Notes: a model not told the origin generated them from the sequence alone. DNA of 64,000 nt from an uncultured Verrucomicrobiae bacterium (GCA_963756875.1 CAVWPA010000003.1:672001-736000); one strand, 5' to 3'. Shown: positions 1 to 64,000, counted from the stretch's first letter. A program made the numbers and translations.

Positions 1-401
1 CGGTACTGCAACGTCGCGTCGATCAGTTCCGGCGAAATGTCGCGCAACGGCGTCCAGACGCGGAATTTTTGATCGGCGCTCAGCGTCACGCGCAGCAATT
101 TGCCGCTGCGGTCGCGCACGCTTTGTGAAAACGAAATTCCGTCGAGCAAGGGCGGCCTGGGGAGCGCGAGCCAAATTGCGGCAACGAATGTGGAGAGAAA
201 CACGAACGCGCGAAGGGTCTTCGCGATCCATTCCGGGGAGCGCACGCGCCTCGCGTGCCGTGTTCGGCGCCCTCGCCGAACATGCTGGAACGCATCACGC
301 CACAGGTTTTTGATGAGTAAAGAGGCCGCTGGCGGGGGCGCCGGCGGCAGCACGCGAGGGCGCGTGCGGTCCCCAAACAGTGCTCGCGCGACGATATTCA
401 T
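1..401 (-). CDS. pbpC: Penicillin-binding protein 1C, N-terminal part (runs off the window start)
   Basis: Translated by hand from ATG 401, which overlaps the a2M stop (ATGA). A TM helix is followed by SVRDRSGKLLRVTLSADQKFRVWTPLRDISPELIDATLQY, typical of PBP1C, and the gene lies directly downstream of a2M. The N-terminus carries an in-frame palindromic element. Confidence 0.85.
   Translation of the reverse strand, partial: MNIVARALFGDRTRPRVLPPAPPPAASLLIKNLWRDAFQHVRRGRRTRHARRVRSPEWIAKTLRAFVFLSTFVAAIWLALPRPPLLDGISFSQSVRDRSGKLLRVTLSADQKFRVWTPLRDISPELIDATLQY
235..374. repeat. REPIN-like palindromic element, family A copy 1 (in frame in pbpC)
   Basis: GGGGAGCGCACGCGCCTCGCGTG ... CACGCGAGGGCGCGTGCGGTCCCC inverted arms, each with a second internal hairpin. 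Confidence 0.9.
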
Positions 402-3400
402 TCTGTAACCGTGATGTTGCCGCCCATGCCTCGTCCCTTGACGTTGCGATCGTACATCGACTGGGCGAACACGGGCGGCACGACAAACTTTCCGCGATTG
501 CACGATTTGATTTGGTAATCGATCTCCATCGCTTCCGGCGGCGCAGTCACAAAGAAGACTGCGCGGTCCTCGCGAAGATCGACATAATCTGCGCCCCGGA
601 TTGAAGAGACGCCCCCGCGCAGAGAGGTGTCGACGATCTCGAAGCCGCCGGGCAACAGATCGACAACTGCCACGTTCGTCACTGCCGCATGTCCCACACT
701 GCGGACATGAAGGCGCACATGAATCGGCTCGCCGAGATGCGTTTGGGTGACCGGTTTGTTGTCTTTACCGAGAAGCTCACGATAAACTTCCAAACCGTTC
801 GTAAGCGCTTCTTTCGGAACTTCCCGGTCAAAGCCGGCTTCAATCACCTGGAAGAAAACACCGGGGCCGTTGATGCGTCCCGAAGTTTCAAAACGCAACC
901 GGACCGCATCGCGGGAAAAGCCCGACTGTTCCATTAGTTTGGCTCCCCTGGCGAGGCGAACTTCCTGATTGTCGGCACGGACTTCGGTGATGGCGAGGTC
1001 GGGCGGATTTTCCGCGATCGTGTGCGAGTAGGCTTTCAGCGCGCGCACTGCGTACGCGGCCGAGAGCGTGTCGAACGAGCCTTCGCCGATCGGCGCAAGA
1101 ATATTTTTAAATTCTTCGCCTGAAACTTTTCGGAGCCGCTCGGGAAATTCGCGGGCGAGCACGGCAATGTATTGTGAATCCTCACCAAGCGGCTGGAAGA
1201 AATCGCCGCACTGCCGCGATGCTGCGGTGCCGATTTTGTATTTGCCGATCAGAGCCTCTGCCTCGGCGTCCTTGTGCAGAAGGTGGAGTGCGCCCGCGAG
1301 ATAGACTCCCGTGATATCGTTCTGCCAGCTGTCCCGCTGATTTTTGTCGAGATAATCGCGCAGATTGAGAATGTAATTGGTGGTGATGACGCCTTGCTGC
1401 GTAAGCACGTAGATGGCGTAAGCGAGTGTCCGCGCATCCGAAAGATTCGACGGCTCGCGCGTAACCATCTTTTGCAGATCGCGCAGACCGCTCGCGAACA
1501 TGTCGGGTGGTGGAACAAACCCGGCGGCCTTCGCGTCGCTTAGGAAATCCATCGCGTAAACCGAGACAAAACTGATTCCAGCCCCTGGCTCGGGTCCCCA
1601 GTAACCGAAGGCGCCCTGATCGTTTTGGCGTCGTCGCAGAAGGCCGAACGTGTATTCGAGTTGTTTATCCACCTCGGCGCGGTTCAAGCCAAAATCGGCT
1701 TCGTTAGCCAGCATCAGCCGGCAAAATGCGCCGCTGGTGACCTGTTCGCTGCAACCGTATGGGAATTTCTTCAGATACGCGTCGAGCCCATGAGCGAGTC
1801 CAAGCGGAACGGACGAGACAACTGCGTCGCGCTTGGAAAACTCGGGACGCATCGCGCGCTTGATCGCTATATCCACGCTGCCTTTAAAGCTGCCGCCACG
1901 CACATCAGTCATGTAGGGGACCGGCGGCCGAATGCTGAGCGTGGCGCGGCGTTTCGTCTGTGATGTAGCCGTTCCGGCCGCATCGCCGCGCGCGATGCTT
2001 GCGATGAAAGTGATTTCGCCCGAACCGAGTTTGTCGTTGGCTCGAAACTTGAAGACTACGCTTTGTTCGTGTCCTTCCGCGATGCGCAGAATTTGTGACG
2101 ACGACCCCAGCGTCGACAGCCCCGAAATTATCGGGGCTCGCGAATCCGTTCGGAGCTGCTCGTTGGTTTCCGCGCGCACCTCGACCTCGGCGTTTGCGCC
2201 GGAGCCTTCGACATTATTGGCCACGGTCACTCCGGCTTCGAATTCGTCTCCCGGCGCCGCCAGGACGGGAACGCTTGGGGTAATTACAAACGGCCCGCGA
2301 ATGAGCACATTGCGCTCGGCCGATCCGGTGGCTTCATTCGAAACCGCGACCGCCATGATCTTCAGTGTGCCGTCGAAGAAATCGGGAACATCGTAAACTA
2401 CGTCTCGCGCCGTCGTGTCGGCGTCGAGGATGCCCGACCAGAACACGACCGGTTTGTCGGTCATTCGCTTAAATGGATTGAGCCGTTGAACATCGCCGCC
2501 GCCACCGAACGCCGAGACGGACCGCAACAGCGAAAATTCCGGAATGATGAGATCGACAATTTGCGAGGTCTCAACTCGCAGCGCGCATTTCCGGAAATAG
2601 AAGCCGAGCGGATCGGGCGTTTTGTAATTGGTCACCTGAAGGATTCCCTGATCCACGGCAAAGATGACGATTTTGCCCGGTCGATCTGTTTTGTAGGTGA
2701 TTCGCAGCGGCTCGCCAGGCTTCGCGGTTGCCGGCGCGTCGATATCGATTTCGAGACGGCGCTTTTCCATGTTGGCGGTGAATGGAACGACGCCGTAACT
2801 CAGCGGGCTCACGAAGATTTCCTTTGCGTCGAGCGCGCGCACGAACGTCACGTTGACGTAGCCGCTGCCTTCAAAATTATCCGGAACGCGAATGTGCTGG
2901 ATGCTGCTGGCGGCGCTCGCCTGGAACCATTGATGCGCGTAAACCCTGTCGCGCTCGACCGTGATTAATCCGCTGCCCGCATACGGCGCTACGATGCTGA
3001 CCGCGATCTCGTCGCCGCTGTTGTATTGCTTGCGATCCAGCTTCACTTGCAGCTCGGCATTTCTTTCGAGCGAACGAGAAACAGCGCCGTGACCGGCCAC
3101 ACAAAATTCCAATTTTGCGAGGCGTCGATTTTGATCGTCGCGCAGTTCGAGGACATAGGTGCCCGGTTGTTGTGTCGGCAGCGTGTAATGAAATCCGTTA
3201 GCAGGAACGGCAATTTTCTCCGTGGTCGCGACGCGCTCTTTTAAGACCGATTCATACGCGAAATTGCCGTTTCGTTGTTTGGTCAGGACCGACACGTATT
3301 CCTGCGCGAGGACATTGAGCGTGATGTTTTGGACGGCGATGCGGTTGAGTTGCGGATCGACCGCGATGAATTCGAGCGCACGCGGCTTACCCATATCGAT

Positions 3401-6292
3401 GTAACGCAATTCGCCGTCCGCTTTCCATCCGATCACATACGGCCGGGCCGACACCAGAGCTTCCGCTTCGCCGGTGACGCTGCGTCCTCCTTCGGCTTCG
3501 AAGCCTTCGGCTACGAAGCGCATCGCATACGTCGCATCGGCGAAGCGTTCTAATTGCAAATCGAATTGAGTACGCCCCGCGTCGTCGGTCTTCTTTTCGC
3601 CCAGCTCGATCGTTTGTCCCTGCCGGTCCTTCTTTTCGTCGGCGAGCGGATCGAAAAAGACGAAATCGTGGAATTCCGGGAAACAAAATGCAGCGGGAGC
3701 AAGCTCGAGATGAGCAGTCACGCGGCGATTGGTTGCGGGCGTCCCGTAAAGATTGGCCAGGGTAATCGCGGCATGCATGTCGTCCGGGCTGACCCAACCG
3801 TGCTTCGTGCTCTTCGAAAGCCGGGTCTCGATCTTCATTCGATCCGGCAGGAATTCCTTTACGTTTGCCGTTGTCGATCCCAGCAGAGTCGCGCGCCTGC
3901 TGTTTTTGATCAGGTAAACGTTGAAGGTGTAAAGGCCGGTCGGCGATTCGTTTGCCGTCTCATAACTCAGCTCGGTGAAGCCGGCATCGGGCAATGCGAC
4001 TTTCTTTTTTTGCACGCACAACCCGCGCGCATCGATGACTTCCGTTTCCAATGGCAGACCGTTGAGCCGGCCCTGCCAGTTGCGCTGCTTTACGATGAGG
4101 CCGACGTGGATTTTGTCGCCCGGCCGGTAAACACCCCGCTCGGTAAACACGAACGCATCCAGGTTCTCCGGCAGGACATTTTCCTCACCTTCGATGTCGA
4201 AGCGGGAAAAGTTCAGGACGCGATCTTCGCGTGCGAACGGAATGAAAGAGATGTCGTCGCCGGAGCGCGCGACGAAGGCGACCGGCGTTTTTTCCCGCGT
4301 TGCTTTGGCGGTCGATGCAAACGCGCAATGACCGTCGGCGTCGCTCTTCGATGTTTGCACCGGGATCCCGTTCTTGCCGAGAAGATCGACCACGGCTCCG
4401 GCAATCGGTTTGCCGGTTTTGATCGACATGAGAAACACGTCGTGGCTTCCGTCCGCATTGTTCTTCATCACGATGCCGATATCGGTCACCAGAATGAAGC
4501 GAGTGTCTCTGATCGATCGGACCGGTTTCTTTTTCACCGGATCCCAGCCGCGCGCTGTCAGGAAGAACAATCCGCGCTCGCTCCCGCCGTCCGCGGGCTT
4601 TTGCAGCAGTCCGCCGAAATCGAAGGCCGAGTAATTCGCCTTCCATTTGTTTTCGAGTGCGATGTCCTGTCGCTCGATGGCGATGCGCGAAATGTTTTCC
4701 TGATTGAACAGATAGGGATCTTGAAACCGCGGGTTCTGAAATTTTCCTTCCGTCTGGCTGATGAGATGATTGATCTGCGTGGTCGCAACGCGCCCGATCT
4801 CGTATTCAATCGCGTTCAAGCCGCGCGAGCGGATTGATAATTTTCTTTCACCGCTCAGCGCGAGCAACCCACCATGACCCTCGATGCAGATCTCGCGCGG
4901 GAACTGCGGCACCGGCACGACTGCGTTGTAATCGTCCGCCAGCGGATAATCGCCGAACGCGCGCACGCCCTTGTGAACACGGAGGTAAAGCTCGCCGTCG
5001 GTTTCAACGCGCACGCGAAACGCGTGTTGCCGGTCCTGGGCTTTGCCGGAAGAGATGACGTCGAAGGCGATTCGCTTCGCGTGGTCGAGAACATCTTCCG
5101 GAACATCTGTGGGACTTTGCCATTTTTCCTCTTCGCTCGGTTGCGAATCGGCCGCGTCGGTGTCCGAATCGGTCTCGTCGTCGGCCGTTTGATCGCCTTC
5201 ATCCGGTGATTCCGTCGTGGCATCGGTGTGTTCCGGGAGTTTCCGTTTTGGCAGAAGCCGAATCTCCAGGGCTTTGGCCAGCTCGCGCGTGTTGATGTCG
5301 GCGGTTGTGGTTAGAATGAGAATCTGCTGGGGGTCGCCCTCCTGGTTGCGCGCGATGGTTCCCTGAATCGAATCGATGCGAAACATCGTGGCGACTGATG
5401 GAACGAGAACTTTCGCTTCGACTCCGCCACGGGTTTCGGCGCCGTTCTGTTGCGTGCGGACACCTTTCGCCAGGACGAGTTTGGCGAAATCTTCGCGCGC
5501 CGGCAGTGTGATCGATGAGCTGCGCAAATAGACCAACCGGTTGTGCAGACCGTAAGTCAGCTTGAAGTGAGGTTCCGGATCGGACGCCGGAAAAATTTGC
5601 GAGCCGCCGATGGTGATGAGTTGGAGGTGCCCGTCGAACGCGCCCGGGGCGACGGAGTGCGTCAGTTCAAGAGTCGCTGTGATCTGGCGCTGCTTCGGAT
5701 CCGTCGGGTCCTGATAAAATTGAAGGTCCTTGATCGCGATCTCAAACGACGGCGTGTGCGCCTCGTAAACCAATCGTCCCATCCGGATGTGTCGCGGAAA
5801 GAAGCTTTTGTCGAAAACGATCCGGAACGTTTGATCGGCCGGCCAATCCCCGGTTGGCTGAAAAACGAGCGTGTCGTCGCTCGCCCAATGCCAGCTGCCG
5901 CTAATTTCCGGCTCAAGCCGCACGCCGCTCAGCGATGGCTTCTTCAAATCTTCCAGGCGCGCCGCTGACTGGCTGAAATATACATCCAACTGCGGAAATT
6001 TGAGTTTCTCTTCCAGCTTCGTGACCGGAATCGCGCCGACCCTGACCGAGACGTAGCGCGGCTTCGGCAGGCTTTGGTACCAGTGCCATGTCCAGGCGGC
6101 GCCGCACAAAAGCAGGAAGAGAGCAACAATCGTCGGCGCGATTGCATGCGGATACCTGCTCTCGATGCGCGCCCATGCCTCGCCGATTCGGCGCGACCAT
6201 TCTGGTGGTCGCCAGGACAGGTTGCCGAAAACAGCGGCAGGAATTCGGCGGCATGCTTGGGCGAATTTCGACAGAGGCGCGGGCGTATTCAT
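398..6292 (-). CDS. Bacterial alpha-2-macroglobulin (YfhM/ECAM-like)
   Basis: About 1960 aa; FTERGVYRPG, EFLPDRMK and thioester motif PYGCSEQ; paired with pbpC. Start taken at ATG 6292. Confidence 0.93.
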   Translation of the reverse strand: MNTPAPLSKFAQACRRIPAAVFGNLSWRPPEWSRRIGEAWARIESRYPHAIAPTIVALFLLLCGAAWTWHWYQSLPKPRYVSVRVGAIPVTKLEEKLKFPQLDVYFSQSAARLEDLKKPSLSGVRLEPEISGSWHWASDDTLVFQPTGDWPADQTFRIVFDKSFFPRHIRMGRLVYEAHTPSFEIAIKDLQFYQDPTDPKQRQITATLELTHSVAPGAFDGHLQLITIGGSQIFPASDPEPHFKLTYGLHNRLVYLRSSSITLPAREDFAKLVLAKGVRTQQNGAETRGGVEAKVLVPSVATMFRIDSIQGTIARNQEGDPQQILILTTTADINTRELAKALEIRLLPKRKLPEHTDATTESPDEGDQTADDETDSDTDAADSQPSEEEKWQSPTDVPEDVLDHAKRIAFDVISSGKAQDRQHAFRVRVETDGELYLRVHKGVRAFGDYPLADDYNAVVPVPQFPREICIEGHGGLLALSGERKLSIRSRGLNAIEYEIGRVATTQINHLISQTEGKFQNPRFQDPYLFNQENISRIAIERQDIALENKWKANYSAFDFGGLLQKPADGGSERGLFFLTARGWDPVKKKPVRSIRDTRFILVTDIGIVMKNNADGSHDVFLMSIKTGKPIAGAVVDLLGKNGIPVQTSKSDADGHCAFASTAKATREKTPVAFVARSGDDISFIPFAREDRVLNFSRFDIEGEENVLPENLDAFVFTERGVYRPGDKIHVGLIVKQRNWQGRLNGLPLETEVIDARGLCVQKKKVALPDAGFTELSYETANESPTGLYTFNVYLIKNSRRATLLGSTTANVKEFLPDRMKIETRLSKSTKHGWVSPDDMHAAITLANLYGTPATNRRVTAHLELAPAAFCFPEFHDFVFFDPLADEKKDRQGQTIELGEKKTDDAGRTQFDLQLERFADATYAMRFVAEGFEAEGGRSVTGEAEALVSARPYVIGWKADGELRYIDMGKPRALEFIAVDPQLNRIAVQNITLNVLAQEYVSVLTKQRNGNFAYESVLKERVATTEKIAVPANGFHYTLPTQQPGTYVLELRDDQNRRLAKLEFCVAGHGAVSRSLERNAELQVKLDRKQYNSGDEIAVSIVAPYAGSGLITVERDRVYAHQWFQASAASSIQHIRVPDNFEGSGYVNVTFVRALDAKEIFVSPLSYGVVPFTANMEKRRLEIDIDAPATAKPGEPLRITYKTDRPGKIVIFAVDQGILQVTNYKTPDPLGFYFRKCALRVETSQIVDLIIPEFSLLRSVSAFGGGGDVQRLNPFKRMTDKPVVFWSGILDADTTARDVVYDVPDFFDGTLKIMAVAVSNEATGSAERNVLIRGPFVITPSVPVLAAPGDEFEAGVTVANNVEGSGANAEVEVRAETNEQLRTDSRAPIISGLSTLGSSSQILRIAEGHEQSVVFKFRANDKLGSGEITFIASIARGDAAGTATSQTKRRATLSIRPPVPYMTDVRGGSFKGSVDIAIKRAMRPEFSKRDAVVSSVPLGLAHGLDAYLKKFPYGCSEQVTSGAFCRLMLANEADFGLNRAEVDKQLEYTFGLLRRRQNDQGAFGYWGPEPGAGISFVSVYAMDFLSDAKAAGFVPPPDMFASGLRDLQKMVTREPSNLSDARTLAYAIYVLTQQGVITTNYILNLRDYLDKNQRDSWQNDITGVYLAGALHLLHKDAEAEALIGKYKIGTAASRQCGDFFQPLGEDSQYIAVLAREFPERLRKVSGEEFKNILAPIGEGSFDTLSAAYAVRALKAYSHTIAENPPDLAITEVRADNQEVRLARGAKLMEQSGFSRDAVRLRFETSGRINGPGVFFQVIEAGFDREVPKEALTNGLEVYRELLGKDNKPVTQTHLGEPIHVRLHVRSVGHAAVTNVAVVDLLPGGFEIVDTSLRGGVSSIRGADYVDLREDRAVFFVTAPPEAMEIDYQIKSCNRGKFVVPPVFAQSMYDRNVKGRGMGGNITVTE

Positions 6293-6364
6293 GAGAGGAA
6301 TACGGCGGCCCCGCGGAAATCTTTCAGAAAATCGCACGCCCGCCTCGCAGGCAGCCGCAGAGGG

Positions 6365-6431
6365 AAACCGTTAAAACGGTTCATGCCAGGCGGCGCGCCC
6401 ATTACCGCGCTGAAGCGCGGTGTTAATGAAA
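6365..6431. repeat. Double-hairpin element
   Basis: AACCGTT-AA-AACGGTT and ACCGCGCT-GA-AGCGCGGT hairpins between a2M and the tRNA; single copy in the window. Confidence 0.45.
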
Positions 6432-6457
6432 GGCGCTATCCGATCCGCAATAGAAAC

Positions 6458-6530
<73 letters not shown>

Positions 6531-6588
6531 GCGCGAGCGGGCAAAAGATTACATCCGACGATGATGCGGGCAAGAGGAGATGAATGAA

Positions 6589-6718
6589 AAGCACCAAGCA
6601 CCAACCTCCAAGCACCAGAGAAATTCCAATCACCAAATTCCAAACATCATCGCGCGACTCCTCTTGGTGTTTGAATTTTGGTGTTTCTCTAGATGTTGGA
6701 GCTTGGAGCTTGGATGTT
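6589..6718. repeat. Heptamer-built inverted repeat, AAGCACC family copy 1
   Basis: Tandem AAGCACC/AACCTCC/AAATTCC units with central AGAGAA, mirrored by TTGGTGT/TTGGAGC units; second copy at 26044-26170. Confidence 0.85.
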
Positions 6719-6723
6719 CTGAA

Positions 6724-7698
6724 TTACATCGGAAATTCAAAGGTTTCGCCGATTTCGCGGAGAGCAATACGTTCCGGCTCGTCGCGCAGCGCGGCTTCGA
6801 AACGCTCGATCGGCTCGCGGAATGGTTCGAAGCTCAGCTGGAATGTTTGATGGTGCATGGGGAGGATGAATTGCGCGCCGGCATCGTTTGCCATTTGCAC
6901 AGCTTCTTCGGGGCTGGAATGAGTTCGAATCCACGGGTTGTAACATCCGATGGATATGGCGGCGAGATCGATGGGCCCGAAACGGCGCAACTCGGCAAAC
7001 GTATCCGTGAATGCGGTATCGCCGCCAAAAAGAATGCGCCGGCCTTCGCGCTCGATGAGATAGCCGTTGTAGCCGCGATAATCGTCGTGCTGCATTCTGG
7101 CGCCCCAGTGTTTTACCTGGACCGCAACAATGTCGACCTTACCGGCTGACGTTTCCACAGACTCGCGCTGGTTCCATTGAAGCTCGGTAATGTCGCGAAA
7201 TCGTGCCCAGCGGAGCAAATCGCGAGTGCGCGGAGCGGTGATCACTTTGGTGGAGCGATTGAACTCCGCCTTCGCCCGGCTACGGCGCGACAGGCGATGA
7301 AGCGTTCGCAAATCGAAATGGTCGAAGTGCGCGTGCGATAAAAGAATGACGTCGATTTTCGGCAGCTCGCGAACGGTGAGCGCCGGCGCGGTGAGACGTT
7401 TTGGGCCGATGGTGAAAAGAAATGGAATCCGGATTCCGCAGCGCGAGAACAGGACGGGGTCGATAAGAATTTTGATGCCGAAGAAATTAACGAGCACGGT
7501 GGCATGACCGAGCCACGCCGCCGTGACATGCGCGTCACTCCACTCCGTCGGATCCGGTTTGGCGAACGCAGGTGCGATCGGACTCCGACTTTTAAGTATT
7601 GCCTCGCGCCAGAGATAAGAAATCCATCGGCGCACACGCGGGTTTCGATAACTGGGTTGTACAGATCCATCCCTCATCGCACCGCCCGCCTCGCGCAT
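6724..7698 (-). CDS. MBL-fold metallo-hydrolase (RomA/NAPE-PLD-like)
   Basis: WLGHATVL, IDPV, SHAHFDHFD, GDT and PMHH motifs; start uncertain (7698 or 7677). Confidence 0.88.
   Translation of the reverse strand: MREAGGAMRDGSVQPSYRNPRVRRWISYLWREAILKSRSPIAPAFAKPDPTEWSDAHVTAAWLGHATVLVNFFGIKILIDPVLFSRCGIRIPFLFTIGPKRLTAPALTVRELPKIDVILLSHAHFDHFDLRTLHRLSRRSRAKAEFNRSTKVITAPRTRDLLRWARFRDITELQWNQRESVETSAGKVDIVAVQVKHWGARMQHDDYRGYNGYLIEREGRRILFGGDTAFTDTFAELRRFGPIDLAAISIGCYNPWIRTHSSPEEAVQMANDAGAQFILPMHHQTFQLSFEPFREPIERFEAALRDEPERIALREIGETFEFPM
7265..7294. repeat. 30-bp mini-element, in frame in the MBL hydrolase (LSRRSRAKAE)
   Basis: TCCGCCTTCGCCCGGCTACGGCGCGACAGG, 23/30 identical to 11684-11713. Confidence 0.7.
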
Positions 7699-8010
7699 CG
7701 CAGAATTGTTGCACGAGAATGAATGCGTTGTTTCCCGTGATCTGCCACCCAAATCGCTGCGGTCTTGGGGTGTTCCGCGGCGATATAAGGCGGCGCCGTA
7801 CAATTTCGAAAGTCGAAAGCTCTTCGCGATCTGATGGTTGAACGAAGCGCGCCGCGGCTTGTCGAATTCGGGGTGCCGCCCAACAGCCGCGCTGCGAAAT
7901 TCTTGAACTGCTTGATTTTAAAGCCGGACTCGCGGGTGCCGCCCAAATTCTACTGCGCACCGTGCCGTTCCGCTTTTGCTTTAGTCCATGCGGCCCAGCG
8001 TGATTTCCTA

Positions 8011-9161
8011 ATGATCCACCGCGCGGAAAAAACTATCGGCATCGTCGGAGGCGGAATCGGCGGAATCGCGACCGCTTTGGCTCTTTGGCAAGCCGGCTTC
8101 AATGCGGTGGTCTATGAAAGAACGGAGCGTCTGCACGAAGTAGGCGCCGGAATGATGTTGTGGCCTAATGCCACTCGTGTTTTGCGCGAAATGGGTCTGC
8201 TCGAAAACGTGCTGGCTCGCAGCGGTGCGAACACGAATTTTTTGGTTCGAGCAAGCTCAGGCAAGGTCCTGATGGACATCGCGCTGGGACAATTCGACGT
8301 GCCCGCCGTCTGCATGCGGCGAGCGGATCTCATGGTAATCCTTTCACATGCTCTGCCAGACGACCGTGTCCGCCTCGGCTGCGAACTGCAAAGTTTGAAA
8401 CAGTTCGATCGCAAGGTGCGGCTTTATTTTGAGGATGGCCGTGTGGCAGAGCACGACGCTGTCATCGGCGCCGACGGCATTCGATCCCGAGTGCGATCGG
8501 CACTCTTCGGTACCTCCGATCCTGTTTACCGCGGTTACACGGTCTGGCGCGGCCTGGCGCGAGTACAATGGCACTGCGATCATACCGGGATTCAACAGCG
8601 AGACGTGGGGAACAGGGAAGCGTTTTGGAATTCTCAATACCGGCCATCGGAGATTTACATGGTACACAACCGCGAATGTCCCTTCGCGCCATGTGGACGC
8701 GCCTTGCGGGCGGAAACACGAGCTCCAACAAATGTTCGCCGGCTGGCACGAGCCGATCGCCGATTTTCTCGACGCAACTGAGGAGGCAGAAATCTTAAAG
8801 AACGGCGCCCGCGATTGTCCGCCGCTGCGCCGCTGGGGTCGCGGCCTGGTCACTTTGCTTGGCGACGCGGCGCATCCTTGCACGCCGAATCTGGGGCAGG
8901 GAGGTTGCATGGCCCTGGAGGATGCAATGGTCCTGGCCAAAGTGCGTGCAGAGAGCGCCGTCACTGGAAATTGCGTTCCGTCGTTACGAATCGCTCCGAG
9001 TTCATCGCACCAGGCACATTCAGCAGCGGTCCCTTTTGATGGGCCAGATTGGGCAATGGCAGAACCGGCTCTTTGTGACCGGACGCGAACTGGTGACTCG
9101 GATGCTTCCGGTCAGGCTGATCGAACACAACTTGAGAAAAGTCTACTCGTACACGACGTAA
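8011..9161 (+). CDS. FAD-dependent monooxygenase, split by two apparent +1 frameshifts (~8560, ~8941)
   Basis: GGGIGG, IGADGIRS and LLGDAAHPCTPNLGQGGCMALEDA motifs and the C-terminal YESLR segment lie in three successive frames. Confidence 0.82.
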
Positions 9162-9166
9162 TCGTA

Positions 9167-10006
9167 ATGCGCGTTGCGATTAGCACGTTTCTGATCTCGG
9201 TTGTTTCAATCGTCATAGTTAAGGCCGGCGATTCTACATTCAAGTCGGACGAGATCTACAAGGGTTGGATGCAAATGTACGATCTCAAATTCGATGAGGC
9301 GCACAAGACATTCGGCCAATGGCAGGAAAGCCATCCGACCGATTGCCTCGCGCCGGCCTCGGATGCCGCCGCGTATCTCTTTTCCGAACTGGCCCGTTTA
9401 GGCGCATTGGAGTCCGAGCTGTTCGTGAACGACAAGCGATTTATAAATCGCAAACGACTGGTTCCCGATCCCGACGTGAAGCGCCATTTTATGCAACGAA
9501 TCGACCAGGCTGATCGGCTGGCCGATTCTGCTCTCCAGAAATCGAACGCGGACACCGGCGCGCTGTTCGTAAAATCGCTTACCTGCGGACTCCGCGCGGA
9601 CTACGCAGCTCTGGTGAACAAGCAGAATCTCAGGGCTTTCCTTTACACGAAAGAAGGCCGTCCTTATGCCGACAGGCTTCTGGCGGCCGATCCGGAGGCG
9701 TTCGATGCTTACCTCGGCCCGGGCGTGGAAAATTATCTGCTGAGTCTAAAGCCGAAGCTTCTGCAAATTCTGCTCAGAATAACAGGGACGAGCATCGACC
9801 GAAAAAAAGGAATCGAACAACTGCAGAAGACCGCGCTCCATGGATATTACCTCGAGCCATTTGCAAAGCTCTTGCTCGCTGTCGCCGCAGCGCGGGATAA
9901 CCATCCGGAAAAAGCGCGCGAACTTCTGACGGAACTGCATAACCGTTTTCCGGACAACAAACTCTACTCGCGCGAGCTGGATGGCCTGGTCGCGGCCGAT
10001 CAATAG
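9167..10006 (+). CDS. Secreted helical/TPR-like hypothetical protein
   Basis: 3' part of ORF 8429-10006, starting MRVAISTFLISVVSIVIVKA (signal-peptide-like) 5 nt after the monooxygenase stop. Confidence 0.7.
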   Translation: MRVAISTFLISVVSIVIVKAGDSTFKSDEIYKGWMQMYDLKFDEAHKTFGQWQESHPTDCLAPASDAAAYLFSELARLGALESELFVNDKRFINRKRLVPDPDVKRHFMQRIDQADRLADSALQKSNADTGALFVKSLTCGLRADYAALVNKQNLRAFLYTKEGRPYADRLLAADPEAFDAYLGPGVENYLLSLKPKLLQILLRITGTSIDRKKGIEQLQKTALHGYYLEPFAKLLLAVAAARDNHPEKARELLTELHNRFPDNKLYSRELDGLVAADQ

Positions 10007-10033
10007 CGATCTGGTTGCCTAACGATTTTCACG

Positions 10034-10915
10034 ATGACCGCCCCGGCACAATTTCATGTCGAGATCGATGAAATCCGGAAACATTACGACCGGCTCTCCT
10101 TCTTGTACCGGATGTTATGGGGAGAGCATCTTCATCACGGTTACTGGGAAAATAATGAATCTGTTCCGCGCGCCCAAATCCAGTTGATGGAGCGTTTGGC
10201 CGAACGAGCGGTCGTGCCGCGCGGGGCGACCGTGCTGGATATCGGCTGCGGCCTGGGCGGCTCTGCTTTTTGGCTGGCGAGCCAGTACGATTGTCGCGTG
10301 ACAGGCATCACAATCAGTCCCGTCCAGGCAAGAATGGGGACCCGCAGAGCGAAAACCAGAGGCTTAAGCGACCGGGTCCGGTTTCAGGTTGCCGATGCCA
10401 ACCTGTGGCAACCGCAGCCCGAAAGTACCGATGTAATCTGGATCATGGAAAGCAGCGAACACTTTCGGGACAAGAAAGGTTTCTTTGAGCGCTGCGCGTT
10501 TGCATTGAAGCCCGGAGGCATCCTTGCAGTTTGTGCCTGGCTCCGGCGCGATGGACCGGTGCGCAGCGACGAACAAGAGTTGGTCGCGACGATCGGTGAA
10601 GCGATGTTGAGCGCAAGCCTTGATACACTTACGGATTACAAGGCGTGGATGAGTGAGTCAGGTCTCATCGTCGAGACAGCGGAGGACATCACCCCAAAAA
10701 TCGCGCCCACCTGGGAACATTGTTCCCGGATTGCCGGGCGTTTCCCGGTAAAATGGTTACTGCGGTTCACTGACGCTCCCACGCGTCGCTTCGTGAAATC
10801 GTTTCCCCTCATGAGGCAGGCATACGCCAAAGGAGCAATGGCTTTCGGTCTTTTCGTGGCCAAAAAATCGAGTCAAACCAATAACGGCCTTTACTGGAAT
10901 GAACCGCCTGAGTGA
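10034..10915 (+). CDS. Class I SAM-dependent methyltransferase (gamma-tocopherol/sterol MTase-like)
   Basis: WGEHLHHGYW, VLDIGCGLGG, GITISPVQ, MESSEH, LKPGG. Confidence 0.9.
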   Translation: MTAPAQFHVEIDEIRKHYDRLSFLYRMLWGEHLHHGYWENNESVPRAQIQLMERLAERAVVPRGATVLDIGCGLGGSAFWLASQYDCRVTGITISPVQARMGTRRAKTRGLSDRVRFQVADANLWQPQPESTDVIWIMESSEHFRDKKGFFERCAFALKPGGILAVCAWLRRDGPVRSDEQELVATIGEAMLSASLDTLTDYKAWMSESGLIVETAEDITPKIAPTWEHCSRIAGRFPVKWLLRFTDAPTRRFVKSFPLMRQAYAKGAMAFGLFVAKKSSQTNNGLYWNEPPE

Positions 10916-11669
10916 GATTCTTCGGGTCAAACGAGCGGAAATCGAACAGTTGCGGCCGCAGGCAGAGACGTTGCGTCGGCAAGCGGTTGAGCGGAATAAA
11001 TTCCGTGGTTTTCGCGCGGCGTTGAAACGAGGCGATGGAGACGTAGCTGTCATTGCCGAAATCAAGAAGGCTTCACCCTCCGCAGGAGTCATCGCGGAAT
11101 CGTTCGATCCCGTGGCAATCGCGAAAGATTACGAGCGGGCGGGTGCCGCGGCCATTTCGGTTCTAACCGACACGCAGTTTTTCCGGGGCAGCCTGCAAAA
11201 TCTCGTCGATGTTTGCGCATCGGTTTCGCTTCCGGTGTTGCGCAAAGATTTCATCCTCGATGAAATCCAAATCGCGGAGGCGGCCGCAGCGGGCGCAGAC
11301 GCAATTTTGCTCATCGTCGCCGCGCTCGAACAAAAGCAATTGATCGACCTGGCAAGCGCGGCGGCCAGGTATCAATTGGAAGCGCTGGTCGAAGTGCACA
11401 CCCTGGAAGAGTTGGAACGCGCGCTGGACGCCGGCGCGGAGATTATCGGGATCAATAACCGCAACCTGGAGACATTTGATGTCGATCTCGGTGTGACGGA
11501 AAAATTAAGCGAAAAAGTTCCAAACGATGTGGTGCTGGTCAGCGAAAGCGGAATCAAGTCCGCGAAAGACGTCGCCCGGGCCCGGGCATGCGGAGTGGAT
11601 GCCGTGCTGGTCGGCGAAGCTTTGATGCGCGGCGAATTGTCGATCGCAGAATTGCGATCGGAGCGGTGA
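10899..11669 (+). CDS. trpC: Indole-3-glycerol phosphate synthase
   Basis: VIAEIKKASPSAG, ISVLTD, LRKDF, GINNRNL, VSESGI. Confidence 0.97.
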   Translation: MNRLSEILRVKRAEIEQLRPQAETLRRQAVERNKFRGFRAALKRGDGDVAVIAEIKKASPSAGVIAESFDPVAIAKDYERAGAAAISVLTDTQFFRGSLQNLVDVCASVSLPVLRKDFILDEIQIAEAAAAGADAILLIVAALEQKQLIDLASAAARYQLEALVEVHTLEELERALDAGAEIIGINNRNLETFDVDLGVTEKLSEKVPNDVVLVSESGIKSAKDVARARACGVDAVLVGEALMRGELSIAELRSER

Positions 11670-11674
11670 TGGCG

Positions 11675-11786
11675 CGCGAATCACCCGCCTCCGTCCAACT
11701 ACGGCGCGGCAAGCGCGAATTACGCTAAAACAATCAAAGAATCAGGATTGATTGATAAAAGTTCGCGTCGATTCGTGTGATTCGCG
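11675..11786. repeat. Inverted repeat built of CGCGAAT-type 9-mers, with a nested 30-bp mini-element (11684-11713)
   Basis: CGCGAATCA[30 bp]CGCGAATTACGCTAA pairs with TTCGCGTCGATTCGTGTGATTCGCG; lies between convergent trpC and pal. Confidence 0.75.
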
Positions 11787-11814
11787 GGGCAAGAATCTGC
11801 CCGGCTGATCGAAA

Positions 11815-12345
11815 TCATTTAACTACGCCGATTTCCGCACGGCGGTTTTTCGCCCATGCCGCTTCATTGTGTCCGGGATCGGCCGGCATTTCCAAGCCGA
11901 AGCTGACTGTTTGAATGCGGCCGCCATCCACACCCTGCGAAATCAAACTTTCGCGCACCGCGCCGGCGCGGCGATCGCCCAGGCCGCGATTGTATTCCGG
12001 CGTTCCGCGTTCATCGGTGAAGCCGGCAATGATGATCTGAGAGGAGCCGCCTTTCATGAAATCCGCGATCTGCTGAATCTTTCCCGTGTCTGACGAACGA
12101 ACCGTCTGGCTGTCGAAATCGAAATAGACAGGTTGAAATTGATTGCGATCGACGTTGCCACCGAAAAAGGATGTGCCTTCCTGACGTTCGGGCAGCGGCG
12201 TGCCGGTAACATAGTCACCCGTCGTGCCGGCGGTTTGTCCTCCTCCTTTTTTCTCGCAGCCGGTAGCGCCAAAAATCAGCGCGATGGCTGTAACCAGAAG
12301 GAAGGAATTTAGAAGGGATCTGCGAAACGGGTGCGGTGTGCTCAT
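11815..12345 (-). CDS. pal: Peptidoglycan-associated lipoprotein (OmpA-like domain)
   Basis: Lipobox ATGC; VYFDFDS, GFTDERGTPEYNRGLGDRRA, KNRRAE. Confidence 0.9.
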   Translation of the reverse strand: MSTPHPFRRSLLNSFLLVTAIALIFGATGCEKKGGGQTAGTTGDYVTGTPLPERQEGTSFFGGNVDRNQFQPVYFDFDSQTVRSSDTGKIQQIADFMKGGSSQIIIAGFTDERGTPEYNRGLGDRRAGAVRESLISQGVDGGRIQTVSFGLEMPADPGHNEAAWAKNRRAEIGVVK

Positions 12346-12387
12346 AAGTTTTCAGAATAGCGCCTGCGAAATTGCGCGCAAGCGGGG

Positions 12388-13269
12388 TCACTCGCGCCTG
12401 GCGCGGAACCGCCCCTTTAGCGATGACCAGAAGGCGCGCCGAACCGGGGCCGATGCAGCGCGAGCAACGAGCACGGGACAATTTGCATGGTTCAGGATAC
12501 TGCGAGTGAGATCTCCCATAATGTAGTGGCGCACGATGCCGCGCGCCTGTGACGAACCGGTCACAATTAAATCGTGATCGCCCGCACGCGCCTCTGCAAA
12601 GACCTGTTCGAGAACCATGCCGTGCTGGATCCGCACCTCCACCGGCACGCCGAGGCGCTCGATTTCGTTTTTTTGGTGGCGCAGATTCTCTGCAAGCTCC
12701 GAGTTGGATTGGAAAAGAAGATCGACATCTTCCTCCAGGCGGACCAAGTCGGCATAGATCGCAGGCGGCTCAGCCATGACGTGCAACAGAGTGACCGAAG
12801 CGCCGGCTGCTGCGGCGATCTTTCCGGTAAGCTGCACTGCCCCCTCGATGAATTGCTTTCCACCGGTGCAGACAAGAAATCTCTTAAACTGCGTGCGCTG
12901 GCCGAGCGCGACCAGCACCGGCGGGGAGATGGATTTGATGACTTCGTAGGTTTTCACCGAGCGATACAAACCAGTCTCGCCGGTTCGCCGGGTTCCGATG
13001 ACAACGAGATCGTACTCGGCTTTCGACGTTTGCCCGAGAATTTGGCGAATGGCTTCTCCGGCCCGCACCACAATCTCCGGCGCGACCCCCTGTGCGCGAA
13101 GCGACTCTGCCTGGGTTTCAAGCGCCTCTCGCAAAGATGGTTCGTCGTTCGGTTCTTCCACGATCCCGAGAAGCGTGGTTTCGGCGTGACAAGCAGCGGC
13201 AAGAAGGCCGCCGATTCGACTCGCATTGTCCGCGTCCGGCATTCCGTTGCTGCAAATCAGGATGCGCAT
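12388..13269 (-). CDS. Universal stress protein (tandem USP domains)
   Basis: Two USP units: DLVVIG...PPVLV and DLIVTGS...GDLTRSILNHANCPVLV. Confidence 0.9.
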   Translation of the reverse strand: MRILICSNGMPDADNASRIGGLLAAACHAETTLLGIVEEPNDEPSLREALETQAESLRAQGVAPEIVVRAGEAIRQILGQTSKAEYDLVVIGTRRTGETGLYRSVKTYEVIKSISPPVLVALGQRTQFKRFLVCTGGKQFIEGAVQLTGKIAAAAGASVTLLHVMAEPPAIYADLVRLEEDVDLLFQSNSELAENLRHQKNEIERLGVPVEVRIQHGMVLEQVFAEARAGDHDLIVTGSSQARGIVRHYIMGDLTRSILNHANCPVLVARAASAPVRRAFWSSLKGRFRARRE

Positions 13270-13273
13270 AACT

Positions 13274-14200
13274 CTAGAGTGTGTGACCGCTGAAGAGGGT
13301 GTAAATCACGACCGCCGCGCCAATGAATGGCAGCGGCACGAACGCGAGACGAATTTTCGGTCCCGTAAAATATTGCGTAGAGATTGCGCCGATTTGTGCG
13401 CCGATCGCCGCGCCGGTATTCATGACCAGCGCAATGAGGACATCGACGTTGCCTTTGACCGCGTGGCTAAACGTCCCGTAACTGGCTGAAATGATCACTT
13501 CGAACAGGTCGGTGCCCACTGCGAGATGCGTGGGAACACCGAGCACGTAAACCAGCAAAGGCATCCGGATATAGCCGGCGCCGCCTCCGAGAAAACCGCT
13601 GAATAATCCGCCGATAAAGGCGACCAGGAGAACGATCCATAATGAAATCTCCTTTATGCCCGAGGTGGGTAGTGAAATTGGGGGCCAAATTTTGCGACGC
13701 TGAATGCGGCGGGTAATGTGCGCAAAGGCCGAATGATCCTGCTTGGACTTCGCGACTTTGGTTGTTGCGGCTCGCGTTCGCCGCTTCTGCGCCATCAAGG
13801 TTTTGCGGCTCTCCCAAATCATGAATCCGGAGATACTAACGTAAACAACGATCGACACGATGCTCACGACCAGATTCACGTTCCCCGCGCGTTTCAAGAC
13901 TTGAATCAACTGCGCTCCTCCTTCCGTCCCTGCAATCGTGCCCAGAGCCATGATCAATCCGAGTTTGAGATCGACGTTGCCGAGCGCCCGATGCCGTTTG
14001 GCCGCCACGATCGATTTTCCGACGATGTGCGCCAGATCGGTCCCGATGGCGAAATTCCAATCCAGCCCCACCGCGCGCAATGCCGGGCCGGCAAGAAAAC
14101 TGCCGCCGACGCCGAAGAATCCGCCCAGGATCCCGATGAAAAAGCCGATTACCGCGAGGTAAATCGGGCTGATGTGCGCGCCGGAAACCGGGAAAAACAT
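13274..14200 (-). CDS. TSUP/TauE-SafE family transporter
   Basis: GGFFGVGGSF and GFLGGGAG repeats, AVGTDL, multiple TM helices. Confidence 0.9.
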   Translation of the reverse strand: MFFPVSGAHISPIYLAVIGFFIGILGGFFGVGGSFLAGPALRAVGLDWNFAIGTDLAHIVGKSIVAAKRHRALGNVDLKLGLIMALGTIAGTEGGAQLIQVLKRAGNVNLVVSIVSIVVYVSISGFMIWESRKTLMAQKRRTRAATTKVAKSKQDHSAFAHITRRIQRRKIWPPISLPTSGIKEISLWIVLLVAFIGGLFSGFLGGGAGYIRMPLLVYVLGVPTHLAVGTDLFEVIISASYGTFSHAVKGNVDVLIALVMNTGAAIGAQIGAISTQYFTGPKIRLAFVPLPFIGAAVVIYTLFSGHTL

Positions 14201-14208
14201 GGCGTGAT

Positions 14209-14451
14209 TTATTCAGACCGGCCGCGAATGAGACGCAACAGAAGCGTGGTGACGCTTTCAAGAAGAACCGCCTGGCCAATGATCAGGAGAATCGCGACAG
14301 TTGCGTACGTGTAACGGTGATGAATCTCGAGCTGCAGCAATCCTTCGCCCAGGAAATGCAGGACCAGGAAAAAGTAGGCGACGACGAGGACGGCATAGAT
14401 GACAAGCTCGGCTGCGAAAGCCCGGAGCGTTTTAGCCGTTTCTCTTTTCAT
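14209..14451 (-). CDS. Small 2-TM membrane protein
   Basis: 80 aa, two hydrophobic stretches, first gene of the TSUP-USP operon. Confidence 0.7.
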   Translation of the reverse strand: MKRETAKTLRAFAAELVIYAVLVVAYFFLVLHFLGEGLLQLEIHHRYTYATVAILLIIGQAVLLESVTTLLLRLIRGRSE

Positions 14452-14744
14452 TGCTTGGATCAGATCAGGTTCGTCGATTCCTTACAATGTTGAAGGCGCC
14501 ATCTGCGACCGTGCGATCCGTTGATCCGGGATAGAGCGCTTCTGCACGATCGGTCGGATGTCATCCCCCGTTTTTTTCTCGACGCCGTGGCCGCCGACCC
14601 TTGGCCGGCGTGATGCATGGTCATCAGTATGTTCTTGCAGGGCGAGACAACTGCGAACGCGACCGCGTTGCGCCGGCGACCAAATTCCATTGCGTCGCCG
14701 TTATTTTCCCCTAACGTTTGATTCCGCATTTAAAGCGGAAAAAT

Positions 14745-14978
14745 ATGGCTGATGCTGCAAATAAGTACCCTGAAAACGTAGCGGGAAAATTCTACGTCGA
14801 CGATCAGTGCATCGATTGCGATCTGTGCCGGGAAACTGCTCCCGCCAACTTCAAGCGCAATGACGATGGCGGGCACTCCTACGTTTACAAGCAGCCGGAA
14901 AACCCGGAAGAGGAAGGCCTCTGTAAAGAAGCGATGGAAGGCTGTCCGGTCGAAGCCATCGGCAGCGACGGCGGCTAA
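14745..14978 (+). CDS. Ferredoxin
   Basis: CIDCDLC...CPVEAIG; ATG at 14745. Confidence 0.92.
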   Translation: MADAANKYPENVAGKFYVDDQCIDCDLCRETAPANFKRNDDGGHSYVYKQPENPEEEGLCKEAMEGCPVEAIGSDGG

Positions 14979-15016
14979 ATCTGTAGCGGCGATAATCGGC
15001 TCGACATTGTTCGGTA

Positions 15017-15084
15017 AATTGTAGGGCAGGCGCGTCGCCTGCCATGACTGGAGGGCCGGCAACCGGAGCGGTTGCCCTACAATT
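15017..15084. repeat. REPIN-like element, GTAGGGCA family copy 1
   Basis: AATTGTAGGGCAGGCGCGTCGCCTGCC ... GGCAACCGGAGCGGTTGCCCTACAATT; inverted homolog at 52508-52573. Confidence 0.9.
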
Positions 15085-15100
15085 CAAACAGCGCACGTTA

Positions 15101-15941
15101 ATGCGGCATCAAATCGAACATTAAACATCGCATATCAAAGATTCCAGTCGCACTGACTGTCGCCGGATCGGACAGCAGCGCTGGAGCCGGCATCCAGGCC
15201 GATCTCAAGACATTCGGCGCGCTCGGGGTCTACGGCCTGACCGCCGTTACGTGCGTTGTCGCGGAAACGCCGGGGAACGTTTCCCGAATTGAACCGGTCG
15301 GCGCCGAAATGGTGCGCGCACAAATCGATGTTCTCGCCAGGAACTTCCCGATCTCTGCCATCAAGACCGGGTTACTCTATTCGGCGGACATTATTTCCGT
15401 CGTCGCGGGTGGAATCGTCGATCTCGTCCGCAAAATCGGTAATCGAGTGCCGCTCGTCGTCGATCCTGTGATCGTTGCGACCAGCGGCGATCCACTTCTG
15501 CAAAAAGACGGGATCGAGATTTACCAAAAGGAACTGTTTCCGCTTGCCGCGCTGATTACACCGAACCTCCTCGAAGCGGAAAGATTTCTCGGCGAACCAG
15601 TGCGCGACTTGAAATCGATGCGTCGCGCGGGCAAAGAGTTGGAGAAGAAATTTCGAACCGCGATTCTTCTCAAGGGCGGGCATCTGGCGGGCGATCGGGC
15701 CGTGGATCTTCTTTTTGACGGCGGAAAGATTGTCGAATTCGCCGGTCCGTTTGTGCGGGACGTGGCGACGCACGGCACCGGCTGCACTTATTCGGCCGCC
15801 ATCACGGCCGGTCTGGCGGGTGGTTTATCGCTGCAGGATTCAATCGCCCGCGCCAAAAAGTTTGTGAGTAGTGCGATCGCGCGGCGATTCCGTTGGGAAT
15901 CGGCGTCCGGAAAGAACCTCGATGCCCTGAATCACTTGTAG
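15101..15941 (+). CDS. thiD: Hydroxymethylpyrimidine/phosphomethylpyrimidine kinase (start region apparently frameshifted)
   Basis: Frame is open upstream of the tracked start: VALTVAGSDSSAGAGIQADLKTF; also ITPNLLEA and THGTGCTYSAAI. The nearest ATG (15101) is one frame off, within a heptamer repeat. Confidence 0.9.
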
Positions 15942-16020
15942 ACATCGCTCTGCGCAACTCGCCGCTGAGGCGATCAAGGTGACACGAGCCGCGCCGCGCA
16001 GAAACCGGCGGCTGCAGGTT

Positions 16021-16719
16021 TTATGCTTTGCCCTTCCACTCCTTCCAATGCTTAAGCTCCAGCGCTTCGAGCGCTGCCGCCGTCTCCGCTTGTTTCTTGC
16101 TGTGGCCGCTGCCCTGGCCAAGCACCATCTCTTCCCAGACGGCCCGCACGACAAAAGTTTTGTCATGCTCCGGACCGCTTTGTGAAACGAGCTCGTAAAG
16201 CGGACTTTGCGGCGAAATGCTTTGCAGCAATTCCTGCAACTGCCCTTTTGGATTGATGTCCACCGGCTCGCTTTCGATTTGGGCGAGATCGCCGCGCGCC
16301 TGTTCGAGAATAAATTTTGCCGCCATTTCCAGCCCGCCGTCGAGATAGACAGCGCCGACCAGCGCTTCAAAAGCATCGCCCAGCGTCGATGCGCGATTTC
16401 GGCCGCCGCTCGCGTCTTCGCCGCGCCCCATCAAAAGATGGCGCCCCAGGTCGAGCGCGGCGGCATGCGCCTTTAACGCGTCACGCGAAACCAAACGCGA
16501 CCGTAGCTTGGTTAGCTGGCCTTCCGGCGCGCTTCCGAATCGTTGAAAAAGATATTCGGTGATTACCAGTTGAAGAATGGCATCGCCCAAAAATTCGAGG
16601 CGCTGGTTGTCAAAATGACGTTGCTGGGTTTCATGGCCCACGCTGGGATGAGTGAGCGCTTCGGCCAGCAAAAGCGGGTTCCGGAACTTGTATTCGATGC
16701 GTTCTTCCAGCGGGTGCAC
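16021..16719 (-). CDS. rnc: Ribonuclease III
   Basis: NQRLEFLGDA, DAFEALVGAVYLD, C-terminal dsRBD. Confidence 0.97.
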   Translation of the reverse strand: MHPLEERIEYKFRNPLLLAEALTHPSVGHETQQRHFDNQRLEFLGDAILQLVITEYLFQRFGSAPEGQLTKLRSRLVSRDALKAHAAALDLGRHLLMGRGEDASGGRNRASTLGDAFEALVGAVYLDGGLEMAAKFILEQARGDLAQIESEPVDINPKGQLQELLQSISPQSPLYELVSQSGPEHDKTFVVRAVWEEMVLGQGSGHSKKQAETAAALEALELKHWKEWKGKA

Positions 16720-16787
16720 GTTCTCGTCATTTGAATACTTCGACGAATCGAGCGCAAGCTCGCGAAGAATGGAGCGGGTAGGGAGGC

Positions 16788-17918
16788 CTACCGTTTCTGC
16801 TGATAGACTTCGAGCGAAGTAACGAGATCAAGCGCGCGTTGCAAAACCCGATCTTGCACCGGTCGTTTGGCCTGTCGCTGGTTGCGACGCGTGTCTGTCG
16901 CATCCAGCTCGGGGTTTGTTCCGGCCAGGAGAGCCGCTTCGTTCAGGTGCGGCCGCTCCGTTTCGTAAATAAAGGGCCCCATTCCTTTCTCTGCGCTCAA
17001 CCGGAAGATCTCCCGTTTTTCGGTCGCAGGCAGTTCCACCGGCAAATCCGGTTTCACGCCCTCAGGGAATAACGGACTGCCGTCCGGTAAAACTGCTTCC
17101 GCCGCGGCCACCCGCAGCACCTTTCCGCTTGGCAACGGCAGGTCCGAATACTCGACTGCGCGTCCGGCTGTCGGTTCGCCGACGATCAATGCCTTGTCGT
17201 AAAGTCGCAGCAACGCAGCTACCGCCTCTGCTCCGCCCGCCGTTTCTCCATCTGTCAGCACCACTATCAAACCATGGAACGCCGGATCGCGGTCCGAACT
17301 AAAGCTGCTCTCCTGGCGCGCCGGCGGCTTGCGTACCGTAAAAAGAGGTTTGCCTTTCGGACAGAAACGCTTCGCAAATTCCGCCGCGGTTTCGAAATCA
17401 GTCATCCCCGGACTATCCCGCAGATCGATGATCAATCCGTCCACCTTTTTGGATGAAAATTGCGTTAGCTTCCTGTCCATCACCTTGAGGTTTGTCCTGT
17501 TGAATGCGCCAAGTCTCAGATAACCGACGTGACCTTCAAAAATCTCGCTGTAAAGAGCGGGCCCCGCCGGAGGGTTTTTTTCCGGGCCGGGCAAAAGCAT
17601 GAGTCCGCGTGATTGCCGAACCAGGAGGCCTTCCAGCATCGCTCGATTTAGCTCGGTGTTGGTAACGGCGTCGGGGTTTGTGTAATCCTTCTTCAAGAGT
17701 TCAATCGCCGCCTGGAGATCGGCGGGCCCTAACGAATCGATCATCTTCCGCATTGTTGGAGTCGCGGCAGGAGAAACAGCGGCCGCGGCATGGCCCGGGG
17801 TCGGCGCGCTGTTTGGAGAGGGCGCTCGCGCAGACGAAGAGGGGCGGGGTTGTGCGAAGAGGCTGGCCCCTGTCACAATTGCGATTGCGATAACCGCCTG
17901 CCGAAAGAATTGAAACAT
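16788..17918 (-). CDS. S41 (CtpA-like) peptidase homolog, probably inactive
   Basis: Signal peptide; GYLRL, LIIDLRDSPG, GVKPD; catalytic motifs altered (TAGGAE, TAGRA). Confidence 0.75.
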   Translation of the reverse strand: MFQFFRQAVIAIAIVTGASLFAQPRPSSSARAPSPNSAPTPGHAAAAVSPAATPTMRKMIDSLGPADLQAAIELLKKDYTNPDAVTNTELNRAMLEGLLVRQSRGLMLLPGPEKNPPAGPALYSEIFEGHVGYLRLGAFNRTNLKVMDRKLTQFSSKKVDGLIIDLRDSPGMTDFETAAEFAKRFCPKGKPLFTVRKPPARQESSFSSDRDPAFHGLIVVLTDGETAGGAEAVAALLRLYDKALIVGEPTAGRAVEYSDLPLPSGKVLRVAAAEAVLPDGSPLFPEGVKPDLPVELPATEKREIFRLSAEKGMGPFIYETERPHLNEAALLAGTNPELDATDTRRNQRQAKRPVQDRVLQRALDLVTSLEVYQQKR

Positions 17919-17928
17919 CACCCGATTG

Positions 17929-19200
17929 TTATCCGTTAATCGCGCTGAGAGCAATATCGCGTCGGTAGTGGCACCCCTCGAAATGTATCTGTGCGACCGC
18001 TTCGTAGGCACGCGAGCGCGCTACATCAATCGTCCGCCCAAGCGCGGTGACGGCGAGAACGCGTCCACCCCCGGTGACAATTCCGTCAGCCTGTCGCTTC
18101 GTGCCGGCATGAAAAACATGGACATCCTCAAGCCTCGCGACCTCTTCCAAACCAGAGATGGGCATCCCCGTTTGATACTTGCCGGGATAACCGGCCGAGG
18201 CGAGCACGACCGTGACCGCTGGGCGCTCATCCCATTCGATGGAATGCTGATCGAGGCGGCCGTCGATCGTGGCTTCCAGCAGTGGCAGTAAATCGGATTT
18301 CATCCGCGGCAAAATCGCCTGCGTTTCCGGATCGCCGAAACGGCAGTTGAATTCGAGGACGCGCGGGCCGTCGGGGACGATCATCAAGCCGGGAAAAAGT
18401 AACCCGCGAAACACGATTTCTTCCATGAGCAACCCGCGCAAGAGCGGGCGCATGATTTTTTCATGGAACTGCGACTCCAACTCGGCGTTCCAATTATTGG
18501 CCGGGCTAAACGCGCCCATTCCGCCCGTGTTCGGCCCCAGATCGCCATCGAAGGCACGTTTGTGGTCGCGTGCCGATTCCAGCAATCGATAATTTTCTCC
18601 ATCCACCAGCGCGTGCAGCGAACATTCCGAGCCGCGTAGAAACTCTTCGATCACGACGCGCCGCCCCGCGTCTCCGAAACGGCCTTCGTTCATCATCGAA
18701 TTAATTGTCGATTGTGCGGTGGAGGGGTCCGGCGCAATGATCACGCCTTTGCCAAGAGCAAGGCCGTCGGCCTTGATCACGACCGGGAAATTAAGCTTTT
18801 TGCAATAGCGCAAGGCTTCGTCGCTGTCGGAAAACGTGCTTGCCTGCGCGGTGGGGATTCCTTGTGCTCGCATCAGTTCTTTCGCGAAAATTTTCGAAGA
18901 CTCGATTCGAGCGGCTGATTTGGTCGGTCCGAAAACGCGCAGGTTTTCCGATTGGAAAAGATCGACAATTCCGGCGGCGAGGGGATCGTCCGGGCCGACG
19001 ACTGTGAGATCGATATTGTTTTGTTTCACGAAGCGGGCCAGCGCGGCGAGGTCGGCCGCCGGGATGGCGACGTTCTCGGCGAGCTCGGCGGTTCCTGCGT
19101 TGCCCGGCGCGCAAAAGATTCGATCGGCCCGTGGCGACTGGCTCAATTTCCAAACGAGGGCGTGTTCGCGGCCGCCACTTCCGACGACAAAAATTTTCAT
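17929..19200 (-). CDS. purD: Phosphoribosylamine-glycine ligase
   Basis: GSGGREHAL, KADGLALGKGV, GPNTGGMG, EFNCRFGDPETQ. Confidence 0.98.
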   Translation of the reverse strand: MKIFVVGSGGREHALVWKLSQSPRADRIFCAPGNAGTAELAENVAIPAADLAALARFVKQNNIDLTVVGPDDPLAAGIVDLFQSENLRVFGPTKSAARIESSKIFAKELMRAQGIPTAQASTFSDSDEALRYCKKLNFPVVIKADGLALGKGVIIAPDPSTAQSTINSMMNEGRFGDAGRRVVIEEFLRGSECSLHALVDGENYRLLESARDHKRAFDGDLGPNTGGMGAFSPANNWNAELESQFHEKIMRPLLRGLLMEEIVFRGLLFPGLMIVPDGPRVLEFNCRFGDPETQAILPRMKSDLLPLLEATIDGRLDQHSIEWDERPAVTVVLASAGYPGKYQTGMPISGLEEVARLEDVHVFHAGTKRQADGIVTGGGRVLAVTALGRTIDVARSRAYEAVAQIHFEGCHYRRDIALSAING

Positions 19201-19264
19201 TTTATTTCATTGAGCACGCAATTGAAGACGCGCGCTGTCAGAAAAACAAGCCGCACATTCGTGA

Positions 19265-20340
19265 CTAACGTTGGGCTGTTGCACGCGATGGCGATTCAGC
19301 CGGTGTGATGGCAACTGTGAGCTTCTCGGTGTGACGGACGACTGTGATTTGGGATCGAACGCCGATTTGTTCGCCGACGAGGAGTTTATGCAAATCGTAA
19401 ATACTGGCGATGGGCCGGTCGTTGAAGGCCACAACAACGTCACCTTCGCGCAAACCTGCTTTTTCGGCCGGGCTCTCTTTCTCCACGGAAACAACCAGAA
19501 CGCCGGTTTCGCGCGGCAAATTGTAAAAACGAACGACGCGGCGATGAATGGGAACGTTTTGTCCGGCCACGCCAATGTAGCTTCGACGGATTTTCCCGTC
19601 GCGGATCAGCCAGCCGGCGACGAATTTTGCGGTGTTGCTGGCAATTGCAAAACAGATTCCCTGGGCGGGGCGGATCATGGCGGTGTTCACACCGATGACT
19701 TCACCGGCGGAGTTCACCAGCGGCCCGCCGGAATTGCCGGGATTCAGAGCGGCGTCGGTCTGGATAATGTTGTCGATCAAGCGGCCGGAGAGCGAGTGCA
19801 TCGATCGACCGAGGGCGCTGATCACGCCGGCGGTAACGCTGGCTTGAAAACCGAACGGGTTGCCAATTGCGATCGCCAGTTGTCCGACGCGCAGGTTCTC
19901 GGAATCCGCCAGGCGGACGTGTACGAGATTCGGCGCATCGATTCGAATGATGGCCAGATCGGTGTCCGGGTCGTCGCCCACCAGCCGTGCCGGGTACTCG
20001 CGTCCGTCGGGCAGGTTCACGGCGATCTTGTCGCGCCGTGCACGACGTGGCTGTTGGTCAAAATGAATCCGTCGGGCGCGATGATGAAACCGGAGCCGCT
20101 TCCGCCAACCTCGCGGGGACCGCGCCGTCCATCGGTCCGTTGGGTGACATCGATGTTGACCACCGCAGGCGCAACGCGTTCGGCGGCGCCGACCACGCTG
20201 CGTGAATAACTGTCCAGCAATGCCAGGTCATCCGGTGGAAACGGGTTGCCTGATGGCTCAAACTCCGGCGTCGAACCGGATGGATGCAAGAGGAGCGCGA
20301 CCGGATCGTCGCGCTCACCTCGCAGGTTGAAAGTTGTCAT
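19265..20340 (-). CDS. HtrA/DegP-like serine protease with PDZ domain (apparent 1-nt deletion at ~20033)
   Basis: GSGFII...TNSHVV in one frame; [21 protein letters not shown] and the PDZ domain in the next. Confidence 0.88.
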
Positions 20341-20460
20341 GAACAGAAATTTCAAGCGGTCCGAACCCGGAGTCAATTACATGCTTCTTCAGCCTGTATG
20401 ATCAGTCAGGGATGTTACTCTCTTCTTGCACGCAGTAATAAAGCTCGTTACAAGGAGGCC

Positions 20461-20841
20461 ATGTCAAAATCCTCCGCTTCAGTCATGGACGCGCAATGTC
20501 CGTCGCGGCTCGTGCTCGACCGGATCGCAGATAAATGGACGGCGCTCATCATTCAGATCCTGGCCAGGGGGACGATGCGATACGGCGCGCTCCAGCGCGA
20601 GATCGGCGGCATTTCCCAAAAGATGCTGACGCAAACGTTGCGCAGTCTCGAGCGGGACGGGTTGGTGCAGCGCACGGTTTATCCGGTCGTTCCGCCGAGG
20701 GTGGAATACTCGCTTACCCGGCTCGGGCGAACGTTGATTGAGCCGTTGCACGCACTTTGCCGCTGGTCGGAAAAACATTTGCCGGAGCTTCATGCGAACC
20801 GGGCGCGCGCCAGGGCAAAATCGAATTCAATGGCAGCATAG
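20461..20841 (+). CDS. HxlR-family transcriptional regulator
   Basis: CPSR..LDRIADKW, ISQKMLTQTLRSLERDGLV, PPRVEYSLT; AAGGAGG SD before ATG 20461. Confidence 0.93.
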   Translation: MSKSSASVMDAQCPSRLVLDRIADKWTALIIQILARGTMRYGALQREIGGISQKMLTQTLRSLERDGLVQRTVYPVVPPRVEYSLTRLGRTLIEPLHALCRWSEKHLPELHANRARARAKSNSMAA

Positions 20842-20862
20842 GAAGATCTTCCCGGTTTAACG

Positions 20863-22446
20863 ATGCAACAGGCGGAAACCATCGTTCTCCTTTTCGCCGC
20901 CGTGGCGGCGCTGGCTGTCATCGCGCGCAAGATCAGTGTGCCATATCCGGTCCTGCTCGTTCTGGCCGGACTCGGCTTGAGCTTTGTACCGCGGCTGCCG
21001 GAAGTGAAGCTGAACCCCGACGTTGTCTTTTATTTTTTTCTGCCGCCGCTTATTTATCCCGCCGCGCTGTTCACGTCCTGGCGGGACTTTCGAAGAAACT
21101 TGCGTCCCATTCTGCTTCTCGCGATTGGCCTGGTGCTCTTCACGATGGGGACGGTCGCCTGTCTGGCGCATTGGCTCGTCCCCAATTTACCCTGGGCGGC
21201 GGCTTTTGCGCTCGGCGCAATCGTCTCGCCGCCGGATGCGGTCGCGGCCACCAGCATCATTCGACGGCTTTCCGTGCCGCATCGCATCGAAGCGATCCTC
21301 GAAGGCGAAAGCCTGGTAAACGATGCGACCGCGCTGGTCGCGCTGCAATTCGCAGTCGCCGCTGTAATGAGCGGCGGCTTTTCGATTGGAGGGGCGGCGC
21401 TGCGATTCGTTTGGGTCTCGGCGGGCGGCATCGCCTTTGGATTGCTTGTTGGTCTGATCATCCGCTGGGTGCACCGGCATTTGGATGATCCGCCGGTCCA
21501 GATCACCATCTCGTTGCTCACGCCGTTTGCCGCATATCTGCCGGCAGAAAGGCTGCATTTTTCGGGAATTCTCGCCACAGCAGCGGTTGGAATGTATCTC
21601 GGCTGGCATTCGCCGCTGATTGTTCGGGCGCGGTATCGGCTCCAGGCATTCGCTTTCTGGGAGATGGTTGTGTTTTTGCTCAACGGCTTTGTTTTCATCA
21701 CAATCGGTTTGCAGTTGCCGCGAATTTTGCTTGGGATACGGAGCGATTCACTTGGCACCTTGATTAACGAAGGATTGTTGATCAGCGGCGCGGTGGTATT
21801 GGTCCGTATCGCGTGGGTGTTTCCAGCCGCTTATCTGCCGCGCTTGTTTAGCAAAAAACTCCGGGCCCGCGATCCATTTCCGTCGTGGCAACAAATCGCC
21901 CTGGTTGCCTGGGCTGGCATGCGCGGAGTCATTTCGCTGGCGGCGGCATTTGCGCTTCCATTTGTTCTGATCGACGGGAGCGCGTTTCCCGGTCGCGATT
22001 ACATTTTATTTTTCACGTTTTGTGTCATCCTCGTCACGCTGGTTTTTCAGGGTCTCACCTTGCCGTTTGTTGTTCGGAAGCTCGGCTTGAAAGACGATGG
22101 GTCGACGGATGAGGAGGAACGGCGCGCGCGTCTTGCAGCCAACAAAGCGGCGCTGGAACAGCTCGGGAATGCGGCTGGCAACGAAGATTATCGAGAGGAT
22201 GTGATCGATCGTTTGCGCGCCGAGTACGATGACCGCATTGCACAACTCGAGCTTTGCGCGCAAAGCCCTGAGGATTGCAGCGGTGGAATCGCTACGCCGC
22301 AGTATCAGCGCCTTCAGCAGATTGCGCTCAACGTCGAGCGCCAGACCATTATTGCGCTACGCAACCAGCGAGTAATCAACGATATCGCGCTGCGCCGGAT
22401 TCAACGCGATCTCGATTTGGCCGAAGCGCGCCTGGGCGGGCCGTGA
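20863..22446 (+). CDS. Na+/H+ antiporter (CPA1, NhaP/YjcE-like)
   Basis: SPPDAVA, EGESLVNDA, GMRGVISLA. Confidence 0.93.
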   Translation: MQQAETIVLLFAAVAALAVIARKISVPYPVLLVLAGLGLSFVPRLPEVKLNPDVVFYFFLPPLIYPAALFTSWRDFRRNLRPILLLAIGLVLFTMGTVACLAHWLVPNLPWAAAFALGAIVSPPDAVAATSIIRRLSVPHRIEAILEGESLVNDATALVALQFAVAAVMSGGFSIGGAALRFVWVSAGGIAFGLLVGLIIRWVHRHLDDPPVQITISLLTPFAAYLPAERLHFSGILATAAVGMYLGWHSPLIVRARYRLQAFAFWEMVVFLLNGFVFITIGLQLPRILLGIRSDSLGTLINEGLLISGAVVLVRIAWVFPAAYLPRLFSKKLRARDPFPSWQQIALVAWAGMRGVISLAAAFALPFVLIDGSAFPGRDYILFFTFCVILVTLVFQGLTLPFVVRKLGLKDDGSTDEEERRARLAANKAALEQLGNAAGNEDYREDVIDRLRAEYDDRIAQLELCAQSPEDCSGGIATPQYQRLQQIALNVERQTIIALRNQRVINDIALRRIQRDLDLAEARLGGP

Positions 22447-22556
22447 ACGCTCGAACGTTTGCGAAGGCGCAAACGCCTCTACAACTGGCGAGAGAAGCGA
22501 GGAGAGTGAATGAGATTCCGAGCGGCCCTACAGCCAAGATGGCTGTGCCACGCTTT

Positions 22557-23765
22557 CTATCGCGACCAGCTTGGCTCGCTGATCCTGCCGAGGCCGTCGA
22601 TAATCTTGTTCCGATGGCCTGTAACGGTATCGAACAGGTAAATCGCGCTGCCGTCGGTGAAGATGATGTGTCGCGAGTCCGCGCCCCAGGCCGGATTTTC
22701 GCCGGCACAAACCACGCGCGTGCCGCCTCCGTTCAAATCGACAATCGCAACTTGAAATCCGCCGCCGCCACGGACATTGAATACAATTTTTTTTCCGTCG
22801 GGCGACCAATTTGGTTCGGTGCAATAACCGTGTCCGGTTGGGATCGGTTGCCCGGAGCCTCCGCCGGCTGAGATTCGGTATAGCTGCGGGCCGTGTCCGC
22901 CGTCGAACGAATATACAATTTCATCACCGCTCGGCGCCCATGACGGGCTGGATTCGACGCCGTGGGTGTGCGTCAATCGCCGTGCACCGCCGCCGCTCGC
23001 GCTGACAGTGTAAAGTTCCGGGTTGCCATCCCTGCTTACTGTGAGCGCAATGCGTCCGCCATCCGGCGAAAAGGCCGCGCCGCTGTTGGTGCCGGGGAAA
23101 TTGACAATTTTGTTTCGCGCGCCGGTCGCCAAATCGATCATGTAAACGTCTGGATAACCGCTTTGATAACCCGTGTAAGCAATGCGGCGGCCATCGGGGC
23201 TGATCGACGGATGCACGCTGATTACGCCGTCATGGGTCATTTGCCGGGCGTTCGAGCCGTCGTAATCGGCGACATACACTTCTTTTTTGCCGCTGCGCGT
23301 GGCGATGAAAGCGATCTTGCTGGTGGCGAAACCTTTATTGCCGGTCATCGTTTCGATGATGTCGTTGGCAAAACGATGCGCGTTTTCCCGCGCGCTTCCG
23401 CTGTAACTTTTTGAGAGCACCGTGCCGCCGCTGTGATCGGCCACTTCTCCCTGCAGGCTGCCGCCGCTGGCCGAGCCGCGCACCGTGTACGTGCCGTTGC
23501 CGGTCAATGTGAAATATCCAGAGAGCGCGAGATCGTTCTGCAATGTTCTTGTCACGGCCCCGCCGTCGCTTCCGCCGATGGGCGAAACGGTGAGATTGAT
23601 CTTCTCGCCCTTGCTGACGGTAATCGTCGGCACTTCCTCGCCACGCATCGGCCACGCACCGATCGACATCATCGCGAGCAAAATAAAAACTGACGTGCAA
23701 TTCGTCCCGCCACAGCGGGGACGGATTCGCTGCGGTGAACTTTTGACTTCTGATCTTTGCTTCAT
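22557..23765 (-). CDS. tolB: TolB beta-propeller protein
   Basis: PD40 repeats (SPDG), ADYDG; last gene of the tolQRA operon. Confidence 0.9.
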   Translation of the reverse strand: MKQRSEVKSSPQRIRPRCGGTNCTSVFILLAMMSIGAWPMRGEEVPTITVSKGEKINLTVSPIGGSDGGAVTRTLQNDLALSGYFTLTGNGTYTVRGSASGGSLQGEVADHSGGTVLSKSYSGSARENAHRFANDIIETMTGNKGFATSKIAFIATRSGKKEVYVADYDGSNARQMTHDGVISVHPSISPDGRRIAYTGYQSGYPDVYMIDLATGARNKIVNFPGTNSGAAFSPDGGRIALTVSRDGNPELYTVSASGGGARRLTHTHGVESSPSWAPSGDEIVYSFDGGHGPQLYRISAGGGSGQPIPTGHGYCTEPNWSPDGKKIVFNVRGGGGFQVAIVDLNGGGTRVVCAGENPAWGADSRHIIFTDGSAIYLFDTVTGHRNKIIDGLGRISEPSWSR

Positions 23766-24787
23766 TGTTCGGAACTTAATTCGAAATTAATTTTTACATC
23801 GTAATGGTCGCCGTTGGCGAGGCCATCTGGCAAAGGATCAACTTGCGTGACTCGCTTCGCAACCTCGCTCACCGATTCATCAACGATTTCATTTCCTGAC
23901 GGCTTGACGATTTCGAAACTGGAAATGCGGCCATCTTTCTCGATCCGCAATTTTGCCACCACGGAGAATTTTTCGCCCGAGGAGGCAACCGCGATGGGCT
24001 GCACCCAGTCGCTGTAAAGACGATCGTGCAACATGCTGCCGTACCAGCCGAATTGCGATTCGATGCTTCCGCCGCCGGAATGGCCGCCTGCGCCGGAAGA
24101 AGTCCCTTTGCCGCTGCCGGGATTAGCAGCCACAGCCTTTTTAATTTCCTCACCGGTTGAATCTGTTTTTCCAAGTGCGGCTTTTGCGATTCGCTTCTTT
24201 TCCGCGTCTGCTTCTGTCTCCTCTTTACTTTCTTCCTTCTTCTTTGCGATTCGTTTCGCTTTTGGTGACGGTTTCGGGGTTGCCTTGGCCAACAATTTTT
24301 TCGGAGGTGACTTCTTTTTCTTTTTCGGCTTTGGTTTCGATTTCGATTTCGCCTTTGGTTTTGGCCTCACCTTTTCTTTTGGGGTGGGTTTCGGCGTTAC
24401 TTTCGCCTTTGGAGTGGGAGTCGGTCTCGGCGTTGCCGTCGGTTCCGGGGAAGGTTTTCGCGTCGGCAGTTGGATATCGCTCCTGGCCGCGGTGAGAATT
24501 GGGCGGTCCTCCTCTTTTTTTTCTTCTCGCTTCTCTTCCTCCTCTTTCACCCGAGGCTCGGGCGTTGCTTCAACAGGAACAGGAGGAACACTGGCCTCGG
24601 CCAACTTTGGCGCCGCCATTTCCGCTCGGGCGACCGCGCCATCACCCGGACCGCCGCCCATCCAAACAATGCTGCTCGGGCCGGAGTGCTTTGGCTGGCG
24701 ACTCCAACGAATCAGCCCAATAATCAGAACAACGTGCGCCAGTCCGATAAGCGTGACGTTGCGCCAAAACCGCGCATTCTTCCGCAT
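23762..24787 (-). CDS. tolA: TolA/TonB-family energy transducer
   Basis: N-terminal TM with His, Pro/Lys-rich linker, TonB_C-like C-terminus. Confidence 0.8.
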   Translation of the reverse strand: MRKNARFWRNVTLIGLAHVVLIIGLIRWSRQPKHSGPSSIVWMGGGPGDGAVARAEMAAPKLAEASVPPVPVEATPEPRVKEEEEKREEKKEEDRPILTAARSDIQLPTRKPSPEPTATPRPTPTPKAKVTPKPTPKEKVRPKPKAKSKSKPKPKKKKKSPPKKLLAKATPKPSPKAKRIAKKKEESKEETEADAEKKRIAKAALGKTDSTGEEIKKAVAANPGSGKGTSSGAGGHSGGGSIESQFGWYGSMLHDRLYSDWVQPIAVASSGEKFSVVAKLRIEKDGRISSFEIVKPSGNEIVDESVSEVAKRVTQVDPLPDGLANGDHYDVKINFELSSEQ

Positions 24788-24790
24788 TCC

Positions 24791-25207
24791 CTACTTCGCC
24801 TCGCCTTTCGTCGCAATTCCTACTTTTGTGATCTGGGCCCGCTGCAGCGCATCCATCAACGACACCAATTTTTGCACCGGTAATTCCCGGTCCGGTCGGA
24901 TCACGACTGCCACGTCGGGGTTGCTTTGTTTCAACTCCGCCAACTGCGTAGCGAGCGTCTCTGGATCGACCGTTTGATCGTTGAGTTTGATCGTGTCGGT
25001 GCGGTCGATCGAGATGGTTTGCACCTGAGTCGAATTGATGGGCGGGTTTTTCTCGCTGCTCGAAGGAATCACCAGATTCATACTGCTCTCGAGCAACGGC
25101 GTCGTGATCATGAAAATGATGAGCAAGACAAACGCCAGATCAAGGAGCGGCGTGATATTGATCTCACTGAGCGACGAAAGACTCTGGCGCTGGGAGTAAC
25201 GTCTCAT
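24791..25207 (-). CDS. tolR: TolR/ExbD
   Basis: EINITPLLDLAFVLLIIFMIT. Confidence 0.88.
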   Translation of the reverse strand: MRRYSQRQSLSSLSEINITPLLDLAFVLLIIFMITTPLLESSMNLVIPSSSEKNPPINSTQVQTISIDRTDTIKLNDQTVDPETLATQLAELKQSNPDVAVVIRPDRELPVQKLVSLMDALQRAQITKVGIATKGEAK

Positions 25208-25959
25208 CTGCGAAAATCCGGCTCGCGCGCTGCGTGGTCGACATATTTATGCTCGAATTCGGACGCGAGCTCGGCTGCGAAATTGTCCATTTCCACGATC
25301 ATTCCGCGGATCCGCGTGACCAAAAAATTGTAGCCAAACATCGCCGGGATGGCGACGCACAGCGCGGTCACAGTCGTGATGAGCGCGCCGGAAACGCCGG
25401 GGGCCATCGATGCCAGATTCGGCGAACCGGCTTCCGCCACGCCGGTGAACGCGTCCATGACTCCCCAAACCGTGCCGAGCAATCCAAGAAACGGCGAACC
25501 GCTCACGGCCGTCGCGAGAAAAATCATTTGCGATTCGAGATCGAGCGCCGTTTCGCCCACCGCGCGTTCCATTGCCGCCCTCACCGCTCCCATCTGGGCC
25601 GGCGAAATCTTGTCCGCAATTCCGAGCCGCGCCTTGAAGGTTTCATCGACTTCCGCCGAGCCGAGCATGTGAAAAGTCATCTCTTCACAGCCGGCGCGAT
25701 AGACGCTGAAATTAGGCGAACCTGGGAAGCGCGCGTTCTTTTCGAACAAGCGAAGCGGTTGCCGGTCCTGGCGGAAGGCGGCGAGAAAACGCCCGTTTTG
25801 TTTTCGGGCAAACTGGATGACGCGCAGTTTCGTGATCATGACCGACCAGCTAAACACCGAGACCACTGCGAGAAGAGACAGGACCAGCTTGCCGGCAACG
25901 GTGGCGTGCTCGAATGCGAAGAGCAGACCGCCGGCCGCGACAAAATTCAAAATCAGCAT
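25204..25959 (-). CDS. tolQ: TolQ/ExbB proton channel
   Basis: SPFLGLLGTVWGVM, APGVSGALITT, AIPA. Confidence 0.88.
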   Translation of the reverse strand: MLILNFVAAGGLLFAFEHATVAGKLVLSLLAVVSVFSWSVMITKLRVIQFARKQNGRFLAAFRQDRQPLRLFEKNARFPGSPNFSVYRAGCEEMTFHMLGSAEVDETFKARLGIADKISPAQMGAVRAAMERAVGETALDLESQMIFLATAVSGSPFLGLLGTVWGVMDAFTGVAEAGSPNLASMAPGVSGALITTVTALCVAIPAMFGYNFLVTRIRGMIVEMDNFAAELASEFEHKYVDHAAREPDFRR

Positions 25960-26043
25960 GCCCGCTTCACCTGGGGGTAAGCATTAGCCGATTTCGGTGA
26001 AAGTGCCACCGAAAGTGAAACGCCGGGGCGAAGCACCAAAGCG

Positions 26044-26170
26044 AAGCACCAAGCTCCAATACCCAAGCACCAGAGAAGCACCAAACTCCAATATTCAAAT
26101 CGCTCGCGAGCGTTTTTGGAGTTTGGTTATTGGGATTTCTCTGGAGCTTGGTGCTTGGAATTTGGTGCTT
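26044..26170. repeat. Heptamer-built inverted repeat, AAGCACC family copy 2; supplies the lgt C-terminus and stop
   Basis: AAGCACCAAGCTCC...CAGAGAA ... TTCTCTGGAGCTTGGTGCTTGGAATTTGGTGCTT. Confidence 0.85.
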
Positions 26171-27101
26171 TGCCTAGTTGCTTTGGATACGTTGGCCGCA
26201 TTTTGGCCGCAACGATGAACGCAATGCCAATCGCGATGAGAAAGAACGAAAAGAATTGGCCGCGGGTGAACCCGGCAATCAATGCGGCATCCGGCTCGCG
26301 GAAATTTTCGATCACGATCCGGAAGATCGCGTAGCAGATAAAGAAGAGTCCGGTCAAAACGCCGTTGGGTTGCCGCGTTCGCGTTCGCACGAACCAGAGG
26401 ATTGCGAACAAAACAATGCCTTCGAAAAAGGCCTCGTAGAGTTGCGATGGATGTCGCGGAGTCAGGATGGAGCGTAAAATCTGTTTCACCTGCGGTTGCC
26501 GATGCACTGCGGCGATAATCGCATCCGGCGTTGTGAGAGCGGGACTGATTCGGATGCATTCCATGACCGCGCGATCCGCTTCCGCCGGATGGTCGAGCAA
26601 TTCTTTTGGGAACTGCATGGCCCACGAAACGTGCGTAACGCGCCCGTAAAGCTCGCCGTTGATAAAGTTGGCGCAGCGACCAAAGAACAGACCGATCGGC
26701 GTGGTAACGACCAGATTATCGCCCAGATTCAGCCAGGAAAGTTTGTGGCGGTGCGCAAAATAAAGGCTGAAAAGCAAAACACCGATCATGCCGCCATGGC
26801 TCGACATTCCGCCTTCCCAGACACGCAGGATTGACAGCGGTTCGCGCAACATCTCGGGCTTGTAGAAGAGCACGTAACCGAGACGGCCGCCGATGATCAC
26901 GCCGAAGAGCGCAACACCGGTGACGAAATCGGCCACCTTTTCGACGGGCAAATCCGCGTAACCGCGCTTCGCCAGAACACGAAGGAAAAGATAGCTGGCG
27001 ACAAACGCCAGCACATACGCCAGGCCGTACCAGCGCGGACCAACGTTGTCCCACAGGCGGAAGATCAACGGATTGAGATCGTGCAGATAGTAAGCGAGCA
27101 C
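26127..27101 (-). CDS. lgt: Prolipoprotein diacylglyceryl transferase
   Basis: RWYGLAY, GGMSSHGG, GRCANFINGELYGR, HPSQLYEA. Confidence 0.97.
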   Translation of the reverse strand: MLAYYLHDLNPLIFRLWDNVGPRWYGLAYVLAFVASYLFLRVLAKRGYADLPVEKVADFVTGVALFGVIIGGRLGYVLFYKPEMLREPLSILRVWEGGMSSHGGMIGVLLFSLYFAHRHKLSWLNLGDNLVVTTPIGLFFGRCANFINGELYGRVTHVSWAMQFPKELLDHPAEADRAVMECIRISPALTTPDAIIAAVHRQPQVKQILRSILTPRHPSQLYEAFFEGIVLFAILWFVRTRTRQPNGVLTGLFFICYAIFRIVIENFREPDAALIAGFTRGQFFSFFLIAIGIAFIVAAKMRPTYPKQLGKAPNSKHQAPEKSQ

Positions 27102-27171
27102 CGGCGCGAATTGTCACTGATGTTCGCGAAGCCCGCAATCAAAACACGCATTTCGTGGTAGCGATTACACC

Positions 27172-30100
27172 TCACTCCGTTCGGAATGACAGGACGTCTC
27201 GCAAAAACGGCGCGGTCCGGCTTATTCGGTTCTTCGCGACTTCCTCCGGTGTACCAAACGCCACAACCTCGCCGCCCTCAGCGCCCGCTTCCGGTCCCAG
27301 ATCGACGATGTAATCGGCTTCCGCAATCACGCTCAGGTTGTGCTCGATCACGATCACGGTATTGCCCTCGTCGACCAGTCGATGCAAAACCTTGAGCAGA
27401 AGGTCGACATCGGCCATGTGCAGGCCAATGGTCGGCTCTTCGAGCAAATACAACGTCGATCCCGGCTTGCGCATTTTACGGATGCGCTCGTTTTCCGCGC
27501 GGCCGACGCCGCGCTTGAGCTGCGTGACGAGCTTGAGCCGTTGCGCTTCGCCGCCGCTTAAGGTCGGACTCGGCTGGCCAAGTTTCAGATAGCCGAGCCC
27601 CGTATCGGCAAGCAACAAAAGAGGTCGCGCAATTTTCGGGTGCGCGGAGAAAAATCCAGCCGCTTCTTCGATCGTCATCTCCATCACATTGCCGATCGAT
27701 TTTTCGTTATAGAGAACTTCGAGCGTCTGCGGGTTGTAACGTTTTCCCCCGCAATCCTCACACGGCACCAGGGCGCTCGGGAGAAAATTCATCTCCAGTT
27801 TGATCACTCCCTGGCCTCTGCAGGTTTCGCAGCGTCCACCTTCCGCGTTAAAGGAAAAGCGGCTCGCTGAATAGCCGCGCACGCGTGCAACGGGCAGTTG
27901 CGCGTAAAGATCCCGGATCTCATCGAGGACCTTGATATACGTGCCGGGAGTTGAGCGCGAAGTCTTGCCGATGGGCGCCTGGTCGACTTCGTATACCGCC
28001 TCGATCTGATCCGTGCCGCTGACTGGAGGGACACGCTCTGTCGTGTCCCACTTTAGTTTCATTTGCTTGGACGCGACGGAGCGCGTCCCTCCATGCTCCA
28101 ATTGCTCGCGCACCGCAGGCAGCAGCACGTCGTGCATCAGAGTCGATTTGCCCGAGCCGGAAATGCCGGTGATAACCGACAGGCGGCCAATGGGGAATCG
28201 AACATCGACATCTTTTAAATTATTAACGCGCGCGCCGTGGATCTGGATCCAATGTTCCACATCGCCTAACGAACGACGCGACTTGCGAGTGGGATGACAA
28301 AGTGGCGTCTTCAGGCAACGCCCTGTTTCGGAGTCCGCGTTCTGTTTGATATCCTGGAACGTCCCGGTCGCCACGACTTCGCCACCGTGGATCCCGGCGC
28401 GCGGGCCGAGATCGATAATGTGATCCGCGCGCCGCATTGTCTCTTCGTCGTGCTCGACAATAACGAGTGAGTTTCCTTTTTCGCGCAGCGCCGTCAGCGT
28501 GTCGAGCAATCGCAAATTATCGCGAGGATGCAGACCGATGGTGGGCTCATCGAGCACGTAAAGAACCCCGCGCAAATTCGAACCGAGCTGCGCGGCAAGG
28601 CGGATCCGCTGCGATTCGCCGCCGCTCAATGTTTTTGCAGACCGGCCGAGCGGTAGATAACCGAGCCCGACATTTTCCATGAAATGCAATCGTTGTTGAA
28701 TCTCGGGGACCAGGTCCGCCGCGATTGTCTGGTGCGTTCCGCGGAAACGCAGCTTGTTAATCAACTGTGCGGCTTCGGCTGCGGAAAGACTTGTGAATTG
28801 ATCGATCGCGTAGTCCTGCACGCGGACGTGGCGGGCGACCGAATTCAATCGCGAGCCGTGGCAACTCGGACATTCGCGCGCCTCGCCTTCCTCGATCCAT
28901 TCCGATTCGCGCTCCGCCGCGAGCTCATTTTCCAGGTACCGACTCGCCGTCGTCGCTCTGCCCGGTTTGTAAATCCTGGTTCCAGATTTCGCCGAACCCA
29001 CCGCACTCTTCGCATGCGCCGTGCGGCGAGTTGAATGAGAACAATCGCGGATCGAGCTCTTCAAACGCGCGGCCGCACCCCGGGCAGCTCATTTCGGTGC
29101 TCATCACGGCCAGCCGATTTTTGGAATCGAGCAGATGCGCCGTGCCGCGGCCGATCTCAAGCGCGCGCTGGACGAGATTGCGCGCCTTTAAAATTCGCTT
29201 TGCATCGATCGATCCCACGACCACGTCGATGGTGTGTTCCTTGAACCGCTCGAGTTTTCGGAAATCGTCGATCGCAATCAGTTTGCCATCCACAAAAAGC
29301 GTTTCGAATCCCTGTCGCTCCGCCCAGCGCGCGACGTCGGTATGGAACCCTTTCCGGGCTTTGACCAGCGGCGCGAGCACCTTGAGCGGGCCGCGTCTTG
29401 CCGCGGCTTCGAGCTGTTTTACAATCGCGGCCGCGCTCTGTTTTTCGACCGGCAGATCGCAATCCGGACAAAACTGCGTTCCGGTTTTCGCAAAGAGCAG
29501 ACGCAGGAAGTGATACACTTCTGTCACGGTCGCCACCGTCGATTTCCCGCCGCCGCGCGTGACCCGTTGCTCGATGGCGACACTGGGCGGGAGACCTGCG
29601 ACCAGATCGACATCGGGCTTTTCAAGCTGCTCAACGAACTGCCGCGCGTAAGGCGACATGCTGTCGAGAAAACGCCGCTGGCCTTCCGCGAAAAGAATAT
29701 CAAATGCGAGCGTCGATTTTCCCGAGCCGCTCAAGCCGGTGATCACGACCATCTGGTCGCGCGGAATTTTCACGTCGATGTTTTTGAGATTGTGCTCGCG
29801 CGCACCGCGAATCTCGATCACGCCATTTGCTCTTGGATTGGTGAGCGCACGCGCCTCGCGTGCTCCGCTCGACGCCCCGCCGGGGGGCTCTTCGGCTGCA
29901 CGCAAATAGATGTCGTCTTCTTCGTCTTCGCTCGTGTACTTCGCGCGGGTTCGGAAAGTTTCCGGCGAGGCGCCGGAAGTCCGAGCCGGACTGGCGTTAG
30001 CACGCGAGGCGCGTGCGCTCCCCAGAATTGCCCGCAGAAATCTTCCGGTGTGCGATTCCTCGATCTTCGCGATTTGTTCCGGCGTTCCGGATGCGACCAC

Positions 30101-33100
30101 TTCGCCGCCTTCGTCGCCGGCCTCCGGGCCGAGATCGACGATGTAATCGGCGCATTTAATCACCTCGAGATTGTGTTCGATGACCACAATGGAATGACCG
30201 CGATCGACCAGCCGTTGAAAAAGATGCAACAGGATCGCGACGTCATCGAAATGCAATCCAGTGGTCGGCTCGTCGAATATGAAAAGGCTTCCAATTGGCG
30301 ATCTTCCTGTAGTGGCAGCCGTGCCGGCTGCGCCATTGTGACTTGCAGGCGACACGCCTGCCGCTACAGATTTTTCCGCAAGATGGCGCACTAATTTCAG
30401 GCGTTGCGATTCGCCGCCGGAAAGCGTGTTGAGCGGCTGGCCCAGCCGTAAATAGCCGAGTCCCACCTCCTCAAGCACGGCGAGTGGAGTTGACAATGCT
30501 TTCTTCTCGCCGATCTGCGCGAAGAAACGGATCGCTTCGCTTACCGTCATTTCGAGCAGATCGTGGATCGATTTGCCGTGAAGCTGGATTTTTAGCACGT
30601 GAGACTGAAAACGGCGGCCTTCGCATTCGGCACAACGTACGTAGAGATCGCTGAGAAATTGCATCTCGATTTTTTCGAAACCGGTGCCGGAGCAGCGCTC
30701 GCAACGTCCGCTGCCGGAATTGAACGAGAACGCGCTCGCCGTCAGGCCCTGCGACATCGCTTCCGGCTGCGCGGCGAACAGTTCGCGCACCCGATCATAC
30801 AAACCAAGATACAAAACCGGAGTGGAACGCGGCGTGCGCGCAAGTGGGGATTGATCGACCATCACCACTTCGTTGATGCGATGTGCGCCGGTGACGCTTT
30901 TGCAGGCGCCCGGTTCCTGATCCAGCGATTGACCCTTCGCGCGCAAAAGGTTCCGGTAAAGAACCTCGTGAACCAGCGTCGATTTGCCGGAACCGGAAAC
31001 GCCGGTTACGCATGTAAAATTTTTGAGAGGGAGATCGACATCGATCTTTTTCAGATTGTGCTCACGCGCGCCGCTGATTCGGATTGATGTCGTCGATTTC
31101 CGTCTCCGTTTCGGGACCGGAATCGATTTGCGGCCGGAGAGGTAATCGAACGTGAGGGATTGGGGAGCGCACGCGCCCCGCGTGCTGGCGATCGCGCCCT
31201 CGCGATCGCGAACTTTTTTCGATTGCGCAGCCTTGGGAGTCGTTACGTCTGAGGCATTTCGGCGAGGGCGCCGAAACGTGCACGCGAGGGCGCGTGCGCT
31301 CCCCGGATTTCCGTTATCGCGCGCAAGGAAATCGTTCAGCGGTCCGCTCCAAACCAGTTCGCCGCCCAGCTCGCCGCGGCCGGGCCCGAGGTCGATTAAA
31401 TTATCGGCGGCGCGGATGATTTGCTCTTCGTGTTCGACTACGAGCAACGTGTTGCCTTTATCGCGAAGATTGTGCATGACGCGGACGAGCCGGCCGACAT
31501 CGCGCGGGTGCAAGCCGACGCTCGGTTCGTCCATGACGAAAAGCGTGTTCACCAGCGAAGTGCCGAGACACGTCGTCAGATTTACGCGCTGCACTTCGCC
31601 GCCGCTCAATGTGCGCGTCGAACGATCGAGCGTCAGGTAACCGACGCCGACTTCGCATAAATAATTCAGACGCGCGCAAATCTCTCCGCGCAACATCTCT
31701 GTTGTGGAATCGTTAGGCGGAATTTCGATTCCCGACAGAAGATTGCGCGCCTCGGAAATGGAAAGCGCGGCGAATTCGGGAAGAGTGAACTGTAGCGGCG
31801 CTCTATGAGCGTCGCTTGAATTCATCCGACGGTCATAGACCGCCGCTACAGAAGAAATCTTATGATTGAGCGTTTCGGGCTGGAAGCGCGTGCCGTGGCA
31901 CTTCGGGCAGGTGGTGTATGCGCGATACCGGCTGAGCAAAACGCGCACATGCATTTTGTAAGTTTTGCTCTCGAGCCAGCGGAAAAATCCGCGCACGCCA
32001 TACCAGCGATCGTCTTCGTAATCTTCTTCCGTGTGGTCGCCGCGCTTTTCGCCACTGATGACAAAATCCTGGTCGACTTTTGGCAATTCTTCGAAAGGAA
32101 GATGGATGTCGATCTCCTCGCGCGCGCAGGCGCGAAGCAGGTCCTTTTGCGATTCGCCGAATTCTTCTCCTCGAAAAACGCGAACCACTCCCTGGGCGAT
32201 GCTCAAACTGCGGTCCGGGATGGCCTTGTTCAGATCGATCGCAATGGTGCGGCCAAATCCGCGGCATTCCGGACAGGCGCCGAGCGGATTGTTGAAACTG
32301 AAAAGGCCCGGCGTGGGCGGCCGGATATCGGTGTCGCAATGCGCGCAATGCCAGCCGGTGGAAAAGGGAAGCTGAGAGTTGTTAGTTGAGAGTTGAGAGC
32401 CCTCTTGAGTGAGCGCGATGACATTTACCTTGCCTTTGCCGAATCGCAGCGCGGTCTCGAGCGCTTCGGTCAAGCGCGCGCGATTCTCTGGCGCGATCGT
32501 GACGCGATCTTGAATGACCTGGACGCGCGCGCCCAATCGCAACTTCTTTGGAGCGGCGTCAGCGCGAACGATCTTGTTATCGATCCAGACGCGCAGATAG
32601 CCCTGTTGCTGTAGAAAATCGAAAAAGATGCGCGGCTCTGTCTTGGCGGGAACCGAAACCCAAAACGTGATCAGCGCGGTCTGGAGAGCGCACGCGCCTC
32701 GCGTGCTAACGCCAGTCCGGCTCGGACTTCCGGCGCCTTCGCCGGAAAGTTCCATAACAGGCGCCGGGGGCGCATTATTTTTTGATGAATGTGTTCGGCC
32801 GGGGCGCCGAACACTGCACGCGAGGGCGCGTGCGCTCCCCGGATGCGGCTGCGTCGTTTCCGTTTCCGCTGCGTATCCGAACGAGTCAAACACCTGATCG
32901 GCGATCGATTTGGCTGTTTCGGGGCGGATTTCGCGACCGCAGGTCGGACAAAAGGCGCGCGCGACTCGTGGCCACAACAGTTTCAAATAATCGTTGATCT
33001 CCGTCATCGTCCCGACGGTCGAGCGGGAACTCTTTACGGGATTCGATTGCTCGATGGCGATGGCGGGCGGAATTCCGCGGATCTCGTCTACGCGCGGCTT

Positions 33101-33364
33101 GTCCATGCGATCGAGGAATTGCCGCATGTACGGGCTGAACGTTTCGACGTAGCGACGTTGTCCCTCGGCGTAAACGGTCTGGAAGGCGAGGCTCGATTTT
33201 CCGCTCCCGCTTGGGCCGGTGACGACCGTCAATTTCCCCAGCGGGAGATCGACATCGATGCCTTTAAGATTGTTCTGACGCGCCCCGCGGATCTCGACGC
33301 AGGCGTCCGGGGCGACCTGGTTGACGCGATTTTTCTGAGTGACCTTCGAACCCACTGGAAACAA
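27172..33364 (-). CDS. uvrA: Double-length excinuclease ABC subunit A (~2060 aa; apparent +1 frameshift at ~28935)
   Basis: Four Walker A motifs ([32 protein letters not shown]), four LSGGE signatures, UvrA zinc fingers; two overlapping ORFs join if one C is removed. Confidence 0.93.
28024..28093. repeat. REPIN-like element, GGAGGGAC family, in frame in uvrA
   Basis: TGGAGGGACACGCTCTGTCGTGTCC ... GGACGCGACGGAGCGCGTCCCTCCA; encodes GGTRSVAS...DTTERVPP. Confidence 0.88.
29840..30023. repeat. REPIN-like element, family A copy 2, in frame in the uvrA inter-module linker
   Basis: GAGCGCACGCGCCTCGCGTG ... CACGCGAGGCGCGTGCGCTCCCC. Confidence 0.88.
30307..30369. repeat. REPIN-like element, GTAG(C/T)GGCAG family, in frame in uvrA
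   Basis: CTGTAGTGGCAGCCGTGCCGGCTGC ... GCAGGCGACACGCCTGCCGCTACAG; encodes SVAAGVSPA...AAGTAATT. Confidence 0.88.
31162..31304. repeat. REPIN-like element, family A copy 3, in frame in uvrA
   Basis: GGGGAGCGCACGCGCCCCGCGTG ... CACGCGAGGGCGCGTGCGCTCCCC; encodes GSARALAC...TRGACAPQ. Confidence 0.92.
31791..31850. repeat. REPIN-like element, GTAGCGGCG family, in frame in uvrA
   Basis: TGTAGCGGCGCTCTATGAGCGTCG ... CGACGGTCATAGACCGCCGCTACA; encodes VAAVYDRR...DAHRAPLQ. Confidence 0.9.
32371..32400. repeat. Heptamer tandem (GAGAGTT-type), in frame in uvrA ([10 protein letters not shown])
   Basis: GAGAGTT GTTAGTT GAGAGTT GAGAGC; related intergenic tandem at 36854-36882. Confidence 0.65.
32683..32840. 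repeat. REPIN-like element, family A copy 4, in frame in uvrA
   Basis: GGAGAGCGCACGCGCCTCGCGTG ... CACGCGAGGGCGCGTGCGCTCCCC. Confidence 0.92.
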
Positions 33365-33394
33365 TCCCAGATGGCGAGGTTCTTCGCAAATTCA

Positions 33395-33479
33395 CTGTAA
33401 GACGTTTTGCTCAGCGAAACGCGGCGCTGAAGGGCCTTAACGCGCATGCGCCGCGTCGCCCGGAGGGCGACGGCTACAG
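33395..33479. repeat. REPIN-like element (GTAGCCGTCGCCC family, one arm decayed)
   Basis: CTGTAAGACGTTT..AAACGCGGCGC ... GCGCCGCGTCGCCCGGAGGGCGACGGCTACAG, upstream of uvrA. Confidence 0.65.
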
Positions 33480-33480
33480 G

Positions 33481-33520
33481 GTCATCCCGAACGAAACGAC
33501 GTCTTCGCGACTCGGGATGA
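33481..33520. repeat. GTCATCC-family hairpin downstream of PEPCK
   Basis: GTCATCCCGA ... TCGGGATGAC; related half-element at 51398-51426. Confidence 0.6.
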
Positions 33521-33526
33521 CAGAGT

Positions 33527-35335
33527 TTAACCCTTGAGCCGCGCCGCGAGCTGTTCCTGTTGTTTATACAGCTCGTCGGGAACAACGCCGCCTAACGAAT
33601 CGAAAAACTTTTTGTGCTCGGCGATCTCTTTCTGCCACTCCTCGTGATCGACGCCGAGGATTTCGACGATGCATTGGTGGTCGACCTCCAGCCCGGCAAG
33701 ATCGAGATCGTGCAGACCGGGCAACCAGCCGATGGGCGATTCGACTGCGCCGCCGGATTCTTCGCAGCGATCGATGATCCACTTGAGTACGCGCAGGTTT
33801 TCGCCGAAACCGGGCCAGAGAAATTTTCCGTCGCTGCCTTTCCGGAACCAGTTCACGTTAAAAATGAGCGGCGGATGGGTCAGACGTTTTCCAATGTCCA
33901 TCCAGTGCCGGAAATAATCGCCGATGTTGTATCCGCAAAACGGCAACATCGCCATCGGATCGCGTCGCACCCGGCCCACGGCACCGGTTGCGGCGGCGGT
34001 GGTTTCCGACGCCATGGTCGCGCCCAGATAAACACCGTGCTCCCAATCGAACGCCTGAAACACGAGCGGCACCGTGTCGCTGCGGCGTCCGCCGAAAATA
34101 ATCGCGCTGATCGGCACGCCTTCGCCCTTCTCGATGGCCTGATCGAGCACGGGATTATTCCGCATTGGCGTGGTGAAGCGGCTGTTGGGATGCGCCGCTT
34201 TCTCCTTCGACGCGGGCGTCCAATCGTTGCCCTGCCAATCTTTCGCGTGCCCGGGCGGCGGACCGTCCTTGCCTTCCCACCAGGCGTCGCCGTCATCGGT
34301 GAGCGCGACGTTTGTGTAGAGCGTGTCGTGCGCGATCGATTTCATCGCGTTGGGGTTTGACTTGTAACTCGTGCCCGGCACGACGCCGAAATAGCCGTTC
34401 TCGGGATTGACCGCGTACAACCGGCCGTCGCGAATCTGCATCCAGCCGATGTCGTCGCCGATCGTCGTGACTTTCCAGCCCTTGAAATGTTCCGGGGGAA
34501 CGAGCATGGCAAAATTGGTCTTCCCGCACGCGCTCGGGAACGCGGCTGCCACGTAGTGTTTGCGGCCTTCGGGCGATTCCACACCGAGGATCAGCGTGTG
34601 CTCGGCCATCCAACCCTGTGTCCGTGCCAGATACGAACCGATACGCAACGCGAGACATTTCTTGCTCAACAAGACATTGCCGCCGTAACCCGAACCGACC
34701 GAGATAATGGCGTTGTCCTGTGGAAAGTGGCAAATGAACCGGCGCTCCGGGTCGATATCTAATAATGAGTGGACCCCGCGGTTCCATTCCGCGGCCGGGT
34801 CGTCACTGAGCCGCTCGACCGCGGCCGCGCCCATGCGCGTCATGATGCGCATGCTAAGCACGACGTAGATGGAATCGGTAATTTCGAACCCGACTTTTGC
34901 GAGCGGCGAATCGACCGGGCCCATGATGTAGGGAATGACGAACATGGTGCGGCCGCGCATCGCGCCCTTGAGCAGGCCCTGCAGCTTTGAATATGTCTCG
35001 CGCGGTTCGGACCAGTTGTTCGTGGGGCCAGCCTCTTCTTTCGTCGGTGTGCAGATGAAAGTGAATTGCTCGACGCGTGCGACATCGTTCGGATTCGAGC
35101 GATGCAAAAACGAGTGGGGAAGCTTTTCCTCGTTGAGTTTAATCAACACACTTTGGCGGCAGGCTTGTTCGAGCAGGAACTCGTTTTCGGCGTCCGAGCC
35201 GTCACACCAAAAAATATTTTCCGGCTGAGTCAGCTTCGCGACGTCGCGCACCCAATCGAGCACCGCCTGATTCGCCGGCTTTGCTGTCTCCCCTGTCCGG
35301 AAGGGAGTGGAGATGGCAGGCGCAATATTATTCAT
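33527..35335 (-). CDS. pckG: Phosphoenolpyruvate carboxykinase (GTP)
   Basis: AFPSACGKTNFAM, GDDI, NPENGYFGV, DPMAMLPFCGYN; start taken at ATG 35335. Confidence 0.96.
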   Translation of the reverse strand: MNNIAPAISTPFRTGETAKPANQAVLDWVRDVAKLTQPENIFWCDGSDAENEFLLEQACRQSVLIKLNEEKLPHSFLHRSNPNDVARVEQFTFICTPTKEEAGPTNNWSEPRETYSKLQGLLKGAMRGRTMFVIPYIMGPVDSPLAKVGFEITDSIYVVLSMRIMTRMGAAAVERLSDDPAAEWNRGVHSLLDIDPERRFICHFPQDNAIISVGSGYGGNVLLSKKCLALRIGSYLARTQGWMAEHTLILGVESPEGRKHYVAAAFPSACGKTNFAMLVPPEHFKGWKVTTIGDDIGWMQIRDGRLYAVNPENGYFGVVPGTSYKSNPNAMKSIAHDTLYTNVALTDDGDAWWEGKDGPPPGHAKDWQGNDWTPASKEKAAHPNSRFTTPMRNNPVLDQAIEKGEGVPISAIIFGGRRSDTVPLVFQAFDWEHGVYLGATMASETTAAATGAVGRVRRDPMAMLPFCGYNIGDYFRHWMDIGKRLTHPPLIFNVNWFRKGSDGKFLWPGFGENLRVLKWIIDRCEESGGAVESPIGWLPGLHDLDLAGLEVDHQCIVEILGVDHEEWQKEIAEHKKFFDSLGGVVPDELYKQQEQLAARLKG

Positions 35336-35524
35336 GGTAAACGTGGCATGGGCCTCCGGCCCATGAATCATCGGCAGCCGCTTTCGCAGGACGAATTCGG
35401 CGTGCCAGGCGATGCCGATGCCACAGAGAAGCCATCTTCGCCGCATATGGCAAACTTCTCCAAGAAATTTTTCGCGGGCCTTCGAAGTCGGTTGCGCGCG
35501 GTAAACGGCAGCGTTTATTGATGC

Positions 35525-36370
35525 ATGTTCGGAGTTACCACCTCCGATGATTATCGGCCGGTTGCATGGATGGGACGTTATCCACTCGACGTCACAACGA
35601 TCCTGGTCGGGGTACACGTCGCGCTGGCCGTCGGTGCCTGCCTTCTAATTGCGCTGGGCGCCGGACCGGTACTCGGCTATCTCCAATTCGACAGCGCTGC
35701 TGTTTTGTACAGCGGCCAGATCTGGCGTCTTGCCACCTATGCATTCGTTCACGCTCCTTCGATGCTGCTTTGGTTCGCGGTCGAGATGTACATGCTGTTT
35801 GTGTTTGGCCGGGAAGTGGAACGCTTTATTGGCCAGCGGGCCTATGTCGCTCTCTACGGCATCTTGCTTTTAGCGCCCACCCTTTTGCTCACTGGCTGGG
35901 GCGTCTGGCAGCGGTCGGGTCTTGCAGGTTCGCCCGCGTTGCACTTCGGAATTTTCGTCGCCTTCGCAACGATCTATCCGCGAGCAGAACTGCTTCTTCG
36001 GATCACCGCCAAATGGGCCGCTGTTATTCTCGGAGGCATTTACACGATGCAACTGCTCGCCTACCACGCCTGGAGCGATCTGGTCGTGGTCTGGACAAGC
36101 ATCGGCGCGGCATTCCTGTTCGTGGAATTGCGCGGCGCAGGACCGGAGTTGGCATGGTGGAACAAGATGAAGGAATCTGCGCGGCCACGTCCCAAATTCC
36201 GGGTCGTGCAGAAATCAATCCCCCGCCGGGACGCGGAGCCGGACGATCTGTACGATTCGGTCGATCCGATTCTCGACAAAATTTCCAAATCCGGCATCGG
36301 GAGTCTGACTGCAAACGAGAAAAAAATTCTCGATCGCGCGCGGGACCGGCTTTTGAAGAAGGAGAAGTAA
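35525..36370 (+). CDS. Rhomboid-family intramembrane protein
   Basis: GQIWRLATYAFVH, FGREVE, C-terminal VDPILDKISKSGIGSLT..E module. Confidence 0.8.
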   Translation: MFGVTTSDDYRPVAWMGRYPLDVTTILVGVHVALAVGACLLIALGAGPVLGYLQFDSAAVLYSGQIWRLATYAFVHAPSMLLWFAVEMYMLFVFGREVERFIGQRAYVALYGILLLAPTLLLTGWGVWQRSGLAGSPALHFGIFVAFATIYPRAELLLRITAKWAAVILGGIYTMQLLAYHAWSDLVVVWTSIGAAFLFVELRGAGPELAWWNKMKESARPRPKFRVVQKSIPRRDAEPDDLYDSVDPILDKISKSGIGSLTANEKKILDRARDRLLKKEK

Positions 36371-36389
36371 CGCGGGCGCGCCTGGTGGT

Positions 36390-36842
36390 TCACAACGCCC
36401 GTCGCAGTAAATCGACAAACTGGGCCGATGTTTTCGCGCGCAGGATAGCGGCGCGTATTGCGTTATCGCGCAAAAGACGCACAAAGGCGCCGACACAAAT
36501 CAAGTACTCGTTCGCCAACCGTTGCGGCACTCCGATCAGAAAAATCAGCCGGGCGCGCCGGTTTTTTCCAAACGGGATCCCCGTGTCGCTGCGCCCGATT
36601 CCGAGCACGATTTGATCGACCAGGTCGGTGCGCAAATGTGCAAACGCGATCTGGCGCTCGACCGTGCTGGCGTGGACTTCCTGGCGCGCCAGCAGTTGTT
36701 CGAGAAATTTTTCGGGGTCGTCGATTTTGCCATTTGCGCCGAGCATTTGAACGAGCTCGCGCAAGGCGCCGACCTTGGTGGGCGCCCGCAATTGCAGGGA
36801 AACCTGCTTTTCGTCGAGGAGATCGGCTGGAGCGATGGCCAT
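36390..36842 (-). CDS. PTS IIA-domain protein (PtsN-like)
   Basis: LARQEVHAST..IAFAHLR (phospho-His motif), GIPFG, LIFLIG; ATG 36842. Confidence 0.85.
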   Translation of the reverse strand: MAIAPADLLDEKQVSLQLRAPTKVGALRELVQMLGANGKIDDPEKFLEQLLARQEVHASTVERQIAFAHLRTDLVDQIVLGIGRSDTGIPFGKNRRARLIFLIGVPQRLANEYLICVGAFVRLLRDNAIRAAILRAKTSAQFVDLLRRAL

Positions 36843-36853
36843 AGGATTTAGTC

Positions 36854-36882
36854 GATAGTTGATGGTTGATAGTTGATAGTCG
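36854..36882. repeat. Heptamer tandem GATAGTT x4 in the divergent intergenic region
   Basis: GATAGTT GATGGTT GATAGTT GATAGTC. Confidence 0.75.
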
Positions 36883-36890
36883 AACGCGAA

Positions 36891-37697
36891 ATGCCCGATG
36901 CCATCAACTTCGCAAAGCTCTGCGAAATCGTCGCGAAGCTGCGCGCGCCAGGGGGCTGCCCCTGGGATCGCGAGCAAACCCATGAATCGCTTCTGCCCGC
37001 GCTTATCGAAGAGGCTTACGAGGTGGCCGGAGCGGTAAGACAATCGGACGACGCAAATTTTCGCGAAGAACTCGGCGATCTTCTCCTGCTCGTGGTCATG
37101 AACGCCGAAATCGCGCGCGAGTCGGGTCGATTCGATATCGACAGTGTGATTCGCGAAGTGACCGAAAAACTGGTGCGGCGCCATCCCCACGTTTTCGGCA
37201 AGAGCGATGCGCGCGACAGCGGCGCGGTCTTGAAACAATGGGAAGCGATCAAGCGAGAGGAAAAGGCGGACTCCCATTATCTTGCCAGTTTGCCGAAAGC
37301 GTTGCCGGCACTGGTCCGCGCGCAGAAAGCACAAAACAAAGTCGCGCGCGTGAACTTTGATTGGAAAAAAATCGAAGATGTTCTCGCGAAGGTGGATGAA
37401 GAGCTGGCGGAAACGAAAGACGCGATTCAATCACAAGATGGACCGTCGATCGAGGATGAGATCGGCGATTTGCTTTTCGCCGTCGTGAATTTATCCCGCA
37501 AATGCAAGATCGATTCTGAGAGCGCGTTGCAAAAGGCGACCGACAAGTTTGTCGCGCGGTTTAACCGGCTGGAAGACGAACTTCGATCGCGCGGCAAGAA
37601 GCTGGGAGATGTGGATCTGGCGGAGTTGGATGAGATCTGGGAGGAGATAAAGAAGCGGAAAACGCCGAACGTCCAACGCCCAACGCCGAATGTCTGA
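36891..37697 (+). CDS. mazG: Nucleoside triphosphate pyrophosphohydrolase
   Basis: LRAPGGCPWDREQTHESL, EELGDLL, RRHPHVF, DEIGDLLF. Confidence 0.97.
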   Translation: MPDAINFAKLCEIVAKLRAPGGCPWDREQTHESLLPALIEEAYEVAGAVRQSDDANFREELGDLLLLVVMNAEIARESGRFDIDSVIREVTEKLVRRHPHVFGKSDARDSGAVLKQWEAIKREEKADSHYLASLPKALPALVRAQKAQNKVARVNFDWKKIEDVLAKVDEELAETKDAIQSQDGPSIEDEIGDLLFAVVNLSRKCKIDSESALQKATDKFVARFNRLEDELRSRGKKLGDVDLAELDEIWEEIKKRKTPNVQRPTPNV

Positions 37698-37736
37698 ATT
37701 CAGCATTGGACGTTCCACATTGGGCGTTCGGCGTTT
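37660..37736. repeat. Heptamer-built inverted repeat, AACGYCS family copy 1; supplies the mazG C-terminus
   Basis: AACGCCG AACGTCC AACGCCC AACGCCG ... TTGGGCGTTCGGCGTT. Confidence 0.85.
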
Positions 37737-37772
37737 GCTTCTGCTCTTGCTTTGGCGATATTGCCCGTCCCC

Positions 37773-38225
37773 ATGTCGATTCTGATTAATTTCCTACTCG
37801 CGGCTTACGTGGTGGTCGCGCTGCTGATGGTCTTCGTGATCCTGATGCAGCGCCCGCGGAGTGAAGGCCTGGGTGCGGCATTTGGCGGCGGCGTGACCGA
37901 AAATATTTTCGGCGCGCAGACCACGAATGTGCTCGTGAAATTTACGGCCTGGCTGGCGGGCATCTTTTTCGCGATTACATTCGTGCTGTCGATCCTGTAT
38001 GCCCACAGAGCCACCGGCGATACCAGCACTCTGCGGCGCGAATTGCTGAAAACCGAAACTGCGCCGCAAAGTGCGCCCGCATCTCCGGGCACCCAAAATT
38101 CTCCGGCGCCTTCCGTTGTGCCATCGGCGGCTGCTCCAGCGGCCGGCGGTTCGCCGACGGGAACTGTTCCAGCGCGGCCTGTTGCTCCGGCGCCAGCCAA
38201 GGCGAAAGTGACGCCGAAGCCGTAG
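37773..38225 (+). CDS. secG: Preprotein translocase subunit SecG
   Basis: ILMQRPRSEGLGAAFGGG, two TMs, Pro/Ala-rich tail. Confidence 0.93.
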   Translation: MSILINFLLAAYVVVALLMVFVILMQRPRSEGLGAAFGGGVTENIFGAQTTNVLVKFTAWLAGIFFAITFVLSILYAHRATGDTSTLRRELLKTETAPQSAPASPGTQNSPAPSVVPSAAAPAAGGSPTGTVPARPVAPAPAKAKVTPKP

Positions 38226-38235
38226 AACCGGTTGG

Positions 38236-41200
38236 TTACTCCTGTGCCGACGTTTCCGCCGCGGGGATATGGGTCTTAAATAAGACGAGCAGGGCGGGAA
38301 GGACAATCAGCACGAGCGGCAGCGCGAAAACCAGACCGGCAATAATGGCGATAGCCAGCGGCTGCTGCATCGCCGAGCCGCGACCGATCCCAAGTGCAAG
38401 GGGCGACAAAGCCAGAATTGCCGCGAACGCAGTCATGAAAATCGCGCGCATCCGATTGATCCCGGCAAGAACAAAGCGGTCGTCGGTCGGTGGAAGTTCG
38501 CGAAACTCGGAATAATAGAAAATCGCGATCTCGGTCACGATCCCGACGATCATGGTCATGCCCATGCGTGAGGTGATGTTGAATTCCGTCCCGGAGACCC
38601 ATAGCCCCAGGAAAACGCCGGCGACGGCGAACAACGGGATGAGGAGCATGGCGATTGCGACGCGGAAGCTTTCGTAAAGAAAAAGCAACAACAGAAAGAC
38701 CAGAATTAGGGCGGCGATTAAGATGATCGTGAGTCCATGAAATGCGATCTGCTGTTGTTCGTAGAGGCCGCCGAACGTGTAGAGGATGTTGCCCGGAATC
38801 ACTCCAGAGCTGGCGAGCTTCCTTTTGACGTCGCGAACCGTCGAACCCAGATCGCGACCGCTGATGCGCGCGGTCACTGCCGCCATGCGTTTCAAATCCT
38901 CACGCATGATTTCCGGCTGGCCGCTCAGCGGGATGAGTGTGGCCACGCGCTTCAGTGGAAAGAGGTGGCCGTCCGGCGCGCGCAAAAGGAGATTTTCGAT
39001 GTCGCGCATGGTTTCGCGCGCGTCGTGCGGAATCCAAACACGCACGCCGATCAACTTCGGCCCCTGTTGCACATAGGTGGTCACCCTGCCGGCAAGGAAA
39101 TCGTCGAGCGCTTTGGTGACTGCGTCGGGATCCATTCCTTCGAGCGCGACTTTGACCCGGTCGACCTGGATGTTGAGCGCATCGCCCGCCGGGACGATGC
39201 CATTTTTCACCTCAACTACGCCGTCCACTTTTGAAATGGTATCGGCAACTTTTGGCGCGAGTTTGCGCAATGTTGCCTCGTCGTCCGAAAAGAGTTTGAT
39301 TTCGATCGGTTGCGGCACACTGGTCAGGTCGCCGATCAGATCTTCCATGAGTTGCAACGTCTCGATTTGCAGACCAGGCACATGTTTTTCCACCTGCGTG
39401 CGCACGCCATCCATCACTTGTTCGATTCCGCGCCGTGGAAACGGTTTTAAGCGAACGAAAAAATCGCCGGTGTTGGCTTCGGTAATTCCGCCGCCGAGTT
39501 GAAGCCCGGTGCGGCGGGAGTAGGTCTGGACCTCCGGCGTTTTTTGCAGAATCGATTCCACCTGCCGAAGAAGGCGGTCAGTCTCGGCCAGAGAAGTGCC
39601 CGGCGGCGAGATGTAATCGAGAATGAAACCGCCTTCGTCCATCACCGGCATGAAACCGGAGCCCACATTTTTAAAGGCGACAAAACCAAGGAAGAGCAGC
39701 GGAATGATAAGGAAGAATACAAGGCGCGGCCGACGCAGCAGACGCTGCATTTTGTCGCGATAGAATTCGTGCAGACGGCGCATGGGCGCAGCGTGTTGAT
39801 CGAGTGGCGCGCCTTCGTGCTTTAGCAGGACCGCGCAGAGAATCGGCACCGCCAGCCAGGCGACCGCAAACGAGATAAGAAGACTGGACGCCATGGTCAG
39901 GGAAAGGGCCTTGAAAAACGCACCGGTTACGCCGGTAAGAAAAGCGAGCGGCGTGAAAATGATGATGGTGGCCGCAGAGGAGCCGGCGAGCGGATTAGTG
40001 AATTCACCGGCGGCACGGAGAACACGGGAGCGGGTGTCGCCTTCGATCGAACCGCGGACACGGCGGTCGATGTGTTCCACCATCACAATGGCGTCATCTA
40101 TTATGAGTCCCACCGCCGCCGCCATGCCGCCCAGCGTCATGATGTTGAAACTCATTTTCAGCACATAGAGGAGGAGGATGGTCGCCGCCAACACGGCGGG
40201 GACAGTCAGCGTCGCGATCAATGTCACTTTCCAATCCCGCAGAAATATGAACAGGACGATTGCGGCGAGAAGAACGCCGATGACGACTGCGTCGCGCGTG
40301 CTGTGTTCGGAAGTGGTGATGAGCTCGCTCTGGTCGTACCAATTCGCGGTCTTCACGCCCTCCGGAATCTGTTTTTTTATGTCGCGTAGTTTTGCCCGGA
40401 TGCCGCGCGCGATTTCCACCGTGTTACCGGATGGTTGTTGGTAGACTTGAAAAATGACCGCGTCGTGGCCATCGGCGGTCACTCGAATCCATTGCGGCTG
40501 GGACGAGTGTTCGATCGTCGCCACGTCGTCGAGCAAGACCACGCCGTCGGGGGTGGAACGCAGCACGGTGTGCTCGATTTCATCGAATTTCCGAAACCGC
40601 GTGTCGGAGACGACCAGATAAAGCTTGTCGTATTGCTCCAGACGGCCGACGGCGACGAGAACGTTCGAGCCGGAAAGCGCGCTTGCCACGTCGGCGATGG
40701 TCATCTTGAACGACTGCAATTTGTCGGGATCGATATCGACCCGGTATTCCTCAACGCGGCCGCCCTGGACGCCGACGCGCGCGACTCCCGGGACCGTGGA
40801 AAGGGCCGGACGCAGTGTGTAGAGCGCGAGGTCGCGCAACTCGACAAGCGAATGCGAATCGGATGTCAGGCTGTACGCGATGACGGGAAACACAGTCGGA
40901 TCCATGCGCTCGACTTCAAAAGAAGTGCCGGTCGGAAGGGACGGCAGAATTTTGTTCACCTCCGATTCGCATTGGAGCATGGCCGAGATCATGTTCTGAC
41001 CCCAACTAAAGTTGACGGAGATTTCCGCGGTGCCGCGGCTGGTGGTCGATCGGATGCCGCGAACGCCAGGAATAGCGCGCACCGCTTCTTCCACCGGCGT
41101 GGTTATTTCCACAACCATGCGCTCCGCGGGGCGATCGCCGGCATCGAGCGTGATCCGGACGCGAGGAAAACTAACCTGCGGGAAAAGTGCGACCGGCAGC

Positions 41201-41292
41201 GAGAAACTGGCGATCACGCCGGCGAGTGCGAGCGCGCCGAGCAAAAACAAAATCGAGCGGGCATGGCCCTGCGCCCACGCGGTCAGGCTCAT
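38236..41292 (-). CDS. RND efflux permease (CusA/CzcA-like)
   Basis: 1018 aa, IIDDAIVMVEHI, RMRAIFMT, QQPLAIAIIAG. Confidence 0.92.
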   Translation of the reverse strand: MSLTAWAQGHARSILFLLGALALAGVIASFSLPVALFPQVSFPRVRITLDAGDRPAERMVVEITTPVEEAVRAIPGVRGIRSTTSRGTAEISVNFSWGQNMISAMLQCESEVNKILPSLPTGTSFEVERMDPTVFPVIAYSLTSDSHSLVELRDLALYTLRPALSTVPGVARVGVQGGRVEEYRVDIDPDKLQSFKMTIADVASALSGSNVLVAVGRLEQYDKLYLVVSDTRFRKFDEIEHTVLRSTPDGVVLLDDVATIEHSSQPQWIRVTADGHDAVIFQVYQQPSGNTVEIARGIRAKLRDIKKQIPEGVKTANWYDQSELITTSEHSTRDAVVIGVLLAAIVLFIFLRDWKVTLIATLTVPAVLAATILLLYVLKMSFNIMTLGGMAAAVGLIIDDAIVMVEHIDRRVRGSIEGDTRSRVLRAAGEFTNPLAGSSAATIIIFTPLAFLTGVTGAFFKALSLTMASSLLISFAVAWLAVPILCAVLLKHEGAPLDQHAAPMRRLHEFYRDKMQRLLRRPRLVFFLIIPLLFLGFVAFKNVGSGFMPVMDEGGFILDYISPPGTSLAETDRLLRQVESILQKTPEVQTYSRRTGLQLGGGITEANTGDFFVRLKPFPRRGIEQVMDGVRTQVEKHVPGLQIETLQLMEDLIGDLTSVPQPIEIKLFSDDEATLRKLAPKVADTISKVDGVVEVKNGIVPAGDALNIQVDRVKVALEGMDPDAVTKALDDFLAGRVTTYVQQGPKLIGVRVWIPHDARETMRDIENLLLRAPDGHLFPLKRVATLIPLSGQPEIMREDLKRMAAVTARISGRDLGSTVRDVKRKLASSGVIPGNILYTFGGLYEQQQIAFHGLTIILIAALILVFLLLLFLYESFRVAIAMLLIPLFAVAGVFLGLWVSGTEFNITSRMGMTMIVGIVTEIAIFYYSEFRELPPTDDRFVLAGINRMRAIFMTAFAAILALSPLALGIGRGSAMQQPLAIAIIAGLVFALPLVLIVLPALLVLFKTHIPAAETSAQE

Positions 41293-42356
41293 TTCTTTTT
41301 TGGGATTGCCACGGCCATCCCGTCTTCAAGCTCGTAATTGCCGACGATAACGACGGGCATGCCCTGGTGCAGATCGTTCGCCATGATTTGCACTTCTTTT
41401 CCGTTCTGGACGCCAATTTTGACGGTGTGTTTGACGGCGCGATTGTTTGCCACCGTAAAGACCTGATAGCCGCGCGATTCGTCAGGCAGGACAGCGGAAC
41501 GCGGCGCCACCAGCACGTTCTTTTCCGTATGTTCAATTTCGCCGCGCACGTAAGAGTCCAGCAACAATTTGGTCCCCTCCGGCAACGCCACGTAAACTTC
41601 GACCAGCCGCGTCGCCGGATCGATGCGATGCGTGACCAGCCGGATCGAACCTTCCACACTGGCCTCATTCGGATTGTTCACTGGAAAGATCGAAACGGGG
41701 GCGCCTTCCACTGCTGCCGCAAGATCTTCCGCCTCGACGCCCAGCTTCACTTCAATCTCGTTCTCAGCGACGATCTCGACGAGCGGTCCGCCGGCCGGAA
41801 CGATCTGCCCGTCCTGCACATTGACTTTGGCGATGACGCCGGCCATGTCCGCATGGATGCGATTGTCGCCCCCCGCGCCGGCGCGTTGCAACGCGCTGAG
41901 TTGCGCCGCCGCATCGCGTGCCGTTTTTTCCGCCGCGCTCAGGTCCTGGTTGGTCGCGAGTTTCAAATTGAAGCGCGTCTGGGTTTGCTTGAGTTCCTTT
42001 TGCGCGGTTTCGGCGGCGTTTTTCGCCTGTTGAAATTGCAGCTGTGCCGCAGGGCTCGGTTCGATTTCGGTCAGCGGATCGTCTTCGCGCACGAATTGGC
42101 CCGGCGCCACGAGGATATGCTGGACGCGTGTCTCGAATGCCACGGAGACCGAATGTGTTTTGCCCGGCTGCGCGATCACGCTTCCGTAAACTGTGATTTT
42201 CTCGGTGATCGCTTTGTTCTCCAAATTTGCTACCTGCACTTGCGCGATGGGGCCGCCTTCCTTTTTCTCTTTTCCAACGCTGAACCGTTGCACGATCCAC
42301 GCAAGAACAAGGATGACGGCGAGCGCCGCCGCGATGATGGCGAATGTCTTTTTCAT
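41289..42356 (-). CDS. RND periplasmic adaptor (membrane fusion protein)
   Basis: N-terminal anchor, lipoyl halves flanking a helical hairpin, IDPATR, APRSAV. Confidence 0.92.
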   Translation of the reverse strand: MKKTFAIIAAALAVILVLAWIVQRFSVGKEKKEGGPIAQVQVANLENKAITEKITVYGSVIAQPGKTHSVSVAFETRVQHILVAPGQFVREDDPLTEIEPSPAAQLQFQQAKNAAETAQKELKQTQTRFNLKLATNQDLSAAEKTARDAAAQLSALQRAGAGGDNRIHADMAGVIAKVNVQDGQIVPAGGPLVEIVAENEIEVKLGVEAEDLAAAVEGAPVSIFPVNNPNEASVEGSIRLVTHRIDPATRLVEVYVALPEGTKLLLDSYVRGEIEHTEKNVLVAPRSAVLPDESRGYQVFTVANNRAVKHTVKIGVQNGKEVQIMANDLHQGMPVVIVGNYELEDGMAVAIPKKK

Positions 42357-43714
42357 TGCGAACCAAGCACAGCGTTTGACGGCAGATAGCGACCCGAGGC
42401 GATCTCCAGCGCGGTGCGCGCCTCGAGCAATTGTTCCTCCAGTTTGATCAACTGAATCCGTTTTTGCAGCAAATTGCTTCTCGCGGTGTAATAGCTGAGC
42501 ACATCGAAGTTGCTCTGTTCGATCGCCTTCTGCGCGGAATCGACAAGCCTTTCCAGAACAGGCAAAGCCTCTTCCGCCGCGGCGATTTGCCGGTCTAACG
42601 AACGAATGTCCGCAATGGCCACGGCAATATCGGAACGCGCTTCGAACACCCGCTGGTCGTATTCGTCACGCAATCGCTGCCTGGTTGCGCGCTCCGTCTC
42701 GATGACTCCCTGGTTGCGATCGAAAATCGGCACCTCGGCGGTGATGTTGAATCCATCGCTTTGCACGTTGGTATTGTCCTTGGCGTGCACGAACGCCAGC
42801 GACATTCTCGGGAAGCTCGCGAGAATGGCTGCGCGCACCGTCGCATCCTGGCTCTGGTACCCTTCGCGCAGCCCGAGCAGATCGAGCCGCCGCGATTCGA
42901 TGTTCGCAACCAAATCGCGCTCATCGGGCGGATCGAGATGTCGCGGCAGTTTCAGCCCCTTTCGCAAGGCAACGTTCGTTTGCGGTTCCACTCCCAGGAT
43001 TTTGTTCAAACCAAGCCGCTGCTTTTCAAATTCCTGCTCAAGAGAAAGCATAATCCCCCGCGAGTCCTGGCTGGCCGATTCGACTGCGGCCAGTTCAAGC
43101 ACTGTTTTCTCGTGCGCATCGACCGCTTTGCGCATGGTGTCCGCGCTTTCCTGCAACCCGCGGTTTGCCTCGCGCGCGCGGGACGATTCCCTGTCCAGGG
43201 CGACAACGCGATAAACGCCGGTGCGTGCGTTCTCCGCCACCTGCCATTCCTGCCATGCAATGTCGAGATCGACTGAGCCGAGATTTTTTCGGGCGGCCTT
43301 TCGTTTGGGCAGAAATGGAATGAGCGCGGTGAATTCCCAGCCGGCAGCGAAGTTATAAGCGGTCGTTGTACCGGCCGTGTTGCCGCCTGTGACGTAATCG
43401 CGTCCGTAAGAGACAATCACGTTCGGCAGAACTCCGGCCTGGACCAGTTGCGCGATTGCCAGCCCGCGCCGGTCGCGAATCGTTCGCAACGCAGGGTTCG
43501 AATAGAGCGCAAGGCTGGCTGCTTCATCCGGGCCGATGCCGTGACGAAGATCGACAACCTGCGGTGGAATCTCAGCGCTGTGAATACGCCACGCGGGAAT
43601 TCGCAGCGCCTCCGCCGCGGCGTTGGGAAACGGCCGCTCCGGCCAGGCGCATGTTGTCGATGCAAGAAGAAAGACAAATGCGATCTTGGCCGGATTTTTC
43701 GTTAAGCAGCGCAC
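42353..43714 (-). CDS. TolC-family outer membrane factor
   Basis: ALYSNPAL, RRLDL, VPIFDRNQG; first gene of the RND operon. Confidence 0.88.
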   Translation of the reverse strand: MRCLTKNPAKIAFVFLLASTTCAWPERPFPNAAAEALRIPAWRIHSAEIPPQVVDLRHGIGPDEAASLALYSNPALRTIRDRRGLAIAQLVQAGVLPNVIVSYGRDYVTGGNTAGTTTAYNFAAGWEFTALIPFLPKRKAARKNLGSVDLDIAWQEWQVAENARTGVYRVVALDRESSRAREANRGLQESADTMRKAVDAHEKTVLELAAVESASQDSRGIMLSLEQEFEKQRLGLNKILGVEPQTNVALRKGLKLPRHLDPPDERDLVANIESRRLDLLGLREGYQSQDATVRAAILASFPRMSLAFVHAKDNTNVQSDGFNITAEVPIFDRNQGVIETERATRQRLRDEYDQRVFEARSDIAVAIADIRSLDRQIAAAEEALPVLERLVDSAQKAIEQSNFDVLSYYTARSNLLQKRIQLIKLEEQLLEARTALEIASGRYLPSNAVLGSQ

Positions 43715-43782
43715 GTTGGCTGAATGATACGACGGAGTACGTTTTCGTCGCGCGGAGAACAGAGGCCGCTGTGCGTTATAGT

Positions 43783-44139
43783 TTAGGGTTTCTTCTGGTC
43801 CGCGGCTGCTTCATTCGCCTGGTCCTGTGGTGTTTCGATCTGCACACTCGCGATCTTGCCGGTCTTCGCATCTACCTGCACCTCGGTGATGTTCTTCGAA
43901 TGCGGCATGGCAATGTCGAATGACCAGATCAGTTTGCCGTGTTCTTTCTCAAGTTCAGCGGCCTTGACGGTGCCATTAGGCACTTTGGCCAGCGCGGTGG
44001 TTTGGGCTTCGGCTTTGGTGATCTTGGCCTGGGCTTGCAATTGGGCCTCTGTCTCGCCCGCGGCAAGTAAAGGAGAAGCCATGAGGCCGGCGACCGCGAT
44101 GGCGGCGACGGCGATTGTGACGTGGAGTTTGGTTTTAAT
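43783..44139 (-). CDS. PepSY-domain periplasmic protein (signal peptide begins at an ATT codon)
   Basis: KITKAEAQTTALAKVPNG..ELEKEHGKLIW..EVQVDAKTGKI; upstream in-frame (I)KTKLHVTIAVAAIAVAGL. Confidence 0.85.
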   Translation of the reverse strand: MKTKLHVTIAVAAIAVAGLMASPLLAAGETEAQLQAQAKITKAEAQTTALAKVPNGTVKAAELEKEHGKLIWSFDIAMPHSKNITEVQVDAKTGKIASVQIETPQDQANEAAADQKKP

Positions 44140-44252
44140 GAATGCAGTCTAAGCGCCAAAGCTGTCGGTTTGCCCGTGGTTGAGGTTACAACTTTGTTAT
44201 TTTCCACCCGGCGTCTCGCTTCGCTGCGCGTTTTCGATTATCGTTGTACGCC

Positions 44253-44927
44253 ATGCGCATTCTGGTGGTGGAAGATGAAAAGAAACTGGCGACTTTTTTG
44301 CGCAAAGGACTGGTGGAAGAGAGACTGACTGTTGATCTCCTGCACGACGGAGATGAAGCGCTCGAACAAATTCTGACGCGACCTTATGACGCGATCATCC
44401 TGGATATCATGCTGCCGCACCGCGACGGCTTGAGCATTCTGGGCGAGATGCGGCGACAACATAACAACACGCCGGTGCTTCTGCTCTCCGCCCGTGGCAA
44501 CGTCAACGAGCGCGTGGAAGGGCTCAACCTGGGCGCGGATGATTATTTACCGAAGCCATTTTCCATCAGCGAAGTCGTGGCACGCGTGCGAGCATTGTTG
44601 CGCCGGGCTTCCGGCGAACACGCGACCCTGATGCAGGTGGGCGATTTGTCACTGAACGTCGTCAACCGGGAAGCGATGCGTGGTGGGGTGAAGGTCGACC
44701 TGACCAATCGCGAATTCGCATTGCTGGAATACCTAATGGCCCATGCCGGCCGCGTTGTCACCAAGACCGCGCTCTGCGAACATGTGTGGGAACACCATTT
44801 CGATACCGGTACCAACGTGGTTGAGGTCTGCATCCAACGATTGCGGCGGAAGATCGACGAAGGCCATGAAAGCAAGCTCCTGCAGACGATCCGCGGCGCC
44901 GGTTACGCGCTCCGGGCAGGCGAATGA
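44253..44927 (+). CDS. OmpR-family response regulator (CusR/CzcR-like)
   Basis: RILVVEDE, LDIMLP, GADDYLPKPF, TIRGAGY. Confidence 0.95.
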   Translation: MRILVVEDEKKLATFLRKGLVEERLTVDLLHDGDEALEQILTRPYDAIILDIMLPHRDGLSILGEMRRQHNNTPVLLLSARGNVNERVEGLNLGADDYLPKPFSISEVVARVRALLRRASGEHATLMQVGDLSLNVVNREAMRGGVKVDLTNREFALLEYLMAHAGRVVTKTALCEHVWEHHFDTGTNVVEVCIQRLRRKIDEGHESKLLQTIRGAGYALRAGE

Positions 44928-46339
44928 AAAAAATCAGAACGCTGCGCGGGCGAGTGACTCTCTGGTCCGCCGGCATCGTCACGGCGGCGCTGGTTTTATT
45001 TGGCGCCGGCGCTGCCTGGAATCTTCGGCAGGAACTCATTGAAAACATCGACAATGAGATTCAAACCGAAGCGCGAGATTTCTTTAAGGGAATCCAGCGG
45101 CAAAGCGTGGATTGGAACGACCCGAGAAGTGTCGAATCGCTCTTCGATCAATCGAAGCGCTTTCATTACGTGGAAATACACGACGCTTCGGGGCGCCTGC
45201 TCTATCGCTCGCCTAACCTCGAAAACCAGGAAGTGTTTTCGACTGAGCCAAGCGGGAAGCTGAACAATGTCGATTGGAACGGCCGCACGCTTCGCTTCGG
45301 TGTATTCCAAAGGGAGGGAATCACTCTAACACTTGGAAAAAGTCTCGAGGAAACGAGCGAAACGTTAATCGAGCTGGCATCCGCTTATCTGTTCGCATTA
45401 CCGCTCGTCGTCGTCGCGGTCGGAGTTGGCAGTTGGTGGATCGCCCATCGCGCCGTCAATCCGGTCAAACTTATCGCAGCGCGGGCCGCGAAAATTTCGG
45501 CGTCCGATTTGCACCAGCGCCTTCCCGAATCTTCGGCACAAGACGAGATCGCGCATCTTACGCGCGTGTTGAACGCAATGTTTGACCGCTTGCAACGAAG
45601 CTTCGAGCAGGTCACACGATTTACGTCTGATGCGTCTCACGAATTGAAGATGCCGCTGGCGGTGATGCGCGCGGAAGCGGAAATGGCGTTCGACTCGCCC
45701 GATCTCGCACCAGTTCAACGCGAGGTGCTCTCGGATTTAATCGAACAGTGCACCCAGCTCTCACAAATTGTGGACGGTCTTCTTTTTCTCTCGCGAGCTG
45801 ATGATCGCCGTCTCGCCGTCGAGCAGGATCCGGTCGATTTGGTCGCCATGGTGCGTGAGCTGACCGAGGACGCGGAAATTCTGGCCGCGCAATCGACTCT
45901 TAACCTCGAGTACAAGATGCCGGCGGAGCTTTTTATGCCTGGTGATCTTCGGCTTCTGCGGCGGGCCGTGATGAACCTGATCGACAATGCGATTAAGTAT
46001 AACATTCCCGGCGGGACGGTGGTTTTATCGGTATCGCTTAACGGAGAGAACGCCCGGATCAGCATTCGGAACACAGGCGCCGGCATCCCGCCCGAGGCCC
46101 AGGATCGAATCTTTCACCGGTTTTACCGGAGCGATTTATCGCACAATCAAAGCACACCCGGCCATGGACTTGGGTTAAGCATTGCGCGGGAGATTGCGCA
46201 GGCGCACGGCGGCGATGTCGTGCTGGTGCAATCGGATTCGCACTGGACGGAGTTTTCTCTTCTGTTGCCGGTAATGGGCATGCGCACCGAGACTGGCAAG
46301 TCCAATGAAGCAGCTGCGCCAGATCGACAATTCGAGTAG
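44924..46339 (+). CDS. Sensor histidine kinase (CusS-like)
   Basis: 2 TM + HAMP, DASHELKMPL, NLIDNAIKYN, GLGLSI. Confidence 0.95.
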   Translation: MKKIRTLRGRVTLWSAGIVTAALVLFGAGAAWNLRQELIENIDNEIQTEARDFFKGIQRQSVDWNDPRSVESLFDQSKRFHYVEIHDASGRLLYRSPNLENQEVFSTEPSGKLNNVDWNGRTLRFGVFQREGITLTLGKSLEETSETLIELASAYLFALPLVVVAVGVGSWWIAHRAVNPVKLIAARAAKISASDLHQRLPESSAQDEIAHLTRVLNAMFDRLQRSFEQVTRFTSDASHELKMPLAVMRAEAEMAFDSPDLAPVQREVLSDLIEQCTQLSQIVDGLLFLSRADDRRLAVEQDPVDLVAMVRELTEDAEILAAQSTLNLEYKMPAELFMPGDLRLLRRAVMNLIDNAIKYNIPGGTVVLSVSLNGENARISIRNTGAGIPPEAQDRIFHRFYRSDLSHNQSTPGHGLGLSIAREIAQAHGGDVVLVQSDSHWTEFSLLLPVMGMRTETGKSNEAAAPDRQFE

Positions 46340-46583
46340 CGCTCGCGTGGCTCTTCGCTTTTACGAACGCTTTCGTGAACGCTGAAACAGCTTTCCGTGT
46401 TCGTTCTCGATTTCTGCGCTCTTGAATTTTTCTGCGCGGCACTTTTTGAAGCCGCGATCCCGGCCCAAAAAGTTTGCCCAATTGTCACGTTCCCGCCATC
46501 TGGCTGTAACAATCGGCTTCTAGCGTCCGCGGTTAAAAGGAACTGTCGCAGGCAACCGAACCCTAACCACAAAAGGAGAAACT

Positions 46584-48146
46584 ATGTTTACAAAGAAGTT
46601 CGTACTACGGGCAGCGGGCGCAAGCCTGGCTGCGGCCATTTCACTCGGGATCCAACCGGCCCGCGCGGAAACATCTGAAGCCGAGCGACTCGCGCGCCTC
46701 GAGAGCGCGGTCAATCAACTGCAGAAGGAGAACAGCGAGCTCAAAAAAGAAGTGAGCAGCTTGAAGAAACAGGCCGCCGCCGGACCGGCGATCCCCGCGG
46801 AAGGCCCGACGAAGACACAGGTCACTTACGATGGAAAAACGTACGTCGAAAAAACTGTTCCCATTGAAAAGAGCAGTGCCGAAAAGTGGAAATTATTTGG
46901 ACCGCTAACCGAGCTCGAGCTCTACGGCGATGCTCGGGTGCGTTATGAATACCGCGGTGGCCAGCTGCCTTCAGACGGCCGCAACCCAAACGATTGGTAC
47001 GAGCGCAAGCGCGAGCGCTATCGTCTGCGCATCGGGCTCAAGGGGAAATTGACGGACGACTGGTTTTTCGGCGTGCGCTTGGAAACGAGCACCAACCCCC
47101 GCTCGACCAACGTGACCTTTGGCGATGATTCGGGGCCATTCGGGAAGTCGAGCGATTCGATCAATGTTGGTCAGGCTTATCTCGGGTATCGCGGTTTTCC
47201 CGGCGTCACTTTGACCGCCGGCAAAATGGGGAACCCGTTCGTAAACACGCTTATGGTATGGGACGGGGACATCAATCCGGAAGGACTCGCCGAACAATGG
47301 AAGCACACGTTTAGTATCGGCGGCGGCGAACCGGCGCCGCAGACCTACAGCAAGGATGGCACAGCCCTGGCCGGCGCACCGCCCGCGGAACCAACGCTAA
47401 AAATCGACCTCTTCGCCAACTTCGGGCAATTCGTTTACGACGACGCGAACCCGGAAAATCCAATCGGGCCGCGGCCAACGACGAGCGCAAACGGCCCGAA
47501 CCAGCTGGTTCCCAACACCGACGCGTTTATGCTCGGCTGGCAGGTCGGAGCAAAGTTCACCTTCCCGAAGAAGTTCTACTTCCAAATCGCGCCAACGATT
47601 TACAATTACACCGGGAACGGCGACTCGTTTAATGTTCATTTCCAAGGCGACAACGCCGCTACAAACCAGACCGGAATCAATAGTCTGCTCGTTTACGACA
47701 TGCCGGCGGAATTCGGCTGGAAGGTTGGCAATCTGCCAATGCGAATCTTCGGCGATTTCGCCGTGAATCTCAACGGAGGCGACCGCGCGACAGCGGCTGG
47801 GCACCCCGGCTATGGCGACCAGCGCTATGCCTATCAAGCCGGCGTGGGGATCGGTCAGCTCAAGAAAAAGAACAATTGGCAGCTGAACGCTTTCTGGCAA
47901 CACACCGACCAGTATGCACTCGACCCGAACCTGGTTGATTCGGACATTTTCGACGGCCGCGTAAACATGGAAGGCGTCGTTTTGCAAGGTGGTTACATGT
48001 TGAGCGACGCGATTGTTTTCAACCTCACTTACGCTTACGCCTGGCGGATTGATAATGCCCTCGGCACTGGCGGCACCGGGGACCTCAGTCTCAACCCCGT
48101 CGATCAGTACCAACTGTTTCAAGCGGACCTGAGCGTCAAATTCTAG
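46584..48146 (+). CDS. Putative outer-membrane porin
   Basis: AAGGAG SD, signal peptide, coiled coil, GDARVRYE...RERYRLRIG, C-terminal ADLSVKF. Confidence 0.85.
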   Translation: MFTKKFVLRAAGASLAAAISLGIQPARAETSEAERLARLESAVNQLQKENSELKKEVSSLKKQAAAGPAIPAEGPTKTQVTYDGKTYVEKTVPIEKSSAEKWKLFGPLTELELYGDARVRYEYRGGQLPSDGRNPNDWYERKRERYRLRIGLKGKLTDDWFFGVRLETSTNPRSTNVTFGDDSGPFGKSSDSINVGQAYLGYRGFPGVTLTAGKMGNPFVNTLMVWDGDINPEGLAEQWKHTFSIGGGEPAPQTYSKDGTALAGAPPAEPTLKIDLFANFGQFVYDDANPENPIGPRPTTSANGPNQLVPNTDAFMLGWQVGAKFTFPKKFYFQIAPTIYNYTGNGDSFNVHFQGDNAATNQTGINSLLVYDMPAEFGWKVGNLPMRIFGDFAVNLNGGDRATAAGHPGYGDQRYAYQAGVGIGQLKKKNNWQLNAFWQHTDQYALDPNLVDSDIFDGRVNMEGVVLQGGYMLSDAIVFNLTYAYAWRIDNALGTGGTGDLSLNPVDQYQLFQADLSVKF

Positions 48147-48213
48147 GAAATATTCCGGGGCGCGGATTCAATCTTACAAATATTCAGTCCGATTCAGCAA
48201 GGCAACTGGTTAG

Positions 48214-48258
48214 GTCAGAAAAAGCCCGCCGGGGATGCGCCTCGGCGGGCTTTCTGAC
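48214..48258. terminator. Probable intrinsic (bidirectional) terminator
   Basis: AAAGCCCGCCGGGG-ATGCG-CCTCGGCGGGCTTT hairpin ~70 nt after the porin stop. Confidence 0.7.
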
Positions 48259-48419
48259 GTTGGCTGCAGGACGACCGGGAGGACGTCGTCCGAAAAATCG
48301 CCAGGAAGTCTCGCAAAGGCACGCGGATCGTTTAGACTTCGCGTATCCATGATGATGCCGGCCAGACTTTACCGCGCACGCAGCGACAATGCGGTGCAGC
48401 GAATGACCGCTTCCGGCAC

Positions 48420-48758
48420 ATGAAACGAAAAACCAGGCGCCGCGGGAAACGACCGTCCGAGCCGCGTGAAGCTTCCCCGCTGACCATGCTGGACTCGGAA
48501 CTGCAGAGGCTGCGCCGGGACCTTCGTGCAACCGCGCAAGCGTACGTCGCGCGACTTGAAGCCGACCTGCGCGCCGCAGCAGCCGTGATCAGGTCGTTCG
48601 AACCGGTTGAAAAGCTTTCGCGCGAGCAGCTTCATCAAATCCGCGATCTCACAATCGAGCTGCGCAAACCCAAGCTCAAACCGGAGAAAGGCCGCCGTAA
48701 AGATTTGCGCAGGATCGATTCGTTAATTTCCGATCTGCACTCAGCGGTGACGGAATAA
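48420..48758 (+). CDS. Hypothetical basic helical protein
   Basis: 112 aa ORF filling the intergenic gap; no family recognised. Confidence 0.6.
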   Translation: MKRKTRRRGKRPSEPREASPLTMLDSELQRLRRDLRATAQAYVARLEADLRAAAAVIRSFEPVEKLSREQLHQIRDLTIELRKPKLKPEKGRRKDLRRIDSLISDLHSAVTE

Positions 48759-48814
48759 AGTTAAAAGGTGAGGCCGCGCCGTTGTAATTTTGTAACGGTT
48801 TTAACTTTTTTTAA
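48752..48814. repeat. AT-rich GTTAAAA/TTTTAAC element, copy 1
   Basis: GGAATAAAGTTAAAAGG...TTGTAACGGTTTTAACTTTTT. Confidence 0.8.
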
Positions 48815-49098
48815 ACGTCGTTCGCTTCGGCGGCGGCCATGCCCGCCATCATCGCGGCTGCTTCCGCAGATGTGCGCACGGGAACGATCTCGAAATCCAT
48901 CAAGTCGCGCCAGTTATCGATCCATCGATCCAGCAGCGCGAAGTCGTCGGTCTGCATCAGTTGCCAGCAGGTTTTGAAATCGTGATCAATCCAGCTGGAG
49001 ACGTAAGATAATCCGTCCGGCATCATCCTTCCTTTTTCCCGGAGGCGGCGATAAATCGCGGGCGCGTCCTTGAAGCGTTCGATCACCATGTAGAGCAT
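48811..49098 (-). CDS. DUF3303-like small protein
   Basis: MLYMVIERF, KGRMMPDGL, CWQLM, WRDLMDFEIVPV. Confidence 0.75.
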   Translation of the reverse strand: MLYMVIERFKDAPAIYRRLREKGRMMPDGLSYVSSWIDHDFKTCWQLMQTDDFALLDRWIDNWRDLMDFEIVPVRTSAEAAAMMAGMAAAEANDV

Positions 49099-49185
49099 GG
49101 AATAACAGTTAAAAGGGTTACAAAGTTACATCGTTAAAAAAGGCAGAGCCGTTCTAAACCTTGTAACGGTTTTAACTTTTTAACT
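49099..49185. repeat. AT-rich GTTAAAA/TTTTAAC element, copy 2
   Basis: GGAATAACAGTTAAAAGG...TTGTAACGGTTTTAACTTTTTAAC. Confidence 0.8.
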
Positions 49186-50367
49186 ATTTCTGAGTTCTTC
49201 GTTGGTTTCGGCGAAGGCGTTCACCGCGAATTCCAGATCTTCGCGCGAATGCGCGGCCGAGACCTGCGTGCGGACGCGCGCAGTGCCGTGCGGCACGACC
49301 GGATAGAAGAAGCCGATGACGTAAACGCCCTTCTCCAGCATGCGCGTGGCGAACTTTTGCGACTTGGCGGCGTCGCCGATCATGATTGGAACAATGGGAT
49401 GCGTGCCCGGTTTGATCGTCAGGCCGCGTTCGGTCAGGGCGGCACGAAAATATGTCGTGTTCTCTTCCAGCTTGTCGCGCAATTCGGTCGACGCGCTGAG
49501 CATCTCCAGCGCTTTCAAGCAGGCGGCAACGATTGGCGGAGCGATGGTATTTGAAAAAAGATACGGGCGCGAGCGTTGCCGCAGAAGATCGACAATTTCC
49601 TTGCGTCCGCTGGTGAATCCGCCGCTGGCGCCGCCGAGCGCTTTGCCAAGCGTGCCGGTGATAATGTCGATCTTCCCCATGACACCACGGTATTCGTGCG
49701 TGCCGCGGCCTGTTTTACCGAGAAATCCGGTGGCATGCGCATCGTCGATCATGGTGAGCGCGTCGTATTTGCCCGCGAGATCGACGATCTCCTTCAGGTT
49801 CGCGATTGTCCCGTCCATCGAGAAACAGCCGTCCGTAGCGATTAGTTTAAAACGGATATCTTTGGCTTCCTTGAGCTTCGCTTCGAGATCGGCCATGTCG
49901 TTGTGCTTGTAGCGAAAACGTTGCGCTTTGCAGAGCCGGATGCCGTCGATGATCGATGCGTGGTTCAGCTCATCGCTGATGATTGCATCTTTTTCAGTCA
50001 GCAACGTTTCGAATAGCCCGCCATTCGCATCGAAGCAGGAGGGGTAAAGAATTGTCTCCTCGGTTCCAAGAAATTTTGTCAGCGCGGCTTCGAGTTTCTT
50101 GTGAATGTCCTGTGTCCCGCAAATGAAACGGACGCTGGCCATGCCAAACCCGTGCGTGTCGAGAGCTTCTTTGGCAGCGGCGATGAGAGCGGGATGATCG
50201 GCCAGCCCGAGATAATTGTTTGCACACATATTGAGGACGCGTTTGCCGTCGGCCACGGCGATATGGGCATCCTGCGGGCTGGTGATGATGCGCTCGGTTT
50301 TGTAAAGACCCTGGGACTTTATCTCCTCAAGTGTGCCTAAAACTTGCTTTTTAAATTCGGCCAGCAT
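49180..50367 (-). CDS. kbl: 2-amino-3-ketobutyrate CoA ligase (glycine C-acetyltransferase)
   Basis: [44 protein letters not shown] 50367. Confidence 0.96.
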
Positions 50368-50549
50368 CTTGAATGGCAGATTACGCGGATTTAAACCGAT
50401 AGCCAAAGAAGGAATTTGAAATGAGAGCCACCGCAAGCGGGGGGACGAAGTCCGGCGACAACTGTTTTTGTGGACCTCGTATTAACATTTGTCCGAAAAA
50501 TCCCTTGCCAGCCTGTGAATAACTAGTTAATAACTTCCCGGCGATTACC

Positions 50550-51300
50550 TTGACCCACGCTGAACTTCGCAGCCTTGCCCTGGCCGTTCTCGCGGCTTTC
50601 ATCGCAATCATTCTCGCTTCGTGCGAAACGACTTCGCGCGCTTTGCCGCAGTACCGAAGCCGCTCTGACAAAGACCGAATTTCAGAACGTTCGCACCACG
50701 GCCTACACCGACACAGAGGCCGACCACCGACCGTACAGCAATCACAACGCATTGGGCGGCGAGCTTCACGCGGCCGGGCCGGCGATCCATCGCGCTGAGA
50801 ATGTCGCGCCGGCGATTGCGGTCGGTCTCGAGGAGCAATCGGATTATCAGCGTGTGTCGAACTCCGGCGTGCGGCTGCAGCCCTTTTCCGCCGAAGAGCG
50901 AACGACTACGACGCGCGTGACAACAAGACGCGCAACCAGAACGAGACGCGGTGCGAGACGCGCCGGGGCGGTTTCAAGAACGCCGCGCATCGGGAGCGCC
51001 GCTGCCGATTGGTCGCGCTGGCCGGTGGGAACGACGTTCCGGTTGCTCTCGACCGGGCAAGTTTATCGCGTTGACGATTACGGCTGGGCGCTAAGCGGCC
51101 GTAACACGATCGACCTCTACATGGCCAACCAGCGCGAAATGAATTCGTGGGGCGCGCGGCAGGAACCGATCCAGATTCTGAAATGGGGCGATCCGGGACA
51201 AAGCCTGCAGTTCCTCCAATCGCACCAGAACTACAAGCACATCAAACGGATGGTGCTCGAGCTCGAAGGCCGCGACCGGGAAGCCGCCGCGCTGCAATAG
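50550..51300 (+). CDS. 3D-domain (DPBB, MltA-like) lipoprotein, apparent +1 frameshift at ~50655
   Basis: Lipobox LASC in one frame; VRTTAY, AAADW..PVGT, VDDYG, IDLY in the next. Confidence 0.78.
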
Positions 51301-51362
51301 CCGCCTGCAACTTGTTGCGGTCCCCGCTTAAGGGGAGTCCGGACGCATATGATCCTCTGGAA

Positions 51363-51426
51363 ATCCGCGGTATCCGTGTAATCCGCGGTTATTTTGAGAG
51401 ATCCTTCGACTTCGCTCAGGATGACA
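51363..51426. repeat. 9-mer tandem (ATCCGCGGT) plus GTCATCC-family half element overlapping the tdh stop
   Basis: ATCCGCGGT ATCCGTGTA ATCCGCGGT ... GAGATCCTTCGACTTCGCTCAGGATGACA. Confidence 0.6.
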
Positions 51427-52468
51427 GAGGGCTCCAATCGAGGACGATTTTGCCGGAGTTGCCGGATTTCATCAGCTCGATGGCTTCCTTGAACTGCGTG
51501 TAGGGAAACCGGTGAGTGATGACCGGCGAGATATCGAGGCCGGACTGGATAAGCGCGGTCATTTTGTACCAGGTCTCGTACATCTCGCGACCGTAAATTC
51601 CCTTGATGGTGAGCTGGTTGAACACAACCAGGTTCCAGTCGATCGCAGCGCTGCCGGGCATGATGCCTAACAAAGCGATTTTTCCGCCGTGAAACATATT
51701 CGGCAGGATGTCGGCGAATGCTTTTGGATTGCCGGACATTTCCAGCGCCACGTCGAAGCCTTCTTTCATGCCGAGTTTTTGCATGGCCTCCGGCACATTC
51801 TGGCTGCGCACGTCGACGCCCACAACATTCGGCGCCATTTTACGGGCGAGATCGAGACGATACGGATTGACGTCGGTGATAACGACGTGCCGCGCGCCGG
51901 CGTGCTGGCAAATCGGAATCGCCATGCAACCGATGGGCCCGGCGCCGGTGATGAGCACATCTTCGCCGACGAGATCGAACGTGAGCGCGGTGTGCACGGC
52001 GTTGCCCAGCGGATCGAAACAGGAGAGTACATCGAGCGAAATCGACGGATCGGCATGCCAGCAGTTTGATTGCGGGATGGCCACGAACTCCGCAAAGGCG
52101 CCGGGGCGATTCACGCCTACGCCCTGTGTATTTGGGCAAAGATGCCGCCGGCCGGCGAGGCAATTGCGGCAATGTCCACAGGTGATATGACCTTCGCCAA
52201 CCACGAGATCGCCGGACGCGAAGCCTTTGACATGGTCGCCCACGGAGTCGACCACGCCGACGAATTCATGGCCAATGGTCATGGGGACGGGGATGGTTTT
52301 CTGCGCCCAGGCGTCCCAGTTATATATATGTACGTCCGTGCCGCAGATCGACGTTTTCACGACGCGGATGAGGACGTCGTCGCCATCGGCCCTGGGAACC
52401 GGGACATCCTCGAGCCAGAGCCCCGGCTCGGCTTTCGCCTTCACCACGGCTTTCATCGTTTTCTGCAC
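51416..52468 (-). CDS. tdh: L-threonine 3-dehydrogenase
   Basis: [43 protein letters not shown]. Confidence 0.97.
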
Positions 52469-52507
52469 GACTGGAAGCTAGGCGAATCGGGAACGCAGGA
52501 AAACAGG

Positions 52508-52573
52508 AATTGTAGGGCAACCGTTCCGGTTGCCGTTATGCGGCTGGGCAGGCGACGCGCCCGGCCCACAATT
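52508..52573. repeat. REPIN-like element, GTAGGGCA family copy 2
   Basis: AATTGTAGGGCAACCGTTCCGGTTGCC ... GGCAGGCGACGCGCCCGGCCCACAATT. Confidence 0.88.
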
Positions 52574-52642
52574 GCGCTTCGGATTCAATCTCGCGTGCGT
52601 TCTCCTTGCACGGCGTATGATCATTGGAGATGATTCCGCTGC

Positions 52643-53557
52643 ATGCCCACAACGCTTGAGCAACCCGCTCCCACCAAGGCAACGCCCCGCGCTGTTTTCG
52701 TTCTGCGCTTCATCAGCACGGTCGTGCTTTGGTCGGTCGCGCTGGCCATCGCATTTTCCGGCTACGAAGTTTTGTTTTGGTTATTAATCAGCGTGTTCGG
52801 ACTGATCGCACTTTGGGAGTTTTATCGAATGCTCGATCATCGCGGGCTGCCGAATTTCAAAATCACGGGAATGATTTGCGGCGCGGTTTTGCTGGCCGGC
52901 AGTTTTTATTACTTCGCCAAAATCGGACCAGCGCAGTCGTACGATTTCGAGGTCGCGGTGTTGCTCTTTTTTCTGCTGACGGTTTTCACGCGGCAAATGT
53001 TTGCGCGTTTGCGGGAGGACGAACCGCTGCAAACCATGGCCTACACCCTCTTCGGTTTGCTGTACGTTCTTTGGCTTTTCAATTTCCTCACAAAAATTGT
53101 TTACCTCACGCCGCGATCGAGCACCGGCGCGGTAACAGGCCAGTTTTATGTCTTGTACCTGATCGCGGTCACAAAATTCAGCGACATGGGCGCCTATTTG
53201 ACCGGGAGCGTGATCGGACGGCACAAGATGACTCCGCACATCAGTGCAAAAAAAACCTGGGAAGGATTTTTCGGGGCGCTCGTTTTTGCGCTGCTCTGCA
53301 GCCTGGCTCTGTTCAAATTGATGCCTGGGCATTTGTCAGCGCTGACCTGGACGCACGCGACGGTTCTCGGTTTGCTGCTTGGATTCGCCGCGGTGATCGG
53401 CGACTTGGCGGAGTCGATTGTAAAACGAAGCACGGGCGTAAAAGATTCCGGGAATCTGCTGCCTGGAATCGGCGGAGCGCTCGACCTGGTGGACAGTCTG
53501 CTGTTTACTGCGCCGTTGTTGTTCTTTTATCTCCGCTTGGTGGTCCGGGTTCCATAA
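52643..53557 (+). CDS. cdsA: Phosphatidate cytidylyltransferase
   Basis: SDMGAY, ISAKKTWEG, GDLAESIVKR..GVKDSG..LPGIGGALD. Confidence 0.95.
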   Translation: MPTTLEQPAPTKATPRAVFVLRFISTVVLWSVALAIAFSGYEVLFWLLISVFGLIALWEFYRMLDHRGLPNFKITGMICGAVLLAGSFYYFAKIGPAQSYDFEVAVLLFFLLTVFTRQMFARLREDEPLQTMAYTLFGLLYVLWLFNFLTKIVYLTPRSSTGAVTGQFYVLYLIAVTKFSDMGAYLTGSVIGRHKMTPHISAKKTWEGFFGALVFALLCSLALFKLMPGHLSALTWTHATVLGLLLGFAAVIGDLAESIVKRSTGVKDSGNLLPGIGGALDLVDSLLFTAPLLFFYLRLVVRVP

Positions 53558-53585
53558 AGAGATGCGCTCTATAGCGGGAAACTTT

Positions 53586-53709
53586 GGGGAGCGCACGCGC
53601 CCCGCGTGTAGTCTCCGGCGCCCTCGACGGAGACATTTTTCCGGGGTGAGCCGCAAGGGCTTTTCGGCGAGGGCGCCGAAAAGAGCACGCGAGGGCGCGT
53701 GCGCTCCCC
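53586..53709. repeat. REPIN-like element, family A copy 5 (intergenic)
   Basis: GGGGAGCGCACGCGCCCCGCGTG ... CACGCGAGGGCGCGTGCGCTCCCC. Confidence 0.92.
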
Positions 53710-53734
53710 GGAAGCTCCGCGGCGAAAACTGTAC

Positions 53735-54991
53735 ATGAAACGCAAACGTGTTGTTGTTCTTGGCGCGACCGGGTCGATCGGGGAAAGCGCGCTAAAGGTT
53801 GCGCGCGACATTCCGGAACGGATGGAAATTGTCGGTCTGGCGGCGAACAACAACGCCGAAAAGCTGGCCAAGGCTGCAAACAAGGTGCGACCGCAAGCGG
53901 TTTGCCTTGGGAACGTAACGAAGATCGAGGCGTTGCGGGCGGCGCTTGAGTACGAGCCGCAGATCTTCGCCGGTGAAGAGGGACTGCGCGAGATCGCGTG
54001 CCTGACGAATGCGGACATGGTGCTGGTCGCAATTGTAGGCACGGGCGGATTGCGTCCCACGCTGGCTGCGATTGAAGCAGGCAAGGATCTCGCGGTGGCG
54101 AGCAAGGAGATTTTGGTGATGGCGGGCGAGATTGTGATGCGGGAAGCGCGCGAAAACGGAGTGCGTGTGTTGCCGGTGGACTCGGAGCACAATGCGATTT
54201 TTCAATGTCTGGAAGGCAAACGCCGAACGCCCAACGCCGAACGTCGAACGTCGAATGCAGAGAACGCGAGTCCGGTTCTGCCTTCGGCGTTGGATGTTGG
54301 ACGTTGGGCGTTGGACGTTTCTGATGTGAGAAGGATCATTCTCACCGCTTCGGGTGGTCCATTTCGCGAAACACCGCGAAAAGACTTTGATGCGATTACG
54401 GTGGAACAGGCCCTGAAGCATCCCACCTGGAACATGGGGCCGAAAATCACGATCGATTCGGCGACGCTTTTCAATAAAGGCCTCGAAATGATCGAAGCCC
54501 GGTGGCTTTTCGGGGTCGAAATGAAACGGGTGGAAGTGGTGATCCATCCGCAAAGCATCGTTCATTCGATGGTCGAATTTGTGGATGGCTCCACGCTGGC
54601 GCAGCTGAGTTACTCCAACATGTGTTTTCCAATTCAATATGCGGTCACCTGGCCGGAACGCGTGCCGAACAGTCTGCCGCCACTGGATTTTTCGAAATTG
54701 TCGAAGCTGGAATTTTTCACGCCCCGCTTTGAGGATTTTCCGGCGCTCAGCCTGGCGCGAAAGGCGGGCGAAACCGGAGGCACGCTGCCGGCGGTCATGA
54801 ATGCCGCGAACGAAGTCGCGGCCGCGGCGTTTTTGGAGCGACGGCTCCGTTTCCCGCAAATCTGGGAAACGGTCGAAAAGGTGATGGCCACGCACGCCAA
54901 CGTTGCGCAGCCGAATCTCGATGCCATATTGCGGGCCGATCAATGGGCGCGCGAGGAAGCGCTGAGATGCGTTAAATCGTTGAAACGGTAA
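53735..54991 (+). CDS. dxr: 1-deoxy-D-xylulose 5-phosphate reductoisomerase
   Basis: LGATGSIG, PVDSEHNAIFQ, LTASGGPF, HPTWNMGPKITIDSAT. Confidence 0.97.
   Translation: MKRKRVVVLGATGSIGESALKVARDIPERMEIVGLAANNNAEKLAKAANKVRPQAVCLGNVTKIEALRAALEYEPQIFAGEEGLREIACLTNADMVLVAIVGTGGLRPTLAAIEAGKDLAVASKEILVMAGEIVMREARENGVRVLPVDSEHNAIFQCLEGKRRTPNAERRTSNAENASPVLPSALDVGRWALDVSDVRRIILTASGGPFRETPRKDFDAITVEQALKHPTWNMGPKITIDSATLFNKGLEMIEARWLFGVEMKRVEVVIHPQSIVHSMVEFVDGSTLAQLSYSNMCFPIQYAVTWPERVPNSLPPLDFSKLSKLEFFTPRFEDFPALSLARKAGETGGTLPAVMNAANEVAAAAFLERRLRFPQIWETVEKVMATHANVAQPNLDAILRADQWAREEALRCVKSLKR
54218..54320. repeat. Heptamer-built inverted repeat, AACGYCS family copy 2, in frame in dxr
   Basis: AACGCCG AACGCCC AACGCCG AACGTCG AACGTCG ... 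TTGGATG TTGGACG TTGGGCG TTGGACG. Confidence 0.88.
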
Positions 54992-55055
54992 CTCGTTCAA
55001 GCGGCCAGCCCCGGCGGTCGGCCACTGTTTACTCATCGCTAATCACCAGTCATTC

Positions 55056-56720
55056 ATGAGCATTTTGTTCCACGGCGCGCGTTTCCTCTTTATCCTGCTC
55101 GAAGTTCTGGTTCTCTTTAATCTGCTCATCGTGGTGCATGAGCTCGGCCATTTTCTGGCGGCCCGCTGGCGCGGGCTCTATGTCGAAAAGTTCGCGATCT
55201 GGTTTGGCAAGCCGCTTTGGAAAAAAACGATCAATGGCGTCCAATACTCGTTAGGGACGCTGCCTTTTGGCGGGTTCGTTGCCGTGCCGCAGCTGGCGCC
55301 GATGGACATTATCGAAGGCAAAGCAGACGTCGATCGCGCGAAATTGCCGCCAATTTCAGTGCTGGACAAGATCATCGTGGCGTTTGCCGGGCCGCTGTTC
55401 AGTTTCGGCCTGGCCGTGGTGTTCGCGGTCGTCATTTCAGTGGTGGGTCGTCCGGTGAGTGAATCGGAGTCCACCACCACCATCGGATACGTCATGCCGG
55501 ATTCGCCGGCGTCGCGCGCCGGGTTAGAAGCCGGCGACAGGATTCTATCCGTTGACGGACACCAGGTTTCCCGTTTTGGCGGGATGGGCGACGACAGCAT
55601 TCAGTGGCAGATTGTGCGCAGCGAAAAGGAAACAATCCCAATCGCGGTCGCGCGCAAGGTGGACGACACGACGAAGAAATTGACTGTTGAGGCGAAGCCG
55701 ATTGTCCCGCCGACCAAGCCGTGGATGCGCAAGGCATTGCGGCAGATTGAAATTGTTCCGGCCGAAACACCTTTGGTGGCAAAAGTGCAGCCGGATAGCC
55801 CGGCTGCGAAGGCGGGTCTGAAGCCGAACGACGTGATTACCGCGATCAACGGCCAGCCCCTCTACCATATTCTTGGCCTTGCCGATTTTATTCGCAAATA
55901 CCAGGGCCAGCCGCTGACGCTTACGGTGGAACGAGGCGGGGAGCCGGTTCGGCTTCCGTTCGATCCCGGTTATCCCAAAGTCGCGTCGGTGTTCAAGGAC
56001 AGCCCGGCCGATCGCGCCGGTTTGAAACCGGGCGATGCAATCATCGCGGTCGACGGCCAGAAAATGACGAGCACGCTGGCGATCTCCGATTACATCTCCA
56101 AACATGCGGCGCAGGCGATTTCCCTGACGTTCGAGCGCGACGGCGTGCAACATACGGTGAAGGTGAAGCCGGAAGCCCCCGTAGGCGAAACCACCCCTCG
56201 CATCGGAATTTACTGGGATGAAGATTACGGAATTGTCCTGGATTCCTATGGCAAGCTCGCCGTCGTGCATCCGAATCCGATCGAGCAAGTCCGGGCCGCG
56301 ACGTTGTCGATCTTCAACACGATCGGCGCCATCGCTTCGCCCAAGTCGGACGTGAAACTGCAGCATATGAGCGGGCCGGTGATGATGCTGCGCATCTATT
56401 ATGTCATGTTCGAGAACAAGGAGGGGTGGCGAATGGCGCTTTGGTTCAGCGTCGTGCTGAATGTGAACCTGGCGCTGCTGAATCTGTTGCCCATTCCGGT
56501 TCTCGATGGCGGCCATATCATGCTCGCGGTGATCGAAGGCGTTCGCCGCCGGCCGGTGAATACCCGCGTCCTCGAAGTGGTGCAGACCGCGTGTGCCGTC
56601 CTGATTATCGGGTTCATGGTTTATATCGCTTTCTTCGATGTCGAAGACCTTTTCGGCGGGAAGGGGAGGCCGAGATTCGTGCCAAAGGCGCCGCCGGCTC
56701 AATCGGGACAAAAGCAGTAG
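55056..56720 (+). CDS. rseP: RIP metalloprotease RseP (three PDZ-like repeats)
   Basis: [20 protein letters not shown]. Confidence 0.95.
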
Positions 56721-56766
56721 CGCGGCAGCGTTGCGCGGCCGTTTTCATTCCGTAAACTTTGTGGCG

Positions 56767-58627
56767 GTGAACTATTGCGATAACCCATTGGTTTATCAGC
56801 GCCGGAAGACGCGTGAAGTGCGTGTGGGCCACGTCGGTATCGGCGGGGCCAACCCCATCCGTGTTCAATCGATGATCACGTGTGACACGATGGATACGGA
56901 AAGTTCCATCCAGCAAACGGTGGAGCTGGCGGAAGCCGGCTGCGAAATAGTGCGCATCACTGCGCCGACAGTGAAGGATTCCCGCAATCTGGAGCACATC
57001 GTAAAGGGTTTGCGCGAGCGCGGCTGCGACGTGCCAATCGTGGCCGATATTCATTTCAAGCCCGAAGCGGCCATGGAGGCGGCCCGGTGGGTCGATAAAG
57101 TCCGGATCAATCCGGGCAACTATGCCGACTCGAAGAAATTCGTGATCCGGGAATATACGGACGAGCAGTACACTTCCGAACTCGCACGCATCCGCGAGCG
57201 ATTCACGCCACTGGTTGAGCTCTGCAAGAAGCGCGGCATTGCCATCCGCATCGGCACCAATCACGGCTCGTTGAGCGATCGCATTCTTAATAGATACGGC
57301 GACACACCCCTCGGGATGGTGGAGAGCGCTCTCGAATTCGCGCGCATCGCGCGCGACCTCGATTATCACGCGTTTGTTTTCTCGATGAAGGCCAGCAACC
57401 CGAAAATCATGATCGCTGCCTATCGCCTTTTGGTCGCTCGACTGAACGAAGAGGGCCCGGATTGGAATTATCCGGTCCACCTGGGGGTAACCGAAGCCGG
57501 CGAAGGCGAAGACGCACGAATCAAAAGCGCCATCGGAATCGGCTCGCTGCTGGCGGACGGAATCGGGGACACCATCCGCGTCTCGCTCACCGAGGACAGC
57601 ATTCACGAGATTCCCGTAGCGAAAGCGCTGATTGAGTGCGGAATGCGGAGTATCGATTGCGAATTGCAGCACTCCGCAATCGACACTCCGCAACTCCGCA
57701 ATCTCGTTCGACCCCTTCTCGTATCAGCGACGCGCCAGCGAGACGATCGCAGTAGCGGGAATCGGTGAGCCGGGTGAAACCGTCAAACTCGGCGGCGAAG
57801 AATTGATCCGGGTCGTCGTCAGGCAGGCAAATTTCGAAAAGGTCGCGCACAAAATCGACAAAATGGGCGATTACAAGCCGGAGATTGTTTACGAGAACGC
57901 CAGCGTCAGGGAAATCGATCCGCGTGACAGGGAGGCGATTGCCCTGTTGAACGAAGGCGCGGAACCGCAGTTCGTTACGGTCCGAGACGATGTCGATCTG
58001 CCCATGATCACGGCGTTTCGTCTGCTGGCCGCGAACCTGGCGCCACGGCACCCAATTTTGTTAAAGGATATTTTGAATTGCAGGGCGTCTGTGTCAGACG
58101 CCGGCCAGAGAGATGGCGTTTCACAGAAACGCCCTGCAAATTTTCTGGACACTCTTCTCATCGCGTCCACAAACATCGGCTCGCTGTTGTGCGATGGGAT
58201 TGGGGACGCCGTCCTGGTGCAAGGCGAAGAAGCTCCGGGGCAGGCGTTGCGGCTCTCTTATAATATACTACAGGCCGCGGGGTCGCGGATTTTCAAAACC
58301 GACTACGTGGCCTGCCCTTCGTGCGGGCGGACGTTGTTCAATTTGCAGACGACGACGGCGCGTATCAAAGAGGCAACCTCGCATCTGAAAGGCGTCAAAA
58401 TTGCGATCATGGGTTGCATCGTAAATGGCCCGGGAGAAATGGCGGACGCCGATTTTGGTTATGTTGGCGGCGCGCCGGGCAAAGTGAATCTCTACGTCGG
58501 CAAGACGCCGGTAAAGTTCAATATCCCGGAAGCGGAAGCAGTTGATCGACTGAAGGATTTGATCCGCGAACACGGCAAGTGGGTCGAGCGTGCGATGCAA
58601 CCGGCTCCGGCCGAGATGCCCGCATAA
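56767..58627 (+). CDS. ispG: HMBPP synthase, long form (apparent +1 frameshift at 57692/57693)
   Basis: [34 protein letters not shown], then ACPSCGRT and [10 protein letters not shown] in the next frame. Confidence 0.93.
57631..57704. repeat. Heptamer-built inverted repeat (GCGGART family) inside ispG
   Basis: GCGGAAT GCGGAGT ATCGATT GCGAATT mirrored by ACTCCGC AATCGAC ACTCCGC AACTCCGC. Confidence 0.85.
58078..58139. repeat. REPIN-like element (G[T/C]AGGGCG family), in frame in ispG
   Basis: TTGCAGGGCGTCTGTGTCAGACGCC ... GGCGTTTCACAGAAACGCCCTGCAA; encodes CRASVSDA...GVSQKRPA. Confidence 0.88.
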
Positions 58628-58771
58628 TTCTGCGATAGTAACGATCCCTGCTTTTAACGATTAATAGAGGCGTCCGGTTCGTTTCGAGATGGTGATCACC
58701 AGCTCCTCGCATGGCATCGCCTACGCCGAACGTTCGCCGTACATTTCCGAAGATTTGCGGGGCAATTTGGA

Positions 58772-58801
58772 TTGACGCGTCGTATGTGGACTCACTACGC
58801 T
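58772..58801 (+). promoter_or_regulatory. Possible sigma70-type promoter
   Basis: TTGACG-N18-TACGCT about 50 nt before ATG 58852. Confidence 0.3.
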
Positions 58802-58851
58802 TCATTTGAGCAGGGGCAACGGGGGAACTCGGAACTTCAACCCAAACGTTT

Positions 58852-61674
58852 ATGAAGAACTATCGGCCTCAAATTGCAGCATGCCTGATCCTCGCGGTCG
58901 GCGTTGTTACCGGAAAAGCTGGAACGATTTTTTACCAGGGCATTCCCGCCACGCAAAGCGACACCAATTCTGGGATCAGCAGCGACAACCAATACACCAC
59001 CGCGGTGGATGGTGGAAATGCGCGCGGAACCGATCGTGTCATCAATGGTATTACACTTTACGCGCTGAACGCCAACGGTCAGTCGGCTACAGCTGACAAT
59101 TGCACAGTCAATGCGTTGGCCGGCAATCTGTCGAATGCCGGCGGGGGGAGCTCCAGTATCCAGGCGGACGGAGTTTTCAAGGAGGTTGAGTCGGATATGA
59201 CGTTTAACAACGGCGCTCCCGACGACTCGCAACAAGAGATTGTGCTCGACCCGGAGAGTTTGGAAGCGGGCACGACTTACGATTTGCGTATTTACATCTG
59301 CAATCCGTCAGGGCGAAACCGGCTCGTGAACTTGTCTTTCGTCGGCGATGGGCAACCGGCGGTGGAGACGGGATTTTTCAATGAAGACGATGCGCGGACG
59401 TCGCCGGGCGGCTTCAAGGACCCCAATCAGGCGTATTACATCGATTATCGATTCACCTGGGATGGCGATTCGACTCCCGGGGTAACCATCACGCAGAAAT
59501 CCGGGAGCGCGCCGTTTGTGTTGTATGCGTTGACCAACCAGATTGTTCCTGGCGGTGCGGCCGAAGCGGCGCCCGAAGAAGAGGGGGCCGTGGCCGAAGG
59601 TGAAGCGGGCGCGGCCGAGGGCGAGGGTGAAGGAGTATCGACCGGATTAGTAAGTCAGGAGTCCGATGAGATCGGCGTGGCAAGCGACGATTTTTACGGT
59701 AGCGACTCGCTCAGTAACAACGGGCACTGGGTCAGCGTGCAAAAATGGGGCAGATGCTGGCAGCCCACCAATGTGCCGAGCGGTTGGTGCCCCTACACGA
59801 ACGGAACCTTTCAGCAGTGCGACGATTGCGGTTGGACCTTTGTCTCGGACGAACCGTGGGCATGGGCCTGTTACCATTACGGGCGGTGGCTGAAAGTCAG
59901 TTACGGCTGCGGATGGTGCTGGGTGCCGGGCAGGGTCTGGGCGCCGTCGTGGGTCTCTTGGCGCAAGGGGCGCGATTCATCGTGCGACTGCATCGGCTGG
60001 GCGCCGCTGCCGCCCACGGCCGGTTGCGAGTTTGGCGTCGGCGTGAGCACGTGGGTCGACGAAACCTGCGATATCGGTCCCGATTGTTACACCTTCATTG
60101 GCATCGGAGATTTCGGCCGCGGATCGTACTTCGGATGCGGCTGCATCTACGAGCAGTCGCGGAATATCACAATCATTAGTCAGACGATCAACATCACCAA
60201 CATTTCCTATACGAACTTTGGCACTTATTGCGGGGGACCCGATTACAATTGGTGCAACACGGAAATCCGTCAGCATGGCGGCCAGGAGATCGAGAAAATT
60301 CATGTCAACCGCTTCGACGATCCCAGTAAGATGGGTGGAAAGTTTTCCAAGCATGAAGGGAATCAACTCGGCCTTCTGTCTCCCCACATAAAGAACGAGA
60401 AGAATCCGAAGCATGAGCCGAAGATCGCGGGGCATATTTCCAACAAACAAATCGACCACGGCTGGAAGGGTGTGAAGGATCCGAGCACTCGGAAAAAATT
60501 AAAGAACGAAATTGCGCAGCAAAATCACGGCAAAAATTCCAAGAACACCAAGGCCACTTTACCAACTGGTGTTGCGCAAAAATTTGGCAAGCACGGTGGC
60601 ACTGGCAGACAGGGAATCACGCAGGGAGGCAAGGGGCAACACCCTGGTGGAAAAGGAGGTAAAGGAGCCGGCGGCAAATCGTTTACGGGCGGCAAGGCGG
60701 GCGGAGGCGGATTCAATCAGCATCCGGGCGGCAAAAAAGGAAAGCAGGGTCAGGGCGCTGGTGCGGGCACGGCCGGAGCAGGAAAATTTAATCAGCATCC
60801 CGGAAAGGGAGGCAAAGGACAGGGAGGCGCTGGCGGCGCAGGGATCAGCACCGCCGGGGGTGGAGGCGGCAAGGGTCGCCATCTTGGCCATCCTGGCCAG
60901 TCGTTCAAGGGTCAAGGTGGCGGCGGAGCGAAGGGAGCTGGCGGCGGAGCCGGCAAGGTGACGGGCGGCGGTCAGCATCCCGGAAAGGGTAAAGGCAAAG
61001 GCGTTCAAGGTGGCGCAGGGGGAACGCACGCCGGCGGAAATATTCAGGGCGGGACCGGTCGCACTGGCGGCAAAGGTCGCAATAAAGGTCAGGGAGCGAC
61101 GACTCAGGGTGGAAAGGGTTTTAAACAGGGAGGCCAGGCTGGTCAGGGAGGCGGAGGCGGCCGCGTTGGCAGCAAAGGTCGCAATAAGGGTCAGGGAGCG
61201 ACAACTCAGGGCGGAAAGGGTTTTAAACAGGGAGGCCAGGTTGGTCAGGGAGGAGGAGGCGGTCGGGTTGGCGGCAAAGCTCACAACAAAGGTCAGGGAA
61301 CGACGGCTGGTGGACAAGGTTTTAAGAAGGGAGGCCAGGCTGGCCAGGGCGGAGGAGGCGGGCGCGTTAAGGGCAAAGGTTACAATGCAGGTAAGGGAGC
61401 AACGACCCAGGGTGGACAAGGCTTTAAATCTGGAGGCCAGAAGGGTCAGGGCGGTGGTGGTGCAGGAAAAGGTCACGCCAAACAGCAGCAAGTCAGGCAA
61501 CCGCAGGGGGCCCAGCGTACGACGGGCGGTGGTGGTGGCGGTGTCAAGCAACAGCAATTTCAGCAACACCACGCCGGTGGCGGTGGCGGCGGCGGTGGTG
61601 GCGGTGGCGGCGGCGGCGGCGGTGGAAGAGGGAGAGGAAAAGCGGCAAAACCCACTCCAACTCCGCATAGATGA
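58852..61674 (+). CDS. Secreted multidomain protein: N-terminal beta-rich domain, Cys-rich DUF6600-like domain, Gly/Lys/Gln-rich tail
   Basis: Signal peptide; GWTFVSDEPWAWACYHYGRW...WVPGRVWAPSWVSWR matches the DUF6600 pattern; low-complexity C-terminal ~360 aa. Confidence 0.8.
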   Translation: MKNYRPQIAACLILAVGVVTGKAGTIFYQGIPATQSDTNSGISSDNQYTTAVDGGNARGTDRVINGITLYALNANGQSATADNCTVNALAGNLSNAGGGSSSIQADGVFKEVESDMTFNNGAPDDSQQEIVLDPESLEAGTTYDLRIYICNPSGRNRLVNLSFVGDGQPAVETGFFNEDDARTSPGGFKDPNQAYYIDYRFTWDGDSTPGVTITQKSGSAPFVLYALTNQIVPGGAAEAAPEEEGAVAEGEAGAAEGEGEGVSTGLVSQESDEIGVASDDFYGSDSLSNNGHWVSVQKWGRCWQPTNVPSGWCPYTNGTFQQCDDCGWTFVSDEPWAWACYHYGRWLKVSYGCGWCWVPGRVWAPSWVSWRKGRDSSCDCIGWAPLPPTAGCEFGVGVSTWVDETCDIGPDCYTFIGIGDFGRGSYFGCGCIYEQSRNITIISQTINITNISYTNFGTYCGGPDYNWCNTEIRQHGGQEIEKIHVNRFDDPSKMGGKFSKHEGNQLGLLSPHIKNEKNPKHEPKIAGHISNKQIDHGWKGVKDPSTRKKLKNEIAQQNHGKNSKNTKATLPTGVAQKFGKHGGTGRQGITQGGKGQHPGGKGGKGAGGKSFTGGKAGGGGFNQHPGGKKGKQGQGAGAGTAGAGKFNQHPGKGGKGQGGAGGAGISTAGGGGGKGRHLGHPGQSFKGQGGGGAKGAGGGAGKVTGGGQHPGKGKGKGVQGGAGGTHAGGNIQGGTGRTGGKGRNKGQGATTQGGKGFKQGGQAGQGGGGGRVGSKGRNKGQGATTQGGKGFKQGGQVGQGGGGGRVGGKAHNKGQGTTAGGQGFKKGGQAGQGGGGGRVKGKGYNAGKGATTQGGQGFKSGGQKGQGGGGAGKGHAKQQQVRQPQGAQRTTGGGGGGVKQQQFQQHHAGGGGGGGGGGGGGGGGGRGRGKAAKPTPTPHR
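61066..61461 (+). repeat. Four tandem ~100-bp (33-34 aa) coding repeats
   Basis: GGKGRNKGQGATTQGGKGFKQGGQAGQGGGGGRV and three variants. Confidence 0.88.
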
Positions 61675-61947
61675 TTCGTCCGGAGAGCGACCACGCCAGT
61701 CTGATTCGCTAAAACGAAGGCGACTCTAGAAAATTGATCGTCAAGCTGCTGCTGTGACTCGTTAGGCTTATGCCGGACGAAGCAAACACTGATTTCTGGG
61801 GGCCAATGGGAGATGCTGAGTCGCCCGTTTATACCGCCAGGTAATGGCAGTTTTTGGACTCGGATTTTCTAGAAAATAAGCTTGACGTTTTCATAACAAC
61901 TCGGGCAGTCTGGACGCTTACTTCATTGTAGTGCAATTCCAGAACCT

Positions 61948-64000
61948 ATGAAATCCACCAGTCGATTTACCTATTTAAACTCTGTCCTGACAATTTTGAC
62001 TGCGTTCGCCTTGGTCCTGCCTCTTGCAGGTCAGGCGGCGCCCGGCACTCGCGCCGCGCAAGTGGCGAACAAAGCGCCGGCCAACGACGCTGCTTTGCCG
62101 CCGAGCCGGCAAGCGGCTGTGCCCGTAATGGTCGAGATGAACGCTGCTCCCGCCGCCGTCTCCTATGCTGCCGCGCTGAAATCGGCGCAAGCGGCGTTCG
62201 ATGCCAAACGTAGCCAGGCGTTGGCGCATCCAAAAACTAGGAGTTCCAAGCGCGTACTCGCCCAGACTTCTGTGCAAATTAGCTCCAGTGCCGCGAAACA
62301 GATCGCGAACAACGTCCGGCAGCTGGATCAAGCACAAAAAGCGATTCTGTCCTCTCTGACCGGTGGCACGATCCATGGAAAGGTTCTTTTCCGCGCCCAA
62401 CGCGCGTACAACGGCATCGCAATGCTGGTCAGCCCCGATAAGATTGCCGCGATCGCATCGATGCCGGGAGTGAAAGCGGTGCATCCGATGCATCCGAAGT
62501 TTCTTACCGCCGCTTTTTCGGACATCGATTTTCTCGGCGGCCGTTCGTTTTGGACGAAGGCTCCGTTCGGCATTCACGGCGAGAACGTTAAAGTCGCCGA
62601 CATTGATACGGGTTTGGATTACATCCATACGGATTTCGGCGGCCCTGGTTCGTCCGGTTACAGCGTGGTGACCGATCACAGTTCCCCGGGTTCAGTCCCT
62701 AACGCATATTTCCCGACGCCCAAAGTTCCAGGTGGCTACGATTTCGCGGGTGACGCTTACGATGCAAACAACAGTCCTTCTCCCGACCCCGATCCGTTCG
62801 ATTGCAATGGTCACGGCACGGCCACGGCGAGCTTGATTGCCGGTTACGGCGTGACCAACGCGGGCTTCACTTATTCTGGAAGCTACGATGGAAGCAACCC
62901 GATGATGAGCGCGCTGTCGATCAGCCCTGGTTTTGCGCCGGCTGCGAAAATTTATCCATTGCGCGTTTTCGGCTGCGCCGGTGCGACCAACCTGGTCGTC
63001 GAAGCGATCGAATGGTCGATGGACCCGAACGGCGACGGCAATTTTTCCGATCACATGGACGTGGTAAACATGTCCCTCGGTGCGGACGACGGGTATGCCG
63101 ACGATCCCGATGATGTGGCGGCCTCGAACGCGGCATCCATCGGCGTGATCATCTGCTCCGCGGCCGGCAACGCAGGGGACACGTACTATGTGCACAGCAG
63201 CCCGGCAGCTGCCAGCGGCACAATGAGCTGCGCCGCCACGTACAACGATCAAAACGGCTTCATTTACAATGCAAACGTCACGGCCAATGCCCCGGCGGGG
63301 ATTGCCGGCCAAAAATATTTTTCGATTTACGGCTCCGCCAGTCCGGCCGTGGGTGGCGGCGGTCTCACCGGGGACCTCGTTTACGGCGTGCCAAATAACG
63401 CTTTAACCGCATTTACCAACGCCGCGGATATCAGTGGCAAAATCTGTCTGATCGATCGTGGTGCTGTGAGTTTCGTGGACATGATCACGAAGGCGTCCAA
63501 TGCGGGTGCTATCGGCGTTGTCGTGAACAACTTCAATCATCCGGGGGATCCGCCAATCGTCATGGCGACGGGCGGACAGCCGCCAATTCCCGCGGTCATG
63601 ATTTCCAAGACCGATCGCGATACGATCAACACCGCCGCCGGCGGATTTGATGGCACCACTGGAGAACCGACAACTGCGACCAACGTCACGATGAACAATG
63701 ACGCCGGCACTCTCGTTCTGCCTGCCAATGGACCGGGAGCGCTTGCTGGCGCCGGATCGACGGACACGGTTCCTTCCTATACATCGCGTGGACCGCGCCT
63801 CCCTGATACCGCGCTCAAACCGGATATCGCAGCGCCAGCGGAAGTGACCGGCGTTGCCGTGGTCGGATCAGGTAACGGATTTGAAAATTTTAACGGCACT
63901 TCCTCAGCTACGCCGCATGTCGCCGGCTCGATGGCCCTGATTACGCAGATGCATCCGACATGGAGCGTGCAGGAAAGAGAAGCCCTTGCTTGCGAAACAG
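61948..64000 (+). CDS. Secreted S8 subtilase with PA domain (runs off the window end)
   Basis: Translated by hand from ATG 61948: signal peptide, VADIDTGLDY (Asp), NGHGTA (His), SAAGNAG, PA insert GKICLIDRG, KPDIAAP, NGTSSATPHVAG (Ser). Confidence 0.92.
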   Translation, partial: MKSTSRFTYLNSVLTILTAFALVLPLAGQAAPGTRAAQVANKAPANDAALPPSRQAAVPVMVEMNAAPAAVSYAAALKSAQAAFDAKRSQALAHPKTRSSKRVLAQTSVQISSSAAKQIANNVRQLDQAQKAILSSLTGGTIHGKVLFRAQRAYNGIAMLVSPDKIAAIASMPGVKAVHPMHPKFLTAAFSDIDFLGGRSFWTKAPFGIHGENVKVADIDTGLDYIHTDFGGPGSSGYSVVTDHSSPGSVPNAYFPTPKVPGGYDFAGDAYDANNSPSPDPDPFDCNGHGTATASLIAGYGVTNAGFTYSGSYDGSNPMMSALSISPGFAPAAKIYPLRVFGCAGATNLVVEAIEWSMDPNGDGNFSDHMDVVNMSLGADDGYADDPDDVAASNAASIGVIICSAAGNAGDTYYVHSSPAAASGTMSCAATYNDQNGFIYNANVTANAPAGIAGQKYFSIYGSASPAVGGGGLTGDLVYGVPNNALTAFTNAADISGKICLIDRGAVSFVDMITKASNAGAIGVVVNNFNHPGDPPIVMATGGQPPIPAVMISKTDRDTINTAAGGFDGTTGEPTTATNVTMNNDAGTLVLPANGPGALAGAGSTDTVPSYTSRGPRLPDTALKPDIAAPAEVTGVAVVGSGNGFENFNGTSSATPHVAGSMALITQMHPTWSVQEREALACET

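Follow-up and report, generated by a model that had tools for sequence, protein, structure and literature searches.

The repeats that populate the window (the whole stretch of DNA analysed, 64,000 nucleotides) very probably belong to a multi-family REP/REPIN-RAYT system, accompanied by heptamer hairpin families without a transposase, and some of their copies lie in frame inside core proteins. The genome contains six matches to Y1_Tnp (PF01797)/RAYT. Four of these genes are flanked at both sides by a single family (family D, family A twice and family 10), a fifth is flanked at one side only, by family 14, and the sixth has merely a 15-nt repeat fragment nearby. Because five of the six RAYT (Y1/HUH) genes are thus flanked by one family each, as the preliminary description had proposed looking for, we assign the repeats to this class with high confidence. 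Furthermore, the elements are short imperfect palindromes with many copies per genome, and inverted REP pairs that make a larger hairpin (REPINs) are present. The earlier view that they are mobile DNA and not protein motifs is borne out by GTAG-type tags, by the RAYT flanks and by polymorphism at orthologous sites.

The host genome (2.69 Mb) is placed near Candidatus Udaeobacter (Verrucomicrobiota, Chthoniobacterales); the source bacterium is a free-living soil inhabitant. The repeats of the window are real and far above chance. When the window was compared with its own genome (blastn), 21 segments had at least three non-self matches, with a maximum of 77 per position. A 15-mer census returned 1177 repeated intervals genome-wide, and Louvain clustering of 499 intervals gave families of 71, 62, 52, 50, 37, 35, 22, 21, 13, 12, 10 and 9 members. 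The window holds about 19 composite palindromic elements from at least nine families that recur genome-wide; the more than 25 elements from about a dozen families described previously are reached only by counting single REP arms. All ten window elements that were folded form strong hairpins (z -3.5 to -8.9), equalled by none of 200 shuffles for nine of them and by one of 200 for the tenth. Most families, read directly, carry a stem-adjacent GTAG, GTGG or GGAG tag:

Family E, CTGTAGCGGCGG, GTAG-type tag
Family C, TTGTAGGGCAAC, GTAG-type tag
Family 6, GGTAGGGACGGC, GTAG-type tag
Family 14, CTGTAGCCACCGG, GTAG-type tag
Families 9 and 11, TTGTAGGGCGTC, GTAG-type tag
Family A2, GGTAGCGCACGCG, GTAG-type tag
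Family D, CTGTGGTGGCAG, GTGG variant
Family A, GGGGAGCGCACGCG, GGAG variant

The same direct reading found no GTAG tag in heptamer hairpin families 0 and 2, and in the two largest families of heptamer hairpins (71 and 52 copies) this tag and an adjoining RAYT are both lacking. Across the heptamer families, the hairpin arms are made of tandem 7-nt units (AACGCCG, AAGCACC, TGCGGAT and GAATGAC in this genome). Heptamer repeats are also known from cyanobacteria, as the STRR heptanucleotide repeats. A heptamer unit is frame-neutral, since 21 nt yield 7 aa.

Eleven elements of the window are securely intragenic (seven in uvrA, two in ispG, one each in dxr and an MBL-fold hydrolase). The preliminary description had listed at least 12 coding copies with the frame apparently kept; the one in pbpC is plausible only. 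Intragenic copies are predicted to lengthen their proteins by 8-65 aa at variable loops, linkers and termini. The most heavily invaded gene is uvrA:

27172..33364, minus strand: uvrA as a fused double gene (UvrA-UvrA); reading through gives about 2063 aa
28024..28093, minus strand: family 10 REPIN (GGAGGGACACGC...), in frame, within the second half of the fusion, about 11 aa added
29837..30029, minus strand: family A REPIN, in frame, sited where a linker joins the two UvrA halves
30307..30370, minus strand: family D REPIN (CTGTAGTGGCAGCC...), in frame, about 16 aa added
31157..31310, minus strand: family A REPIN, in frame, 51 aa added between residues 617 and 620 of PDB 3zqj
31789..31856, minus strand: family E REPIN (CTGTAGCGGCGG...), in frame, its peptide being VAAVYDRR
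32378..32401, minus strand: short GTTGAGA-repeat remnant, in frame, 8 aa
32680..32846, minus strand: family A REPIN, in frame, about 63 aa added

A 1-nt frame break at about 28935 (an extra C in GTACCTGG) lies outside all of these elements. Insert-free forms of the protein (1842-1920 aa) occur in genomes G010, G022, G024, G021 and G030. The G000 uvrA carries 180 aa extra in ten segments at seven sites, and other relatives have inserts of their own in the same alignment columns, among them inserts of 5-24 aa at the site of the GTTGAGA remnant. The remaining secure copies are found in three genes:

53699..54991, plus strand: dxr
54216..54320, plus strand: AACGCCG-heptamer hairpin, in frame in dxr, with AIFQCL before it and ILTASGGPF after it
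56638..58627, plus strand: ispG (GcpE), in two frames in the present assembly
57637..57702, plus strand: TGCGGA-repeat hairpin, ispG variable site 1
58078..58139, plus strand: family 11 REPIN (TTGCAGGGCGTC...), ispG variable site 2, in frame
6724..7803, minus strand: MBL-fold hydrolase (Lactamase_B_2), hosting one REP
7265..7294, minus strand: single 30-nt REP unit of family 12, in frame in the hydrolase, adding LSRRSRAKAE

The dxr hairpin (-62.7 kcal/mol) amounts to an insertion of 96 nt (32 codons) relative to a 69-nt state in four relatives; six of 11 relatives lack the insert and the other five have other lengths or families. The hydrolase REP corresponds to a clean gap of 10 aa (30 nt) in two orthologues and three more distant relatives. 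Clean in-frame gaps of the kind predicted beforehand were obtained in dxr, uvrA, the hydrolase and lgt; some relatives instead have other families in the loop concerned. By eye, the dxr and hydrolase junctions (two sites only) have no obvious target-site duplication of the sort expected of a MITE derived from a DDE insertion sequence. At ispG, both variable sites are occupied by different families in different genomes, the site-2 element being common to four of 21 aligned relatives. The single-nucleotide error suspected in one ispG copy was located at the site-1 hairpin, whose right arm exceeds the left by 1 nt; the break falls between 57636 and 57653 and is mended by removing 1 nt. Split ispG loci are present in three of 79 relatives.

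The other elements of the window lie between genes or at their ends:

230..380: family A REPIN (GGGGAGCGCACGCGCC ... GGCGCGTGCGCTCCCC), lying between the A2M stop (398) and the membrane helix of pbpC
6588..6718: AAGCACC-heptamer hairpin of family 0, extragenic
15016..15086: family C REPIN (TTGTAGGGC...), upstream of thiD
26044..26171: AAGCACC-heptamer hairpin, overlapping the end of lgt
37655..37741: family 2/F hairpin of AACGCCG heptamers, located between genes or at the end of one
52506..52576: family C element that precedes tdh, whose start (52468) is 38 nt away
53584..53713: family A REPIN, where cdsA (ends 53557) gives way to dxr

The pbpC element, in a gene on the minus strand, is flanked by a positionally conserved start Met and membrane helix and probably codes for about 50 aa of N-terminal tail. 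The family 0 hairpin begins 6 nt past the stop codon of the MBL hydrolase (6724-6726). Elements had also been thought to supply the termini of several genes. This is the case for lgt (26127-27101, minus strand), which has its stop codon and last 12 or so amino acids within the element. At tdh and thiD the element precedes the gene; the one at thiD contains stops in the thiD frame and is noncoding there. No member of a repeated family was present at the mazG and tolB termini. Compared against relatives, the lgt and hydrolase elements are polymorphic for presence at orthologous sites.

Genome-wide, 45 of the 394 elements of the 12 largest families (11%) are internal to well-supported ORFs (an ORF of at least 50 aa with a positive coding score on both sides of the element). 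Of the other 349, 145 lie within 40 nt of a gene 3' end, 98 are close to a 5' end and 106 are in other places; these shares are approximate, as the codon-usage ORF picker is crude and overlooked the second part of both uvrA and ispG. Colonisation of protein loops, as originally proposed, therefore holds for a minority of copies: with 349 of 394 not internal, coding insertions are something that the lineage puts up with and does not favour. NCBIfam models named 25 of the 32 hosts outside the window, including MutS, MutL, MutY, UvrB, DnaE2, DnaX, FtsK and SMC as well as AlaRS, Tgt, TilS, RimO, RNase R, MetH and ThiC. By role, ten of 29 named hosts act in DNA repair, replication or segregation and seven are RNA-modification or translation enzymes. 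Selfish hairpin DNA steadily supplies essential enzymes of a highly abundant soil group with new loops, with repair and replication proteins struck repeatedly. In practice, the insertions inflate protein lengths and confuse gene callers and completeness estimates, and assembly frameshifts adjoin elements.

We propose that the system comprises short GTAG-type palindromes, mostly as inverted doublets, and RAYT genes bracketed by their own families, with heptamer-arm hairpin families, for which no transposase was identified, sitting alongside. Copies would spread by RAYT-type single-strand transposition; presence and family turnover at orthologous sites differ among relatives (dxr, uvrA, ispG, the MBL hydrolase and lgt). 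Selection would purge gene-breaking insertions, and the survivors within genes would be in frame, stop-free and confined to permissive loops, inter-domain linkers and termini, so that the same few permissive sites would be repeatedly hit or retained, by different families in different genomes. Repeated use of the same loops could also reflect a target preference and not selection alone. The surviving copies may be translated as inserts of 8-65 aa that later shrink through internal deletions; open frames and dN/dS point to this translation. Family A would be especially suited to such a life, being nearly stop-free and having one preferred phase (GSARA...). Nine of its ten host-orientation units read alike (GSARA/GSARV in eight, WGARA in one), and 5.18 of its six frames are open, compared with 3.87 in shuffled sequence and 3.62 in random stretches of the genome. 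This same phase is used where the free-standing RAYT gene reads across the REP that precedes it. Two observations that count against the proposal are the frame broken by one ispG element in the present assembly and the two largest heptamer-hairpin families, which have no GTAG tag and no RAYT beside them.

The metH gene of the host genome contains a complete REP-RAYT-REP cassette in frame, which is common to genome G017. The nested RAYT has the HUH motif PDHVHIL and the Tyr motif YRYICRNP and scores 72.8 bits with the NCBIfam RAYT model, below the 80-bit cut-off. Its dN/dS is 0.05, compared with 0.05-0.12 for the MetH parts, and dS is 0.43-0.76 in the three REP-coded stretches (27-46 codons each) against 1.2-3.4 elsewhere. 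Among relatives, a RAYT is nested at one fixed site of recG in seven genomes from three families of the order, with the HUH and Tyr motifs retained in all seven homologues, and genome G004 has a nested cassette in alaS (AlaRS). The nested cassettes in metH, recG and alaS are under purifying selection. The nested transposase has no start codon of its own, and NCBIfam matches (E<=1e-10) included no intein family or Hint/splicing domain in the MetH-RAYT protein. With inteins and homing endonucleases, too, a conserved site in a housekeeping protein takes up the enzyme of a mobile element in frame, and the two are inherited together; unlike inteins, the RAYT insert in metH (or in recG and alaS of relatives) presumably stays in the mature protein. 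It is conceivable, at slightly less than even chances, that in Udaeobacter-type Verrucomicrobia REP-RAYT elements have adopted a translated, in-frame lifestyle, with the transposase produced only as an internal domain of MetH, RecG or AlaRS, much as a non-splicing intein, and with REPIN deletion derivatives seeding loops in other core proteins. If so, RecG or MetH would naturally harbour a HUH transposase that is expressed solely as a domain within them, and its supply would be tied to how DNA-repair and metabolic genes are expressed. Our literature search found no description of a RAYT living as an internal domain of host proteins; a phylogenomic study of RAYT-type enzymes states that proteins of unexpectedly great length were set aside as presumed fusions or annotation errors (PMC6006769).

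The inserts might instead be selected modules that alter the activity of repair and replication proteins, form mRNA hairpins that tune expression, or couple transposase supply to host expression. Di Nocera et al. (PMC3733652) put forward a mutator idea for REP-altered repair and replication proteins, and the host roles listed above echo the bias described there. Near-perfect hairpins also persist within genes, and the REP-coded parts of metH are conserved at synonymous sites. Yet close relatives differ in presence, length and family at a single site, as neutral or slightly harmful inserts would, and large multi-domain proteins have more linkers on offer; the low dS equally fits gene conversion or selection on the DNA as a transposase substrate. 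We regard selected modules as unlikely. Still less probable, to the point of being hard to sustain, is removal of the elements before or during expression, which would leave the proteins unaltered; excision could act on the RNA or, in some members of the population, on the DNA, or translation could bypass the element. Perfect hairpins with defined ends would suit such a process, as would a frame-breaking element in ispG, a gene that should be essential. However, precise excision needs no reading frame, whereas the remaining intragenic copies are all in frame and stop-free, with uvrA alone keeping seven open in one frame; there was also neither an intein indication (NCBIfam, E<=1e-10) nor a match to an Rfam family. 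The uvrA break outside any element and the split ispG loci of relatives point to assembly indels, which probably account for the frame breaks in both genes. The idea that low-complexity loops converged as proteins, or that the similarity is an assembly artefact, has next to nothing to recommend it, for although insert-bearing loops vary across bacteria and the assembly has indel errors, the same DNA families lie mostly outside genes, on both strands and in differing phases, form DNA palindromes, flank RAYT genes and behave alike in independent assemblies of many relatives.

A multi-family REP/REPIN-RAYT system has a close precedent. The preliminary description held that coding palindromes are mainly known from Rickettsia; this needs correcting, as in-frame REPs in core genes of Verrucomicrobia have been known since 2013 from Opitutus terrae, where multi-family GTAG REPs interrupt both uvrA genes, dnaE2, a DNA ligase and RNA helicases while keeping the frame, and family-specific "REPtrons" are described (Di Nocera, De Gregorio and Rocco, 2013; PMC3733652). 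The same paper records a REP in frame in uvrB of Rickettsia conorii and treats N-terminal cases as doubtful (PMC3733652). Likened by that description, the two systems share their phylum, coexisting GTAG families (including a GTGG variant like our family D), RAYT genes flanked by their own REP family, and in-frame REPs in uvrA, uvrB, dnaE2 and RNA-related enzymes. Our host differs in belonging to another order (Chthoniobacterales, Udaeobacter-like) and having a smaller genome, and in showing up to seven inserts within one fused double uvrA, in-frame hairpins built of heptamers, different families in one loop across genomes and a whole REPtron nested in frame in metH.

Rickettsia palindromic elements, as cited in two later papers, behave similarly as in-frame palindromes with a conserved phase in unrelated housekeeping genes and are thought to occupy structure-tolerant protein sites (Ogata et al., 2000; PMC10969869, PMC3733652). 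In contrast, RPE-1 has no known transposase and resides in an obligate intracellular alphaproteobacterium, whereas most families here pair with a RAYT in a free-living soil host. In Pseudomonas and Enterobacteria, REPIN-RAYT systems (Bertels and Rainey, 2011, and later work) also have inverted REP doublets as the replicating unit and vertically inherited RAYTs flanked by their REPs. They are described as extragenic, with single-copy, free-standing RAYTs, whereas the present genome has two family A RAYTs, one of them inside metH, and 11% of its counted elements are intragenic, an exception to extragenic location that has likewise been published for O. terrae (PMC3733652).

The genome from which the window derives, a Udaeobacter-like member of the Chthoniobacterales (2.69 Mb in 3 contigs, 57% G+C, estimated completeness 87.6%), carries mobile palindromic elements within the reading frames of conserved proteins. 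The preliminary description, which had many REP-like families colonizing protein loops, was essentially right in its observation and is supported in its interpretation. When the window was searched against its own genome (blastn), 21 segments had at least 3 non-self matches, with a depth of up to 77. A census of 15-mers with at least 4 occurrences, which replaced a 12-mer census discarded as too permissive, delimited 1177 repeated intervals covering 56,469 nt genome-wide. Louvain clustering, adopted in place of a single-linkage procedure that had chained 341 intervals into one group, sorted 499 intervals of 30-400 nt into 67 groups, the twelve largest having 71, 62, 52, 50, 37, 35, 22, 21, 13, 12, 10 and 9 members. 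Two kinds of sequence are found among the families: GTAG-type REP doublets (families A, A2, A3, C, D, E, 6, 9, 10, 11 and 14) and hairpins in which tandem heptamers form the arms (AAGCACC, AACGCCG, and the TGCGGAT and GAATGAC types). All 10 of the window elements that were folded formed strong hairpins (-37 to -93 kcal/mol; z -3.5 to -8.9). The repeats reported from the window are therefore real, but they amount to approximately 19 composite elements of at least 9 families and exceed the 25 originally claimed only if single arms are counted. The two largest heptamer families are represented in the window by the following hairpins:

6588-6718, heptamer hairpin
26044-26171, heptamer hairpin
37655-37741, heptamer hairpin
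54216-54320, heptamer hairpin

These two families (71 and 52 copies) have neither a GTAG tag nor a nearby RAYT, the Y1/HUH transposase paired with REPs.

Pfam matches agreed with the genes named in the preliminary description, both those for A2M, the MBL hydrolase, trpC, thiD, rnc, purD, tolQRAB and lgt and those for uvrA, pckG, the acrB-type pump, tdh, cdsA, dxr, rseP and ispG. The sole RNA gene found in the window was a tRNA-Thr (6458-6530), which alone reached the gathering score in an Rfam scan. Coding repeats unrelated to the palindromes were also present, as tandem units of about 100 nt in a DUF6600 protein (58852-61674) and as short periodic units in a TolA/TonB-like gene (24237-24436). 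Among named public genomes, the 80 ispG loci nearest to that of the window were all from Verrucomicrobiota except for one record labelled Dormiibacterota; most carried the labels Chthoniobacterales or Candidatus Udaeobacter and originated from soil.

Most of the in-frame elements of the window lie in uvrA:

27172-33364, minus strand, double uvrA, comprising a 1479-aa ORF (28925-33364) and a 630-aa ORF (27172-29064)

UvrA chains in the PDB match three stretches of the 1479-aa ORF, arranged as one complete UvrA and then the beginning of another, and relatives across the order have uvrA as a single open frame of approximately 1840-2080 aa. A regular expression for the uvrA junction matched no relatives at the DNA level, and protein alignment was used instead. 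In an alignment of 18 genomes, the insert-free proteins (G010, G022, G024, G021 and G030) were 1842-1920 aa long and the protein of the source genome, when read through, reached 2063 aa; its 10 extra segments add up to 180 aa and fall at 7 sites. Each of the 7 sites coincides with a repeat element, as expected from the seven in-frame copies first described. The same alignment columns are occupied by the relatives' own inserts, which total 167 aa in 6 segments in G012 and 96 aa in 6 segments in G001. One extra C at approximately 28,935 (GTACCTGG; relatives read ...SVLENEL...) separates the two ORFs; it is outside any element and is probably an assembly indel. The tandem UvrA-UvrA fusion, approximately 1845 aa without inserts, had a match in 30 of 31 genomes, spanning most of the order, and the same contig also has, at C3:533340-534461, a canonical uvrA-like gene distinct from it and approximately 52% identical.

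Elements were also seen inside dxr and the MBL hydrolase and at the end of lgt. Between the conserved AIFQCL and ILTASGGPF motifs of dxr there are 165 nt in the source genome vs. 69 nt in four relatives and 72 nt in one, and the additional 96 nt form a perfect AAACG...CGTTT heptamer hairpin, in agreement with the in-frame element that had been proposed. The insert was absent in 6 of 11 relatives; G017, G012 and G016 had shorter, partly one-armed copies of the same hairpin family, and in G011 and G013 this position was taken by two different families. Solved Dxr sequences likewise vary in length at this site. An AlphaFold model built from an 11-sequence alignment (mean pLDDT 58.9) had low confidence in the insert and also in residues 231-333 of the core, and the model is therefore uninformative about the loop. 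In the MBL hydrolase, the element that had been noted is a single 30-nt REP, which adds LSRRSRAKAE and is missing in both orthologues. The lgt product is approximately 12 aa longer than in four relatives and its stop codon falls inside an AAGCACC hairpin, bearing out the suggestion that an element supplies this terminus.

Other proposed cases were less clear or not supported. The family A element assigned to pbpC does lie between the membrane helix and a Met conserved in position relative to the end of A2M, but its coding status is at most plausible from the sequence; the pbpC tail in G012 is shorter than and different from that of the source genome. Elements thought to form the termini of tdh and thiD sit upstream of the genes, the one at thiD having stops in the thiD frame, and the ends of mazG and tolB matched no repeated family member (blastn-short, E ≤ 0.01). 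The conserved N-terminus of thiD (KIPVALTVAGSDSS...; 15135-15309) shares the frame of the called ORF, and no ATG, GTG or TTG occurs between the upstream stop and this N-terminus, which points to either a rare start codon or another sequence error.

Both elements reported in ispG are present, but the first carries a frame break in the assembly. The gene is in one frame in 72 of 79 relatives (594-783 aa, stop-to-stop); four of the others differ only upstream of the conserved start and 3 of 79 are split. In the source genome the frame changes in the interval 57636 to 57653, within a TGCGGA-type hairpin in which the right arm exceeds the left by 1 nt, and removal of one base would restore the frame. 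An unrelated 1-nt break in uvrA, together with the low completeness of the 3-contig assembly, makes an assembly indel the likely cause in ispG as well. The sequencing runs listed comprised one weak DNA run (share 0.09) and no RNA run; the DNA reads gave scattered short contigs, mostly on repeats and none across the break. Relatives have an AACGCCG half-element or other sequences at this first site. At the second, a family 11 REPIN (two REPs in inverted orientation) is common to the source genome and four of the 21 aligned relatives; others have a GAATGAC-type element or, in 5 of 21, no extra segment.

Across the genome, the twelve largest families comprise 394 elements. Of these, 45 are internal to ORFs that continue for at least 50 aa, with a positive coding score, to either side of the element; another 329 are traversed by an open frame whose flanks are weak, and 20 are closed in all six frames. 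By crude gene calls, 145 elements lie no more than 40 nt from a 3' end, 98 are close to a 5' end and 106 are in other places. Internal copies beyond the window occur in 32 ORFs, 25 of them named by NCBIfam. The hosts include MutS, MutL, MutY, UvrB, DnaE2, DnaX, a PolB-like protein, FtsK, SMC, AlaRS, Tgt, TilS, RimO, RsmE, RlmI, RNase R, MetH, ThiC, ArgJ, PDH-E2, GGT and others. Seven of the 32 had no NCBIfam match, and at least one of these overlaps rimO on the opposite strand and is probably spurious. By raw count, and with uvrA included, 10 of 29 named hosts function in DNA repair, replication or segregation. Nine of 10 family A units in host orientation share one reading phase (GSARA/GSARV in eight, WGARA in one). 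Family A leaves 5.18 of 6 frames open, whereas shuffled sequences leave 3.87 and random genomic ones 3.62; family E leaves only 2.06. For several species, Di Nocera et al. (PMC3733652) also report REPs in uvrB, dnaE2, recBCD and tRNA-related genes, and they put forward a mutator role as speculation; a 2024 MITE review (PMC10969869) recounts the Rickettsia case. The present genome is one more example, and a heavy one, of a phenomenon already published. A literature search of limited scope retrieved no paper on repeats in Udaeobacter and none on RAYTs nested in recG or metH.

The Y1 transposases anticipated in the preliminary description are encoded by six RAYT-like genes (PF01797). Four of these have copies of one family on either side (D, A, A and family 10), one has them on a single side (family 14), and the sixth has just a 15-nt fragment nearby; a RAYT flanked by its own repeat family is the arrangement known as a REPtron. 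The free-standing family A RAYT has its start upstream of the left REP, which it reads through. The other family A gene is a cassette nested in methionine synthase:

C2:23183-27799, metH with nested RAYT, a 1538-aa ORF with a cassette of ~215 aa at residues ~366-580

The complete REP-RAYT-REP cassette sits in frame between the homocysteine and folate domains. Both of its REPs belong to family A, its HUH and Tyr motifs are intact and it lacks a start codon of its own; the gene has a further REPIN in frame. The same cassette occurs in G017 (1514-aa frame) and, broken, in G004; in at least 11 other relatives the two MetH parts are joined directly. Between the source genome and G017, the RAYT part has a dN/dS of 0.05, and the MetH parts have values of 0.05-0.12. 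The three REP-coded stretches (27-46 codons each) have dN/dS of 0.26-0.37 and dS of 0.43-0.76 vs. 1.2-3.4 elsewhere, a low dS that fits constraint on the DNA itself. Further study is merited by this in-frame REPtron and by the heptamer hairpins.

Nested RAYTs flanked by translated REPs were also found in relatives, once in AlaRS (alaS of G004) and at one fixed RecG site in 7 genomes, which span 3 families of the order:

recG with nested RAYT in helicase domain 1, loci in G015, G003, G004, G016, G017, G022 and G025

A tblastn search did not find recG in the source genome (the best match was a 36%-identical helicase), which does not imply absence from a genome that is 87.6% complete. The RecG insert comprises approximately 230 residues in place of about 23 in T. 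maritima RecG, and the HUH and Tyr motifs are kept in all seven. The nested RAYT diverges in step with RecG, and more than 100 database proteins have the RecG-RayT architecture, many of them auto-named "RecG-like helicase/REP element-mobilizing transposase RayT".
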